Assembly: GCF_037042905.1 (NCBI RefSeq) | Contig: NC_087249.1 | Coordinates: 15,872,001-15,936,000, forward strand | Source of the DNA: Lytechinus pictus | Lineage: Eukaryota | Length of the DNA: 64,000 nucleotides | Reading direction: 5' to 3' | Shown here: piece by piece, positions 1-64,000 of the stretch | Position numbering within the stretch: position 1 is the stretch's first letter | Layout of the letters: every line of letters starts with the position of its first letter | Translations under genes and position numbers: made by a program | The notes under the pieces: model-generated | Databases searched by the model: none | What the model was told of the DNA's origin: nothing | What the model saw: the letters and a program-made list of their open reading frames with translations, nothing else

Positions 1-149
1 CTGATGTTCGCCCTACCTCTTCCATCTGTACTTATCCCTCCATTACCTTGGAACAAGGTTGTGGACTTCATCTTCTACATTCATCTGACCAAATCCAATT
101 GGCTTGTGAAGGAAATACAAGCAGTGGCTATATTCTTCACGACCTTTGG

Positions 150-1290
150 AGTTCAAAGTATTTTTTGCTGAAGCATTGCCTGAATGCTTGGTAATTCTTG
201 ACAATTCGTCATCCTTGTGAGAGGCCGTAATTTGAAGACATTCCATTGATGTGTGAGGTTGGCACTCTTGTAAGTTCTCATCAGTGTGGTTCTCATAAGA
301 AAGATGTCATCCCTAAGTATGACAAATGGAAAAAGTTTAAGTGTCCTGCCTTCGTTGAGTGGTGATAGATCTGGAAACCCACTGCTAATGTCTTTGATGC
401 TGTCCTTCGATTCGCAGTTGTTATAGATCTCGGCATCGGGTTGTTGGTCCAATTCTTTGGTATCTTACCTAATGAAATTGTAGTTACTGTCCACCAATGC
501 TAGTGAAACCTTTCTAATTGTGATAAAGGCTTTCGAAGTGAGCTGGTTTCTTGATGGCCATGACATGTGCTTGCCATCTAATGCTCCTAAAGCATGGGGT
601 ATATTCCACCTTCGTTGATATTGATGGGCAATTTCGAGCCATCTACAATGGTATCTTGGGTTAGGAGGCAGGATAGCACTTCTTCCTTGTATTAAGCAGC
701 ATAGGCTCTGCATACATCGGGTACGAAATGGCATACTGATTCAGATGATGTCCGGAAGGCGGTGACTGTGAAGTGTAGGTATCAGCAGTTGGCATGTACC
801 TTAACCTCAAGGCCAGCTTCAGGCCTGCAGGGATAGCTCTTCCAAACTATGTATACTGATTCTGCATTCGATGATGTACTCAATGACATGGTCCGTCGAA
901 CAGGGTCGGAATTACACGGGGGCGACGGTCGATTTTGCCCCCATGACAGCCCAAATCGCCCCTAAAAATTCTCAAAACCCAATGCTTTGGGGCGACTATT
1001 TATTTCAGAATCGCCCCAATAAAATACCATCGACAATGTAAAAAATACTTCACATAATTACGTTCTCCGGCGGCGGAGCAAGCGCATCTTTTATATCGCC
1101 CTTGCCAGCTTTAAAATGACATGGTCCGTCGAGGCGTCGAATATAGCTGGGGTAATTGTCAGGTACCTTTTGAATGACTGTACATCTTCAGCTTGGAGTT
1201 CTTGCATGTGTTTCGTATTGTCCAAACTGAAACCTCCTTTCTGTTGTCAACAATGGCTTCACCCACCACCTATCATGATACTTTTTTTCT
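150..1290 (-). pseudogene. Degraded PIF/Harbinger transposase (HARBI1-like DDE nuclease)
   Basis: WLEIAHQYQRRWNIPHALGALDGKH, LALVDSNYNFI, FPFVILRDDIF and EDVQSFKRYLTITPAIFD; many frameshifts; 215-bp insertion at 900-1114. Confidence 0.85.
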
Positions 1291-1438
1291 CCTTATGAGG
1301 GACAGGCCAGTCCTACTGTAGTGGAAGTTCATTTTCACTAATTCACTTTGTATTTATAGTAACAAAGCAAGAGGAAATGGTGTAATCACCATGACAACTG
1401 AAAGGCAAAGCATACATATAAATCAATTAATGCTTTAA

Positions 1439-2976
1439 CCCTAAATCTCCTGGGGTATTTTGATTCTTGTCATTCCGGGGGGGGGGGGGGGGCATTATGG
1501 CCCCCCCTTAAGATCTCAGACGCGGATTGCGCGATCACAACAAAAAATTTGCATGATGGTAAAGAATGACGTAATCTACGCAGTTGCATTGGTAAATTTC
1601 ACTGAATTCATATATTTTTATTTTATATGAATTAATTATGCTAATTTATTCATGAAATCATACTTTTTACTCTGATTCACTAATAAAGCTCCTAGAATGC
1701 TATTTTTTGGTGAAAATATTCTTTATAGCATTCCTAACAATTGTGAATGAAAAAAATTCTGGTACCAAGACCGATTTCTTATGGGCAGTTCCATAGGTTG
1801 GTGGACATGAGCTTAAACATTCAAATTCAATATATAGCCCGTCTGAACTGTACATTTTAATTGTGTTTGCCTTACTTATACTTATTGCTGGTTCTTTAAT
1901 TGATGTTGAGGGCTTGAGGCATTTTTTTATTTACACAGCCCAAGCCAGATTTCGTACAGTTTAGTGACTACATTACCAATGTACTGACCAATAAGTAAAA
2001 GAGAGGAGGAAACTTATTTAGAATGTTACCTTTAACATAAACTGGTGTCTGAAGTCCTACTCATATTATTACAGAAACAGAAACATGAATCTTACACACA
2101 TCATTGAATTTTTAGTGACATTTATGTTGTTGACCATACATGGACAAAATGTAACGTGAGTAACCGTAATGTGAATAACCACTTTATCTGCACCCCTAGT
2201 AAAAACCATGTGTTCTTTATTTTTTTAATTATATACAAAGTTTGTTTCCCTAATATACTTCTTTGAAATGGATATATTTTATAATCAACTTTCATAAAAG
2301 CCTTGTATGAGGACACTTTTAACTTATGTTGACTTTTCATTTTATGCATGTCCAAATCATGTAACATGAGTAACCGACACATTTCAAAGATTTGCCAGGA
2401 GCAGAATAAAATTTCCCAAAGTTTGTTTTTATATAAAGGATAGTCAGACTGCGTACTTTGTTGTGATAAAGAGATGTTTAGTTCCTATCAATAATAATGG
2501 AGTTACAGCTCCAAGTATGAGTCAAGGTGTCTCCAAATGTAGCGTGGGTATCCGTGGAATAGCCCTTATGTATTTTATTGTTTTTTTAATTTCTTATGTA
2601 TTTCTTTGTTTTTTACTTTTTGTTTTTTTATTGTTTTTTCGATGGAAATCGTTCCAGACTTAATTCTAATCATAAACAAGGCAAAATTAATTAAGTTTAA
2701 TCAGTAAAAGAAGAAATAATGATACATTTATGAATTTTGGCTAAATACACAATTTGCATTGGATTTGTACATGAAATCACGTTTATGAGCAATTTTGGGT
2801 ATGACATGCACTTACAAAATGTTGCGTAACGTCGTAACCGCGTACCCGTGCGTCACAAATTTGGTCTCAAAATTTGCGCGAGACTTGAAAGTAAAAAGTC
2901 AGTGAGCGGCGAGGTCAAAAAATTTTGCGAAGCAGATATATCGCGAAAATTGCCCCCCCCCCCCGGAGAATTAGGG
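1439..2976. mobile_element. piggyBac-like non-autonomous element
   Basis: TTAA TSDs (1435-1438, 2977-2980); TIRs CCCTAAATCTCC / GGAGAATTAGGG. Confidence 0.8.
1783..2565. mobile_element. Nested TIR element with 4-bp TSD (Sola2-like)
   Basis: GGGCAGTTCCAT...GTGGAATAGCCC flanked by TTAT on both sides. Confidence 0.65.
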
Positions 2977-3406
2977 TTAAATGCCAGCGTGCAACATATA
3001 TTTTCGCTCAATATTTGCTTTATTTTGTAAATACAGTTACCTGTGTCAAGAAACTTCTGTCCACACAAGAAAGATATCTGATATTATTCTCCAATGGTAT
3101 TAATTTTTTTGTGACCTAGTCTTCTCCCTCCAATGTACCCCTAAAGATAATGAAATTTGGGGGAAAGTAAAAAGTTGGAATAATCATTGTGAGCTATATT
3201 GTGATATGTTTGCAAATATAATAAATTACCTACTACCATTTCATAGAATTCAGTCTCTTTTTTTTATTTTGATTATTCATGCATATAAATGCTTCATATG
3301 CTTCATGCATTTTATATATAATTTTACAGTGACAATTTCTTCCATTTTTCAAATTCATTAACGAGAGTTATATTTTTTTGTCTCAAATTTTTGTTTCTCT
3401 CTGCAG

Positions 3407-3509
3407 GAAGCATAAACTGTTATCCATGAGAGCAAAGCTGAGAAATCTAAGCTTCTTCTGGCAGAAGTCACCCAACAGGAAGCGCAATACGGAGCTACAT
3501 GTAGATTAG
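3407..3509 (+). CDS. Possible terminal coding exon of an upstream gene
   Basis: Strong acceptor ttttgtttctctctgcag, then KHKLLSMRAKLRNLSFFWQKSPNRKRNTELHVD*. About 9 kb of UTR-like DNA follows, ending near AATAAA at 12588. Confidence 0.3.
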
Positions 3510-3531
3510 GAAGAAGTCAATGTCATGCTGG

Positions 3532-3737
3532 AGGGATTCCCTGACATTTGCTCCAGCGACAATTGCTCCGCTACAAATTCTACACACTAAACAAATGACT
3601 AATTTCAACCCTGGATTTGACACTATACCCTTCCTTAAACGTAACATAAAGCCCTAATGTAACTCTAACCCTAACCCTACATCTTACACAAAATAAAGCC
3701 TGAAGTAATTGTCACAGGAGCAAATGTCTTGTCACCG
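3532..3737. mobile_element. MITE with internal TAACCC repeats
   Basis: Inverted ends GACATTTGCTCC / GGAGCAAATGTC. Confidence 0.55.
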
Positions 3738-6700
3738 TTGGACGATGGACTCAACAAACTCAGGTCAAAGGTCAAGAAAATGCCAGAAATATGCCACGAG
3801 ATCCAGTGGTAAGTTATGCATTGTAATGAGTATTATATGGTGCATTAAATATGCTTGTTTTAGTATGAGTGGTTTGTCTGTGCCAGATCAGAGTATATTG
3901 CACAATGCACAAAGATCTGATGAATTCCCCATAAAGGCTACCTGCTGTGGAATGTTGAGCCTCAGGTCACTTTGATTAAAATTAATATTTTCTCCAATGT
4001 CTTTTAGGTGAGATGGTTATTGGATATCACTAGTGTTAGTATATGAATATAATGCTTCCAAGCGATATTCATATGTTATTTGAGATCAATGAACTTTGGA
4101 TTTTATTGTCAATAATATATATATTTTTTTTCTTTTAATTTTGAAAGATTATTTTTCATTTTGATTAGTTTTCGTAAAGATTCTATGAAGGGGTCTCATT
4201 TTCAAACATGATTCTGAACCTAACTCTGTCACAACCTTATATCCTCTGTCTTCCATGAAATTTAGATGGGAGTGATTTGTCATAGTAGTAAAATTTGGGT
4301 TAGCCATTTGTATTGAAAGGAGCTATGCATTCTATTGATTGTTGGTACAGTCAAGTTTACTTACTTTAATCACTGGTCTACCTCAGATAAAGCTTTTATA
4401 ATTTTCATCTTGAAGTTTTGTTTCTTTTCTTTGGTTTACAGCTTTACTTCGCAGCTTAGAGGAGTCTTACACAGCTGATGGAACAAAGTAATACTTAAAG
4501 TGAGTATATTAAAAATAAGAAAGTTGCAAATCCATGGAGGTAAATCTTGAGGAAAGCCAATAATGCAATATTGAGTAATTTCCTGTTTGGTGTTAGTTTG
4601 CAAGCACGATTCTGATCGGCTTCCATCACATCTAATGTTAGTTTGAAAAATGATCTGAATCATATTATAGCTGACCACCCAAGTGTTTGTATGTATTATT
4701 GAAAAAAAATATGTACCAAATTATTCTGGTAGAAAATGTGTAATTGCTGAGAAATGGACAGAGTGAGCATATTGTATCTTTAGGTGTCGATAATTATATT
4801 ATAATTGGAAATATATATGTGTGTGTATGAACATACATCATGCCTTATACTGCAATATGCAAATTTGAAAACTAGACAAGTAAATTTGGGAAATGTTTTT
4901 GATGATATATGTACTTGAATTGTGCAAATCCCCAAATTGAATATATACCTAAGTGTTTCAGGGTAGTTTACCAGTAGAAGAGTTGTCCCAATGCAAACTT
5001 TTGTTTTGTTTATAGTGTGTAAGTGTTTCAACTTGTGATGAAAGTTTTTGAAAAGGATATATAATTAGAATGTTTTGTTCTTTCACTTTAATACACTTGC
5101 AGTCTTGTCACTCGGTGTACAACATGGATGCACCCCCTATCTGGGAAAGTCTACCAGAGCTAAAGATGTGACACAATCTTGACATCTTCATCTGCACTGA
5201 ATGTCTGGTGTGATAATTTGTTGGTACATACATGGACATGATGTATAATCCACCTGTAAAGAAAGACCACCTTCTCAGAAAGACCAAATGTTATATCCTT
5301 TGAAACATACATGTACAACAAAGGAACCTGTTTGTAAATACCTCTTTTTCTTATATCTGAGAGAATGACTATCAGGGACCGGTACTTTGACATCAGACAT
5401 TATACACAGTCTGTTTTTGGTGCTCCACTATATGTTCTTAATATGGAAATTTCCACCATGTAATTCAACTTGAATGAACCAAATGCCAGTTTGAAAGACT
5501 ATCTGCATTCGCTACTTATGAACCAGGATGGGAAATGTTTTTTTTATTTTTAGGGGCTTATTTTGTCCACAATGGGGTTTTTGCTGACTTTTGGGAGCTA
5601 TTTCTTTCATATTAACAGCTACATTTTTGTGCAACAAGCACTTACGCTGCAAAATCATTTCTCATCATTCTGCTGTACAGGGGTGTATGTAGAATATTAA
5701 TTTTTAGACAATTTTTAGACAATATTAGCTCCCCAAAGTGTTCAATTTTGTGAATTTTCCAACACTGTCATGAACCCATTTTTAGGTATTTATGATGACT
5801 TTTGTGTATCTCAAAGGTTCAAGGTCCAAGCTATTATCTCCGAACAGTGATTTTCAGTTTGAATTAAAGAAAGTCCTTTTCTCTTCTTGAAACATTTTAT
5901 TCTATTTCAAACTTGATCGAGAATGAAATTCTGTTTTTGAGAGAAAACGTACGCATAAAAAGCATGAATTCCATTTTGCAATGAGTTTTCTCCTTAAAAG
6001 TATAGAACCAAAACAGATTTTTCGTTTTGATTTTAAGACTGGTAAACAGAAAACTACTGTCCCTAATTATTTGCTGACTTTCCAAATTATCTGAATTATC
6101 TGTTGTTTCATCAATGGATGCATACTATGTAGGGCATGATTACTAGGAGAAAATGATATGTGCATATTAAAGGTTACAAATGATTTTCAAGTATCATGAG
6201 GTTTATAATTAATATGGCTTGTAGGTTTTTGTGGAGTTATATCGGTTTAAATGAAGTTAATAATTGTGTTAATTTTGTGTTTACTATTCTGCAAAAGTGA
6301 ACCCAAAGGTTTTCCAGAGTTTTCCTCGAATGAATTTATCTCTGGTTTTTACCCTGGATTTACTTGCCGTAGAATAATTGTTTAAAGGGGGATGTAAGTC
6401 CCGGACCATGGGGGAAATTGGATCGTAAGCAATTTGCAAAAGGCTTGTTTACTTTATGCACACAATAATAATACTGTACTGGATTATTAAAAGAAATCAA
6501 AAATTGGAAAGCGCGAATTCAACCCATCCAAGGGTCGTTATTTATTTTAAGTTGCCGAAGTTCTCTTCAATCCTTCGTCGTAGACTCTTAACTGGTCTCT
6601 TGATTGTTAATCCAAACAAACTCCATCTATTACACTTATATGTTCAAATTGAAAATTTACTTTGCACCTGGATGGCTCTGCGCCAATCATGTGATACCCC

Positions 6701-7494
6701 TTAAGGCTTTTCTCAGATTTTATTTGTAATTTGCTTTTTCATGTGTCCAGCCACCCCCAAACCAACAATAAGTTGCAATGGAAGCTTCTCTGTAAATAGC
6801 CAAAAAAGTAGCTTCTTCATACTGTCAGAATTTTGGATTAGAAAAGTTAAATAGAAAAAAAAATAGATACAAGAGTTTCTTTGACATTAGTTTTTGCAGG
6901 CTACTTGAAAGTTCCACAGTGGACCATGGTTTATGACTTGCGTTCCTCTTTAACACAAGACCCCCCCCTGATTTGAATTTGTGCGCAATGCAGCACAATA
7001 GCTTTATATACACTTATTTTCCATGAATATCATTAACATGTTCTGTCCAGTTTCATGAATTATTATGATACAAAGAGAGTTTATGATAAATTTTTTTAAT
7101 TTCATATTCTAAATTAGAGATTAAGGCTATTTCAAATGCAGGAATAGCAAAGTTTGTTCTAAGCTAATTCAGTCTAGTTTTTATTTTGATTTCATAAAAT
7201 ATTTTTGTATCGTCTGCATAGATAATGAAATTTGATATTTCAAAGGATTCAATGATGTCATTAACACAAATAAAAAACACCCATGTACACTTCATTGCAG
7301 GATAACATATGTTATGGAAAGAATATATAGATCGAAATATCAGATCAAAAGTTATTGAAAGAAGTAAACTAAATTGGTCCCAAAGATGTGCGAGATGAAA
7401 AAGGTCATAGGTCAAAGATCACAGAGGTCATTTGGTACCCCAAAATATACTTTTTTCATGAAAAAATAAATAACCGTGTGAAGATTCAACTTCA

Positions 7495-7730
7495 ACCCTT
7501 TCCCCTTGACACAGCGTGAAAACGAGCATTTCTGCGCAAACAGATTTCTGCGAGCTTTACAAAAATGGAGAGTGCTCACTCAAGTGTAACATTCTGTCAA
7601 AACTTTGACATTCATTCGATAGATGAGACCCAAAGCAAACCCAAGATTTTATGTGAAAAAATTACCCACATGTATATTTGTTAATTCCCAGGGATTTTTC
7701 AAAGTGTAAACTTTTTTTTTATACACACTG
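7495..7730. mobile_element. 3' fragment of the Tc1/mariner-like MITE at 41992-42962
   Basis: Near-identical to 42729-42962; ends CACTG|TA. Confidence 0.75.
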
Positions 7731-10147
7731 TATAGTGCTAGACTGCTAGTGATGTGTTTATCTTTTTGTTTCATTATACCCAGAGTATATAGTCAAAGTG
7801 TTAGATTTTTGAAAAGTTTATGAATTTAGCAAAACAATTCTTGGAACTGTTTCACAAATATATAAATCTGACTGAAAGTCCTGCCTAATTGTTAATGTGC
7901 ATATGATATTTCATGTGCAGTCTTATTGATTCATACACAGTAGAGTGCATCTTCTGAGGGTGATTTAATCAATATGGTGATCTGTTACTTTCTCAAATCT
8001 TTGTGAAACACTCCTTTGATTTGTCTCTTATGTCACATATAATGCCAGATAGCTTGGACCTGCCCAATAATGTTTGCTTGTCTGTACTACATATATACTT
8101 GTTTTGTATTCATGATTTTATACTTATTTTTTTATAAAATTATGTAAGACCAACAGCCTGGAAGATTTATTCAAGTTGCAGGACCATAGCAGTTGACTCT
8201 GATTGATGGTGGTAGGCCCTAAACCTTACAAGCATGGCTTCCTGTCTGGTTTGAGCATGGGTCTTCCTGCCAGAATCACACAATTAGTGACGTCACTACT
8301 GAGAGATCTATTTTTCAGTATGCAGAGAAGGGCACTGGACACTGTTGTGCATGGTACACAACTTACCACAATGTAAGTGCTTTAATAATGATTTCAATGA
8401 TATTTTGTGTAGCCTAGAGTATGCAAGACAATGCAATCGGTTTTCCAGTAATTACATACTGAGGGCAATAACCTTTGTGAAAATATTGGGTGGCAATTTT
8501 CCCCATATCAGGATTTTCTCTTTTCTTTTAATAACTGTAATCCCTTCTCTTCACCTTTACTGTTATTTTCTTCCCATTCCTGTATCCTTTTGTTGGGTGT
8601 AGTCTTTCTTTATATACCTCCCAGTACTCTCTGTTCTAACTATATCTTTGTTTCACATTGTTGCAACATGATATTTGCCATGACTGATTTAATAATTTGG
8701 TAAAAGGATAAACAATTTTTATAAGAAATTTATATATATATATTTATATATACAGACTTTGATCATGTTATTTTTATTGCAAAGCAATGATAGAGCAATG
8801 TGAATTATGTTGCAAAATATTTATTCTCCTTTTCTGTATGTGTTAATTTTGGGGTCAGACTAATTTGAATTAATATTTTCAAACTTTATCGCGGTCATTT
8901 CACCATTTACCTTCATGAACCTCATGTTTGTGCTAAAGCCGATGGCACCACCACAAACGAGGTTTGTGCGAGTGCCGAGTGTGTATCCATCATGAAATCA
9001 CAGAATGAGAAGAGATAATGTGGACTGCACGAATGTTAAGATATGTGATGATAAGGTAGATTTTCAATATAGGTTTGTTTGCCCAAATCTTCAACTTCGG
9101 ATATGAATTTTTCACCCATTTTTATGAGGATTATGCACCTGATCGGTTTTTCCACGGTGTGTAAAAAAAATCTCCTTCAATCAAAGCAATATATCTGTAA
9201 GTCTGGAATCTTGTTTTAGAAGTGCAATGTCAAATTTTGATTTCTAGAGCCTTGCCAGTTGCCAGTATAGTGTTTCAAGTTGACCCATATTGATATTTGA
9301 AATATTGATGGAGCAGTTTAGCCAATATGGCTTTGGAGCTCAGTGACATTTGTCAAGATCGATCAAAAACTGGTTTGCACTCCAAATTGACGCAGGTAAC
9401 CACTTAGTCTACTCAAAGAAAAGAGAGGGGAACTGGCGACGTATGTTTGAAGAGAAGGGATACTGACTTCCAGAAATTTGTCTAAGTTGCATGTGACATC
9501 TGTATATTTGGTGTTTGGAATCTGGTAATGTTGCGGTAATCTTCAATCACTGTCTGACCACAAGGAATGAAGCTCCTTTCAGAATATGCATATGATATCC
9601 AGAGCTCTTCAAAACCTCATACAAGTCGCATACTTTTTGGATTCACAAATGCCGATATCTTGTGAGAGTGTGGGCCTCTTTGTGGTGGCATTAGAGGAAT
9701 TCTCAGTGGATCTAGATCCAGGTGGTCATTTGTGTCTTTTCCGGCCATTTGTTGATATTTTCCTGTGTTTATGAGATTTTCCCATATTTATTTGCCTCTG
9801 ATGAAATGAAAGGCAATGTGATGTCTTGGTATTATAAAGTCAGAGTCAATAAAGACAATTTTTTGCTCCTCATGCATGCCGATATTAGCACCAAAAGGGA
9901 AGCTTCATACATCTGATACATTTTCTGGCTTAGTCTGTAACTCTATTAGTAAACCAAAATGCACTTGTTTGAATTCTAATAAGGCAGAATCTTAAAATGT
10001 TTATCAGCATTCATTTTCTGTGTCCAGGAGGAAACGTTCTTTCTTTGCAAAGAATTTTGAATAGATATCCTGTGTAAAGGAAACTTCATCACGTTCAGGT
10101 ATTCAGAAATGTAATCCCTTACAATGAAAGGAAGTTACTGTGTTTAA

Positions 10148-10605
10148 CCCTATATAGCCAGGGCTATTTTGAAATTGCATAGCCAGGGGGGGGGGGTAAG
10201 TCTTTTAAGCCACCACCCCACCCCCAAGATCTTGGTCGTTGATTAGGGCCGGTATTCAATTTGATACTTTAATTTTAAGTACTAGTATTTTACTCAGTAT
10301 TTTGCCTTAAAAAAAACACATCCATCTTTGGTATTCAATTGGATTTGGCTTAAATATACATGCAAGTCAGACACATACCAGACTTAAGTCTGGCTTGCAT
10401 ATAGTTTACAAACGTGATATGCGCAGTCATACATTCTGTGCTCAGATGATAACATACATTGTGCGTTATTTGGCTCAAACTTTATCATGATGTCAAAGTG
10501 GTTGTTAGTATTTTGCTTAAATTTGGCTGTATGAAGTAAAATACTTAGATGTGATCTAAATATGAGTTTAAAAAAAAAGCCCCCCCCCCCCCGGGCTAGA
10601 TAGGG
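10148..10605. mobile_element. piggyBac-like MITE
   Basis: TTAA|CCCTATATAGCC...GGCTAGATAGGG|TTAA. Confidence 0.75.
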
Positions 10606-12772
10606 TTAAGTTATGCATGTGCCTGCTTATCATTGGCAGTTATTTTGGGAGAAGGGCGTCCACTCAATGATTCTGAATTTCATTATCCTTTGATCTTGTG
10701 CGATCTAAAACTCTTTCATGGGAACTTGTGAGTCTTTCATTTTCTTTGCAATGATCATACAATGCATAATTTGCAGACCATCATATAATTATTTCCTTCT
10801 TCTTGCTTATAGTTCCTCTGATCATGTCAGAGAAGTTTCTCAGCCAGGTCCTGAAGCTTGATATGAAGTGATGCTAGGCTGTTCATTCATCCATCTTCTG
10901 GTCTGTGGGTAGGGCAATGATTGGTAGATTTTTCCAACAGTGTCCCTTTGGCTAAAGAAATGATTTCCTATATCCAGTGTGGAACAAGTTTGGGAAATGT
11001 TGTTGGGTGCTGTCTGTTAGATTTGACATTGCATGTTTTGGTAGACTGTTCCAACTCTCTGTGACCCTTTGGCTAAAGAAGTGGTTTCCTCCATCCAGTC
11101 TGGAACAACTTTGGGCAGTTTTATTGGGTGCTGTCTGTGAGAGTTGTCATTGGTTCTTGATGACCATTTGGCTGAATATATCCATGGAAAGATTTTTTTT
11201 GAATAATTTATTGGATGTCTTCTCTGAAATTTGACATTTTGCTTCACTGCTAGGATTCATGCATTGTATTGTAATGATTGATGGGAGATTATAGACCATT
11301 GTGGGATATGAAGTGTACTCCCACAGGACAAGCCTATGTTGAGGTCCTAACCCATTAGATCTATCTTTCATTGTCGGTGCCTCGCCTGATCTCTCAGGGT
11401 TCATGGTTGCATGATGGATACAGTATGCAAGCAAACATTTAGTTCTTGTATGATGGTGAATGAATAAATTAGCTTGACAGGGGAAAAAATAGTCAAGTAT
11501 TTTCCCGATTGGTTTCTATTTTGATCAAAATTCATAGAAACGCTGTTGCATCATGTATGGAAAAGGGTATATTTATTTGCAATATATTTTTTAATATATT
11601 CCATTTGCTCTTTGGAAAAGAACCCCCCCCCCCCAAAAAAAAAAAAAAAAAAAAAAAAAGCACAAAAAAAATAGCCAACGAATTCTTTTTTTTTTTCTAA
11701 TGTGATGATATAAATTGACTTGTTTAATGAAAATATGAACTGTGAAAATGATTAGTAATAATACTAAAAAATATTAAATTGAAAATTAGAACACTGTAGG
11801 GTCAGTCATGGATAGTTAATGTTGAAAGGATGTGAAATGATTGAAAATGGGCAGATACAGGGAGTTAGTGATTATCACTTATTTGCTCTACGCCAATCAG
11901 ATGCAAGGATTTTTTGGTGAAAATCACTGACAAATCTTCATGAAATGCTTTCCTGGATGGATAGAACAGGGAGGTATACAAAGAGAGCACAATCAGTGAT
12001 TCAACCGCTATTTGTGTTATGGGGGAAAGGGGAGGGGTTGTAAGGAAGGGTGGTGGTTTTGTTCAAGGGCGAATGAAAAGAATACAAAGGAGATTAACAG
12101 ACCGATTCTTATGGCAAGGAAGGGGAGTAGTTTGGAAAGATTGAGGGGGGGGGGGTAAAAGAAATTGCTTCTTGAGGCAAATTTTAGATGAATATGAACT
12201 AAGTTCCCCCCCCAAAAAAAAAAAAGTAACGGTTGCCCCCAGGAACACAATCACTTGAAAAGTAGATGGATTGTCTTGCATACTATGGGCTGCATAAAAT
12301 ATCATTAAAATCATTATCAAAGCACTTTCATTGTGGCAAGTTGTATACCATGCACAACAGTATCCAGTGCCCTTCTCTGTACACTGAAAAATAGGTCTCT
12401 CAGTGGTGATGTCACATATTGTGTGATTTGTCAAGAAGACCCCAGCTCGGACTAGGCTGCTGGTCATTTTGTGAGGGGTGGGTTTTGCCCCATTGAATTC
12501 AGAGGTCAGCTGCTATGGTATCCTGAATACTTGAATGAATCTTCTTGGCTGCTGGTTTGTTTTTTTTGTTCACTCTTTCGTTGAAAAAATAAATGCGTCT
12601 TAGAAATTAAAACTTATTTTAGTCTCATTTGTGTATTTATATACTGTGACAAATTTCCCCCCTCCCTTATCAATATGACCTGCCCCCCCCCCCCACTATC
12701 AATTTCAACCTGCCCCTTTTTCATCCATTTTGACACCCCTTTTCCCTTTTTTATTGGGAGTGGGGGTGCCAA

Positions 12773-13275
12773 GGGCCCTGTTGCATAAAATTACTATATA
12801 GTCATTTTGCCATCTAATGTTTCCATGTTAGCTACCATTGGATGGTATGACCTTATACGTTACACATCATGGAGGGCATTAGAATCATACACACAATGTT
12901 ACTTTGAGAAGTTCTAATATGCCCAAGGCAGAGCCGAGTGTTTGGAATGTTTCTAAAGTAACAAGTGCGTGCAATAATTCTAATGCCCAAGCAAAATGAT
13001 GTGCTTTGTTTTATAAGATAGTGATATGGATTCCTATTTGATAAACCATCATCTCTTCACCATGACCGGTCAAAAGAACCTTTTTTTTCCTGAGCGCATT
13101 GAGAAATAGTGATGTGTGATATGCGCTATATAGAAAATATGATCATTAGTAGCACCAATTTTGGCAATTTTTCCTGTTAGCTAAAATGTCTTACTGATCA
13201 TGTGGTAGATTTTAGCCAATCATTTGATTAGGATCCATAACGCTATTTTATATCATCTTTAATGCAACAGGGCCC
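12773..13275. mobile_element. Harbinger-like MITE
   Basis: TIRs GGGCCCTGTTGCAT / ATGCAACAGGGCCC; a related short copy lies at about 38221-38375. Confidence 0.65.
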
Positions 13276-14858
13276 AGGGCAAGTAACCTGGACTTTTTTT
13301 TTGTGCTTCCCCTTTTTTTCATATCGAATATAAGCAATATGCAAAACAAATATGATTTTCAGAATACCGGCCAGCTTTTAGGTTGTACAATGTGCAGAAG
13401 GTAAACCAAAAATTAGAAGGCTTTAATATGCTCGATTGTATTCTTCCATTTTTTTTTTTAAAAGTAAATTTCTAAGGCCTACATTTTCCAGGTGCAATTT
13501 TCATCTTTTCCAAGATTTGAGAAGGCGGAGATTAAATTTTAAGTTATGAATTAACCGAGTGATACGTCACTGAACATTTGTAATAAGGAGTAGGTGAGTT
13601 CCGTCTCGTTTTCGATGGCCCTCACAATTCAAATTACCTTCTGCACTGTATAAGCCAAATATTCAAGTTAGTGGCAATTTGCAGGTGATGATCTTGTAAA
13701 ATTAGTGAAATGCGAAACCACAACAATTTCAGCTTATAAGTTACGAGAATCTTGTCAGTTCGACATTTAAAAATATCTTCAGTTTTTAATATTTTAGAAG
13801 AGTGTAAACTTCACAAAATGAAAATAATTTTATTAAATACATTTTGATTTTTAAACTAGATTTTAAATTTGAATAATATTTTAAGATGAGCTGTATTTTG
13901 TCACCTTTTTGGTTCATATTTTTAAATAATCATCAATGCATTAAGAAATGCAATACATAAAGATTATATGGAATTTACAAAACAAAAATGAATATTATTT
14001 CAAATTGGCAACGTTAACGGTTATGTTTAGTTAGACAAATTTGAGTTTTCCAAAGTTTGTAACATCTATCATAAGATGTTTTGCTCAATATTTGAATATT
14101 GTTAATTCATGTGAAGATGCATTTCACTAAGTTTATTTTATAAAATCCGTAAGAAAATGAGGTAGGCAGAATATACATAAAGGGGATTTAAAATTAGTCA
14201 TTCGACCGTTGCGGGCATTACTATCAAGTGCAAATTTTAATGTAACCAAACGGTCGCAAAACTTAAATGTGGAAGTCCCTTCAGAGGTAGATCATCATCT
14301 TCTTTGCTCATGAGCAAACAAGATTCTGTAGGGGGGAGAGAGAGTTGAGAAAAGGGAGGAGAGAGACAATGGAAGGAGACAGAGGGGAAGAGAGGGATGG
14401 ACAGAAAGAAAGAGAGGGAGAAATGGCAGATAGGAAAAAGTTTTGCACTAAAATAAATACAAGTACCCAAAACCATTGGCGGCGATTTCATGGGACTTTT
14501 GGTCCATATGGTGGGGGGGGGGGGGGGTGGACGAGACAACCCTCTTCAATAAACTGCTGTACACAATTTTTAAAAGGGGGGCATGTTCCCTTCCCCCGGA
14601 ATCACCGCCAATAGTTGTAACACAATCATTTATTAATAAATCAAGGCAAAATAAATCTGTAAAAATTTGGCCATGTTTCATTTACACAGCAACTAATAGT
14701 TCTGATTTATCAAGTGCACTTATAAAAATAGCCCTACCGTAACTTATTCTTCGGGGAGAGGGAGCAATCGGAAGCATACAACGAAACATTTTTACTTGAC
14801 AAATTCTATACCTATAAAACTTATTTTTGAAGACTTTAAAGTTTGTCAGGTGATAACC

Positions 14859-15065
14859 GTACTGACCGCACAGACACGTTGTTAGCGCTAACAATGCGCT
14901 AACAGAGGCCCTGTTACAACAGGTAATGTGGCAGCGATGCCTAATGTTACAACAATACATTATTTACACATTGAAATAAATGTTTTGACTTCACAATCCG
15001 GAAGATGTGACTGGGCTTACTGTTAACGTTCTGTTAGACTAACAACGTTTCCGTGCGGTCGGTAC
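14859..15065. mobile_element. Hairpin MITE
   Basis: Imperfect inverted ends of about 45 bp, GTACTGACCGCACAGACACGTTGTTAG / CTAACAACGTTTCCGTGCGGTCGGTAC. Confidence 0.65.
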
Positions 15066-15480
15066 AGAATGGACTAATTCATCAAGAGCAGATATCAAAA
15101 ATATATCGTTACTTAGTCCCACCCCAATCCCCCCCCCCAAAAAAAAAAAAGAGATATAGAAATGTCCATTAAATCAATTCACTTCAAACCGGTCTAGTGA
15201 AAATTTTGCCTAATCACCGGCAGTCTTTTTTCTTTAATCTGTAATCTGAATTTGCATCTGAGAAGGGGTATGGTCTACAAATTTTCTACACTTCTGCATC
15301 TGACCTGTGCACCAAGAGTGAATGAAGATAACCACCCTAAAAAAGTAAATATTCCAGAAGCACTGAAGAAGCATTAATTCAAGAGAGGGAGAAATCAATA
15401 TCAGAAAACATATAAAAAATTACAATTTATAAATATATATATATATAATATATGTATTATAATTTTTGTTCATTTGACAT

Positions 15481-15609
15481 NNNNNNNNNNNNNNNNNNNN
15501 NNNNNNNNNNNNNNNNNNNNNNNNNNNNNNNNNNNNNNNNNNNNNNNNNNNNNNNNNNNNNNNNNNNNNNNNNNNNNNNNNNNNNNNNNNNNNNNNNNNN
15601 NNNNNNNNN
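15481..15609. other. Assembly gap (N run)
   Basis: 129 Ns. Confidence 1.
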
Positions 15610-15619
15610 CACAGATCAA

Positions 15620-15822
15620 TGCATGGCTAAGTGAGTGAATGAATGAATGGCTAAGTGGATGAATGAATGAATAAATGGCTAAGTGAGTGAATGAACGAAT
15701 GAATGGCTAAGTGAGTGAATGACTAATGAATGAATGGTTGGATGAATGAATGCATGCATTTATGCGAGCATACATGAATTAATGAATGGATGGATAGATG
15801 AATGGATGGATGGATAGATGAA
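15620..15822. repeat. (TGAA)n/(TGGA)n microsatellite
   Basis: Direct reading. Confidence 0.9.
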
Positions 15823-17624
15823 TCGTTATGTGATAAGACATATCTCACATATTAAATAATATATCAATACATAACCAATACTTAATCAATACTTCTACAG
15901 GAAGCAGACCAACTCCAACTTTCTTAAGAAAGTATTACTCATTCTTCTTCCAGCTAAACCTCTGACGCAAACATCATTTTATGGGTTTCTTATTCACTAC
16001 ATTTCATGTTCTCACTAAAAGGTCAACTCCCCCAATTCAGAGTAAAGTTTACCTCTGAACCCACATCAGTTTCAGAGATTGGAGTTTAGAGTTACAGAAA
16101 AGTATACTACCCTACATCATTTTGCAGAGTCTATTTTATATACTTCAGAGTATAGTCACCATCAGACTTACTCATGTATTTGTCTTCATCATCATCAAGT
16201 TATCATCTTTGATAAATACATGTATCTGTACATGATCTTGCTTTGATTTCGTCTCATTTAAGTCCGGTTGAAAGCAAAAGAGCATAGATCCCAACGACAA
16301 CACAACAGAATGAATAAATGGTTGAATGGATGGATGGATAGACGAATGGATGGATGCTCGTCCATGGACTTTCAAAATTGACCCTAAAGTAAACATTCTT
16401 TATTTCAGATCCCTTCTCAAAGGGACCCAAGTATTTTTCATGTTTTCCCTGGCCTTTATAATACCATTTTCACGTATCCAGAGTTGGAGATTACTTCTTG
16501 AGTTTGGAATTTTTTATACCCTTTTTACTTTACGCTCCCACATCTCTCGGCCAGGAAAAGCGAATACCTTTTCACGCTTTTCTGGAAGAGCATGATGTCG
16601 TTGTCCACCTTAAATGGCAGTACCCCCCCCCCCCCTTCCCCGCTCCCTCCCCAGGGTTCCTCAGGCAAGCGGAAGATCAACTTGATCTGGATTACCTCCT
16701 CACCATGATGGACTACATCGGGAGAACTTTCCACCAAGGTATTTTCAGGATACTCGTCGACAGAAGTCTACAATCCACGTCCTACTCCTTCTCATAGTAA
16801 AACTTGGTCCTTTCGTGCATGGAGGAAGTCAGTCGACTTGCATGGCCATTCAACAGTGACATCATCAAACCTCATCTCACCATCAGATAGCTGCATGCAG
16901 ATGGGCGGATGCCTTTCAAGTTCCAAGCAACTTTCTCCTATACAACTAACCCACTATACCAGCCATTATCTCCTGATGAAAACCTGCTCCATGAATTTCT
17001 TCGCTGACCAGGCCGCATGGATGGTGATGTGTAGCCTTCTCGAGGGTATAGATCTATTCCACTTCCTATTGTGGCTCAGGGTGTACTTGCAACAGACGGC
17101 AATCGATCTTATTGAAAGTCTTGGACCACTCCGGATTGGTTCTTTGCTGATGGAAAAACAGAACAGAAAACAAATGAAACAATCTGATACATGTTCCGTG
17201 TTTTCTTCTATGTCATCGAACAAAATAACAGACCCTTTGTAAAGAGCTACAACGTTATGGTTTGCATTGAGAACTTCCATCAGCCAATGACAATCATGGT
17301 TTCAGTGATAGTTAACAAAGTTAACAAAGTTGTCATAGTTTTAACACTAAAAGAAAAACAGACTCTACTCTTTTTTTCCTAGAGTCTCGTTAATCTCGTA
17401 TCAATCTGAAAAATCCCTGCAACCTAATTAAGTTGGTTCCTGTTGACACACATAATTGCTGTTTAAGACAACTCGAAAATATAAATTTGCAATTTGCATA
17501 AAAACAGCAAAATAAACAAGCACAATGAAATTTTTATCAAAATCTAATGTAAAACAAAAAAAGATACATTTAAAAAATCGTTCATTTTTCATAAAATAAA
17601 CTAAAGATACATTAAAATACATTG

Positions 17625-18280
17625 CCACTGGGCATAACAATGGATAACTCTGAATTTGAGAGAGTAGATCACTATATGATCATCTACCTTGGGCAACACA
17701 TCAGAATGGATCATGAAGAACTGGAAAAAGTTAAAAGTGGGACAAGGGCTGCATGGAACGCTTTGGGGAATTTCAATGACATTATCAAGAGCAATATGCC
17801 AATTTACCTTATTAAAACTTAAAAGAAAAGTTTTTAACCACTGTGTTCTACCGGCATTGACATATGGTTCCGATACTTGGTCTGTAACAAAGAAAATAGA
17901 ACAGAAACTAAAAACCACTCAACACAGTATGGAACGTACAATGCTACGGATATATCAAAACCTGACAGGAAAATCATACAATGGATTAGGAGCCAGACTA
18001 GAGTAATAGACATAATCAAAGCAATTAAAACAATGAAATGGTGATGAGCTGGCCACCTTGCAAGATCACATGACAATAGATGGACCAAACGCATCACAGA
18101 ATGGAGACCATGGCTAGGATCACAAAATCGGGGTTGACAAAAAACTGAAATGGAATGACGAGCTCACAAAGTGCATTGGCATAAAGTGGATTGCATCAGC
18201 ACAAGACAAGCACCTTTTGGCACCAACTTGAGGAGGCCTTCACCTTGCAGTGAGCTGGACATGGCTGATATAATGATGAC
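17625..18280 (+). mobile_element. 5'-truncated RTE-clade LINE (C-terminal RT region)
   Basis: YLGQ, KRKVFNHCVLPALTYGSDTW, AGHLARSHDNRWTKRITEWRP and LEEAF; frameshifted. Confidence 0.88.
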
Positions 18281-20339
18281 ATTAAACAATCGCTTATTTT
18301 TTTAAAATAAAATTAACTTATGCAAAACACGGTGATATGCAATAAATGAGAGAGATGGTGTCACACGAGCACTATTTATTTAATATTTCATTAAATGTAT
18401 TATACAATAATTTGATTTGTGTAAATTTGACAATAAGGAAGCTCTTCATTTAATCACAATTACAGCAATGGTAAATCCACATGTCTATGGAGGATTATGC
18501 TTTAAAATGGGGAATGGATTCAAATATTTTTTATTTCTTATAAAAAATGAAAGTAGAATACAAAATGTATAGTGAGTGCATGACGTCATCTTTTTCGTCA
18601 TAGGTCTACAGGAAGGATGTGCATAACTATTTTGTGAAAATTCGAAAATTAAAAATGGCGTAACTTTTTATTTTACATCCGATTTTGATCAGCGTTATGA
18701 TTGTTGCATTTTTTCCCTGCTTATTAAACCAATTTTGTTGAGGTTGACTTCACTTCTAGAGGCGGAGCTTAGTAACTTTAATAATGTTCTTTCAAAAATC
18801 TACGAAACATCCTATGCACAAGGCACCACTCCCCCCCCCCCCCCCCCCACAACAAAGGGAGAAGGGAAATGGAGAGGGGGGAGAAAAGGGAAGGAGAAAG
18901 GAGAGAGAAAGAGAAGGAAATTAGGGAAAACGAAAGAGAGGGAAAGAAAACGAATGAAAAGAATGGAAGATAAGGAAAAAGTAGGAAAAGGGAGAGTGGA
19001 ATTAAATGCCCTATTTTAATATACCCTTATTTATATACTTTTGATAGATGCCCCTTTTCTGTTCTAGTTTGTTCTGTTAATGTTCTGATGGCGTTCCTTT
19101 TCTTTGAGAACAAGTGTTCCTAAATGAAGGGGAAAAATCGTAAGAATAATCCTACGTGCCTTGAAGACCCAGACCAGACCAAAAAGGGAAATTGAAATCT
19201 CCATCGGCGGATCCAGGGGGTGAGTGGCCCGGCCCCCTCCCCCTATCGGCGGATCAAAAAAAGGGGGAAATAGGGGGAAGAAAAATAAGAGGAAAAAAGA
19301 GGAGGAAGACTTCGAGTGAATGAAATAAGGTGAGGGGAAGACCAGGGGAGTGTATTCGACAAGTCCCATTTTGTCCGACAGTTACCATAGTAACAGTGCT
19401 TCTTAGCCAATAAGATTCAAGGAAAAATGTCAGATCTGACAACTCGTCGGACGAAAATGTTGATGAAACGCTCCCCTGGAAAATAATTTTAAAACAAAAT
19501 CTTCATATCACTTTATTAAATTTGCGTTCGCATTGTAAGTTCGATGAGATACATATCTTGCTAAATGAATAGGGTGATATGGAGCTTAAAATGTCCAGTT
19601 TTGAAGTCAATATACAAAACATTTTTAGCTCGGACATCGAGCTTTCATTATTTTGTGTGATTTACAAATTTACAAAATTACAAACAGTGATCTGTAAAAT
19701 GTCCGTTTTATTTTCTGCTCGCGATTTGCGCTTGCATTAAATGTTAAAAATATATATATAAACACATTCTTCCTATTCCTAATTACAAGTGTTTTAAAAT
19801 CTCGCGCTTTCATTGGGTTCATTACATTAATAAATAAAATAACAATATTTTCATAAATTCCTTATAATGAAATTGTCCCTTTTTCGGAAAGGAATATCAA
19901 CAAGCATTATCTCGCGCTTATAGGAAGAGAAATAGGAAGATATTCAACAATTTTTCATATGAGAAAATGTCCTTAGAATGTCCTGGTCCTAGGTCAACAT
20001 CATTTATCAAGTGCAATCCATATCCACTTCATAATTTTCCCATACAGTGCTTGAAATGGTTTTTAAATGGACCCTTTTTACGATCGGAATATCAAATATT
20101 TCCAGCTCGCGCTTCGCGCTGCATTATTGATTTTCATGATACAAAATATATTTAAAATGGCCAGATTCTAGGTCTAAATGTGAAACATGAACACGTGTGT
20201 TTATCGAGATTAGCAGCTTGTTTTTTTATTTACAGTATGCTTAGATCTATACGCAGTTTCAGATCAGAATATATTTAAAAAAAATCAGCTGGAAAGCGGT
20301 GAAAATGCAGAAAGCTGACATTTCTGTGTTAATGCATAT

Positions 20340-22672
20340 GGGCATTTTCACCACAGATGGACACAGAGGCAAAAAAATCAAATTGATATTCATGTCAAAT
20401 GCTTTATGTTTTTTTATAAAACAAGACCTGAAGTTTCTGAGACAAAAAATTTTTCCGACTCTGGCAGCCATTTTTTATTTCAAAATGGCTGCCAAAGTAT
20501 GGATACAAATTAGTGTTGAAAATAGTATACTGATACATATTTTGTTTTGACAGATTTTTAAAGAACAGGTTTGATCATGATGTTTTCGCCTGTGATTTAG
20601 CTTGCTATTATAACACTTTTTAAAATCCCACAGAAAGAAACACCAGTAATTCATTCATCTGATAAAAAAACATTGATGAAGTATGTGATATGGTATGTAA
20701 TGTCAGTTACCGAAAACATGAACTTTTTTTTCTCATTTCCTGGAAAAGAGGATATATTATATGAAACTTGGTAGATTTCCTCTCTAGGTAACACCCCTCC
20801 CTTCTACACCAAAATTAAAGATTACCAATTAACAATGAAGCCATAGGGTACCATCAAATATATGTAATGTCAGTTACCAAGTGGAAAATGTAATGTCAGT
20901 TACCGAGATGTAATGTCAGTTACCATGATAAAACGTTGGTTACCAATATTGAAATGCAAATACGTGGTCAATTTTATGGTGAAGAAATATTGTATACTTG
21001 TTATTTAAGTCTTTCACTTTAAAAGTCACACCAGAAGGAGCTTGCTATTGACTTTTAAAAGGTATAGTTCACAAGGAATACTATATGAAATTATGAAGGA
21101 AGTTGCATTCCCATTGTGCAAAAAAAAATTACTATGAAATTGTTTTGTACATGAACTTACCAAGTACCTAATTGTTTCTATCAGACAATTTTTTGTTTGG
21201 TTTTCGGGGGGGGGGGGGAGGTAGGGGGTACTTTTCCCAACCTATTGCCTAAATCTGCAACATTTTTTAAGCTTAACATTGTGATGAAGGGGATTTCCAG
21301 GGTCCCTTTTTTAGTTTCTAGGATTCTCTTGAGCATTGCCTCGCTAAAAGTAAATTCCTGGTTTTTATACCTTTTAGTAGTGTGGATGTGTGATACAATT
21401 TTGTTTTTGGTTTACAAGTATAGATGAAAAGTGAAATTTGACAGTTCTGATCAATGTTGCATGGATCTACTAAAACTGTTTTTTTTTCTAATTTACAAAT
21501 AGTTCAGTTTCTGTTTCGAAGCTGGAGTTTATTTTTTGTTGACAGCTTAAAAAAGAAATTAGCAAAGAAAATGATTAAACAAATTATGAAGAGAATTGAA
21601 ATCCGACAGATATGAACAAGCATTGCTTGCACTGACCAGAATAGAAATCAATAAAACGACATGGCTGCATGAGATTCGGGGGAGGGGTACGTGTAGCCTA
21701 GGGGAGGAGACCCTTATCCATTTTGCCTTTTTTGAGGGGAGGGGGAGGTTGGAGAAGGAAAAGGTTTAAAAAGTTAATATAAAACTGATGAATATATTAT
21801 GGGTGTATAGTCAGAAAAATCCATGTGTATAGTCAATGCAATATTAAATTACTATAGGAAAACATGTAGCAGCTATGACCCCACCCCCACCCCCCCCCCC
21901 CGAGTAAGTAAAACATACATTTCTTATCTTTTGATAATTAAAAATGTGAAGTATTATGAAACTTTTATGATTTTAAAAAGCCTTACATATAAGTACCAAG
22001 AAAATTATGCCTTTGAAAATTATATAGCACTGGTAAATGTTAATGTGTATTGTCAGTTACCGACAAGTAATTATAAAAATGTTCAAATCAAAGAAAGGAA
22101 TTAAGAAAAAGAAAAAGTTTTTTCATTGAAATGTTCCTAGATACTCGGGTATACTTCCACATCAAGCTCACTTTCATGTGAAGCCCTGCACAGAAGATAC
22201 AATGCAATGATTCCACACATTTGACTTACATGTGTTATCTCTATGGCAAATTAAGTGTAATGTCAGTTACCGTAATGTCAGTTACCAGCATGGTTGTGGA
22301 AAAATTATCATAGCCCCCAAAAGACAAAAACAAATTCTTTAATATTTTGACACATCTTAACCTAGTAACGGAGGTATATTAACATATTCAAATTATTACT
22401 CTTTCTACTCAGGGACATGAGATATTTCAATTTTAATGAACACCCTGAAATTGCATGTCCTTTTGCGTAATGTCAGTTACCGACACATTTTTGCTTGCTG
22501 ATGCGTAAAAAAATAATGTTACATAAGAAAACTTAGTATCAGAGTATACAGCAAGGTTCACTTTATTAACTCTATCAAAAGCAAACTCCCATCATTTGTT
22601 GTTTTAGAGATACACACAATGAAAGGTGTGAAAACATTGTGCCGTGTAATGTCAGTTACCGTGAAAATGCCC
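20340..22672. mobile_element. Non-autonomous TIR element with 4-bp TSD (Sola2-like)
   Basis: Perfect 12-bp TIR GGGCATTTTCAC / GTGAAAATGCCC; ATAT TSD; repeated internal GTAATGTCAGTTACC. Confidence 0.8.
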
Positions 22673-23900
22673 ATATGAGTTTATATTCATTAAGCTTTCG
22701 ACTGGTATGATATGTCAATTTCACTTTTGGGCTTGGTCTGTGTCTTCAAAGTTTCATGAGTCACGTGAGTGGGTAGATAAGCCTTTTTTTTCTTCTAAAG
22801 AAAAGGTGCCCTTTCTCCATGTGCCCCCCTCTTTGTACTTCGCTCTGCCCCCTCTGCATTTTTTTGTTTACTAAGATAAGTATTTGTAGGAATTTGTCAA
22901 ATTGTCCAAACTGCTTTCGAGGTAGTTATATTCCTTTATTGGAATAGATATCACATTGACGATTACAAAGAGTGCTAGAATATTCGTATTAAGGTCAGTA
23001 CATTATATATGCTCCACGTCTGCATGTTTGTTCTATAAGATAGGACATATCGTATCCATGTCTACAATAAAACATTTTCAAGTCAATATATATCAAAGTC
23101 TTTCAACTCGCGCTTTGTTTTTGCAATTTTTTTTATGAGATTTGGGCCGTTTTCAGATCTTGATTTGAAAAAAAATCAGCTCGAACTTCGCGCTCGCATT
23201 ATTTGTTTCGTGATAGAAACTTATACATATCTTATACGTGTTTTTTTTTACTCAAGATAAATTGATCAAACTTTTAAACAAGTTGTTCATTTCTCAAACA
23301 ACTTGCTTAAAATTTAAACAAATTGTTTTTAAAGGTTACTAGTTTAAACAATAGTGGTAACTTAGAGTGACGGTCGTAAACAATGTCCTTGAAATATTAA
23401 ACATTTTTACGGCAATATACAACAAAAAATCAAGATATCATTTTTTTAAACAGGCAAATACTAAAGTTTATTCATTTATGACCCGTTTTTCTCTATAATT
23501 TTGGTGTTATTTTTATGTATTCACCAAACATACCAAAGCGCTGAAAAAAATTAAGCATATTTTCGTGAGACCCCTATCGATGGAATTTGTATTATGATTA
23601 GAAAAAAAACATTTTAAAGGCTTTAATTTAGTTTTAACCAAGGCATATAATGATGAATTACTGTGGTAGAAATTAAACTGACTGTGCCCCGAAGTCAAGC
23701 ATTTACCCACTAGATCAAAGGAAATTAAGCCAAACATTACCAATCTTATTTCACCACACAGTGGTTACCGAGCAGAATGTTATGTCATAAACTTGTACAT
23801 ATTAAGAGTGAATCTCGGTGATTGTAAAACACCACTTGAGCAACTTCTAAAGACGTCCTTAAAACAATGTTTTTGACATTGAAATAATCATTTCACTTAC

Positions 23901-23948
23901 CTGATTATCACCAAACCTATGTTTGAAATCGCTTCCTAAAGTTCCCAT
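23901..23948 (-). CDS. Possible first coding exon of a second gene (MGTLGSDFKHRFGDNQ)
   Basis: AGGATGG start context, perfect CAG|GTAAGT donor, CpG-rich upstream region. No downstream exon identified. Confidence 0.25.
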
Positions 23949-25349
23949 CCTTTTACTCTCGATCGTACGCAGTAATGATTATCAGAAGGATGCCCATTTT
24001 TGTTTGAGAATACATGCCCGCTATTTAAATCCTTCTCTCGTTGTCGTTGTAAGTACGGTAGTTATTATTTGTCGTACTCGTCCTGTTGGCGAAATTCATC
24101 ACTCTCTTCTGCCACGCAGCTTTTAAAAATGTCCCGCCATTCATCGCTAGATTTCGCCTCAGTGCGTAACAATAGACCTATCAAGGATGGACATTCGTCG
24201 TTTTGTGAGAGGGGGGTCTTCTTTTTATTTGGCAACCAGTCAATTTGACTATTTATTGTGAGTGGATTCATAGAGATTGTCTCCGTCAATGTCGTTTCAA
24301 TGAAATTAAATACTGCATGTTTCTTTGGTTTGATAAAATGTTAAAGGGAAATCCATCGTAAAATAAATTGGTTTGTATCAAAATTGGATGAGAAATACGA
24401 AAGTTATTACATAGTTTCGCTTCATTTTAAATGCAAGTTAGGCTATATAGCACATCTTGTTCGGTATGCAAACGTGACTGTAGCCATGACACCCCCACTC
24501 CGTATTTCTTTTGTTTTATTACGTAAGATATGAAATATTCTTTTAACATTTTTCACCCCATTTTTTCACCTCCGAAAAGTGAATGACCATTTCCCCCCCA
24601 AAAAATGCTTAAACAAAAATCACAATTTTATTTTCAAAATGGCAAAGTGATTAGTTCATGAATTTAATTTAATTTAATTGAAAATGTGCAATATTTCACC
24701 CCCCCCCCCCCCAGGTTCGGCTATGTTTGTCTCTTCACTATAAAAAATAACTACATTTCCAACTAAAGCCATGACGAGTTTCCTCAGAATTATAAGTTAT
24801 GATTTTTTTTCTAAATAGTGTCCTGAATGCCCTAACAATTGTTAAATAAAGGAATAGCAATCCATCTCAATGTGAGAAAACGATAATACTGATAAAAAAA
24901 CCCCATATTTTTAGCTTAAATCTTTCAACTAATCCTTTGCCGCTTTAGTAAAACGCGTTTAGAGCACTTAGCGGAGCAGAAAAAAAAAGAAAAAAGGGGA
25001 AAGAAAGAAAAAAAAAGAGAGGAGAAAATGAAGAGGAAAGAAAGATGATTTAATAATTAAACTGTCCCTTCTTCGCCATTATGGCAACTTCCATGGTAAC
25101 ATTGATTGTGATTGGCTGCTGAGCCCTGTTGTCACGGTAGTTGACATAATGGGAAGGTTACACAGTTGTTATTCTTTATGAAACGGACCCCAGTTTTTTA
25201 TTAAGAGCGATCCACAAATTAACCCTTTTTCAGATCGGAATATCAAATATTTTAAGCTCGCGCTTCGCGCTCGCTTTATTGATTTTCATAATAAAAGATG
25301 TATTTAGAATGCCTAGATTTTAGGCGAATTCACTAAGACCATACGTATT

Positions 25350-25924
25350 TCACTAACCGAAGGGTGCGGGCGCGAAGCGCGAGCTGAAAATTTTTGATAT
25401 TCAGATTATAAAAAGGAACATTTTAAGGACTGATCTTAGGAATTGATGAAGAGCAGATATATATCACCAATCAACTCATGCGAACGTAAGCACGGACAAG
25501 AAATGTTTTATATAAAGGACTTAAAATGGGGCAATCACTTTAAGTAGTCATGAAAAAGAAGCATATGTCACTACATAAAACAATAATAACTCGAAGTGCA
25601 AGGAAATAAATTTGGTGTATGTTTACTTGAAAACGGGAGGTTTTACTACAACAGGATTATATATCTCGTTAAATAGACAGTGCGAGCACCAGGAACAATG
25701 AAGACATAGGCCCTGAGCAAATTATGTTTCATAAAGTTATGAAAAAATGTTTCTTAAGCAATATAACATAACATAATTATAATTATAATTAACAATAGAT
25801 TCTTCTTTCCCGCTACGTTTCTCTCCCTTTCTCCCTCTTTTTCTCCTTTTCCCCGTTGTTTTTTTTGGCCAGCTGATGGGGGGGGGGGCACGTGCCCCCA
25901 TGCCCCCTTGTAGTTACGCCACTG
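25350..25924. mobile_element. hAT-like MITE fragment
   Basis: Ends GTAGTTACGCCACTG; same family as 61453-62896. Confidence 0.65.
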
Positions 25925-27069
25925 AACCCTGGTAAATCTGACCTTTTTGTTGTATTTAATATTCTCATAAGAACGACATAATGATTCTTCCGAATTTCCT
26001 TATTTTCTTCCAGGGCACTTGATTAAGGGTGTTTGGTAGTATAGTTATCAAATAAGATAAATAAAAGACAGGTAACATTTACAAATCGTTGTGTGTTATC
26101 ATTTGATTACATTTCCGTTATTCAAAATATATGAAATAAAAATAAATTAAAACGGCTCTCGACATTAATAAGCATTAATATATAATGTAGAAACGTAATT
26201 TCAATGGAATGGGGTTTTGCATTTTCTCCACATTTTATATTCATCATTAAGACTTTATGTAAAGCAAACAACACCACGCAATTACAATGGCTACTTACAA
26301 TCACTGTGATATAAATATTAAAAAAATATTGTAACACTTAAAACTGGATCAGCAATCCGTATTATTTACATAAAAAACACATAATATTTAGTTGAATACA
26401 GTACAACATTGAATTTAAAGACGATTACGTTTAAGGCTGCCCGTTTTCTCCAATTCATTTTTTTGATCAAATGCAATACAATATGAGCTCGCCCCGTAGA
26501 AATAAAAGTATAATAATAGTATCAATACGTTTAAAAAGTAGAACGGTTATAGTTTCCAATGAAAATATCATTTCATAATTTGGATAATGAAGGTGAAGAT
26601 AAAGGCGATATACAATTAAACCCCAGAAAGGATCATTTCATATACTTCAAATATTCTAATAATCCTAATGGATTTGACGTATTTTACAAATGACTATCAT
26701 TTTTACGACTAAGAGTTCTCTTTCTCATCTAGTATTATTATGACTGCCTATTCACGCAACGGTTTTAAGAGTATTATCAAAACGAAGGCATATATCTCTG
26801 AAGTTTCATTTTTGCTCTTAAAACTTCGGGCTTTATATATAAAACACACATTTCAAATAATAAGCAGGTGATTAAGCCGAGCTAGAACCAATTATCAGAA
26901 GTATATTTTGCATTTATATAATGCCGTAAGAATATATATTATTTGTTATATTAAGAAAATAACTATTCAAATGCAATTCAGTTCAGTTATCAGAATACCC
27001 TTAACAAAAAATATACGGGAGGGGGATCTATTGCCATGTCGGTGGACCCTAGTAAGTCAAATTAAACCA

Positions 27070-27228
27070 TCATTCATAGATCGTAGCAATGCTGTTATAG
27101 ATCGTACTCGTGGTCGAACGCCTGGAACCCGAACCCCGTTCTCCTTTTGGTTGACCGTTAACCGTGGTTGAATTGTTGGTGCGAGAGCCAGGATAGTCGT
27201 AATGTGAGCTCCTCATGGAAGATGACGT
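27070..27228 (-). CDS. Terminal coding exon
   Basis: tttaaag|TSSSMRSSHYDYPGSRTNNSTTVNGQPKGERGSGSRRSTTSTIYNSIATIYE*; phase 0; resembles the preceding exon. Confidence 0.75.
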   Translation of the reverse strand, partial: TSSSMRSSHYDYPGSRTNNSTTVNGQPKGERGSGSRRSTTSTIYNSIATIYE

Positions 27229-30200
27229 CTTTAAATGAATAAATAGAATAAAGCCCGTGCAATAGTTTGTTCAAATCAAGCAAATTAAACATGTTAGAGT
27301 AATGGATCCCTATTTTTGTATTGATCCATAGATGAAACATTATAAGAATTCATGATATTGTTGATTTTTCTTTATTTCAATCGTAGGCCTATTGTATCTT
27401 TTTTATTGCTAGGTTGGAGGTAAAATGATATTTAGTTAATGATAGTAATTATAAAATTTATACGGCGTTTAATACAGATGTTTCTAAGCGCTCAGTGTTA
27501 TGCCCATTAATCAAAATACCGGGGGAAATAAAAAGTAGTCTTAATAAATTCATAACAAAATTCAAAGAAAAAAAAAGAAACGAAAGGCAACTAAGATGTG
27601 AACCTCCATATAGGCCAATCCATAACTGATATCTAGACATTAAAAAGGTGGGTCTTTAGCAAGGTATTAAATTGATCAAGGGAGTTGGCATTATGGATAT
27701 AAGATGGTAATTTATTCCACTGAATTGGAGAAAAAACCGAGAAGGCTCAATCACCGTAAATGGTATTTGTACGTGGTCCTAAAGTAAGCTGCAAGGTTGT
27801 TGAAGAATGAAGTAGACTGAGTGAGCTCGAAGAGCGGAGAGAGATGAGGTTAGAAAAATATTTAGGAGCTATAGGCCGTTGTTTATATTTAAGACGTCAT
27901 AAGAACTTTGAAAATGATGCGCTGGCGTATTGGAAGCCAATGAAGTGATATCAGAATAGGTGAAACATGTTCAGATATTTTTGAAAGAGTAAGAAGCCCT
28001 GAAGCACTATTTTGAATTCTTTGGAGTGGGCGTAAATGTGAGAATGGGATACCAGAAAGAGCAGAACTGCAGTAATCAAGGTGGGAAGATGCCCCGGGGG
28101 GGGGGGGCGACTTCCATTGACGAGTGGATACAATGCGCGACCATGGGGTCTCGAAAAGCACCCTAAACAAGTATTTTCCATATTCTGAAAATGCACCCCT
28201 TAACAAGTATTTGCGTATGAAACCATACCCTTAACAAGTATTGGAAACCAAACCATACTCTTGGCAAGTATTCACTGAATTGAACCCCTAAACAGGTACA
28301 GCGATATTTTAATTGTTATGTATCGGTCGTCGTTATTACCTGTACCTACATCATTTGGTTTAGTAGGCCCCACCTCCCACACCTCGCGCAAATCGTACTC
28401 TAAACAGGGTTGACTGACATTGTGGCAAAAAGTACATCCTTTATAAAACATTTTAGTCTTAATTGTTTATACCCTCGCAAATTTGACCCTAAACACGTAT
28501 AGCTTTCCTAGCGAAATAGATACCCTTTTTTCGTTATTTTAGTTTTTTTGACACCCTTATTACGTTACGTACGTAACGTGCCCCATCTTGAAAAAGACAT
28601 CCCTTTTACGTGTTTTGGGGGTCGCGCATGGTATCCGTCAATGTAAGTGGCCCCTCCCCCGGGGAAGATACAAAAGCATTGGTAAGTTTAGCAGTTGTGC
28701 TTTGGTCGAGTAGCTTCCTCATTTTTCCAATCTTAAAAATACCAAAGGGGGCAGACTTACAAATATTCTTAATATGCTGTTGAAATGTAGGGTTTTTGTC
28801 TCACCTGCATAGCAGAGTGAGACTATAGGCGCCGCTTTTCCGACGGCGGCGGCGGCGGCGGCGTCAACACCAAATCTTAACCTGAGGTTAAGTTTTTGAA
28901 ATGACAGCATAACTTAGAAAGTATATGGACCTAGTTGATGGAACTTAGCCATAAGGTTAATCAAGTATTACTGAACATCCTGCCTGAGTTTCATGTCACA
29001 TGACCAAGGTCAAAGGTCATTTAGGGTCAATGAACTTAGACCATGTTGGGGGAATCAACATCAAAATCTTAACCTAAGGTTAAGTTTTTGAAATGTCATC
29101 ATAACTTAGAAAATATATGGACCTAGTTCATGAAACTTATACATAAGGTTAATCAAGTATCACTGAACATCCTGCATGAGTTTCACATCACATGACCAAG
29201 GTCAAAGGTCATTTAGGGTCAATGAACTTTGGCCGAATTGGGGGTATCTGTTGAATTACCATCATAACTTTAAAAGTTTATGGATCTGATTCATGAAACT
29301 TGGACATAATAGTAATCAAGTATTACTGAACATCCTGTGCAAGTTTCAGGTCACATGATCAAGGTCAAAGGTCATTTAGGGTCAATGAACTTTGGCCAAA
29401 TTGGGGTATTTGTTGAATTACAGCCATAAATTTGAAAGTGTGTTGGTCTAGTTCATAAAACTTGGACATAATAGTAATCAAGTATCACTGAACATCCTGT
29501 GCGAGTTTCAGGTCACATGATCAAGGTCAAAGGTCATGTAAGGTCAAAGAACTTTGGCCACGTTGGGGGTATTTGTTGAATTGCCATCATATCTCTATAA
29601 GTGTATTGGTATAGTTCATAAAACGTGGAAATAAGAGTAACCAAGTATCACTGAACATCTTGTGCGAGTTATAGTAGTTTTCAAAATCAGCACTGCTGCT
29701 ATATTGAATCGCGTGATGCAGGTGAGACGGCCAGAGGCATTCCACTTGTTGTTAAGTGTCACCCCAAGATCCCTTGCCAACTCACTACCGATCAAATGAC
29801 TATTGTCAGTGCTCCTGTGGTGGAGAGCATTGGGAAGGACTCTGTGTTTCTACATTTTGAGGAAATATGGATCATTTCACACTTGTATTCGTTTAGACAG
29901 AGCTTGTTATCATGTGACCAAGTTTTGGTGTCTTCTAAGCAGCTACTGAGCTTCCGTGCAGCTTAATCCTTACCAGTGGGTTTCAAAGTAATGAAAATCT
30001 GAGTATCATCAGCATACATGGCATGTCGAAAATCCTGGTGAGAATTAATAAATCTTCACAGAGGGCTTGTATACATGATGAAGAGAAGTGGGCCGACCAC
30101 TTAACCATGAGGAACGCCGCAGACCAAGGGGAATTTTGCCGATAGGGTGCCGTTCATGGTAACTTGTTGACTTCGATTGTGGAGGTAAGAACGGAGCCAA

Positions 30201-33200
30201 TCAAGGACAGTCCCAGTAATACCAAAGTCATTTTGCAGGCGATACAGCAACAGTTCGTGGTCGATGTTGTCGAATGCAGCAGTGTAATCAAGCAGAATGA
30301 GCACTGCCTCCTCGCCCAGTCAGTCTGCAAGCCCCCATGTTAATGAGCAAATGAGCAAGATTTATCCAAGTCCTCTCGTGGCTGAATTCATGTCCCTGCA
30401 AAATCTCGTGAATTGTGAGACTGTTTTCTCAAAGAATTAAACCCTTTTTCTTTGAGTAATATTGATTATTTTTGTACCATAGGAAAGAGTAAATGTTACT
30501 CTTTTATATTGGTTATTTCTTTTGAATAAAATATTTTGATGAATAAGTGAATTTGACCTGAAAAAATGCCTCAAACAGAATTTTCTTCCTCTGTTTTCAC
30601 TTGCAAAATTTTGTGTTTTAGGCAAAAACATTATTTACATCATCAAATAGCTCAAACTCTATACTTTCTTACAATGTCACTCTTGATATGTGGCATCTTT
30701 TAGATGGGTCAGCAGCCAGCTCTTTCCATCAAGATGCAAGACGAGATTTTTGAAATTTCTGAGTAACATAAAATCCAGAGTTCAGATTGGCTGAATAATG
30801 TTTTCAAAACAACTGGCACGGGTAATTTAAAGAGATTACCACATGGTGAGTGTGACCTATGTGGGGAACATTGGAATTTGCGTGGGTGTGTGGTCTCTAT
30901 GACCAATCAGAGCGCAGTATTCTTGAGCTGCTAAATGTACTTGGCCTATATAAAGCTGGCTGCTGACCCATCTAAAATACCTCTACTTATAAAAATTATA
31001 TCATATTAAAGCTTAGATATTCAGCTTTATCACAATCAAAAAATCATTCGGGCTCAAACAAAAATTAAAAGGAAAAAACAATTTTTGTTGCACGAAAATA
31101 ATTATTTTCTTTCATGTTTTAGATCAAATGTTCACCTATATCACACATTCTTTTTTAAAATCCAAACACATGACCTGAAAGAATGATTCTTTTACTTTTT
31201 AAAGATACCAAAAACCTTGAATTTGGTCAATATTTAGAGCAGCAATGGCCGAATAAAAAGAGGTGTTTTCGCCCGCACCATGCTCATTAACAATGCAAAA
31301 ACCCTCTAGTCATGAATATCACTTGGATAAAAGAAGCTACTTTTTCAGGGCTTGCCAACTGACTGGCCCCTATCAACAGCCAGAAGAAGATCACTGAAAA
31401 CTTTCACCTGTTCAGTCTCTGTAGAATTGTGATAAGCTGACTGATTAAAAATCCTTCAAGGTGATCCTTTAACTGCGAAGTCACGACCCTCTCCAGGACC
31501 TTAGCGATAGGCCTGTAGTTGCCGATACTATTTGGATCAAGGATCAAATTTTTGAGGAGAGGAAGTAAGAGTGATGTTTTCAGAGCTCTAGGAACAATAC
31601 CGGTTGACAAAGAGATATTAATACACTTTGTGATGACAGGGATAAGTTCCTCGAGATATTTATTCTGAAGCCATGTAGGTATCGGATCTAAATTGCAGTG
31701 TTTAGATGGTAATGACTCGGTGAGCTTCTGGATATCTAGGTCACTGATGAGACGGAATCGTGAGAAGTTATGTTCTGTAGAAGGTGTAGTTGTCGGAGCC
31801 GGGATAGCAGGATTGAAGGATGATACCACTTTCGATACCTTCTCCCTGAAGAACTCGGCAAACCGTTTGGAGAAATTCTCTGCACATGAATGATCTGGAA
31901 GAACTGAAGAATGTTCTGTTGATGGAAGCGATCTGACGATATTGAATAACTGCTTCGTGTCCGCCTCTGCAATAGGATTTCTGAAGTATGTAGACTTAGC
32001 ATTGAAAATACACTCGTTGTACGTAGGACTCGCTTTCTCGGCGACAGAGTTCCCTGTCAGCATTAAATCCAGACTGAATCATACGGCGTTCAGCCCGCCG
32101 CCTTCGTCTCTTGGCTTCTATGATATCATCAGTGAACCAAGGAGATTTTGGTCTGACAGTGACAGTTTTTACTTGAAGAGGGCATGCTTGTCAAACAGAG
32201 AGCTCAGGCAGGTGTTGTAATGATCAAAAGCCTCAGATGGACATGTCAGTTCGGAAGGTGAATGTAGTAAAGATACAGCAAGATCAACGATGATAATTTC
32301 AGAATGATAGAGAGAGAAATGTTAACGCAGAGGAATGGTCAACATAACCAATGTGACGGCGAACACACAATATAACCAAACCAAAGTTGAAGATGACCTG
32401 TGCTGGAAAGAACGGTGTCACATTGCGGGATCACAATATGTTCGCATAGTGGACCATGTTAACTTTTTATTCACATTGTCAAAATGCTTTAATAAATTCA
32501 ACAGTTATGACGATATTTTCACACTGTGGACGCCCCGACAGTGTGACTGTTCACAGGGTGTTTCCATGGTCGACTATGTGGATATATGAACCACACTGTT
32601 TATTCTAACAGTGTGAAGTGTTCCATACTGTGAACACACTGCGGCACACACTGTGGGACATCGTGCCGTTTCCGGTAGGGACTTACCGCCTTGTTGTAAA
32701 TGGCGCTCGATACCGATCGTCTGTTAGTAGATACGGGATTCCTACTTCGATGAGAATATCCAGTCTTTATGCTCGAATTACCACTCGAACCAGGATATAG
32801 GTAGTAGACATCCGACTGTGAACTTTCCTTTCGGTACGACAGCTTAAATGAAGGAAAATATGCAAATTAATCATTAATGCACATATCGTAATGAATTTCT
32901 CGTTTAAAAGGAGTGACCGAGTTAAAGATTTGCAATAACCGTCACAAATAATAACGACGTTGATAATGATAACTTTTCAAATGATGATAGTGTTGATCGT
33001 GGTGGTGGTGGTGGTGGTAGTAGTGATTGATGATGATGAAGATGATGGTGATGGTTGTGGTGATTATGACGATATGATAATGTAAAAAAATGACTTTGTT
33101 AGGGCAAATCGGTGCATTTTTACTTATGAATGTTTTTAATAGAAGATATCCTGTGATCTATATTATTTACCTAATTTGTCAGCATACCCCAAGTTTATTT

Positions 33201-36200
33201 TTTTTCTATACCATGAGTATGTTTTGAATCAGCTAGAGTGAGGTTCCTGAAAGCGGGTGGGGCGCTCTCCGTAATATTGCTGTCTACCTGTATGCATGCA
33301 CTATGCAAAGCAAATATCCTAAATCTGTTTTCAAGTTCATATTTTGAATGAATAGCTAACTTGACAAATTAGACATGTTAGAAGGGGGCTAAAAACTTAT
33401 GAATACTGAAATGCTCTGTAATTTTGTTAAAAGTTTTAGGTGTTTGGGAAAAAATACGATTTTTATCTGGGCCAATAAAGGTGAGTAAACACCTGAAAAA
33501 TAAATAGTGACTAAAATGGACAGACCTCGTCATTATCGTTCCTGGAATAGTGATTTAAGGAGGTAGGTCGATCTCCAAACATCATTTCCGCCATATTCTT
33601 CTTACGCTGGGAGCGGAAGAATGTGACGCATGCGCAGGTGAAGATGACCACCAAGACAATTCCCAGCCCTGGAACAAGTCCAGCAATGAGGGCGACGTTC
33701 ATTGTACCACCTGCTGAAGGAATGTCAGAGTAGTTGCAAACAGTAACACAGATTTCCAATAAGGCAGTCCTAATGACGTCGTCGTTCCTTTATTAATGCA
33801 TTGTTTCAGACTATTTGGAGTCGCTTCGAAAACAGTAAATGAGAAATACTTGTCAAATTACATCATCATGGTTGCTACAGATTGTGACAACGACGTACAT
33901 TTTCCTTTGTAATATGCCAAGGGTAATTAATAGAGTATAATGTGCCTTAAAGGTCAAGTCCACCCCAGGAAATTGCTGACTTGAATATATAGTGAAAAAT
34001 CAAACTTGCACAGTGCTGAAAATTTCATCAAAATCGGATGTAAAATAAGAAAGTTATGACATTTTAAAGTTTCGCTTATTTTTCACAAAACAGTGATATG
34101 CACAGCATTACTAGGTGAGTTAGTCGATGATGTCCATCACTCACTATTTATTTTGTTTTTTATTGTTTGAATTATACAATATTTCATTTTTTTATAGATT
34201 TGACAATACGGACCAACTTGACTGAACGCTAATTCCACATGTTCAGGGAGGATTTAATCGTTGTATCACTTGACAATGAGGAGAAAATTAGAATATTTCA
34301 TATTTCATATAATAATATACAAAAGAAATATAGTAAGTGGATGACGTCATAGTTTCCTCATATGCATACCAGCCAGGATGTGCATATTACTGTTTTATGA
34401 AATTAAGCGAAACTTTAAAATGTCATAACTTTCTTATTTTAAATCCAATTTTGATGAAATTTTCAGTGTTATGCTCGTTGGATTTTTCTCTTATTATTCA
34501 AATCAATTTTTTGTTGGGGTGGACTTGTCCTTTAAATTACTTTTATGCAACTGGACCCGGTCACACCCTTTTTAAAAATTACGGTCACAGACTCGATTCC
34601 TGATACTCTAAACGTCTTGTGTGTTGTCATTGACGTGCTCATTCTGCTAGTTCATTTTTTGTTTTGAATCTACGCTTTTATGAATCTACGCCTTTGACTT
34701 TGTAACCATTGAAAGAATTGAAACCTGAACATTTTCAGGCAAAAATATACACTTTCTACTCTATGAAATAGTTTGCGTGTGATTTGTAATGTGCTATTAT
34801 GTTCTACAAAGGACGGTATAAGTTTGAAACTCACCGATATCACTTCGTGTTTCGTCTGGGTCAGATGGAGATGCTAGGGGAAGAAAAAGAAAGTTTGCTT
34901 TAACCAATGATGGGTGCTAACATCTAAAGGAGGGTTTTGTTCTCTGCTAGATAAACTGCAGTGGCTGGCTGTTCTATTTTTTTATCTTCTTTTCTTCGAA
35001 ATATACTTCTTTTCACGCTTGTTATTATTACATGTACTGCTCTTATTATCTTGTTTTCCCCATTGTAAATATTGTGATTATGTTTGTGATTGCAAAACAA
35101 ATAAAACACGTGAAAAAAAAGTCTGGTTAAAGTATGAGAGATCGGATAAGATTATAGGATAAATCAACAGATTTTTATTAATGAATGAAACAGTCTTGGT
35201 GATGATTCGAAGATGTTAAATGTATTGAGACCATATGAACACGTGAACAGAATATAGAAAGCTTTGTGTTGTTAAAAATTTAAACCATCCTCCAAATATT
35301 CATAATTACGATAACCGGTATTTTATATTTAAATACAAACTATGATGGTCTCATTGTGTATATGGTAATGACATGCAGATACGAATAAATAAACAATTAA
35401 TCAATAACTATAAAAAAATGCCATGATTTCAATTTGATCAGAACTAATGTCAGTACATCCATTAGATATCAAATCATTATGCTTCCCACGCACACGGGGG
35501 GAAACCGGAAACATTATGGAAAATACTGTTCCTACCAAGAAAACAATATCGGCCGGGTAGTGAAGCTGGGTAGAGGTCGTCATAACCCTCATTGCATAGG
35601 CAACCGAATCCAAGTCCTGGATCGGTGTTGATGCAAAGGGCGTTAGTGTCACAATCGTGGCTTCCATCAGCGCATTCATCTACTTCAGTGATTTCTATAA
35701 AGACAAAAAAATAGGTATGTATTGTACACACAAACACGCACCCACACACACATGAACCTGCCTATTCCTACAAGGTTGTGCAATCGACAAATTTTATATA
35801 TTTTCTGAATTTCTTGAATTTATTATAACCATCAGAGATGCAAAAGAAATGAAGGGGGTGGGGATATCTAGCATTATATAGGAGGCCTAAAGTTATAATT
35901 GCATTGCGGAGGAAAAACAATAATAGGAAAGAAAATTAAGAACATCACAGATACGAAATTATTAAATAAAGTTGAAATTAGTGATAGTGTATGCTTTATA
36001 TTATTATTATTATCATTATTATTATTATTTACGTACTGCGCTTTTCCCAAATTGGCCCAAAGCGCTTACAACAAAAGAAGACATCAAGTATAGATTGAAA
36101 TTGTAATCCTAAAACTCTGGACATGAAAAAAAAGTATTTAGTCCCTTTTTAAATGAAGGGAGAAATGGTGACTGTCGGAGTGAAAGAGGTAACTTGTTCC

Positions 36201-39200
36201 AATATTTTGAAACAGGTACAGTGAAAGTCCTATCCCCAGCCAGTTTCCGTGTAATTTTGTAGGTTAGCCGAAGTGGGTCACTGGAGGCTCGTACATTCAT
36301 GCGAGGGGTGTACAAGGTCAAGCAATCATTTAGATATTGAGGTGCCTGTTTGTTAAGAGATTTGAAAACTAACAAAAGTAACTTGAAAACTATTCGATGC
36401 CTTTACACGGAGGTGTACGGAAATGCGCGGTTTCTACAAGGATAGCCAAGGTAGCACTAGTATAGGGATCTGCTTGGTACGCTACATGGAGTCCACACGG
36501 AATACATGGATGTTACATGGTCCTTACATGGACCTCACGGTGGCTGAAGGTCTCTATTGGGATATCTCTAGAGCATTGACCAAGATTGAAGTTTTATTTT
36601 TATTTTTCAACGTACACATACATGGTCATGAACACGGACTATTGTTCATGTACGCAAACAATGGAGAATTTTCCACCCCGGATATAGCCTCCCGGATGCA
36701 TTCGGTAGCTACACGGATGTACAAGGTGGCTACAAGGATAAAGACGGATGATTATCCGTCCGTGTACCCCGGGATGAAAAATTGAACATGTTCAATTTTC
36801 TCTCGGATATGCCGGTACATCAAGGATGGCGCCGGATGAGTAGCCAGTGTGTACACAGGTGTAATCCCTGACTGTACACGGATGACCCCGGATTGACAAT
36901 CCGGGATGGTCCGTGTTGCATCCGTGAAGGTGTAAAAGGGACTAAAGAGGAAGCCAATGTATCGAGTCAAGGAGTGGTTTGGACGCGTGGAATCTTGTTA
37001 CTTGATAAATCAGGCGAGCAGCCCAATTTTGAAGACGTTGAATACGATTTCATTGAGCATGTTGAGTAACAGGTATGTTGGAGAGAAGGCCATTACAGTA
37101 ATCTAAGCGAGACAGAACGAGAAACGTTTTGCATTGTTACAGGCTGATTGATATATCTTCTTATCCGAGAAATATTCCTTAAGTGAAAAAGTTACTGTAG
37201 TGCATATTTGAGAAACACGATCGAACATTGACATTTGTCTATCGAATATCACACCACGATTTTTGACAGTAACTGAAGGCTTATGAATATATCGCCAACC
37301 TTTAGCTTTCAGATCTGGCAGATTATGTAAAGTGTGGGAAGAGGCTGCTACGAAGAATTCTGTTTTTGTGTCATTCAATTTCAATTTATTGACTGTCATC
37401 CGATTTCTAATATCTGAAATGCATTTCTGGAGTCTAAACAAAGCAACAACTAAATATCCTGGTATTTTAGGGTTAAATGAAATATACAACTGGGTATCAT
37501 CAGGATAAAGATGGTAGTTGATACTATGATGTGTAATAATATTCTTACAAAAATTTGATGACAGTTGGAATATCAGTATTTAAAGATATTGGAAAAAATA
37601 TATATACATTTAAAAACGCTATTTTACGGTTTTGCAGTACCAAACACTTGTTTATATATACATTTGGAAATAAAACATGGCAGCTTACTTCCCAGCTAAA
37701 TTGCATATACGTATATGTACGGTAACGTACCCAGAAAACCTTACCAGGAATAGCAAACATCTTTTAACAAACAAAAATGGCAAGTAAAAATCGAACATCA
37801 TACCCCCCCCCCGAAAAAAAAAATCAAGTTAGGCTCTTTCCCCCTACACCCCCACCACTATACGTACCTGCAACATTAAGTGATGCCATGTTAATACGAA
37901 GGCTGGTATTGTCAGCTGTAAGATGATCTTGGCCTTCTATCATTTCCTGCATGAGAGCGTCGGTCAAAGTGGTCTCATCACCGACGAAGGTTTCATCTAC
38001 GGAGACAGCAGAATCTACACCAAGACTACCATTGAAATACCCCAAGACCACAGAAGTGATGACACCCCCAACACCTCTGGCTTTTAATACCCTCGGTATC
38101 TGTAAGTAAGACAAACGTGACAGAGTTTGTACAGAAATCAGTCATAAGTGTATGTCATTGAGTTTTGAAAAAAACGTGTATCAATCATTTCATGTCACAA
38201 TAAAAAAAAAGGTGTGACTAGGATCCCCTTGCATAAAAGTTACTATAATGGTAACTTTGCCACCCCATAGTACCCACCATGGCAAGAATGATTAACAGCC
38301 AATCAGTATAGGAGTCCATGAAAGATACCATTGGATGACAATGACTTTAAGAGTAACTTTTATGCAACGGGGCCAAGGGCTTCAATCTCGAAATTCTATC
38401 CTCCATTTTGGAGCTTAGTTTACAGGCGCACGCCCCAACTCCTGGTTTTACACATATTCAGAACAGACCTTACCATTGAATGGGAGGATAAAATACATAT
38501 AAACAGGGTGTTGTTTGAGTAAACATGACAAAATTAAATGCTTAAATAATACGGTAATAACAAAAAGAAATATGATAATAATAATAACCTCTTAAAAACA
38601 AGTCTATTCTCTTTTGGACAGTGCTAGAGATTAAATCTCCCAAGAATGTGATGAAGCTTTGGAAACAGAGTTCTCTTATAAACAAATCACATGTTAATAT
38701 CAGAAACGGCACAAGACCTTGAGTTGTTTTAAAAAGATGTTCGTAATAAAAATAAAGCAAATGACTGCATCATGCGTGTTTGTTATTTTATTCAGACCCA
38801 AAATAACTTTAATATCCCCTTCCGCTAAACATGCTAAATGTAAAATCAAATCGTTTTATTATGTCTAATTATCACTGTATTCGTCTCTCAAAGTGACTAA
38901 GTTACAATGGTTGGAATTCTATATGAAAGGCTTCAGCTTTTACGCGCTCTGCGATTCAAGGAATACATTCCTGCCAGGAACCCATGTACCTTACCCAAGT
39001 ACATCTAGACATTTCTAGCAGGAAATCTTTCAATATAATGCTGCCATCAACCCATATTGGGTAAGTGGGGAGCTGGCAGGAATGTAGGCCTATCCCTTGA
39101 AACGCAGTGCGCGTGACAGTTGTTCTACTTAAAAAAACAAGGTTAATTATCAGATAACACTGCATTGCTCTAAAGTGGTCAGATATTTCTGATAAAGTAA

Positions 39201-42200
39201 GTGGTATATAAGCAAGACTAGTATAATTATCATGGATATGATATTTACCACATATCTAATTACTTCTGCACCGGCGATATATTCTGCGCTCTGCGGATCT
39301 CTGTACGCGGCGTCAAAGTTTACTTGAACACCGTTGATAGCAAGGAGAATGTAGGATATTCTTAACAGACGACTTGCTGTGAGGAGGTGAAAAAATGGCG
39401 GTACCAGCAGTTCGTTAGTGAATCCAATAATAAAGATATAGAATCCATGGCTAAAATGTTTCAAGCTTTCCTCAAACTTGGTTTTTTTAAATGTGATATT
39501 TATATTATTCCTAGATCGTTTAAAAGTGTGTAATTAAATTATTGTGTAACATTAAGGAATTAGCATTTTTTTATAGTGAAAAAATATTAAATTCAAAATT
39601 CCTGCCTGAAATTGAAAAAAAAATCAATGGGACATTAGATTACGATTTGCCCAAAAATAGAAATATAATATTTACTTCTTTACTATATTAATTTTACTAT
39701 CTTCTTGTATAGGTGTGACACAGAGATTGACCAACTGAAATATATATGAAAAAGCAAGATTTTTCTATCAAATTGTAAAAAAAAAGTGTGTAGTTTTATG
39801 TCTGTTTGTTAATTTTTCAAATTCCCCTGTAAGAATGACAATCATTTTTTGTATGGCTATCCTTTTTATTAACAACTTCTTTGATACTGAATTGTGGCTA
39901 GAAATTATGACCCCAACCATTCTTTGTAATAGTATTTTTATTCATACTTATACAAAATCTTCTATTGGTCATTATGATCTACTAAAAGTAAGCAAACGGG
40001 GGATTGGCCCTCACCTTTGCTGCATCGAGATACACCATTTCCTATTTCTCTCCTGAACCATGTGGTTCGACATCGGCACGAAGAGATTACACATCTTTCC
40101 TGTTCCAAAACACAGCTCTGGGAACATGACTCTGGTTAAAAATCCAAATTCCAAGATTTAATATCAGATGGGACCATTAAATGTCATTTGTTTTCATGCA
40201 ACCTTTCTTGTTCCAAAAATTTAATTCTGCTTTGAACTAGACAAGTTGTTTTATCTTAGAAACTATATCAACATAACTTTAAAAAATAACCAATGGCCCC
40301 CAAGTTCCTTTTACCATTTTCAGAAGTTAAATTGATTGAACACCGAGAAGTCCTTATTTTCTAGTGAGGTACACTGTGTGCAACCGAACAGGAATGTCAT
40401 TTTAATAAAATAAAACATAAAATCTTATATTGATAAAAAACAGACACTCATAATATTTTGTAATCACTATTTGCCCAATATTCTAAGTTAATCCACATGG
40501 TAAAACAGTCAATCAGCTCAAAGTTGCATTCAGCACTATTCCTGCATATGATCACGGTGATACCCAAAGTGGACTTATGTTCTGTACTCCACGCAGTAAT
40601 AGACCTATCTGAATCAAAGCAAACTGACCTACCTTCACATACGCCATTCACAGGAGCTCTGCCATCTTGACATACGCATACTCCTTGGAAGCAAGTCTGA
40701 GTATCCTCACAAACTACGTCATTGCACCTCAGATCTAATTCCCAGCGTAAGAAAAGTATGGAAGTATATATTAGTAGAATCAAGTAAACTCCATTTCTGT
40801 CTAGGGGTATCATTAATTTATGATCATTGGATGATTCCTAATATGTTAAGTAAATCAATCCTCACAAAAAGTAATAATATTCTTCATCGTGTTCATTAAG
40901 TCTGGTTCAATCCCGAGCCCTCTTGCAGGTAGAAAATAGAACCCCTTCAACATGATGTTCATGTTGAGAAGAAAGAGGAATAGTTAAAGGTTTGGGGTGA
41001 ATTATACAAGATAATGTAATTATAATGTAATTGTTATATTGCTAAGGAATTCGAATAACATTTACCATTTTGGCACATCATGCCTGTGAATCCGGAAGGA
41101 CAGGTACAGGTAAACGTTGTAGGCTCCTGATTACAAGTACCCCCGTTCATACATGAATCGATTTGACATGCTATTGTTGGAGTACCAGCTGTACAAGGAC
41201 AAAGCAATATATACACAACGTGCGTAGTGACATCAGTATATATATATATATAAATATATATTCTTTCTTTTTTTCGATTATTTCAAGTGAAGATTTTGAA
41301 CGATTCCCGCATATTTTCAAACTATATTTCCCTTGTTACGCTACCAATTATAGCATGTATAATGACAGTACCAAAGTATTGATATCTGATGTTCGTTTTT
41401 ATAAAGCTACAGGAGTGTTACAAATCACGTTAAAGTATTAACCGAGAAACGGGAATTTATACCCAGACATTTAAATCTAATGTCTAATTAACTATCACAT
41501 TGATAACGTATCATCAAGGTGAAATAAAGCAAAATAATCTACTTCGCAAACTGGCAAATTCATCTCATCATTAGCATGATGGGTAGGGGCACTCTGCGAG
41601 CAACTGTCCAAGAAATTGCCTTTTTTCTATAACGGTTTATCTGAACACGGTACAATTATAATTTAATCAATATAAGCATGTAATTCTAAGCCCTCTTGTA
41701 ATGATATATCTTTTAATAAAAAAGACAGGGAAGTAATATTACGACTGCACTGTGGGTTTTCTATGGAATTCTCATATCCCTCGTAACAGCTACACTGGAA
41801 AGTCCCCAGTCTATTGACACAGAAACTGTTAGCATCAGCACTGCATGGCAAAGTTGAACATTTATTGATACCTGTTGACAAAACGACGATGAAAGCGGTA
41901 TATAAATAAAAGTACATGTTATCTAGGACCACAATGAATAATGTTAATATTCGATTAACATTATATTGAATGGGGTTGTGATCGGTTTGTACCGTGCGTA
42001 TAAAAAAAAAGTTTACACTTTGAAAAAATCTTGTAAAATTATACATTTGTAATATCCTGAAGATTTTTCCACAGATCCATTTAAGCAAATGACGATATAA
42101 CTGTCGAAAAATATTTCCGCTTGAGTGAGCACCACTTACTTTTAAAAAGTTAGTGAAAAATGATTTGCGCAGAACTTTGAAATAGTTATGATATTAAAAG

Positions 42201-45200
42201 TATACCTTAATCATGAAGAACACGTATAACTTAGCTAGTAAAATTGATCTGAAGATATCTTTTACCTTTTTAAACTTGTTTCCTTGCCCAAAACACTTCG
42301 AAGGGTGCATTGCGCCCCACCCCACTCCCCCACACACGGAGGCCATCGTGACGATATTTGCTTTACACTGAGCTGTGATTTACATGAAATGGCTTAGGCT
42401 TGATTTTCATTTTGTTAATCATTGTCAAGCTTTGAAAAAGTGCGGAGAAACAAGTATTAAATGAAAAATGAAATGTAAACCCACTTCAAATGATAAAAAC
42501 TTAGTGAAAAAATGCTGGAGATGTCTGATATAAACTTTTGTTCAGATTCAGTTATGTCCTCAGATCCGGCTGGTACGAAAAGGGTAAAGGTCGTGCTTAC
42601 TAAGTGTTGAAATTTCAATTTGGGTGGCAAAATTGTTACAAAATGCTTGAATGTATCCGTTTTATTTCAATTGACTAAAATTGCAAGGGCAATGTATGAG
42701 AAATGTTTCGCAGGGTAAGTTTGATTTCGCCCTTTCCCCTTGACACAGCGTGAAAACGAGCATTTCTGCGCAAACAGATTTCTGCGAGCTTTACAAAAAC
42801 GGACAGTGCTCACTCAAGTGTAACATTCTGTCAAAACTTTTACTTTCATTTGATAGATAAGACCCAAAACCAAGATTATATGTGACAAAATTACCCACAT
42901 GTTGTATATTTTTTAATTCCCAGGGTTTTTTCAAAGTGTAAACTTTTTTTTGATACGCACTGTATAGTCCCTTTAATCTTTTTCTTTGCTGTATTTATTT
43001 GCATTAGTTTGCATAAAGCCTAAATTATTCAGGAATCCAAACCAACCTTGCAAGTATAAGTATATACTTTTCCTCAGTAAATGCCTATACTGATCTTATC
43101 ATCGCCCGGAGGGGGGGGGGGCAAAGTGTAAATTATAGTCGTCCATAGATTGAAAAATTACCTAAAACAACAACAAGAAATGGTTTCTTCGATCAATCTC
43201 AGGGTACTCTAAACGTTGGTAACGTTTCCCTGCCCATACAATTTCTCATATTATATTTTCATGACTAATACCCTTTTTAAGACCATGAGATCAATCGTAT
43301 TGAAAAGTTTACTTTTATACCCCTTATTTTGTCAATTGTATACCTTTAATGGACAAGCATGGTGTCAACTTCTAATGACGGTGGGAGCTCCCGTCTCCCG
43401 TACAAACTGTAACATTAAATGGGAGGTAAGATAATTGCCACCTCAGTAAAATATTATATTTTAAAATGTCCAAAGAATAATGGCTCCGTTTTATCCATAC
43501 AACCCTAAGAAGAATGGAATGGGGAGATGGGGAAAAACAGGAAAAGAAAATTAGTTGACAACCAACTTGCAAATATTAATATTTATTAAAGAAAAAAATC
43601 TTACTCTCGCATCCGATTTGGTCAGATAGAAGACCGTTTGCCATGCAATAAACTGTTGAATTCCCGACGAGATTATATCCAGTTGGGCAGCTAAAATCGC
43701 ATTCTGTATTCTCAGTAATTTTCGTTCCTGCCGGACATGCACTGTTAATATTGGTTAGTGGGGATATGTAGTCAACTTCACAGAGAACTGGGAGAAAAGT
43801 TTAACGAAATATGATTTAATATCGAAAAAAAATCTTACTTAACATGACTCTACTCAATCCATTCTTTGCTCAAGTTTTGAGCACAGATAGAATAGTACGA
43901 TTAAAATTAATTGACCCGTTAAAAAAGGGTTGCCATCAAACACATATCAAACATTCAAACAGGACTTTATTTTCAAATAATGAAACAAGCGTATTTGAGT
44001 CTTTCGCTTGATCTTTTGTAACGGTCCGATTTCTAGTTAAATTCGAAGGTACCGATGTTCAAGGCAAATGGATGAGGGAAAAACTGATCTTAATCTTACG
44101 TCAGGACGGGTCTGCTATAAAATGTGTAGATCTATTTATGAGGGGAAAAACAGTCGTTCCAGTTACACTTACTGGCAGAGGCGTCGATCCTGGGGGGGGG
44201 CAGGGGGGCGATCGCCCCACCAATGAAAATATTGGGGGGCAAACATATCGTTTTGCCCCCCCAATAATTCCGCATGTGTAAAAAATAAAATAAGATTGTA
44301 ATGTTACACATAAATCAGCAAGCGAGATCGAAATACACAATTCGTTCTTTATTTAAAATCATGCTCAAAATGTCCGCTTTTCAGATTGGAATATAAAAAT
44401 TTTCAGCTCGCGCTTCGCGCTCGCATCATTTCTGTAGCAAAAACCCATACTTTTCATGATTAATAGGTGAATAGAATGTCCCGTTTTCAGTTCTAAGCCT
44501 CAAAATAACTCGCGGTTCGATTTGCAATAATCTTTTGTTGGATATATATCTTGTTCTTAATTAAAAACGTCCATTAATCTCAATTTTTTTCTGATCAAAA
44601 TATCATAATTTTCAGCTCGCGCTTCGCGCTCGCATCTATTGTTTTTTAGATACCCATCTTAATCATTGGTACCAAAAATGCATAGAATATCAAGCTTACA
44701 GGTCAGAATATAAAGAAATTTCACCTCCGGCTCTCGGCACTTGCATTATCTGTGTAGTGAGATATGTATCCTCATGACAAACAGTCCTAAACAGGCACCT
44801 TTTTCCTGTTATCAGATCAGTATACAAAAAAATTTCAGCTCGCGCTTCGCGCTCGCATTAATTTGATGTTGAGATTTGTGNNNNNNNNNNNNNNNNNNNN
44901 NNNNNNNNNNNNNNNNNNNNNNNNNNNNNNNNNNNNNNNNNNNNNNNNNNNNNNNNNNNNNNNNNNNNNNNNNNNNNNNNNNNNNNNNNNNNNNNNNNNN
45001 NNNNNNNNNNNNNNNNNNNNNNNNNNNNNNNNTTGTGTGATCGAGCGCCTTTGGAAAGTTGATTAATGATTTTGCCCCCCCCCCCCCAATCTGAAAAATG
45101 GATCGACGCCCCTGCTTACTGGTACAATGCGGAAGGGATCCGGTAAGTTGTCCACCAACTCCACATCTTGCAATATCGTCACCTTCAAGAAGATATCCCT

Positions 45201-48200
45201 CAGCACATCCAAACCTACACTCAGTCGGCCAATCAACATTAGATTTCGAGTCACATGATCCGTTCAGAGGCAAAGTATATTCCCAAACAGGACATATGAT
45301 AACTGGAAATAATACGAAAGAAATGAGCATATCCAATTATTTGAATGTTCTCTTATGGTTAGGAGCATTGTAGATGGGCAATTCCATAAAATCAGGGGCG
45401 TAAATTAAAACGTCGATTCATCTTTAAATGCAGTCAAAGTGCTTAAATTGCCCAATTTTGCATTCTAAAAATGCAAACTTTCTTGTGTGTTCGCTCCGCT
45501 CCCGCGCTCAATGTAATCTTACAGGATTTTGGCCATGACAAATCCCTACGTTTAGCATATTGCAAATATTATATCCCCTTCATCATGAAAGTATGGTTAT
45601 AATACGTCCATGTACAAATTGTAAGATATCAATAACTTTTAAATATAGTTTGATCATAAACCAACTAAAACATCCTTTGAATACACTAGCGTGAATGTAG
45701 GGGGTCATACTAACCTAGCATCTTTGTGGATGCGGGGGATAATCTGTACAAAAAAATATCGGTATACTTTATACTTCCAGTTAAGAGTAGGCCTACGATG
45801 AGTTACTGATAACATTGACCAAATTAATACCGTTAATGAACACAGAGGCAAGTTAGGACAGCAATATTTCCCTCACACTTTACAGTTTTATCTGTTTATA
45901 GGAGGGTTTAAATCACATTAATCCCATAACAATCTAATAAATATTTCAAACATGATTTTTCCCCAATATTTTTATTGTTGCATCACCTCCCAATATAATC
46001 TTTAACCACATTTAACCGGTGAGCAAATGAGTTTTCATTGAACAAAATATGGACCGTTCAATACCTATTTGCTCTTTTTATTTCCTTTTCCTTTTCTTAT
46101 GTAGTTTAATTTATTGATAATCTACCTTGATCATATTCTGTAATTATATGCACACCATTTTGAAAGACTGAAGCAATTTTTCAAGGCTCGCCGACTTCGC
46201 TCACTCGAAGCATTTCTTCCATCATTACACACCCCTTGAAAGACGATTTTGGTCATCATTCTTTATTCCAACATTGAGAATTTGCTCGCTCGCATATTTA
46301 CTGTAATTCATATTTTATATCTTAACAAATCCATTACAATATAGCCTTCGAACAAATTCATGATAGGCTTTTAACTGAAAGATATAATGTACACATTTAC
46401 AGTATGTACACATACGTATACACTGCCCGTGATGTGATAATTACCCCGTGATCACTTAAAAGAGGTTTTTGGGCATCATTTTGTCTTCCAACTACTGAAA
46501 ATCTGCTCGCTCGCTTCGCTCGCATATTGATATTAATTGTAAATCATTGCTTTATAGCTATAACAAATCTTTATAGGCTTTTAACTGAAATATGGGGGAA
46601 TTATGTATATGGTCATAAACCACCGTATACACGTACACAGCCCTTGGTGTGGGGGTGTCCCCAAAATTTTGAATTTTCAGATCAATATATTGCTATCATC
46701 CACTGCCCCCACCCCCCCCCCCCCCCCCCCACTGCTCGGACCGGATTTACGCTAGTGCATTATGTACGTCCGACCACCTATATGTGGGACCTTCATGATT
46801 TTTTTTTTTGTCTCTGATTTCTTGTTCTTTTGACAGTCTGTAATTCCCCTAAATGACCATGACCTGGTCAGTTTATGAAGTGAAGTAAAACTTGAGAAAA
46901 ATGGGGGTCGGACGTACAAAAAAGTTGATAACTTTATGGGACTGCCCTCGTACATGTTGAGTTCGTTATGCTCTTGTACTTCAATCAAGATATTTTATTT
47001 CAACATACGTATGGCGGCCTAACCAATAAAAAACAAATCATTCCGCTCATCAAATTATACATATTTGCAAAAATAGAGAGGGAATAGAAGCGTGACCGCC
47101 TTACTAGTACAACTTTGGAAGTGATCCGTTGAACCGTCCACCCAGACCACACATTACAATATCACCCCCTTCAAGGACATATCCCGGTGCACACTCAAAC
47201 CTACATATCGTTGGCCAATCAACACTTGAGTTTGAGTCACATGACCCGTTCAGAGGCGGAATATAGTTCCCAACAGGACAGGGAATGACTAGAAATATTT
47301 CAAAAGAAATTGTATATCCAATTATTCAATCGCTATGGTTTAGAGTCATTCCGACTCTAAACCAAAGCGATGATCTGGGCGATTTAGTTCCGATCGACCG
47401 ATACTTGAAAACAAGTATTGCTTTCTAACAATATCTAGTGAGTCAAATAAAAACTAAAACACCCACGTTGATTAGCCACAGCCCAAAACGGGACTTCGTC
47501 GTTTACTGGCAACGTAGCATACCAATCATGACGTTCTTTCCAAAAATTCGTATGGAAAATTGATGCGACTTACTTATCAAAGTACATAATCCTTAAAAAG
47601 AGTCTCAGATTCTTAACTCACTATTCAACATTTTGATCGACTTATAATGTGATTGTGTCTACCAACTAAAAACAAAGTTCATATCCACAATATTTATATT
47701 ACAAAAAATGCGTGGCTGTCTTACTGTTACAATCTGGAATTGATCCGTTGAGCTCTCCACTAAGTCCACACCTTGCAGTATCGCTTCCTTCAAAGAGATA
47801 CCCTTCAGCACATTCAAACCTGCACTCCAATGACCAATCAACACTAGAGTTCGAGTCACACGACCCAGTCAGCGGCCAAGTATAGTCCCAAACAGGACAG
47901 ATGATAACTGGCAAGAAGAAATGGCAGCATATCCACTCATGTTAACGTAGTGTTTAAAGTGGTAATTTCACTTTGTTCTGATTTAAAAAAAAATTATTTT
48001 GGTTCTTAAAAATGGGCTAAACATTAGGCTTGTAGTGTAAAATACCATCCCAAAAGTTTCAAGGGATCATAATATCTACACGAACAATTTTTAAATCTTG
48101 GATATGTAAACCAAAGTTTGAAAATAATTTAGGGTTGGTTTCAATGACTATACAGCGAATCTGTGCACTTCAACGCATTAACTCTAGATTAACACAGCAC

Positions 48201-51200
48201 GAACTACATACAGCGTGTACAAGATATACATTGAATGTCTAGTGCAGCTAACAATAGTGTGGTATAGGAGATACACACAGCAGAAGGCAGTCGACGCAGC
48301 CAACGGACTCTTTGGAATTGGAGAAAATTGGTCATACGCCAAACCCGTCTACGAGACGGTTCTCAAAATCAGGCTTATAAATTGCCTCTTGTATCTAAAT
48401 CATAGTTTTTCATCCTATATTGTGGTCTGCTTCAGGGTTTTTGAGGACAAATACAGGCATTCATACACATGTTTCGTCTTAGTTTGAGAATTTTTTAAAT
48501 CGTCTGCTCACAAAGTGAAACGATCCCTTTAATTGACTGACACAAAATATTTGTTTCATGAAAATCTGGCACGCCAAATAACACCAGGACCACTTTCGAT
48601 TAACTCAAGCCCAAAAATATGGCTTACTTACTGACAGTAATAATGTAACCTACCAATTACGTAGTCCTGAAATACGTAAAACTTGAAAAGGGCATCGTTT
48701 CCATTAATGTCAATGCCAAAGTGACATGGTATCCACTTTGAACTACATCTGCTAAAGTCTTGATTCCCGAAAGGTCCATATTCTTAATTATTCAGCATTG
48801 CTATCAAATTTTGGTACAAAATCATACACAATAATAACAATGCTCATCTTTACAATTTCATATAGATATAAAAAAAAAAAGCGTCACTGTCTTACTAGTA
48901 CAACTTGGAAGTGATCCGTTGAACTGTCCACCCAAACCACACATTACAGTATCGTCCCCTTCAAGGAGATATCCCTCTGCACACTCAAACCTACATTCCG
49001 TCGACCAATCAACACTGGAGTTCGAGTCACATGACCCGTTCAGAGGTGTAGTGTAATTTGGAACAGGACAGGTAATGACTGAAAATATCCCCCAAAAGAA
49101 ATTAAAGAATATGCAATCATTTAAACTTTGCGTTAGAGAATAATATTAATAGAGTCACTTTTACACGTGAGTTTAAAATAAAACATCTTTTTCTCAACAG
49201 ATCCAAAATCCAGATATATATAGAGTACGAGTCACTTTGAATAGCATTATTGGATGTTCTGAAACAGGACTCGATTATGTGCTGATAACGGAACTGTTCT
49301 ATCGCATATGCTTATGGTATAAAGATTGAATAAGTATTATTTCAAAAGATGCAGAAGCAAGCCGGAGTTCCGTCAGTAGCCCCAGTTCAAACTTCTCAGA
49401 GTGGCGAATTTAAGCGCACAAATTATATCTATACCCTCCCGCCTATCTTTACAATATTCCTTTTGACTAGAGAAGTATAAGCGTGTCTTCCTTACTATTA
49501 CAATATGGAAGTGATACGTTGAGCTCTCCACTAAGTCCTGAATATGAGAAATTGACAATGTAACATATCAATGGTGCAGCCCACAAATATGTAGATGAAG
49601 AGGAGCATTATTTTCATAAATGTCACTGCCGAATAAACGTGACACCCACTTTGAATTACATCAGCCAAAGACATAATTCCCGAAATAGTCCAGTTTTCTC
49701 AATAATGCAGAATTTCAATCACATTTTGATACAAAAGATTTTCCAATAACAAAAAAGTCACTTTGCAGTATCCCTATTGATAAGTGAATAAAAAGAAGGG
49801 GAACTGGCTTACTGTTACAACGCGGAAGAGATCCATTAAGTTGCCTGTCATCTCCACAACTTGCTGTATCGTCACCATCAAGGAGATATCCCTCGGCACA
49901 TTCAAACCTACACTCAGTCGACCAATCAACATTAGAGTTCGAGTCACATGATCCGTTCAGAGGCCACGTATACTCCCAAACAGGACAGGTAATAACTGGA
50001 AATATTACAAACAAAGTAAGCATATCCTATTATTCAAACATTGTCTTCTGGTTCGGGAGCATGACCATGATGATAGAATCGCTTGTAAACGTTGAGTTCG
50101 TTCTGCTCTTGCACGTGAAACAAGACGTATGTTATTCAAAAAGGAGCCAAATCCACTTAGAGCATTTTTCAGTGAATCAAATATATTATACATGTTTTCT
50201 GATGATTAAACATTTGAAAAAGGAAAGCATTCAGAACATTTCTCTATCTTGTCTAAAGAAGCACAATTGTTTAATGCGATATGGTGCATTTGATTTCCTT
50301 CTCATAAGATACAGCCATATTTACCTTTAAAAACCATTTTGGTTAGAATTGGATTATATGTTTCCTTTTCAATTAAGGTATTTGTATGCCTTCCCAATAA
50401 TAATAATAATAATAATAACAAAGACAAATACATCTGTTCATATTCACATAACACAAATACATTCGTGATTGCCTTACTTGTGCAAGTCGGAAGAGATCTG
50501 TTAAGTCGTCCACTCTCTCCGCACCTTGCATTATTGTCACCTTCAAGGATATACCCTTCATCACATTCAAACCTACACTCAGTCGACCAATCAACACTAG
50601 AGTTCGAGTCACATGATCCGTTCAGAGGCCAGGTATATTCCCAAACAGGACAGGTAATGACTGACAATGTTTCAAAATAAATGAGAATATCAAATTATTC
50701 AAACTTTGGCTAATGGTTCGGGAGCATGATAGAGTCGTTTATACATGTTGAGTTCGTTCTGCTCTTGCCCTTCAAACAAGACATTTATTTCAACAGATCT
50801 GTCTATGCCTAGGAAATAAATTTATTCGGCTCCCCCTCACATTGTTCATATTTGCAAAAATAAATAAATAACATAAATAAATAAACAAATAAAATACAAG
50901 CGTTGACTGCCTTACTGGTACAACTCGGAAGAGATCCGTTAAATTGTCCGTCATCTCCACACCTTGTAGCGTGGTCACCTTCAAGGAGATATCCCTCTGC
51001 ACATTCAAACCTACACTCAGTCGACCAATCAACACTGGAGTTTGAATCACATGACCCATTCAGAGGCGTGTTATAGTTAGGGACAGAACAGGTAATAACT
51101 GAAAATATCGCAAAAGAAATCGTTGCATATCCAATATAAAAATCTTGCGTTATAAAGTTAAGAAACATGAGTGTCGGTTATGCATAGGCGATCGTTCCGC

Positions 51201-53793
51201 ACTTGCATTTGAAACCGGATATATATCTTAACAGATCTGAAAATTAAATCAGGACCCGTTGATTAATGACAAGGATTTTATATCGTGTAGCCTTGTAATA
51301 TACTGCTTAAAAATATAGTTTTAAGAGATATTAATGCAAAAGAGCGCCACGTCATCCACTTAGTACATCGTCTAAATATCTAATCCTCAAACGGTCCCAG
51401 ATTCTCAACCAAAAATTCAGTCTTATTATCAACTTTTGATGCGTATGCCTACCCTCCAATAGCGAGGTCATCTTTGCAATGATCTTATCTATCAGAAAAT
51501 ACAAGTGCGAGTGCCTACTTGTACAAGTTGGGAGGGATCCATTGAGCCGTCCGTCATCCCCACATCGTGCAATATCGTCCCCTTCCAGACGATATCCCTC
51601 GGTACATTCAAACCTACACTCAGTCGGCCAATCAACACTAGAGTTCGAGTCACATGATCCGTTCAGAGGCCACGTATACTCCCAAACAGGACAGGTAATA
51701 ACTGGAAATATATTTTAAACAAAGTAAGCATATCCTATTATTCAAACGTTTTATTTTGGTTCGGGAGCATGATCATGATGATAGAATCGCTCATAAACGT
51801 TGAGTTCGTTCTGCTCTTGCACGTCAAACAAGACGTATGTTATTGAAAAAGGAGCTAAATCCACTTAGAGCATTTTTCAGTGAATCAAATCTATTATACA
51901 TGTTTTCTGATGTTTAAACAATTAGAATTGAAAAAGGAAAGCATTCAGAACATTACTCTATCTTGTCTAAAGAAGCACAATTGTTTAATGCGATATGGTG
52001 CATTTGATTTCCTTCTCATAAGATGCAGCCATATTTACCTTTAAAAACAATTTTGGTTAGAATTGGATTGGGTTTCCTTTTCAATTAAGGCCTTTGTAAG
52101 CCTTCCCAATAATAATAGTAATAATGATAACAAAGAAAAAAAAATCTGTTCATTTTCACATATCAAAAATACATTCGTGATTGCCGTACTTGTGCAAGTC
52201 GGAAGAGATCTGTTAAGTCGTCCACTCTCTCCGCACCTTGCATTATTGTCACCTTCAATGATATACCCTTCATCACATTCAAACCTACACTCAGTCGACC
52301 AATCAACACTAGAGTTCGAGTCACATGATCCGTTCAGAGGCCAGCTATATTCCCAAACAGGACAGGTAATGACTGACAATGTTTCAAAATAAATGAGAAT
52401 ATCAAATTATTCAAACTTTGGCTAATGGTTCGGGAGAATGATAGAGTCGCTTATTCATGTTGAGTTCGTTCTGCTCTTGCCCTTCAAACAAGACATTTAT
52501 TTCAACAGATCTGTCTATGCCTAGGAAATAAATTTATTCGGCTCACCCTCACATTGTTCATATTTGCAAAAATAAATAAATAACATAAATAAATAAACAA
52601 ATAAAATACAAGCGTGAGTGCCTTACTGGTACAACTCGGAAGAGATCCGTTAAATTGTCCGTCATCTCCACACCTTGTAGCGAGGTCACCTTCAAGGAGA
52701 TATCCCTCCGCACATTCAAACCTACACTCAGTCGACCAATCAAAACTGGAGTTTGAGTCACATGACCCATTCAGAGGCGTGTTATAGTTAGGGACAGAAC
52801 AGGTAATAACTGAAAATATCGCAAAAGAAATTGTTGCATATCCAATATTAAAATCTTGCGTTATAAAGTTAAGAAACATGAGTGTCGGTTATGCATACGC
52901 GATCGTTCCGCACTTGCATTTTAAACCGGATATATATCTCAACAGATCTGAAAATTAAATAAGGACTCGTTGATTAATGACAAGGATTTTAAATCGTGTA
53001 GCCTTGTAATATACTGCTTACGATTATAGTTTTAAGAGATATTAATGCAAAAGCGCGCCACGTCATCCACTTAGAACATCGTCTGAATATTTAAACCTCA
53101 AACGGTCCCAGATTCTCAACCAAAAATTCAGCCTTATTATCAACTTTTGATGCGTATGCCTACCCTCCAATAGCGAGGTCATCTTTGCAATGTTCTTATC
53201 TATCAGAAAATTCCTTCTTACAAGCGTGAGTGCCTTACTGGTACAACTCGGAAGAGATCCGTTAAATTGTCCGTCATCTCCACACCTTGTAGCGAGGTCA
53301 CCTTCAAGGAGATATCCCTCTGCACATTCAAACCTACACTCAGTCGACCAATCAACACTGGAGTTTGAGTCACATGACCCATTCAGAGGCGTATTATAGT
53401 TAGGGACAGAACAGGTAATAACTGAAAATATCGCAAAAGAAATTGTTGCATTTCCAATATCAAAATATTGCGTTATATAGTTATTAAAGAAACATGAGTG
53501 TCGGTTATGCATACGCGATTGTTCCGCACTTGCATTTAAAACCGGATATATATCTCAACAGATCTGAAAGTTAAAGCAGGACTCGTTGATTAATGACAAG
53601 GATTTTTCATATCTTATAGACTTGTGATCACTAGCGTACCTACGGGGGGGGGGCAGGGGGGGCACTCTCCCCCCCTAACGAGTCACAACCCATGCAAAAA
53701 CGTATCTTTGCCCCCCCTGATGGGCTTGAAAAACCTTTTTTGCCCCCCCTGACGAGCTTTAAGACCTTCAATGCCCCCTGACGAGCTTGAAGA

Positions 53794-53828
<35 letters not shown>

Positions 53829-53873
53829 TGTCAATTTTTATCTGGTACGAAATCCTTTATTTGTGACCGAAGA

Positions 53874-53910
<37 letters not shown>

Positions 53911-56900
53911 TGTCAATTTTTTTGGCGGACGGTTTTGCCCCCCCCTGTGGAAAATCCTAGGTACGCCACTGCTTGTGATATACAAATTAAAAATATGGTT
54001 TTAAGATATATTAATGCCAAAGTGCGCAATGTCATCCAATTAGAACATCGTCTGAATATAAATCCTCAAACGGTCCCAGATTCTCAACCAAAAATTCAGA
54101 CTTATTATCAACTTTTGATGCGTATGCTTACCCTCCAGTAGCGAGGTTCATCTGTGCAATGTTCTTATCTATCAGAAAATACAAGTGCGAGTGCCTTACT
54201 TGTACAAGTTGGGAGGGATCCATTGAGTTGTCCATCATCCCCAATCTTGCAATATCGTCCCCTTCGAGTCGATATCCCTCTGCACATTCAAATGTACATT
54301 CCGTCGACCAATCAACAATTGAGTCCGAGTCACACGATCCGTTTACAGGCGAAGAATAGTTCCAAACAGGACACGCAATGGCTGAAAATATTCCCAAAAA
54401 AATTGTAGCAGATCTAATCATTCGCTTTTTAATGTTCGATCCTTCTGTAAGGGCACATGCAAAATTTATTTCTTTTAACACTAGAAAGCTAAATAGGCTC
54501 ACGGTCTCCTTGAATAACCTTGGCCAAGATCTTGAAATAAACTCTACATGTTACTGACAACAATTGTCATATTTCAACCAACTTGTTCGTGGGTTGAAGA
54601 AAAAAATATGAGAGTCGTTGTATTTTTTTGTAATTTCTGTTATTTCTTACTCTTCGATTGTCCTGCATCACAATTAAGCCACCGGTTTTTTTTCCATTAT
54701 GCCTATATGACCCAAATTCATCTCACACCACCTTTCTGACATCAATTTTCTAATTAGCCTTGTGTTAATTATATATCATATTTATATTACTTTATGTTTG
54801 TGTGCACAAAATACCGTCCATGTCAGATTATTGGAAAGGTCACGGCAACGCGACAGGACCTTTCATTAGTAAGGTGCCCTGGATGTACAGCCTAACGTAC
54901 TCCGACTTCTTCTTTGCATTGACGCCTCCAGGCGACAATGCTCTGTTGTTGTTCCGTATTCCTATTCCGCCTTCTTCTTCTTTGCATTGACGCCTACAGG
55001 CGACAATGCTCTGTTGTTGTTCCGTATTCCTATTCCGTCGTCTTCTCCTTCTGTCTTCTTCTGTCTGCTTCTTCCAAAAAATCCCAATTCGTTTAACACG
55101 TAGTTTTTGTTAGCTCTGCCCTGGCTCCGTCCCTCGTCCAAATTTATCCAAATTTGAGAGATATGTTGTCCAGCATCATTAGTTGTGCACCTCGTCTTCC
55201 ATTTTCCAAAATCACTCATGCATGACCATCCAGGCGCCATTTTGTAAATTTCAAGTCCATTTGCATACCATTCCTAATCCCGTCCTAACTCCCTTATCCT
55301 GCATGCTACATACTTCTAACAAATTGCAATAGATTGGTTAAGAGTTGCTCGTTCATATAAAAACTACGATTGCCCTTCAAAATGCCGTCTATTTGCCCTA
55401 AATTCAAATCCAAGATAGTTTACGTTCAAAATGTTCATATTTATTGAAATGCAAAGTAGCAAAATCGTAAAATAACCATAACTTCCTTGTTTTTATTCAT
55501 TTCCGTCTCATATTTTCATGGTTCACTAATGGTACCATCCTTCACAATTCAACAAAAATTTTACGCATCAGTGACCATTCAATTTACAAATAGTGCCCTC
55601 TATTGCAAAGTCAACAAATAGTAAAATGACAATAACTTTGTTGTTATCATTCATTTCGGTTTCATATTTTTAGGGCTGGTTTATGGTATCATCCTTCACA
55701 ATTCAACAAATTTTTACGCATCAGTGACCATTAAATTTACAAATAGCGCCCTCTATTGCAAAGTCAACAAATAGTAAAATGACAATAACTTTGTTATCAT
55801 TCATTTCGGTCTTGTATTTTCAGGGCTGGCTTATGATCATTCTTCATAATCCATATGCTTTTTACGCATCAGTAACCATTAAATTTTCAAATAGCGCCCT
55901 CTATTGCAAAGTCAACAAATAGTAAAATGACAATTACTTTGTTGTTATCATTCATTTCTGTCTCATATTTTGAGGGTATGCTAATTGTATCATTCCTCGT
56001 ATAAATCCATATGTTTTTACGCATCAGTGACCATTACCTTTAAGAAATAGCGCCCTCTATTGAAAAGTTGAAAATAGTAAAATGGCCATAACTTCCTAGT
56101 TTTCAATCATTATGGTCTCATATATTCAGAGTTTGTTAGAGGTACCGTCCCTGATAATTCGAACGTTTTCTTACGCATCAGTGACCATTACCTTAATAAA
56201 TAGCGCCCTCTATTGCAATAGTGAAATTGCTCTAACTTTCTTGTTTTTATACATTTTGGTGTCATATTTTCAGGGTTTGCCTATGGTATCATCCCTCATA
56301 TAGAAAATGGTTTTAACACATCAGTGGTCATTACCTTAATACATAGTGCCCTCTATTGAAAAGTTGAAAATATTAAAATGACAATAACTTCCTTGTTTTT
56401 ATTCATTTGGGTCTGATATTTTTAGGGTTTGCTAATGAAAACATTCTTCATGATTCATTTTTTTACGCATCAGTGACCATTACCTTTAGAAATAGCGCCC
56501 TCTATTGAAAAGTCTCAAAATTGAAAATTGCCCTACCTTCATCGTTTTCAACCATTTTGGTCTCATGTTCTCAGGGTTCGCTTATGGTAACATCTTTCAT
56601 AATTCACTGGTTCGTTACGCATCAGTGACCATTACCTTAATAAATAGCGCCCTCTATTGCAAAGTCGAAAAATAGTAACATGGCTCTAACTTTCTTGTTT
56701 TTATAGATTTGTGTCATATTTTCAGGGTTTGCTTATGGTATCATCCCTAAAATGCCAAATGTTTTTGTATGCATCAGTGACCATAACTTTTAGAAATAGC
56801 GCCCTCTATTGCAAAGTCGGAAAATAGTAAAATTGCCATAACTTTGTTATCATTCATTTCGGTCTTGTATTTTCAGGGCTGGCTTATGATCATTCTTCAT

Positions 56901-58695
56901 AATCCATATGCTTTTTACGCATCAGTAACCATTAAATTTTCAAATAGCGCCCTCTAATATTTTGAAAATGTAAATCATCTATAGTTTTCTCTCTACCTCC
57001 TTCTGTTTCTTGCCCTCTATTAAATCACAGACGTCAATGCATGTACATCGTTCTGATACGATTGCAGTTCTAGTCTTCTTCTTCTTCGTCTTCTTCCCTG
57101 AGTACAGACCACCTTCTGGTATATATTCAGGACTATGAGGTGACCTAACAAGTGCAATACACTGGGTGGACACCCTACTCTTTGACGAACATTTGCGTCC
57201 TTTCCTATCTAAGCGACCGGGCTACGCCGCCTCCTTTACCATGAAAAATTGGTCACTGTCACCCCCCCCCCTCCCATTATCAACGAATTGCATGAAGAAC
57301 GCATAATGGAGATCAACTCTCTTTTTTATTCATTTCAATACTTACTAATTAGTATTTTACAAGAGTGGATACACCCTTAGACCTTGAAAATACGATTTTT
57401 TTTCAATCTCTTTAAAGCTAACACCACTATTATTAAATAATTTCGAAAAAATTTAACACATATGTAAACTAATGAAGAATGTTCTGAGACTCTCTCGCTT
57501 GCCTTTATCGGATTTTGGTTTCATATTGAAAGCGCTTTTTTTTTCTTACCAAATCCTACAATCAGTAAATTTCATTATTTACTTACTTTCACATCCAATC
57601 TCGTCAGATAACAAACCATTCGACATGCATTGCACAGATGAATTCCCAACGAGATTGTACCCAGTAGGACAGCTAAATTCACATCGTGTATTCTCGGGTA
57701 TGGTTGTTCCTGAGGGACACAGACTGTTGGTATTATTCAATGGTGAACAGTAGTCAACCGGACAAAATACATCTGTATAATTAGATGGATAGATCATTAC
57801 AAATTGAGTACATCGTAACTTAAATAAAAGCATGCTGAAATGTTGAAAAGAGTCATATACATGTAATACAAAAAATATAATATATATATCTGCCCTTTTC
57901 CAAAATAACATACAATGTTCAATTTTTCGCTTTCAAGCAAAATAATTTGGCAAAAAAATTACAACAGTAATTGATTACTTCTGTCAAGCCTTGAGTGATA
58001 AGTGGCGAATGAACGAGCACACAAATACCACAATGTCACTCATAGAAAGAATAAGAGCTACAGATGCTATCAAACTTTTTTTATGACCCCCCCCCCCAAA
58101 AAAAAAATTAATAATAATAATAATAATCATAATAATAAATAAAGAATAAAATAAAATAACAACCCACACACAACGTCTCGAGGCAATTTTGATTTTATAT
58201 TCGGCTTTGGTAACCCTGATTTGATTTGTTTTATTTCGACAAGGTGCAATATACACACAATACAATACAAAGAATAGCTGAGCTCAAGAATTAAGATCGA
58301 TTTGAAACGTTGATGTTTTATTATTATCCATGACGTTTAGCTGAAAAAGATTTTTAATTTTTTCGAACACAAATAGGTGGCAAACATTTTAAAGAGGTTG
58401 TGATCATGTCATTTGTAAATGGACACACCCGCCGCTCAACCAACAGCGGTCAGTGCATGTTAACAATCGATTTCAACGATGGTAAAGTATCTAAACGCCT
58501 TCCTGGCATAGCGATATACTGTGAAATTCATATTATTCAAAATTGCAAGGACACGTAAAGGAAAGAATTTCAAGCTTTTCAGTGCTTACCTTGGGGAGGG
58601 GTAGGAACAATGCCCCGTCGTCGCCGCCGCCTTGCCGAAGCCTCTGAACCATGATGATAACAATAACACAAACAACCGTGATTAATCTTCGTCAT
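27070..58695 (-). CDS. Multi-exon gene (about 27 exons): Sushi/CCP x14 - EGF/EB-like x4 - SEA - EGF_CA - TM - Tyr-motif tail, type I membrane glycoprotein
   Basis: Exons are bounded by AG/GT sites with compatible phases and translate into recognisable domains in a sensible order. Three or four indels interrupt the frame in this assembly. Confidence 0.88.
28092..28663. mobile_element. CCCGGG-ended MITE nested in L2
   Basis: Inverted ends ACTTCCATTGACG..GATACAATGCGCGACC / GGTCGCGCATGGTATCCGTCAATGTAAGT. It interrupts AFVSS|HLDYC. Confidence 0.75.
28793..29750 (+). mobile_element. Helentron/HINE-like element with internal ~162-bp tandem array
   Basis: Subterminal IR GTCTCACCTGCAT / ATGCAGGTGAGAC, (GGC)n microsatellite, about 5 repeat units, T-rich ends. 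Confidence 0.7.
30317..31365. mobile_element. TIR element with 3-bp TSD (Academ-like)
   Basis: GCC|CAGTCAGT...ACTGACTG|GCC. Removing it restores L2 AVDRGEEAVLILLD. Confidence 0.75.
32398..32680. mobile_element. MITE ending 6 nt from an exon donor
   Basis: Imperfect inverted ends GGAAAGAACGG / CCGTTTCCGGTAGGG; internal CACACTGTG repeats. Confidence 0.5.
32687..32842 (-). CDS. Cytoplasmic exon
   Basis: LSYRKESSQSDVYYLYPGSSGNSSIKTGYSHRSRNPVSTNRRSVSSAIYNKA|gtaagt; 156 nt, phase 0-0. Confidence 0.75.
33212..33287 (-). CDS. Possible cytoplasmic exon (frame uncertain)
   Basis: acag|VDSNITESAPPAFRNLTLADSKHTH g|gtatag; 76 nt, so out of phase with the next exon. Confidence 0.4.
33526..33713 (-). CDS. 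Transmembrane exon
   Basis: VALIAGLVPGLGIVLVVIFTCACVTFF followed by basic stop-transfer RSQRKK; CAGCAG tandem acceptor. Confidence 0.88.
33951..34531. mobile_element. Kolobok-like MITE
   Basis: TTAA|AGGTCAAGTCCACCCCA...TGGGGTGGACTTGTCCT|TTAA. A degraded relative lies at about 18290-18755. Confidence 0.8.
34835..34873 (-). CDS. 39-nt stalk micro-exon
   Basis: tctttttcttcccctag|ASPSDPDETRSDI|gtgag; phase 1-1. Confidence 0.75.
35536..35694 (-). CDS. Calcium-binding EGF exon
   Basis: EITEVDECADGSHDCDTNALCINTDPGLGFGCLCNEGYDDLYPASLPGRYCFL; 159 nt. Confidence 0.9.
36000..37545 (-). mobile_element. 5'-truncated L2-clade LINE with (AAT)n tail
   Basis: LQKCISDIRNRMTVNKLKLNDTKTEF, LVFKSLNKQAPQYL and GDRTF..WNKLP; 3' stem GCGCTTT..AAAGCGC; MITE inserted at about 36399-36942. 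Confidence 0.88.
37868..38099 (-). CDS. SEA domain exon 2
   Basis: IPRVLKARGVGGVITSVVLGYFNGSLGVDSAV...SLRINMASLNVA; phase 0-1; GS-x-x-V motif. Confidence 0.85.
39249..39376 (-). CDS. SEA domain exon 1
   Basis: ASRLLRISYILLAINGVQVNFDAAYRDPQSAEYIAGAEVIRYV (F...L/Y.DP.S.EY pattern); phase 1-0. Confidence 0.85.
40015..40131 (-). CDS. EGF/EB-like exon
   Basis: ESCSQSCVLEQERCVISSCRCRTTWFRREIGNGVSRCSK; ccag|..|gtgag; 117 nt. Confidence 0.85.
40633..40734 (-). CDS. EGF/EB-like exon
   Basis: DLRCNDVVCEDTQTCFQGVCVCQDGRAPVNGVCE; 102 nt, phase 1-1. Confidence 0.85.
41066..41188 (-). CDS. EGF exon
   Basis: GTPTIACQIDSCMNGGTCNQEPTTFTCTCPSGFTGMMCQN; 123 nt, phase 1-1. Confidence 0.9.
41743..41871 (-). 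CDS. EGF-like exon
   Basis: INKCSTLPCSADANSFCVNRLGTFQCSCYEGYENSIENPQCS; 129 nt, phase 1-1. Confidence 0.9.
41992..42962. mobile_element. Tc1/mariner-like MITE
   Basis: TA|CCGTGCGTATAAAAAAAAAGTTTACACTTTGAAAAA...GTGTAAACTTTTTTTTGATACGCACTG|TA. Confidence 0.8.
43605..43787 (-). CDS. CCP exon 14 (divergent type, like CCP exon 1)
   Basis: LCEVDYISPLTNINSACPAGTKITENTECDFSCPTGYNLVGNSTVYCMANGLLSDQIGCE; 183 nt; AG/GT. Confidence 0.9.
44176..45114. mobile_element. hAT-like non-autonomous element on an exon-intron junction
   Basis: TIR CAG(A/G)GGCGTCGATCC; 8-bp TSD CTTACTGG; spans the N gap. Confidence 0.85.
44881..45032. other. Assembly gap (N run)
   Basis: 152 Ns. Confidence 1.
45120..45302 (-). 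CDS. CCP exon 13
   Basis: IICPVWEYTLPLNGSCDSKSNVDWPTECRFGCAEGYLLEGDDIARCGVGGQLTGSLPHCT; 183 nt. Confidence 0.9.
45376..46947. mobile_element. GGGC-ended TIR element (Sola2-like)
   Basis: GGGCAATTCCATAAA / TTTATGGGACTGCCC. It interrupts intron sequence that is contiguous in sister repeats; no clear TSD. Confidence 0.55.
47105..47288 (-). CDS. CCP exon 12 (184 nt, +1 frameshift near 47115)
   Basis: IPCPVGNYIPPLNGSCDSNSSVDWPTICRFECAPGYVLEGGDIVMCGLGGRFNGSLP, then an extra A (CCAAAGT versus CCAAGT). Confidence 0.8.
47725..47907 (-). CDS. CCP exon 11
   Basis: IICPVWDYTWPLTGSCDSNSSVDWSLECRFECAEGYLFEGSDTARCGLSGELNGSIPDCN; 183 nt. Confidence 0.9.
47958..48528. mobile_element. Kolobok-like MITE
   Basis: TTAA TSDs; imperfect TIRs AG..TTTCACTTTGT / ACAAAGTGAAA..CT. 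Confidence 0.65.
48896..49078 (-). CDS. CCP exon 10
   Basis: ITCPVPNYTTPLNGSCDSNSSVDWSTECRFECAEGYLLEGDDTVMCGLGGQFNGSLPSCT; 183 nt; not in the ORF track. Confidence 0.9.
49496..49537 (-). pseudogene. Truncated CCP exon remnant (3' 42 nt only)
   Basis: LSGELNVSLPYCN followed by GTAAG, homologous to the end of CCP exon 11. Confidence 0.7.
49813..49995 (-). CDS. CCP exon 9
   Basis: ITCPVWEYTWPLNGSCDSNSNVDWSTECRFECAEGYLLDGDDTASCGDDRQLNGSLPRCN; 183 nt. Confidence 0.9.
50478..50660 (-). CDS. CCP exon 8
   Basis: ITCPVWEYTWPLNGSC...CGESGRLNRSLPTCT; 183 nt; AG/GT. Confidence 0.9.
50916..51098 (-). CDS. CCP exon 7
   Basis: ITCSVPNYNTPLNGSC...DHATRCGDDGQFNGSLPSCT; 183 nt; AG/GT. Confidence 0.9.
51519..51701 (-). 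CDS. CCP exon 6 (chimeric)
   Basis: ITCPVWEYTWPLNGSCDSNSSVDWPTECRFECTEGYRLEGDDIARCGDDGRLNGSLPTCT; 183 nt; donor GTAGGC. Confidence 0.88.
52190..52372 (-). CDS. CCP exon 5
   Basis: ITCPVWEYSWPLNGSC...CGESGRLNRSLPTCT; 183 nt; donor GTACGG. Confidence 0.88.
52627..52809 (-). CDS. CCP exon 4
   Basis: Near-identical to CCP exons 3 and 7; 183 nt; AG/GT. Confidence 0.9.
53239..53421 (-). CDS. CCP exon 3
   Basis: ITCSVPNYNTPLNGSCDSNSSVDWSTECRFECAEGYLLEGDLATRCGDDGQFNGSLPSCT; 183 nt; AG/GT. Confidence 0.9.
53629..53971. mobile_element. hAT-like MITE
   Basis: 8-bp TSD CTTGTGAT; TIR CACTAGCGTACCTA / TAGGTACGCCACTG. Confidence 0.85.
54200..54381 (-). CDS. CCP exon 2 (182 nt, 1-bp deletion frameshift near 54243)
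   Basis: IACPVWNYSSPVNGSCDSDSIVDWSTECTFECAEGYRLEGDDIAR, then shifts. Reads TTGGGG where sister exons have TGTGGGG. Confidence 0.8.
54905..57076 (+). mobile_element. Helitron/Helentron-like element with ~150-bp x10 satellite
   Basis: IR GCATTGACG / CGTCAATGC, 3' hairpin and CTAG end, duplicated 68-bp head, array at about 55450-56960. Confidence 0.7.
57587..57772 (-). CDS. CCP/Sushi exon 1 (divergent type, 7 Cys)
   Basis: DVFCPVDYCSPLNNTNSLCPSGTTIPENTRCEFSCPTGYNLVGNSSVQCMSNGLLSDEIGCE; acag|..|gtaag; 186 nt, phase 1-1. Confidence 0.9.
58590..58695 (-). CDS. Putative first coding exon (leader, ...GSEASARRRRRRGIVPTPPQ)
   Basis: ATG at 58695 and strong donor CAAG|GTAAGC. It ends in phase 1, in frame with the first CCP exon. 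The hydrophobic stretch LITVVCVIVIIMV lies in the +1 frame. Confidence 0.65.
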
Positions 58696-59293
58696 TTTAT
58701 AATTTCGAGGATATTTTTCAAAAGATATATCAAATATAAATTCTCCTCATTTTAAACTAGCCTACAACATAAATCCATAACAAAACCCAGAGAGAAATAA
58801 ACTAGAGAAAAACTGACATTCAATTGGCAATGGCGACGAGTTGGGTGGTCTGTTAGAGAAAATACAATAAAATGAAGACTTTAAAGTATATAACTTTTAT
58901 TGTCTCGGATATAAAAAATACGAAATAGGGCGAATAACTAAACAGAACAATCGAAAAACCCACAGTGATCATGGAATTTGCATTTGCATATTTTGATAAC
59001 GTCATAAAACGCAAAGTAGTAATTGAGTGTTTTGACACCATTTTGATGATGTCATAAAATACCTAAATATCAATAATCTACTATTTTGATATTCTACTGT
59101 GTTTTGAATGAAAAAATGGGGGTCCTATTTTCGTTAAAATGCACGCGAGACAGTCTTTCTTCTGTGCTTCATTTCCTTCGTGGAAGTTAGTCGTAGAACG
59201 TTGAAAGCTGAATAACGTAAAACAATGTTGATAACTAAATGATTAATATAATACTATGACTTTCTATGATACATAATTAAGTTTGCCCCCCCC

Positions 59294-59329
<36 letters not shown>

Positions 59330-59334
59330 GCATA

Positions 59335-59610
59335 TAATATTAATAATAACAGATGGGATTTGTGAAACGCTAAATCCACTCTGCAGAGTGCCAAGGCGCA
59401 TTGAAAGAAAGAAAGAAAGAAAAAGAGAAAAGTACGAATACAATGATAAATTAAGGAACAATTAAGCATTGAATAGACGCGTCTTAAGGTAGCGTTTAAA
59501 TGTGTCAATGGAAGTGCATTCACGGATAACGGGGGGGGGGATCATATAGTGAACAGGGCCAGCATGAGCAAAAGCCCGTACCCCCATGTCTTAACACGTT
59601 TGTGAACAAC
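59335..59610 (-). mobile_element. L2-like LINE 3' fragment
   Basis: RAFAHAGP..., FKRYLKTRLF, and a TTA-rich tail. Confidence 0.6.
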
Positions 59611-60250
59611 TATAAGGAACCAGAGTCGGATTATAAAATCCAGAGCACATTCATGATGCTAGAGCTGACCACAGCACAAAAGGATTAAACAAAATCCAAG
59701 AGATACCAGGCATGCTGGCTCTGTACAAGATTCTAACAAGATAATAATAGAGCTGCAGCACAGACTTACAAAGTCAAAGTAACAAAGGAGCATTCAACAA
59801 AAGTGACTAAACAGTAAACTTATATAGCAATGCACTTGCACATGAAGTGTAGTAAAAATGGCTACAGTGAATAGAGAGTTCAAGTTCAAAAAAACAAAAT
59901 GGGATATTACTTTCAAATACCAGCTTACCAGACACTCAAAATAATTTACAGTCCCACCTCCAATATCCGGATTAGTTGGGACCAGCACCAATCCGGATAA
60001 GAGAGGTCGGAATGTACCTGCTTCCTGACACAATAACAAACATATGACATAAGAAATAGTAAATAAAGTTACACACAAATTGTAAAAAATAAAAAGAAAA
60101 GCAAGAGCTATGTGGAAAGGGCCACCAACAGGCGCACACAACCACACAAAAAAAGAAGAAAAAAAAGAACACACATTGCACACAGCATCTGTTTTGCACC
60201 CCCTTAATTTTAGCACAGAACTTTTGATCCTAAACTCGAATTGATACGTA

Positions 60251-60505
60251 CACTCTAAAAAATATTGGGTAAAAGTGCTCCATGAGGGTAATTACGTTTC
60301 CAACCAACACTGGGCATTTCTTTTGGGCATTTTTATTTATCCAGTGTGATAAAAATTTTGCCCATTCTTAAGAAATTGCTGCTTATTTTTTAACCTTACT
60401 AGACAATATGCTTCCCGCATTGGGTAAAATACTGCCCGAAATTGGTTGGACACATAATTACCCTCACGGTGGTAAAAATTTTACCCAATATTTTTTTGTA
60501 CAGTG
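60251..60505. mobile_element. CACT-ended palindromic MITE (EnSpm/CACTA-like)
   Basis: TA|CACTCTAAAAAATATTGGGTAAAA...TTTTACCCAATATTTTTTTGTACAGTG|TA. Confidence 0.75.
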
Positions 60506-60779
60506 TATGGGCAATGAGTACACACTTCTTTTTGCTTTGTCCAAATTTTGCCTGAAAAAATCCAAAATCAATAGTATAACCCCCTCCTCCTCAAAAGTTA
60601 AAACCATTTTTTTTAATTTAAAGTATCCATGTGCTTTTATCGAGCATGCAGTCCAATATAAACAAAGAATGAAAAGGGAAAATCAAATACTGCGAGCAAT
60701 CATTGTTCTACAATAATCTTGATAACTCTTTTTAACGAACAAATTTTATACGTGCAGCAACACTGATTCTTGTACTGAG

Positions 60780-61110
60780 TTAATAATGATAATCCGCTTT
60801 CATATAGCGCTTAATACATCGGAACGACGCGTCTTAGCGCTTTATATATTATTACCCCGGTAATCGCTCTCGCACACAAAGTGTGCACATCCTCCACTCC
60901 CTGGGGAGTATTGAGTCGCCGGTGAGGCGCACACAGAACTGGACAAGCTACAATGACTTTCACATCCTACCGGGTACCCATTTAGCACTTGGGTCGAGAG
61001 TGGCAAAGTGTGGATTAACGCCCTGCCAAAGGACGCCAGACCGCGGTGGGATTCGAACACACGACCCTCTGTTAACAAGGCGAGAGTCAGAACCACTACA
61101 TCACGGCTCC
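60780..61110 (-). mobile_element. tRNA-derived SINE with L2-type tail
   Basis: A box TGATGTAGTGG, B box GTTCGAATCCC, core CTCGACCCAAGTGCTAAATGGGTACC, tail AAGCGCT..AAGCGCTATA + ATT repeats. Confidence 0.88.
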
Positions 61111-61452
61111 TCCACACAGTTTTACATTCATCGGTCATGCAACCAACCACTATTTACCGAATTATGTAAGCCTAATATTGCCATTTCAACAATTCCCAAT
61201 AAATTAAAACAAAATGAATAAATGAATTATGTATGAATATGTTAATGAAACAATGCAACCATTGGTCGCTCATAATGGTAATCTATTGCATTATCATACA
61301 TGTTTTGTACTTTCTTTTTCTTTTCTTTTTTTAAAGAATAATATCTTTTTTCATTGATTAACGTCAAATAAATTTCTGTCTTGAATTCCGATAATCAATA
61401 TTCGAGTGTGAACATAATTCAAATTATATCTATGTTAAAAGATGTGTGAAAT

Positions 61453-62896
61453 GAGAGGCGTAACTACGGGGGGCACGCGTGCCCCCCCCCCCCCCAAAAA
61501 AAAAGGGGGGGGGGAAGAAGAAAAAAGGGAGAAAGACAGAAAAACGTCGTGGGGGGAGAATAAATTATTGTATATTTTATTATGCTATATCATATTAGAT
61601 AAAAAAAAATTTTCATAACTTTATGAAAAATAAATTCAGTAGGCCATAGAGCTTATGGGTAAAATGCCAATTCGTCTACTGCAAACTCGTCCACTCACCA
61701 CATGGTCTACTTTCATTTAGTCTAATGCCTTTACGTCAATCCTTATTTCGTCTAAAGACCATTTGGTCCATTAACCATTTTGGTCCAATCGTCACTTGGT
61801 CTAATCACCATTTCGTCTTTTACCATTTCGTCTAATGACCAGTTATTCTAATATCAATTCCATTTTCATTCATTTTGCACAATTTAGCCCTTAGTCCAAA
61901 TAAACCAAATGGTATATGGACTAAATGGCTATTGAACCAACTGGTTATCATACAGAAAGGCATCAGACATGTGCGGATGAGCTGATGGTAGACCATATGA
62001 CAGTAGATGAGTTGGCAAGTATTGGACGAATTGGCATTAGACAAATCTGAAATACACCGGGCTTATGAGTTCATCAATCCTGGTGCTCATTGTCAGTTTA
62101 ATAAAATAATCCAGCTGTAATAGAATATCCCGTTTTCAAGTTAAAATGCACCAAATATATTTCCTCGCACTTCGAGTTCTTATTGCATTATGTAGTGACA
62201 TGTTCTTCTTTTTCATGACTAGGCCTACTCAAAGTGGTTGCCCCTTTTTAAGGTTTGAATATAAAACATTTCCATTCCGTGATTACGTTCACATTAGTGG
62301 ATTGGTGAGATACGTCTGTTCTTCATTATTTCCTAAAAACAGTCACAATTGTCTTTTTGGGTGAATATATCAACAATTTTCAGCTCGCGCTTCGCGCTCG
62401 AATTTTTAAGTTAGTATGCATATGGTCTTAGTGAATTCCTACAAATAAGCCTTAGAATGCACCTCTTTAGGTCTGAATTTCAAATATTTTCAGCTCGCAC
62501 ATCGTGCTTGCATCATTTAGTAAGTGAAATACGTATCTTTTCATGATTGAAATGACTACAAAAAGTGTTTCATGTGTTTAGGTGTAATTCTATCAAAATC
62601 AGCAAGTGCTTGGCGCTCGCGTTAGATGACTATGACGAGATATGTATGCTCTTTATAATTTCCTAAAAGAAAGTCCTTAAATGTCGTTTTGGGGTCAATA
62701 TATACAAACATTTTCAGCTCGTCCTTCGCGCTCGCGTTATTTGGTAAGTGAGATAACTATACGTTTAATGGCACAGTCCTTAAAATGTCTCTATTAGGTC
62801 AGTATACCTGGCATTTACACGCGCTTCGCGCCCACTAAGTGACTAAAAAATTTGCTGGGGGGGGGGGGGCATGCCTCGACCCACGGTACGCCACTG
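61453..62896. mobile_element. hAT-like non-autonomous element
   Basis: 8-bp TSD TGTGAAAT; ends GAGAGGCGTAAC / GTACGCCACTG. Confidence 0.8.
61658..62058. mobile_element. MULE-like MITE nested in the hAT element
   Basis: 9-bp TSD G(A/G)GCTTATG; GGT...ACC ends; internal TCGTCTA/TAGA inverted motifs. Confidence 0.7.
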
Positions 62897-64000
62897 TGTG
62901 AAATAATATCAAAGTGTCTATTCAGGCCAAACCTCAACTCAAACACATCAAGATTTACACATATTTGTGGTTCATTTTATCATGGGCTGGAAAGACGGCT
63001 CGGTGTAAAAACGGCAGAGGTATAAATGGCCAGTCTGAAACTCCCATGCCAAAAAATCCAAAAGCCCCTCCATGTACAGTTGATTAAATAAGAAAGGTTC
63101 TGAGAAGAAAATAAGAATTATAATGTTGGACTAATGGAAAGGGTAACATTTTTAAATCATACTTTGGATCTTCTGAGTCAAATCGATAACACCTGAGTTG
63201 GTATTACTTATTTTTTTCTTGGACTTACATGCACGGCCCTCTCTTGTCGAATCGCTCTTCTAATATTCAAATTTGAAGCACACTTTAAATCCCAAGTATT
63301 GTACTTAATTCATTGAAGGGGAAATTCACCCTGACATATTAAGTGTATTGTAAAAATAGCAGAAGATAGTTAAAATGAAATTGATGAGGGTTTTAAAGAT
63401 TTAAAAAGCTATTAGAATTTTATTTTTTAATGGTGACGTCATTTGCGAGCAGTTTTTCCCACATATGATGTAATAAAAATTTCAATGAAATGTCATTTTC
63501 TTAAAAAAAAAAAAATAGTTTTTATTGTACCTTGAGTATATCAACATACAAATCATTTCACATCAGCTCCTGAAAGATTTGTATGTTGATATACTTAAGG
63601 TACAATAACATACAAATCATTTCACATCCGTTCCTGAAACATTTTTTTAGCATGTCATGATCTTTACCTCTGTCATTTTTGCCTCTGCCACCTTTACCTC
63701 GATCTGCCATTTTTAACTCCGTCACTTTACCTCTACCATTATTACCTCCACGGGGGCAGTCATATTTATTGCTGTACACATGCGTAACCAAATTATTTCC
63801 AGACACCCCCTACACGAGTTTTTTTTTGTGTGTAAGATATACCCCTAATCAAGTTTTCGGTGGCTTCATTTACAAATTTCGGCCCCTAAACAAATTTTCG
63901 CCAGAATTAATATGACCCCTAAAAATTTTCACGATCCGTTTTCCCGTTTCTCTTATCTCTAGCTGCCAATTTTACCTCTAGCTGCCATTTTTACCTCTGC

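Follow-up and report, generated by a model that had tools for sequence, protein, structure and literature searches.

A candidate echinoid membrane glycoprotein gene of Lytechinus pictus with a CCP array on an EGF-SEA-EGF stalk

Here we describe a locus on the minus strand of a 64,000-nucleotide stretch of the Lytechinus pictus genome (contig NC_087249.1, positions 15,872,001 to 15,936,000; hereafter the window, to whose numbering all coordinates refer) which, with high confidence, is a gene encoding in order a signal peptide, a poly-Arg run, up to 14 CCP modules, EGF_CA, EGF, EB-like and Cys-rich modules, a SEA domain, a cbEGF, a linker, a transmembrane (TM) span and a cytoplasmic tail. This placing of a CCP rod on a SEA stalk is an arrangement of known modules in a new order, and the sequence itself is already held in databases under a transferred name. 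The fuller statement, that this single protein-coding gene specifies an echinoid-specific type I membrane glycoprotein working by the mechanism proposed below, we consider moderately probable.

RefSeq isoform P0013 (1149 aa) was rebuilt exactly from 22 exons of the window with canonical splice sites, uniting the CCP, EGF, SEA, TM and tail parts in one model. The domain list of an initial annotation proved largely right by Pfam matches, exon rebuild and SEA fold, but it had missed a 39-nt linker exon (34873-34835) and the end of the TM exon at 33526, both of which were supplied by the rebuild. All exons given below lie on the minus strand.

The 5' end of the gene lies beyond the window. The ATG at 58695, originally proposed as the start, was rejected: it opens a frame reading MTKINHGCLCYCYHHG... 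that lacks a hydrophobic core, a core like that of the orthologues occurs in a different frame, and the stretch belongs to intron 1, forming its pyrimidine-rich end. No signal-peptide exon was found on scanning the part of the window upstream of 58750. A spliced contig of run X25 joins 57772 in CCP1 to 58590 and, because it fits upstream only as far as a TTCAG acceptor, exon 2 is 58643-58590 (54 nt, phase 1-1), in which (E)ASARRRRRRGIVPTPPQ completes the signal peptide and adds the poly-Arg run. Exon 1 was found in the upstream genome, 654-714 nt past the window end, as MHRLLVISVICTFLIITDHT followed by G and GT; it matches the L. variegatus N-terminus, being near-identical to its start, MHRLLVISVICTFLMITDQT. 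The S. purpuratus gene has the same exon structure, its signal peptide being split by a 17-kb phase-1 intron.

Exon 1, exon 2, CCP1 and CCP2 are spliced in an X25 contig with GT..AG joints, and the 30-nt side of the CCP1-to-CCP2 joint is specific to CCP2; the four exons are thus transcribed together, and the first three are omitted by RefSeq. An apparent CCP2-to-CCP3 joint was not trusted, since the 22 nt on one side of it occur unchanged in CCP3, CCP4 and CCP7 as well as at the ends of CCP2 and CCP6. Raw ribo-depleted RNA runs bearing the same species label (X21-X23, approximately 6% sampling) gave zero depth over exon 2 and CCP1-3. A run of five to six Arg directly after the signal peptide (58590-58643 and orthologues) is kept in all three urchin species and might serve as a convertase site or form a basic patch.

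Stop-to-stop frames and splice-site inspection delimited 14 CCP exons of approximately 183 nt each, in phase 1-1 and with AG/GT borders (...YAG before and GTAAG after the exon); a representative module reads ITCPVWEYTWPLNGSCDSNSSVDWSTECRFECAEGYLLEGDD..RCG..G.LNGSLP.CT. Pfam Sushi (PF00084), whose repeated modules of approximately 60 aa share a conserved framework of Cys and Trp, matched every one of these exons, 13 of the 14 above the gathering score, so that the 14 CCPs of the initial annotation were all recovered; full-length proteins scored 108-139 bits. The first and last modules, CCP1 (57587-57772, 21.4 bits) and CCP14 (43605-43787, 21.3 bits), form a second subtype, type B. CCP1, placed by its X25 joints to exon 2 and CCP2, is missing from the RefSeq models, and CCP3 (53239-53421, 32.8 bits) is intact and skipped by every RefSeq isoform. 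CCP4 (52627-52809, 34.7 bits) is an exact P0013 exon, and the P0013 rebuild also contains CCP5 (52190-52372, 27.8 bits), CCP6 (51519-51701, 32.7 bits), CCP7 (50916-51098, 31.7 bits), CCP8 (50478-50660, 29.7 bits), CCP9 (49813-49995, 28.6 bits), CCP10 (48896-49078, 34.0 bits), CCP11 (47725-47907, 23.8 bits), CCP13 (45120-45302, 24.9 bits) and CCP14.

Six Cys, two more than the canonical four, are invariant in 16 aligned CCP modules from three species and, by pattern reading, their positions (NG..C, ..C.F.C) are those of the selectin CCP arrangement. E-selectin was the sole PDB chain to match one CCP module end to end in a single stretch (28 bits) and was also the top fold match for one CCP, by a narrow margin (E 2e-3 versus 4-6e-3). 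Both the invariant Cys and this fold match bear out the earlier assignment of the modules to the selectin type. N-glycosylation sequons number approximately three per CCP and 32 in the ectodomain, which above the stalk is all CCP, in agreement with the proposal that a glycosylated CCP rod stands in place of a mucin domain.

A 1.9-kb block at 49807-51711, holding three CCP exons and their introns, is repeated at 51513-53431 with 92% identity, which shows recent growth of the array. CCP numbers and orders also differ between L. variegatus and S. purpuratus. From the repeat and these differences among species it follows that the array grows by tandem duplication, and its evolution is one of tandem exon duplication plus exon skipping.

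The initial annotation had taken the CCP exons to be intact, and this held for all except CCP2 and CCP12, each of which carries a 1-nt indel. Alignment of CCP2 (54200-54381, 182 nt) to CCP6 places one missing base between 54244 and 54243 (GATGTGG to GATTGG), outside any homopolymer. In CCP12 (47105-47288, 184 nt, 27.6 bits), alignment to CCP10 and CCP13 reveals one extra A before the last Cys (AA to AAA), lengthening an A run and followed by a stop; this exon is skipped by every RefSeq isoform. With every exon included, the reading frame that begins at the true ATG ends at residue 175; skipping CCP2 and CCP12 leaves it open over approximately 1280 aa. Owing to these indels, translation from the true start can yield the full protein only from transcripts that skip both exons, and it is because of the frame break that the six RefSeq isoforms all begin at an internal Met in CCP2 (54287), in the shifted CCP2 frame and without a signal peptide.

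It is possible, if doubtful, that the sequenced animal carries a damaged or decaying allele here, in which the indels are real, transcripts containing CCP2 terminate early and this haplotype yields little or no full-length protein. The position of the CCP2 deletion away from a homopolymer favours a real allele, an independent run shows CCP2 spliced on to CCP1, RefSeq left the frame uncorrected with six isoforms starting at the internal Met, and the early stop of the all-exon frame points the same way. However, apart from the indels, the two halves of CCP2 and the whole of CCP12 have open frames with no Cys lost, which would make any damage very recent, and with exons in phase 1-1 throughout, skipping restores the long open frame. 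The X25 contigs end at 54244 and resume at 54229, ending at the deletion site as expected of a second allele in that run, the CCP12 change falls in an A run, a typical site of assembly error, and the orthologues are intact.

Several features of the introns and flanks were noted alongside the exons. A run of N (44881-45032) marks an assembly gap in the repeat-rich CCP13-CCP14 intron; it begins 87 nt past the GTAAG donor of CCP13, adjoins a poly-G dispersed repeat, and is spliced across by the RefSeq models in phase 1-1. Because CCP13 and CCP14 are both in phase 1, the reading frame is independent of the true length of this gap, and a further phase 1-1 exon may be hidden within it were it much longer than estimated. 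The CCP1-CCP2 intron contains a satellite-like tandem array (55450-56956) with a period of approximately 150 bp and copies 73-83% alike, and a patch of 40-55 nt (57152-57205) covered by RNA reads at 100-300x; as the flanks of these reads do not fit, the patch is taken to be a fragment of an abundant RNA encoded elsewhere. Rfam gave no match in the window, this patch included. The CCP2-CCP3 intron is repeat-rich at 53572-54129, with poly-T, poly-A and poly-C runs, and is regarded there as a dispersed repeat since RNA and contig runs cover it deeply with many variants. Minus-strand open frames in the tail and stalk introns (31407-32078, 36112-36402, 37106-37579 and 30104-30319) look like fragments of retroelements (reverse-transcriptase-type), and an older L. 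pictus model, XP_054755757.1, wrongly splices the 31407-32078 piece into the tail. The dispersed repeat at 63000-64000 recurs more than 200 times, at 81-87% identity, across the contigs of the genome, and a second assembly gap (15481-15609, 129 N) lies downstream of the gene in sequence with no evident coding exons.

Below the CCP array, four small Cys-containing modules precede the SEA domain, all present in the P0013 rebuild. Of the four EGF/EB modules first listed, EGF1 (41743-41871; calcium-binding type, EGF_CA 31.6 bits) and EGF2 (41066-41188; EGF 34.6 bits) were confirmed by Pfam, EGF3 (40633-40734), an EB-like Cys module, scored 23.8 bits against EB, just below the cut-off of 24.3, and EGF4 (40015-40131) is a Cys-rich module with no Pfam match that is kept in orthologues and paralogues. 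The membrane-adjoining cbEGF (35536-35694; EGF_CA 37.4 bits) is likewise part of the rebuild and stands as first described; it also weakly matches the EGF_Mua-3 profile (E 0.009).

The SEA domain is split over two exons, the first (39249-39376, in the P0013 rebuild) carrying beta1-alpha1 and the second (37868-38099) the beta2-beta3 turn with its invariant GSLGV. Both were assigned from the alignment, the model and fold matches. Pfam SEA (PF01390) gave no match (E 0.01-0.1) with the two exons searched separately or with four full-length proteins, and the SEA alignment, used as a profile against the PDB, returned chance matches only. Taking as criterion an alpha/beta sandwich of approximately 120 aa in the order beta-alpha-beta-beta-alpha-beta, we obtained that order in an AlphaFold model (pLDDT 78, pTM 0.68) computed from an alignment of nine sequences. 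The best six Foldseek matches to this model were all SEA domains, from MUC16 (1ivz, 7sa9, 8vm1, 8gkl) and from TMPRSS6/transmembrane-protease, with 2e7v at rank 9 (TM 0.57-0.72; TM 0.63-0.72 and prob 1.0 for the top matches). Judged by its predicted fold, the two-exon region is a SEA domain, so that the SEA assignment of the initial annotation stands on fold (AlphaFold and Foldseek) but not on Pfam SEA or PDB sequence search. G67-S68-L69-G70 is invariant in all nine SEA sequences and lies in the predicted beta2-beta3 turn (residues 66-70), between model strands 57-65 and 70-77. MUC1-type SEA domains autocleave between G and S in this turn. By analogy, the stalk SEA is probably cleaved at GSLGV, a motif that differs from the classic GSVVV.

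The linker exon (34835-34873) encodes ASPSDPDETRSDI, is required for the exact P0013 sequence and is kept in orthologues. The TM exon (33526-33713, donor GTCTGT) holds the hydrophobic span NVALIAGLVPGLGIVLVVIFTCACVTFF, then the basic stop-transfer sequence RSQRKK and the first 31 tail residues, in accord with the TM segment proposed earlier. Tail exon 1 (32687-32842; LSYRKESSQSDVYY...AIYNKA) and tail exon 2 (27070-27228; ...RRSTTSTIYNSIATIYE and the stop codon) are both in the P0013 rebuild. With 11 Tyr and 29 Ser in 134 aa, the tail is Tyr-rich as had been claimed, but a Tyr signalling tail fits only in part, as there is no ITAM and only some Tyr are conserved: the tail has no canonical ITAM (YxxL/I x6-12 YxxL/I) and no conserved ITIM, and several Tyr are not conserved in S. 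purpuratus. TIYNSI of the window fits TxYxxI, a motif that S. purpuratus does not keep, its counterpart being GFYNNG. Motifs kept across three orthologues are LSYR.ESSQSDVYY, RS.SS..Y and RRS..S..YN; the last Y-N occurs also in the HYR paralogue described below, with which only the S-x-x-Y-N core is common. As read from sequence motifs, the RRxS sites point to phosphorylation on Ser no less than to signalling through Tyr.

Membrane mucins are among the closest known systems. The exon order EGF4, SEA, cbEGF, linker, TM and tail agrees with the EGF-SEA-EGF-TM base originally proposed, and MUC3, MUC12, MUC13 and MUC17 have the same EGF-SEA-EGF-TM-tail order beside the membrane. The fold match of the urchin SEA to MUC16 has a TM of approximately 0.7, and the G-S pair of its beta2-beta3 turn is in the place of MUC1 autocleavage. 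Membrane mucins likewise carry an extended glycosylated ectodomain above the stalk, glycosylation of the urchin protein being predicted from sequons. Whereas that of the mucins consists of O-glycosylated Pro/Thr/Ser tandem repeats, the urchin protein has none and bears instead a rod of six-Cys CCPs with predicted N-glycosylation. The SEA domains also differ, with an identity of 10-17% to mucin SEA, Pfam SEA unreached, and GSLGV in place of GSVVV.

The C. elegans MUA-3/MUP-4 proteins and Notch-type SEA-like switches share with the urchin protein a long modular rod, a SEA or SEA-like domain, a TM and a tail, and one S. purpuratus fragment is auto-named 'MUP-4-like'; in contrast to them, the urchin protein has no vWA, LDLa or LNR and no known cytoskeletal or transcriptional tail domain. 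The 63-kDa sperm flagellar membrane protein, from which SEA takes its 'S', is likewise an urchin membrane protein with EGF repeats and SEA, and differs in having no CCPs. It had been cited as having a SEA-EGF-TM base, which did not hold: the S. purpuratus protein (470 aa) is GPI-anchored rather than transmembrane (PMC2119707), and no sequence link was recovered, since it was not retrieved by homology searches with a length range that included it, using the P0001 base, base alignment A2 or the P0025 SEA-cbEGF region, or by phmmer with the SEA exon. NCBI names one fragment of the HYR paralogues '63 kDa sperm flagellar membrane protein-like'.

The CCP array followed by TM and tail is also the layout of RCA receptors (CR1, MCP), and sea urchins have a C3/Bf complement system, so a complement regulator or receptor whose CCP array binds urchin C3 fragments deserves consideration; CR1, CR2 and factor H were indeed the top PDB sequence matches by summed score. 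These scores are, however, sums over many weak repeats of at most approximately 12 bits each, RCA proteins have four Cys per CCP rather than the six seen here and in selectins and SVEP1, and they have no EGF-SEA-EGF stalk, all of which makes this reading distinctly unlikely.

We return to the gene as one echinoid membrane glycoprotein and to its relatives. phmmer with the second SEA exon retrieved a 1088-aa protein with 100% identity, which is one of the RefSeq models of this locus. These models (XP_063955958, 59, 61, 62, 64 and one more), named "SVEP1-like", comprise six isoforms that differ by skipping CCP7, CCP8 or CCP10 (P0008 skips CCP7 and CCP10, P0001 skips CCP8) and that all skip CCP1, CCP3 and CCP12; an older L. 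pictus model is 97% identical. The L. variegatus orthologue (XP_041465278-84; 1166 aa, 83% identity), one isoform of which is named "P-selectin-like", and the S. purpuratus orthologue (XP_030832897 / A0A7M7N8V7; 1467 aa, 63% identity) have the same domain order and a signal peptide. In a group of paralogues, HYR takes the place of CCP on the same EGF-EB-Cys-SEA-cbEGF-TM-tail base, with 38% identity over the base, and four further SEA-like matches occur on another contig of the L. pictus genome. Urchin genomes abound in mosaic CCP/EGF/HYR proteins. Homology searches outside urchins gave generic EGF matches only; two short SEA-like fragments (P0006, P0007) were set aside as evidence of taxon range, their sources being marine metagenome scaffolds.

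Although the CCP14-EGF1 junction rests on gene models in three species, and paralogues show the base with a different N-terminus, it is very unlikely that prediction pipelines have fused two adjacent genes, one for the CCP array and one for the EGF/SEA/TM part. The two parts are on the same strand with all exons in phase 1-1, and the intron that separates them spans no more than 1.7 kb. EGF1 lacks a start codon and a signal peptide, CCP14 lacks a stop and a TM, and independent models in three species join the parts in the same way.

The single gene so delimited shares modules with selectins and SVEP1. E- and P-selectin also have six-Cys CCPs in a row, then a TM and a tail (short in selectins), and CCP2 of E-selectin is the best single-domain match to an urchin CCP in both sequence and fold. 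Unlike the urchin N-terminus of signal peptide, poly-Arg and CCP, that of selectins comprises a C-type lectin and one EGF, and the urchin protein further differs in having EGF and SEA modules between CCPs and membrane; no Lectin_C match was found in P0013, P0010 or P0011. SVEP1/polydom, like the urchin protein, mixes selectin-like CCPs with EGF and cbEGF, and the urchin paralogues carry HYR too. It is a secreted matrix protein of approximately 3500 aa that has vWA and pentraxin domains but lacks the SEA and TM of the urchin protein, and the full-length members scanned had no vWA or pentraxin match. The names 'SVEP1-like' and 'P-selectin-like' come from best-hit transfer on the CCP repeats, and orthology to vertebrate SVEP1 or to a selectin, to which these names, the six-Cys CCPs and the E-selectin fold match would lend some colour, is extremely unlikely given that vWA, pentraxin and C-type lectin are lacking in the full-length members scanned, that SVEP1 is secreted whereas the urchin protein has a TM, and that selectins have no SEA.

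The initial annotation did not recognise the architecture as a named gene, and homology and literature searches indeed found no characterised orthologue; the sequences are nevertheless present as RefSeq predictions in three urchin species. Searches of the sea-urchin literature on SEA/sushi, SVEP1 and the adhesome turned up no account of the gene. For annotators, the RefSeq proteins of the locus are N-terminally truncated at the frameshift, the name "SVEP1-like" is misleading for it, and true first exons exist and are transcribed.

By analogy, the best reading of the encoded protein is an adhesion or recognition surface glycoprotein that is mucin-like in its stalk. A mechanism of cleavable SEA stalk, recognition rod and phospho-regulated tail, drawn from anatomy only, is put forward tentatively. 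The protein would function in the manner of membrane mucins or of Notch-type SEA receptors: its glycosylated CCP rod would project from the cell and bind a partner, the SEA domain would be cut at the invariant G-S of GSLGV with its halves held non-covalently, and pulling would shed the CCP rod from the stalk, while the conserved RRxS and Tyr motifs of the tail would serve signalling or trafficking. A speculative extension, unlikely to hold when taken whole, is that echinoids possess a private family of force- or cleavage-gated receptors with swappable rods (a fast-evolving, exon-shuffled array of six-Cys CCPs, or HYR modules in the paralogues) on one conserved cassette made up of EGF, EB, SEA with GSLGV, cbEGF, TM and a Ser/Tyr tail, the CCP member acting in self/non-self or gamete recognition with a CCP number that varies by species, allele or splice form. 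If the preferred reading is true, urchins have set a selectin-type CCP rod on a mucin-like or Notch-like shedding stalk, a combination on which we found no paper, and the family would lend itself to the study of how domains, CCP or HYR, are exchanged while the signalling base stays fixed.

Follow-up and report, generated by a model that had tools for sequence, protein, structure and literature searches.

We found that an array of CCP exons on the minus strand of a 64,000-nt stretch of Lytechinus pictus DNA (hereafter the window) belongs, together with two bookend exons and a constant 3' part, to one sea urchin gene for a single-pass membrane protein. The account that we consider probable is that the array is a repeat within a membrane glycoprotein gene, shaped by unequal recombination of exon blocks, and that loss of units makes the ectodomain vary in length. 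The gene (LOC129261738, 'SVEP1-like' in the L. pictus RefSeq annotation) and its cassette isoforms are already in RefSeq, and our literature search returned no paper on LOC129261738 and none on sushi-exon cassette use in sea urchins. We regard it as a clear but fairly ordinary case of a known route to protein-length variation and not as a new class of mechanism. Its modules are conserved rather than diversified, and it is not a hypervariable recognition repertoire.

The encoded protein runs from a signal peptide and a polybasic stretch through the CCP array, EGFs, a probable SEA domain, a cbEGF and a TM region to a tail (Table 1). Exon S2 was placed by tblastn searches using N-termini from L. 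variegatus and S. purpuratus, its splice sites being read directly, and the start-codon exon S1 falls just outside the window, 654-714 nt past its end (equivalent to 64654-64714, locus L011). A candidate signal peptide inside the window, at 62846-62878, was rejected as a spurious poly-C match. Pfam recognised Sushi (PF00084) in eight stretches of isoform P0151 (E=6.5e-35, 119.8 bits against a cut-off of 20.7), along with EGF, EGF_CA, EGF_3 and hEGF. SEA (PF01390) matched the constant part weakly: the score of 14.1 bits (E=0.052) lies below the cut-off of 26.4, with profile positions 11-98 of 106 covered. The nearest language-model clusters to this region are SEA-domain proteins (0.78-0.81), which we treat as a lead only. 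The array units match CR1, CR2 and factor H chains. Each unit contains six cysteines (positions 3, 16, 28, 32, 46 and 59 of the translated unit), which would be the four framework cysteines plus an extra pair, and the usual CCP tryptophan position, between Cys III and Cys IV, is taken by leucine or phenylalanine (GQLNGSLPSC or GQFNGSLPSC). A search of the 812-Mb genome found this subfamily of units confined to the present locus.

An earlier sequence-only reading of the window had described twelve highly similar units of about 183 nt between two bookends that resemble each other, and this description held. Twelve full-length units were found by tblastn between 54381 and 45120 on the minus strand (E 1e-24 to 1e-37), ten of them intact and two (E1 and E11) with one-base indels, and one 3' relic lies among them. 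Each CCP module is a single exon with phase 1 introns on both sides: ten units measure 183 nt from AG to GT and are symmetric (phase 1-1), the two leading bases completing a codon and one base trailing, and RefSeq proteins join them as predicted. The bookends E0 and E13 have 45 of 61 residues in common (74% amino acid identity) and are about 32% identical to the array units. Only about six distinct unit types are present, and recent copies are 98-99% identical. Donors vary as had been claimed: E4 has GTACGG and E5 has GTAGGC, and most other exons have GTAAGG or GTAAG.

Table 1. Features of the gene in the window, in transcript order for exons, with positions counted from the first letter of the window.
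Feature	Positions	Strand	Remarks
S2 exon	58590-58643	-	End of signal region, conserved polybasic run RRRRRR, proline-rich stretch
E0, upstream bookend CCP exon	57587-57772	-	186 nt, phase 1-1
E1, old type A unit	54200-54381	-	182 nt, 1-nt deletion after 54244
E2, type B unit (VPNYNT)	53239-53421	-	Intact, consensus splice sites
E3, type B unit	52627-52809	-	In every isoform examined
E4, type C unit	52190-52372	-	Donor GTACGG; skipped in P0197 and X1 contig
E5, type A unit	51519-51701	-	Donor GTAGGC; in every isoform examined
E6, type B unit	50916-51098	-	Skipped in P0204 and P0153
E7, type C unit	50478-50660	-	Donor GTAAGG; skipped in P0001 (XP_063955964.1)
E8, chimeric unit	49813-49995	-	End of 1.7-kb higher-order repeat
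Relic, 3' end of unit (GLSGELNVSLPYCN)	49491-49538	-	GTAAGG donor, 5' part missing
E9, unit VPNYTT	48896-49078	-	Skipped in P0203 and P0153
E10, unit	47725-47907	-	Ortholog of L. variegatus V16, 91% nt identity
E11, pseudo-exon	47105-47288	-	184 nt, 1-nt insertion and stops; in no isoform examined
E12, last array unit	45120-45302	-	88 nt from assembly gap (N run 44881-45032)
E13, downstream bookend CCP exon	43605-43787	-	CCP, resembles E0
Higher-order repeat	49807-53431	-	Two 1.71-kb B-C-A blocks: 49807-51711, 51513-53431
Constant 3' part, same gene	32684-41869	-	Approximate HSP limits
EGF-like exons	41723-41869, 41067-41195, about 40580-40700	-	Constant part
Probable SEA domain	39246-39377 and 37869-38099	-	Constant part
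cbEGF	35534-35722	-	Constant part
TM	33523-33714	-	Constant part
Tail	From 32845 downwards	-	Constant part

The central part of the array is a higher-order repeat whose two block copies are 92% identical over 1.9 kb. Exons inside the block are 98-99% identical (98% among E2, E3 and E6, 99% for E4 against E7) and introns 93-98%. Where the repeat ends, E8 is 98% identical to E5 in its 5' half and 77% in its 3' half, and the intron downstream of E8 is unrelated, so that E8 is a chimera of the kind expected from unequal crossing-over. False haplotype duplication in the assembly is an unlikely source of the blocks, given the E5-type A-to-B junction in RNA and five block copies in L. variegatus. As in a CR1-like higher-order repeat, a tandem multi-exon block is present and its copy number has changed between species.

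The orthologous proteins of L. variegatus (XP_041465278) and S. purpuratus (XP_030832897) have the same architecture, with signal peptide, RRRRRR, bookend CCPs and constant part. Unit types A, B and C also occur in L. variegatus, whereas in S. purpuratus bookend-type and array-type modules alternate along the array, unlike in L. pictus. The L. variegatus locus (L012) reads (A-B-C)x5 plus A-B, against about two A-B-C in L. pictus. In the tree, types A, B and C are older than the species split and copies cluster by species, and our data support turnover of copy number between the species. In L. variegatus the four complete type C exons all read AT where the GT donor should be, and none is used in its models, so its protein is (A-B)x4 plus one further unit.

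Each 183-nt phase 1-1 exon encodes one six-cysteine CCP module. On our account, unequal homologous recombination probably enlarged the array by multiplying a 1.7-kb block of three exons (types A-B-C), with crossovers inside the conserved exon core yielding chimeric modules such as E8, and copy number has altered since L. pictus and L. variegatus split. Because every unit is symmetric, loss of a unit by skipping, splice-site mutation or deletion keeps the frame. Some L. pictus transcripts would be missing one unit, the clearest cases being the type C exons, whose splice signals are the weakest, and in L. variegatus every type C exon, its GT donor lost, is left out permanently. The outcome would be a rod-like ectodomain, variable in length and module number.

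The sequence-only reading had also proposed cassette splicing, and the RefSeq models and RNA support cassette use. At least seven RefSeq protein isoforms differ by whole 61-aa units, with lengths, among those examined in XP_063955958 to 965, of 1149/1148, 1088 (four forms) and 1027 aa. All array units of the examined isoforms are exact translations of window exons, 8-10 of them in series per modelled mRNA, so that isoforms differ by one or two units; the skipped sets are E4 (as in P0197, XP_063955962.1), E6, E7, E9 or E6 with E9. E2, despite being intact, appears in none of the isoforms examined. Transcript contigs from a public run (X1) contain exons only, with GT..AG joints from E5 to E6 and from E3 to E5. 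The latter (51701 with 52627) is a junction of type B to type A that skips the type C exon E4. One constant exon was found in 20 runs from six studies. Raw reads of the same species from three further runs (X5-X7, about 6% of each sampled) covered none of the array exons and fell, in this region, only on an intronic repeat at 53500-54100, which suggests that expression of the array is restricted or low. A search for transcript fragments in a protein collection, with the L. variegatus N-terminus and a two-unit piece, returned one S. purpuratus fragment and nothing else. The models are computed from short reads in a repeat with units 98-99% alike, and the junctions that skip E4 and E7 have nearly the same sequence and may be one event counted twice.

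Donor strength, considered as a predictor of skipping, was rejected. It fits E4 and the donor-dead L. variegatus C exons, but E5, whose donor is weak (GTAGGC), is never skipped, and E6, E7 and E9, with GTAAG or consensus donors, are.

We infer that the skipping reflects regulated splicing within one genotype and not allelic structure. The main alternative, which we judge unlikely, is that skipping is only apparent: the RNA donors would carry haplotypes that lost units by unequal crossing-over, each spliced constitutively, and a mixture of array haplotypes among the sampled animals would be indistinguishable from skipping at the RNA level. The sharp copy-number difference between the two Lytechinus species and recombination inside exons, as at E8, favour such alleles. 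So do an older L. pictus model (P0155, 96% identical), in which E10 is joined to E13 and E12 is missing, and the X1 transcripts, which differ from the reference in E1, with a nonsynonymous difference at 54293 and exact matching lost at 54244. Against them, five or more distinct skipping patterns have been modelled from a single reference, type C splice signals are visibly weaker, and donor loss in the sister species shows that the spliceosome can bypass the unit.

Exon E1 bears on whether the reference haplotype is a decaying or null gene, with the E1 frameshift severing the signal peptide and with E2, E11 and the 49.5-kb relic dead or idle, a view we find quite improbable. The E1 deletion removes Cys III and shifts the frame, so that, as assembled, an mRNA from the true ATG that included E1 would stop at codon 174; all RefSeq models start their ORF at an ATG inside E1, and every RefSeq ORF lacks the signal peptide. 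E11 is frameshifted as well, and in L. variegatus a fragment corresponds to E1 and the exon equivalent to E11 is damaged even more heavily than E11 itself. Yet exons and splice sites are otherwise intact, spliced transcripts of the gene exist, and constraint is evident both in the units (dN/dS 0.14-0.32) and in the constant part, where comparison of L. pictus with L. variegatus over 555 codons gave dS 0.107, dN 0.035 and omega 0.33. Skipping of E1 restores the full frame, and agreement between the X1 contig and the reference ends exactly where the base is deleted, an indication of either a variant allele or an error in the assembly.

That a single constitutive isoform exists, with the models and the skipping contig produced by faulty mapping or assembly of short reads from near-identical units, is very improbable. 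The near-identity of E2, E3 and E6 and of E4 and E7 would invite such errors, nine X1 contigs fit two places in the window, and the contig with the A-to-B joint is closer to E3 than to E6 at 51046. The B-to-A junction, however, occurs in no colinear reading of the reference, and a mis-mapped constitutive junction cannot create it, since its 29-nt A side differs from the start of a C exon at four positions. The A-to-C (skipping E6) and E8-to-E10 (skipping E9) joints in the models are new junction types too.

We found that differences among units cluster in two patches, as the sequence-only reading had noted: three or more residues occur in 12 of 23 patch columns and in 2 of 37 core columns (Fisher p=5e-5, with patches defined after the data had been seen). 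Its suggested analogy with diversified invertebrate receptors was not supported. The site-class comparison among exons that it had proposed as a check gave a dN/dS (pooled Nei-Gojobori) of 0.32 in patches and 0.14 in the core, with pN at 0.229 and 0.074, respectively, and pS at about 0.4-0.5. Since the ratio is below 1 even in the variable patches, diversifying selection is absent and positive selection in the two patches is ruled out; the modules are under purifying selection. Sea urchins have expanded, diversified immune gene families, such as Sp185/333 (PMC3342357). Despite this precedent, the loop patches and the several skipping patterns, a Dscam-like immune receptor that combines distinct CCP cassettes into many specificities per animal is the least credible reading, given the lack of a nonsynonymous excess, about six unit types with near-identical recent copies, units joined in series and not one per cluster, and an L. 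variegatus protein fixed on simple A-B alternation.

Under the preferred account of block recombination and unit loss, one gene in two sister species displays the steps by which a repeat-domain receptor changes length: amplification of a three-exon block, an in-exon crossover giving a hybrid module, facultative skipping and permanent silencing. The facultatively skipped unit with the weakest splice signal is the one silenced in L. variegatus by loss of the GT donor. The locus is thus a useful small model of how symmetric exons turn DNA repeat instability into in-frame protein variation, and it cautions that, in arrays of this kind, gene models built from short reads count too few units or assign them wrongly. 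A bolder extension, to which we give little credence, is that array haplotypes of differing unit number combine with regulated skipping to give individual or cell-type ectodomain lengths and module orders in a self/non-self or complement-type receptor. If so, haplotypes and skipping together would diversify a receptor through length and valency, in a way distinct from Dscam-type exclusivity.

Among known systems, CR1 and the selectins are the closest analogues. Human CR1 (CD35), a type I membrane protein, consists almost entirely of CCP modules, with a higher-order repeat generated by unequal crossing-over. Its copy-number variation is documented (PMC3265835). Among solved structures CR1 gave the best sequence match (E=7.6e-55), and it shares with the array a CCP higher-order repeat, with length variants by whole blocks in CR1. 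The CR1 repeat spans seven CCPs (about 18 kb) and is allelic within a species, whereas the array repeat spans three exons (1.7 kb) and its variation is seen between species and between transcripts; unlike CR1, the sea urchin gene has EGF, SEA-like and cbEGF modules after the array.

Selectin CCPs have six cysteines and one exon each, their number varies across the family and between species, and one splice form of P-selectin lacks a CCP exon. The array resembles them in its six-cysteine modules, one per exon, and E-selectin was matched among solved structures (E=1.2e-9). The sea urchin protein is nevertheless not a selectin, because a lectin domain was absent from the Pfam results both for P0151 and for the N-terminal 100 residues of the complete L. 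variegatus protein, and because its mature N-terminus is a polybasic/proline stretch directly followed by a CCP; its CCPs precede the EGFs.

Dscam1 and the arthropod hypervariable clusters likewise have tandemly duplicated exons for a whole or half extracellular domain and alternative use. There, one strongly diverged variant is used per cluster at constant length, whereas the array concatenates 8-10 units under purifying selection and changes length, and we reject its classification as a Dscam-type cluster. SVEP1 (polydom) shares many CCP modules, together with EGF and cbEGF modules, with the sea urchin protein, which has about 1,150-1,220 residues against about 3,500. Pfam found no vWA, pentraxin or HYR domain in P0151, so a true SVEP1/polydom was rejected and the RefSeq name is a similarity label only. 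One L. variegatus isoform is named 'P-selectin-like' by RefSeq.

Using one unit as a tblastn query, we placed the gene on the minus strand and found 12 full-length copies of the unit in it; a direct-repeat search recovered the same 12 copies in register. The tblastn search also matched a 48-nt 3' relic of the unit. The sequence-only reading had described twelve similar symmetric exons (E1-E12) between two bookend CCP exons (E0 and E13) that resemble each other. Our data bear this out: its exon coordinates agree exactly with the exon ends, its donor variants GTAAGG, GTACGG, and GTAGGC read as stated, and 45 of 61 residues are the same in E0 and E13, each of which is identical to the array units at about a third. 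Ten of the 12 units are exactly 183 nt. Each array exon is bounded by an AG acceptor and a GT donor, and since it opens with two codon-completing bases and closes with one base, it is phase 1-1. Donors are mostly GTAAGG or GTAAG, with GTACGG at E4 and GTAGGC at E5. E1 is 182 nt, a single base being absent after 54244 at the expected Cys III, and E11 is 184 nt, frameshifted, and contains stops. In the older L. pictus model (XP_054755757.1, referred to here as P0155) E10 is joined directly to E13. Since E12 is missing from this model and an assembly gap lies 88 nt downstream of E12, assembly of the array's 3' end may be unreliable.

Features of the exon array and unit composition of the mapped RefSeq isoforms
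Feature	Position	Strand	Method	Details
Polybasic/proline exon	58590-58643			RRRRRR run and proline-rich stretch
E0, divergent CCP exon	57587-57772	minus	tblastn
Repeat in intron E0-E1	55450-56956			tandem; nested periods about 150, 301, 452 nt; 3-5 copies, about 75% identity
68-nt repeat	54902-55050
Full-length units, E1-E12	54381-45120	minus	tblastn	E 1e-24 to 1e-37
Repeat element in intron E1-E2	53500-54100			29-nt tandem repeat at 53707-53801; long poly-T and poly-C/G runs
E2	53239-53421			intact
B-C-A block, one copy	51513-53431		self-comparison
B-C-A block, other copy	49807-51711		self-comparison
3' relic	49491-49538		tblastn	48 nt
Assembly gap	44881-45032			152 N
E13, divergent CCP exon	43605-43787	minus	tblastn
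1149-aa isoform (longest; 1148-aa form has the same exons)				E3-E4-E5-E6-E7-E8-E9-E10-E12-E13
1088-aa isoforms (n=4)				each without one unit: E4, E6, E7 or E9
1027-aa isoform				without E6 and E9

Searching the whole library by HMMER with a single unit yielded a 1088-aa protein with ten matching stretches. In RefSeq, it and the other members of its cluster carry the accessions XP_063955958 to 965 and the name 'sushi, von Willebrand factor type A, EGF and pentraxin domain-containing protein 1-like'. Translating the window exons reproduces their array units exactly. The gene is already in RefSeq with cassette isoforms; a literature search found no paper on it. The older L. pictus model is 96% identical to these proteins. 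Pfam domains comprise Sushi (E=6.5e-35), EGF, and calcium-binding EGF, and a SEA domain probably occupies the region between the EGFs, where the profile score is below threshold. C-type lectin, vWA, and pentraxin domains were not found by Pfam, and we therefore rejected an identity as a selectin or SVEP1 despite the automatic names. Beyond the EGF/SEA-like part are a transmembrane segment and then a Ser/Tyr-rich tail. The signal-peptide exon lies outside the window, 654-714 nt past its end, and both it and the polybasic/proline exon are kept in L. variegatus and S. purpuratus. The signal-peptide exon, the transmembrane segment, and the domain layout make the protein a type I membrane glycoprotein, with most of its ectodomain formed by the CCP array.

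The predicted signal peptide is immediately followed by a run of five or six arginines and then prolines (58590-58643; P0201, an L. variegatus isoform, residues 23-37; P0154 residues 23-38). Conservation of this run extends across L. pictus, L. variegatus, and S. purpuratus, and it may serve for propeptide cleavage or for binding glycosaminoglycans. Compared to P0201, the 1166- and 1165-aa L. variegatus isoforms (P0152, P0200) lack the 53-aa membrane-proximal calcium-binding EGF exon. Pairs of isoforms that are 1 aa apart (1219/1218 and 1166/1165; for L. pictus, 1149/1148) seem to use alternative tandem NAGNAG-type acceptors a short way upstream of the transmembrane segment. P0155 residues about 540-700 hold a cytoplasmic-tail stretch of ~150 aa that has no counterpart in the current isoforms or in L. 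variegatus; it resembles read-through into retroelement-type sequence, probably a mistake of annotation.

The sequence-only reading had proposed that any subset of intact exons could be spliced in frame. We mapped seven RefSeq isoforms, all of them computed models, to the exons. Cassette use is supported by the models that skip E4, E6, E7, E9, or both E6 and E9, and by a transcript joint from E3 to E5. E11 is frameshifted and occurs in none of the seven isoforms. E2 is intact and is likewise in none of the seven. Since the skip-E4 and skip-E7 junctions are nearly identical in sequence, the modelled isoforms may not all be separate events. The upstream-most intact units, namely E2 and its L. 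variegatus counterparts in position V2 and V3 (L012:9676-10901, in the ortholog locus), have open frames and consensus splice sites and are in no RefSeq model examined, reflecting either real skipping or a failure of short-read modelling at the array start.

When public RNA runs were aligned to 48500-54499, the contigs of one run present as transcript contigs (X1) were nearly confined to exons. Two joints have GT..AG at the exact exon borders: 51098->51519 connects E5 to E6, colinear with the reference, and 51701->52627 connects E3 to E5 with E4 skipped. We considered whether the latter, a B-to-A joint in terms of the unit types (A, B, C, and that of E10), was a mis-mapped constitutive junction, and rejected this since its A side, 29 nt long, has four mismatches to a C-exon start and every colinear reading of the reference lacks a B-to-A junction. 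A constant exon of the gene was present in 20 runs from six studies under two species labels. Therefore, the gene is expressed as spliced RNA, and some transcripts omit units, those of type C at least. Such omission reflects either splicing within one genotype or differing array haplotypes among the RNA donors. Three large L. pictus RNA-seq runs, each sampled at ~6%, had no reads on any array exon within 48500-54499; their coverage of this 6-kb stretch fell solely on the repeat at 53500-54100. Coverage there on both strands, together with numerous variants and loose ends, fits a dispersed transcribed repeat and not this gene.

As assembled, an mRNA that starts at the true ATG and includes E1 reaches a stop at codon 174, and omission of E1 preserves the frame. 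Every RefSeq ORF begins at an ATG inside E1, and because of this placement the RefSeq proteins have no signal peptide. A 519-nt X1 contig runs from the upstream exons into E1, where it differs from the reference at 54293, having the base common to all other units, and its alignment breaks off at 54244, precisely where the base is missing, leaving eight letters unaligned. This suggests that the transcribed allele differs at 54244, where the reference may hold either a real allele or an assembly error. The E1 counterpart in L. variegatus is a mere fragment.

Type C exons are in no RefSeq model of L. variegatus, and in all four full copies there AT replaces the GT donor. Compared with L. pictus C exons, they carry 14 nonsynonymous and 7 synonymous differences (the sum of four non-independent comparisons), while type B shows the opposite, with 7 nonsynonymous and 22 synonymous. 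The unit that is occasionally skipped in L. pictus is the unit silenced in its sister species.

Self-comparison indicated that a 1.71-kb B-C-A block occurs twice, and the two copies match at 92% over 1.9 kb. Identity inside the block is 98-99% for exons and 93-98% for introns. The block boundary falls inside E8: the initial 91 nt of this exon match E5 at 98% and the final 92 nt at only 77%, with an unrelated intron beyond. Since its halves differ in this way and the following intron is unrelated, E8 is a hybrid module, produced either by crossing over or by a conversion tract whose end lies within the conserved exon core. In L. variegatus the order is (A-B-C)x5 + A-B, after which come an E10-like unit, a wrecked E11-like unit, and the bookend. 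A maximum-likelihood tree groups units of both species under each of the types A, B, C, and E10 (96-100% bootstrap), and inside each type copies cluster by species. Because the tree unites both species within types, the unit types predate the species split (dS about 0.1). Since the split, either copy number has changed or copies have been homogenised. Of the earlier interpretation, copy-number change is supported in the evolutionary sense, given five A-B-C sets in L. variegatus and the twice-present B-C-A block here.

We calculated pooled pairwise Nei-Gojobori estimates for seven distinct L. pictus units. As had been noticed from sequence, replacements cluster in two patches: columns with at least three residues number 12 of 23 in the patches and 2 of 37 in the core (p=5e-5, the patches having been picked after inspection of the data). 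Site dN/dS, suggested earlier as a check and pooled here, gave no sign of diversifying selection: the patches (23 codons) have pN 0.229, pS 0.510, and dN/dS 0.32, and the remainder (37 codons) pN 0.074, pS 0.392, and dN/dS 0.14. Since the core protein is conserved while synonymous sites differ, our data indicate purifying selection and not merely recent copying. The patch variability represents relaxed constraint in loops. For the constant part of the gene, omega against L. variegatus is 0.33 over 555 codons; E0 has 10 nonsynonymous and 2 synonymous differences, counts too low to interpret.

The locus resembles the selectins, in which each six-cysteine CCP has an exon to itself and such an exon may be left out by splicing. 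The suggested parallel with diversified receptors is not supported: Dscam uses one variant at a time and is diversified, whereas here the units are in series and conserved. The locus behaves like CR1, in which the number of long homologous repeats varies (PMC3265835). One-domain sushi exon arrays are common in this genome, since much larger arrays, some far more repetitive, lie on other chromosomes (G000:C19:13514628-13711239, and C11 near 13.60-13.84, 15.58-15.90, and 31.74-31.77 Mb). Those CCP arrays are just 31-48% identical to the array family of this gene. The C19 array is an alternation of two kinds of exon, each period spanning about 1.53 kb, and dozens of its matches have near-equal scores.

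Follow-up and report, generated by a model that had tools for sequence, protein, structure and literature searches.

A hybrid Sushi exon marks the joint of a 1.71-kb tandem duplication in a SVEP1-like gene of the sea urchin Lytechinus pictus

Results

The Hybrid Exon

Exon C, one of the repeated Sushi exons of a SVEP1-like gene of Lytechinus pictus, was confirmed as a true hybrid, in which the 5′ half of exon a is joined to the 3′ half of exon h. It was likewise confirmed as the joint of a head-to-tail duplication of approximately 1.71 kb with the order a-X1-Y1 / C-X2-Y2. The window analyzed was a stretch of 64,000 nt (assembly GCF_037042905.1, contig NC_087249.1, positions 15,872,001 to 15,936,000). 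All coordinates given here are window positions (Table 1).

Table 1. Features of the Sushi exon array and its repeat units, in window coordinates.
Feature	Position	Strand	Description
Host gene		-	"SVEP1-like" according to RefSeq; repeated Sushi exons
Exon a	49813..49995	-	183 nt, phase 1-1 Sushi; 3′-most parent in gene order; gave the 5′ half of C
Intron between X1 and a, upstream of a	49996..50477	-	Copy-1 partner of 51702-52189
Exon X1 (Sushi)	50478..50660	-	98.9% to X2; RNA contig ends at the 50478 border
Exon Y1 (Sushi)	50916..51098	-	97.8% to Y2; RNA contig ends at the 51098 border
Intron i1, following C in gene order	51099..51518	-	95.2% to i2, 91.2% to i3
Hybrid exon C	51519..51701	-	183 nt, in frame; a-type 5′ half, h-type 3′ half
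Exchange interval	51590..51601	-	Last a-type site 51601, first h-type site 51590
Intron between X2 and C, upstream of C	51702..52189	-	Copy 2 of the a-X intron
Exon X2 (Sushi)	52190..52372	-	
Exon Y2 (Sushi)	52627..52809	-	RNA contig ends at the 52627 border
Intron i2	52810..53238	-	Body homologous to i1 and i3; holds the 612-bp duplication junction
Exon Y3, third Y copy	53239..53421	-	97-100% to Y2; skipped in all RefSeq isoforms
MITE-like dispersed repeat	53629..53971	.	In intron i3 only; >40 genomic copies at 80-96%
Exon h	54200..54381	-	The array's first W-type Sushi exon; parent of the 3′ half of C

On the minus strand, exons a, C, and h were each flanked by a GT donor and an AG acceptor, and the coordinates given for them in the initial annotation were correct, with a and C at 183 nt each. 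That annotation had described C as resembling a in its 5′ half and upstream intron, and h in its 3′ half and downstream intron; window and half-exon identities agreed with this description. Against exon a, identity was about 97-98% in the 5′ half of C and 72% in the 3′ half, whereas against exon h the corresponding values were 79% and 91%. In 40-nt windows left of approximately 51590 (intron 51100-51518 and the 3′ half of C), identity was 85-100% to the h region and 30-78% to the a region. Right of approximately 51600, and through the intron to 52189, windows matched the a region at 88-100% and the h region at 0-78%.

An exon-only breakpoint test, of the kind that the annotation had called for, found a single breakpoint. 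Among 38 informative sites, 19 were a-type and none h-type on one side, while two were a-type and 17 h-type on the other. Chi-square peaked at 30.8 between 51590 and 51601, with a permutation p <= 1e-5 and a Fisher value of 1.2e-8. This interval of 10 identical bases lies inside the shared GAGGGATATC, which encodes E-G-Y, directly after the canonical Cys2. The cysteines of C occupied residues 3, 32, 46, and 59 in canonical spacing, and residues 16 and 28 were an additional pair. As in other members of the family, the canonical cysteines would form the Cys 1-3 and 2-4 disulfides.

Gene and Sushi Exon Array

The array exons were 183 nt long and of symmetric phase 1-1, apart from exon h, which was assembled at 182 nt. 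Any duplication, deletion, or skipping of such exons therefore leaves the reading frame intact, and the RefSeq isoforms varied by whole exons. The product is predicted to be a single-pass membrane protein. The L. variegatus orthologue shows its layout, which leads from a signal peptide and an N-type CCP through the Sushi exon array and the EGF domains to the transmembrane segment and a tail rich in Tyr.

Against the Pfam Sushi model (PF00084; curated gathering cut-off 20.7 bits), the whole protein scored 107.9 bits in seven stretches. Among the five exons scanned, C had the best score (32.7 bits), followed by Y1 (31.7), X1 (29.7), a (28.6), and e1 (24.9). The conserved Trp between Cys3 and Cys4 was absent: the segment CGDDGRLNGSLPTC carried Leu or Phe instead, and Trp residues were confined to the first half of the module. 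This Trp-less segment marks an atypical Sushi subtype common to all array modules and, as it is found in all of them, the missing Trp was not caused by the hybrid origin of C. Half-exon mosaicism was also seen in several further array exons. Exon a was itself a mosaic: its 5′ half was X-like and its 3′ half Y-like, while the sequence flanking this Y-like part was again X-like.

Tandem Duplications Within the Array

Self-BLAST aligned 49824-51711 with 51530-53431, head-to-tail, at 92.4% identity over 1905 columns and with an offset of about 1706-1711, so that the self-comparison suggested in the initial annotation recovered a colinear repeat of approximately 1.71 kb. Exon C sits exactly where this repeat wraps, and neither the register nor the reading frame is broken at the joint. 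The two copies of the a-X intron differed by 32 mismatches in 480 nt (93.3% identity). The final ~26 nt of intron i1 (TACAAGTGCGAGTGCC-TAC) were of the h-flank type.

A second tandem duplication, of 612 bp, comprised Y and its intron and produced Y3. At its junction within i2, an 8-nt filler (TTCCTTCT, 53211-53218) was followed by a Y-type exon flank (53219-53238). The array formula first proposed, a-X-Y-[h/a]-X-Y-h, thus captured the hybrid and the 1.71-kb repeat but left out Y3 and the 612-bp duplication. The two copies of its 8-bp target duplication (CTTGTGAT) bordered the MITE-like repeat at 53621-53628 and 53972-53979.

Exon h had one base absent at 54243/54244, which broke its frame in the assembly, and the RefSeq CDS starts inside this exon because of the 1-nt gap. 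Two public contigs ended precisely at 54243/54244, which suggests that this site varies. The acceptor of exon h at 54381 was used in an RNA contig. The h peptide quoted in the initial annotation did represent the parent of the 3′ half of C, but the ".." within it concealed the missing base.

Divergence between the two units was uneven (heterogeneity chi-square p = 2e-4), amounting to 1.8% in X..Y, 5.2% in i, and 6.7% in the a-X intron. Among the exon halves, a and C differed by 2%, and h and C by 9%. Equal age would be expected of all parts of the two 1.71-kb copies, yet their divergence ranged from 1.8 to 9%. The intron copies grouped as ((i1,i2),i3) (95.2% vs. 91.2%). A two-step history, the 1.71-kb duplication and then the Y duplication, was rejected because i1 was nearest to i2 and not to i3 in the intron tree. 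Together, the uneven divergence and the intron tree require either more steps or later gene conversion, and later gene conversion between the two units is likely from these comparisons. The history first put forward was therefore sound in deriving the hybrid by recombination, but too simple in view of Y3, the uneven divergence, the intron tree, the frameshifted exon h, and the four C-type modules of the L. variegatus orthologue.

Independent Sequence Data

Exon C was present at 100% in all eight RefSeq isoforms (XP_063955958-65); it is transcribed and, as a normal Sushi module, included in the spliced mRNA. The earlier proposal that recombination here creates new module sequences as well as extra copies was upheld, C being in frame, a valid Sushi module, and part of every RefSeq isoform.

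Public sequence data were consulted as Logan contigs (80-140 nt in exons), among which TE-derived joints crowded the joints listed. Two runs from different studies with the same species label each contained an 80-nt contig over 51537-51616 with one mismatch. An 86-nt L. variegatus contig over 51549-51632, with four mismatches, also spanned the C joint and was the longest read or contig seen across it. Among the joints listed from these short contigs, none skipped ~1.71 kb, and the splice joints C-Y1 and X2-C did not appear. Raw RNA run X17 gave cover within the TE only.

In the sister species L. variegatus, protein models XP_041465278-84 contained four modules that were 90-93% identical to C, each with an a/X-like 5′ half (91-94%) and an h/C-like 3′ half (89-96%). 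Given these four C-type modules, the hybrid is either old or recurrent and is no assembly artefact; the event is neither recent nor private to L. pictus. At the h position, L. variegatus likewise carried a C-type module, which implies conversion of h in that species or a less simple polarity of the exchange.

Polarity of the Exchange

We infer from the following comparisons that C is derived and that a and h are parental. The nearest partners of the 5′ half of h and the 3′ half of a within the array reached at most 81-83%; this want of a close partner is as expected of unduplicated ends. A genome search found no external donor for the odd 5′ half of h. This half keeps WNY and ECTF, which occur in the W-type modules of S. 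purpuratus and in no other Lytechinus module. Overall identity to S. purpuratus was non-discriminating as a test of polarity, as its first W module was 72% identical to the 5′ halves of h and C alike (hand count). An older lineage for h is thus favoured by two diagnostic residue states only, WNY and ECTF.

Discussion

Proposed Mechanism and Alternatives

An in-register exchange between the paralogous exons h and a, giving the 1.71-kb tandem duplication with C as its joint, is in our judgment the probable origin of the hybrid. We infer both homologous unequal exchange as the mechanism and the order in which the steps took place. Exon h, the first in gene order, and exon a, the fourth, would have mispaired in register, and their strands would have been exchanged in the block where the module is most conserved. 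This would yield a head-to-tail duplication of ~1.71 kb, running through the 3′ half of h, an intron, Y, an intron, X, an intron, and the 5′ half of a, with exon C (5′ half of a and 3′ half of h) as its single joint. Because such an exchange is in register, C would retain its length, phase, and all cysteines, and would be spliced as a normal Sushi module. Later, the 612-bp duplication of Y and its intron would have given rise to Y3, a MITE would have inserted into the Y3-h intron, and gene conversion would probably have re-homogenised X..Y between both units. A point against this mechanism is that the 10-base interval, between exons that are ~79% identical overall today, is short for classical homologous recombination. 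The uneven divergence between units, the grouping of i1 with i2, and the C-type module at the h position of L. variegatus also weigh against it.

The same product could have arisen through replication or end joining (template switching, FoSTeS/MMBIR, or alternative end joining at microhomology) instead of meiotic unequal crossing-over, though this seems unlikely. An exchange interval of only 10 identical bases would suit such a route, as would the filler TTCCTTCT at the neighbouring 612-bp joint, since fillers of this type are typical of non-homologous or template-switch joints. However, both joints are in exact homologous register (one between exons, with 183 nt preserved, and one between donor flanks), which is rarely reached by microhomology alone, and the half-exon mosaicism of several other array exons fits an exchange driven by homology. 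The "unequal crossover" of the initial annotation accords with a hybrid duplication joint, but with a 10-base interval it is inseparable on sequence alone from a replication-based duplication guided by microhomology.

It is very improbable that C is no duplication joint but an older exon, one half of which was replaced when a or h acted as donor in a gene conversion. Patches of conversion in the array, such as the Y-like 3′ half of exon a, and the uneven divergence between units both speak for conversion. A conversion tract, though, would have original sequence on both sides, whereas the switch in C is one-way: the a-like side runs on through 490 nt of intron, X2, Y2, and beyond, with no return to non-a-like sequence up to 52189, and the h-like side runs on through 420 nt of intron. 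Smaller still is the probability that the tandem arrangement arose during assembly, from two haplotypes or from repeats that were collapsed or expanded. Allelic divergence in sea urchins is 4-5%, and the 2-7% divergence between copies is within the range of sea-urchin alleles; Y3 is skipped by the RefSeq models, and the contigs seen across the joint were at most 86 nt long. Stacked haplotypes, however, would place h beside a without an in-frame h/a hybrid, and the junction was seen in three independent runs, including one from a second species, while C-type modules occur in proteins from the independent L. variegatus assembly. Furthermore, there were no N runs between 45033 and 64000, a search of the 811-Mb assembly found neither a further copy of the locus nor a haplotig in the shorter a-X-Y-h order, and all genome matches outside the TE fell inside the array itself.

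Comparison With Known Systems

The duplication is comparable to the size alleles of human CR1 (CD35), in which an intragenic tandem duplication in an array of CCP/SCR exons alters the module number of a membrane receptor. The long homologous repeat of CR1 is roughly 18-20 kb with seven modules. CR1 size alleles gain or lose this repeat of seven CCPs, whereas the unit here is 1.7 kb with three modules. Unlike CR1, the joint here was mapped to a 10-nt interval within an exon, and the sea-urchin gene is not known to have a complement function. CR1 size alleles arise by unequal exchange (PMC11662384).

As in the CFH::CFHR hybrids, two parental, paralogous CCP-encoding segments were recombined; those hybrids join neighbouring genes, whereas here the hybrid is inside one gene and one module. 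Introns or segmental duplications are the usual location of CFH::CFHR breakpoints, and whole SCRs are swapped as a result. Non-allelic homologous recombination of paralogous CCP segments generates the hybrid proteins CFH::CFHR1 and CFH::CFHR3 (PMC6404389).

Exon C resembles Lepore-type fusions in being an in-frame hybrid and haptoglobin Hp2 in its internal duplication, and differs from both in protein family. Unequal exchange of tandem paralogues gave Lepore-type genes their in-frame hybrid coding sequence and Hp2 its internal exon duplication; both are polymorphisms in humans, and their reciprocal products are known. Under Patthy's rule, phase 1-1 modules are shuffled as whole exons through intronic recombination. 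The symmetric 183-nt exons of the array conform to this pattern, but the exchange point is within an exon.

Implications

The hybrid is real, but unequal recombination is a textbook source of such exons and is expected in CCP arrays, so C alone raises no new question. A broader reading, to which we assign little likelihood, is that the array is a standing generator of receptor diversity, with half-modules recombined in register and exons included or skipped combinatorially. Repeated exchanges in the conserved mid-exon block (GTTGATTGG...GAATGTGC.GAGGGATATC) would then mix 5′ and 3′ half-modules; recombined half-modules were seen in C, in a, and in the L. variegatus orthologue of e3. The hybrid Sushi repertoires of a receptor bearing Tyr motifs would differ among individuals and species, and the evolutionary unit would be the half-module and not the exon.

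The locus also carries a warning for annotation. The RefSeq CDS begins within the frameshifted exon h, near-identical exons (Y2/Y3) are lost from models, and exon counts of such arrays are untrustworthy without long reads. As a base-resolved case, the array shows unequal exchange in a repeated-module gene going past a change in copy number: two half-domains were fused into a new Sushi module, foldable and transcribed, which two species of sea urchin have kept.

Sushi exon array and isoforms

A profile search (nhmmer, with the profile built from the obvious copies) yielded 12 matches of exon size, which span 45.1-54.4 kb and are all minus-strand, and exon borders were then set by the GT/AG rule (see table). 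Ten of the 12 exons were 183 nt long with phase 1-1, the exceptions being e2 and h. Pfam Sushi (PF00084) exceeded the gathering score in all five exons scanned (C, a, X1, Y1, and e1), and the top score among them belonged to the hybrid exon C (32.7 bits).

Table. Sushi (CCP) exons of the array, in window coordinates.
Exon	Position	Strand	Length
e1	45120-45302	minus	
e2	47105-47288	minus	184 nt
e3	47725-47907	minus	
e4	48896-49078	minus	
a	49813-49995	minus	
X1	50478-50660	minus	
Y1	50916-51098	minus	
C	51519-51701	minus	
X2	52190-52372	minus	
Y2	52627-52809	minus	
Y3	53239-53421	minus	
h	54200-54381	minus	182 nt

Among 1.84 billion representative proteins, a HMMER query with exon C hit a single near-identical protein. 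It and its seven siblings (RefSeq XP_063955958-65, labelled 'SVEP1-like') varied only by whole 61-aa Sushi cassettes, with X1, X2, Y1 or e4 in or out. C was found at 100% in all eight isoforms. Y3 and e2 were skipped in all eight, so e2 is probably a dead cassette. A further CCP, EGF domains, a transmembrane segment and a Tyr-rich tail lay downstream of the array, and an N-type CCP exon lay upstream (~57588-57887).

Exon e2 carried one additional A close to its 3' end (..CTTCCAAAGTTG..), and its module ended in ..LPKLY, not ..LPxC. A 152-base N run (44881-45032) lay 88 nt from exon e1, and a ~150-bp tandem repeat array (55430-56960) lay upstream of h, in the intron that separates h from the N-type CCP exon (~57.6 kb). 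The a-e4 intron held a relic of a Sushi exon 3' end (49472-49545; 66-68% to the 68-nt exon-end family, nearest to the end of e3), which is a remnant of an earlier rearrangement.

Exon h lacked one base at 54243/54244 relative to all sister exons (AAGAT-TGGGG vs. ACGATGTGGGG), breaking the frame within the Cys codon of ..IARCGDD.., a loss that the initial annotation had overlooked. In two independent runs the contigs broke off precisely at 54244, pointing to either an assembly error or a site that varies. Because of the missing base, the RefSeq CDS begins at an internal ATG within h in a shifted frame (MCRGIS...), and the models are without a signal peptide.

Hybrid exon C and the exchange point

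Self-BLAST gave a single long diagonal (49824-51711 vs. 51530-53431; 92.4%, offset ~1.71 kb). In 40-nt windows, sequence left of ~51590 was h-like (85-100%) and sequence right of ~51600 was a-like (88-100%), the latter across the entire intron to 52189. In a three-way alignment the last a-type site was 51601 and the first h-type site was 51590, placing the exchange inside the shared GAGGGATATC coding E-G-Y. C was 97% identical to a in the 5' half and 72% in the 3' half; the corresponding values against h were 79% and 91%. These results confirm the initial description of C as an a-like 5' half and upstream intron joined to an h-like 3' half and downstream intron. A recombination test on 38 informative exon-only sites located the switch at 51590-51601 (19/0 vs. 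2/17; maximum chi-square 30.8, permutation p <= 1e-5, Fisher 1.2e-8).

The exchange point fell just past the canonical Cys2. If its disulfides pair 1-3 and 2-4, the pattern of the CCP family, both bridges would cross this point, and compatibility between the two halves would have been required.

Presence of the joint outside the assembly

Haplotypes stacked in tandem would set h beside a without producing an in-frame h/a hybrid. There was no N run in 45033-64000 and no second copy of the locus in the 811-Mb assembly, where matches outside the TE were only to the array itself. The joint was present in 80-nt contigs (51537-51616, one mismatch each) from two runs that share a species label but come from different studies; their right-hand arm of 15 nt is under the 31-nt rule and still spans three a-type diagnostic sites (51601, 51613, and 51614). 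An 86-nt contig (51549-51632, four mismatches) from a run labelled as a second species also contained it. The joint is thus present in data independent of the assembly. Sequencing run X2 (distinct from exon X2) showed RNA-like behavior: its contigs ended exactly at exon borders (48896/49078, 50478, 51098, 52627, and 54381), and one 519-nt contig had 373 nt of upstream sequence spliced to the h acceptor.

Second duplication and order of steps

The initial formula a-X-Y-[h/a]-X-Y-h was incomplete, having missed Y3. This third Y exon stems from a second tandem duplication, 612 bp long, that took in Y and its intron (Y2+i2 / Y3). At the joint of this duplication (53211-53238), intron-i sequence was followed by the 8-nt filler TTCCTTCT and next by Y-type exon flank. 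Also missed was a 343-bp dispersed repeat in the Y3-h intron (53629-53971; 8-bp target duplication CTTGTGAT), with more than 40 further genomic copies across chromosomes at 80-96% identity. This element is MITE-like, with imperfect terminal inverted repeats and two long poly-T runs. It was also seen in RNA run X17, either transcribed itself or carried inside transcripts.

Had the Y3 duplication simply followed the 1.71-kb one, introns i2 (Y3-Y2) and i3 (h-Y3) should be closest; the copies instead grouped as ((i1,i2),i3) (95.2% vs. 91.2%; i1 is the C-Y1 intron), which argues against that simple order. Divergence between the 1.71-kb units was uneven: the a-X introns differed by 6.7%, the X-to-Y stretch by 1.8% and the i introns by 5.2% (chi-square p = 2e-4; p = 0.02 for introns alone). 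Given this grouping and unevenness, later gene conversion between units, or extra unequal exchanges, is needed. Exon-half divergence was 2% for a/C and 9% for h/C. Exon a was itself mosaic, X-like in its 5' half and upstream intron and Y-like in its 3' half (split between 49934 and 49896; Fisher 2.8e-5, uncorrected), suggestive of an earlier conversion or exchange in that part of the module. Weaker mosaic signals occurred in e1, e3, and e4.

Sister species and polarity

In L. variegatus, XP_041465278-84 comprised a signal peptide, an N-type CCP, four (C-type, Y-type) pairs and an e3-like module. The C-type modules were 90-93% identical to C and of the same composition: their 5' half resembled a/X (91-94%) and their 3' half h/C (89-96%). 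The hybrid is thus not private to this assembly. It is either older than the species split or recurrently formed, and has itself been amplified in L. variegatus. The a/X-type 5' half of the e3-like module is a further sign of half-module exchange.

Within the array, neither the 5' half of h nor the 3' half of a had a close partner (at most 81-83%), as expected if these are the outer ends that a tandem duplication left single. Alone among Lytechinus modules, h kept WNY and ECTF in its 5' half, two states also present in the S. purpuratus W-type modules (XP_030832897); the others had WEY, WGY, WDY, PNY or GNY for WNY, and ECRF, ECMF or ICRF for ECTF. This modestly supports h as an old first module, conserved in position, with C derived.

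Mechanism and known parallels

The initial reading was supported for the hybrid exon at the duplication joint, but its one-step history was not, given the Y3 duplication, the intron grouping and the uneven divergence. Paralogous exons would have exchanged in register within the best-conserved block of the module, and C is for this reason most simply explained by homologous unequal recombination. A homology-guided, replication-based template switch may instead have made the joint: the identity interval at the C joint is just 10 nt, and the adjacent 612-bp joint contains a filler. Lepore globin and haptoglobin Hp2 are among the nearest known cases. The nearest parallels also include the size alleles of CR1, enlarged by a long homologous repeat (PMC2188435; PMC11662384), and CFH::CFHR hybrid genes, products of non-allelic homologous recombination (PMC6404389). 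Overall, the observation is confirmed, its interpretation is supported in part, and the C duplication belongs to an already known kind of event.
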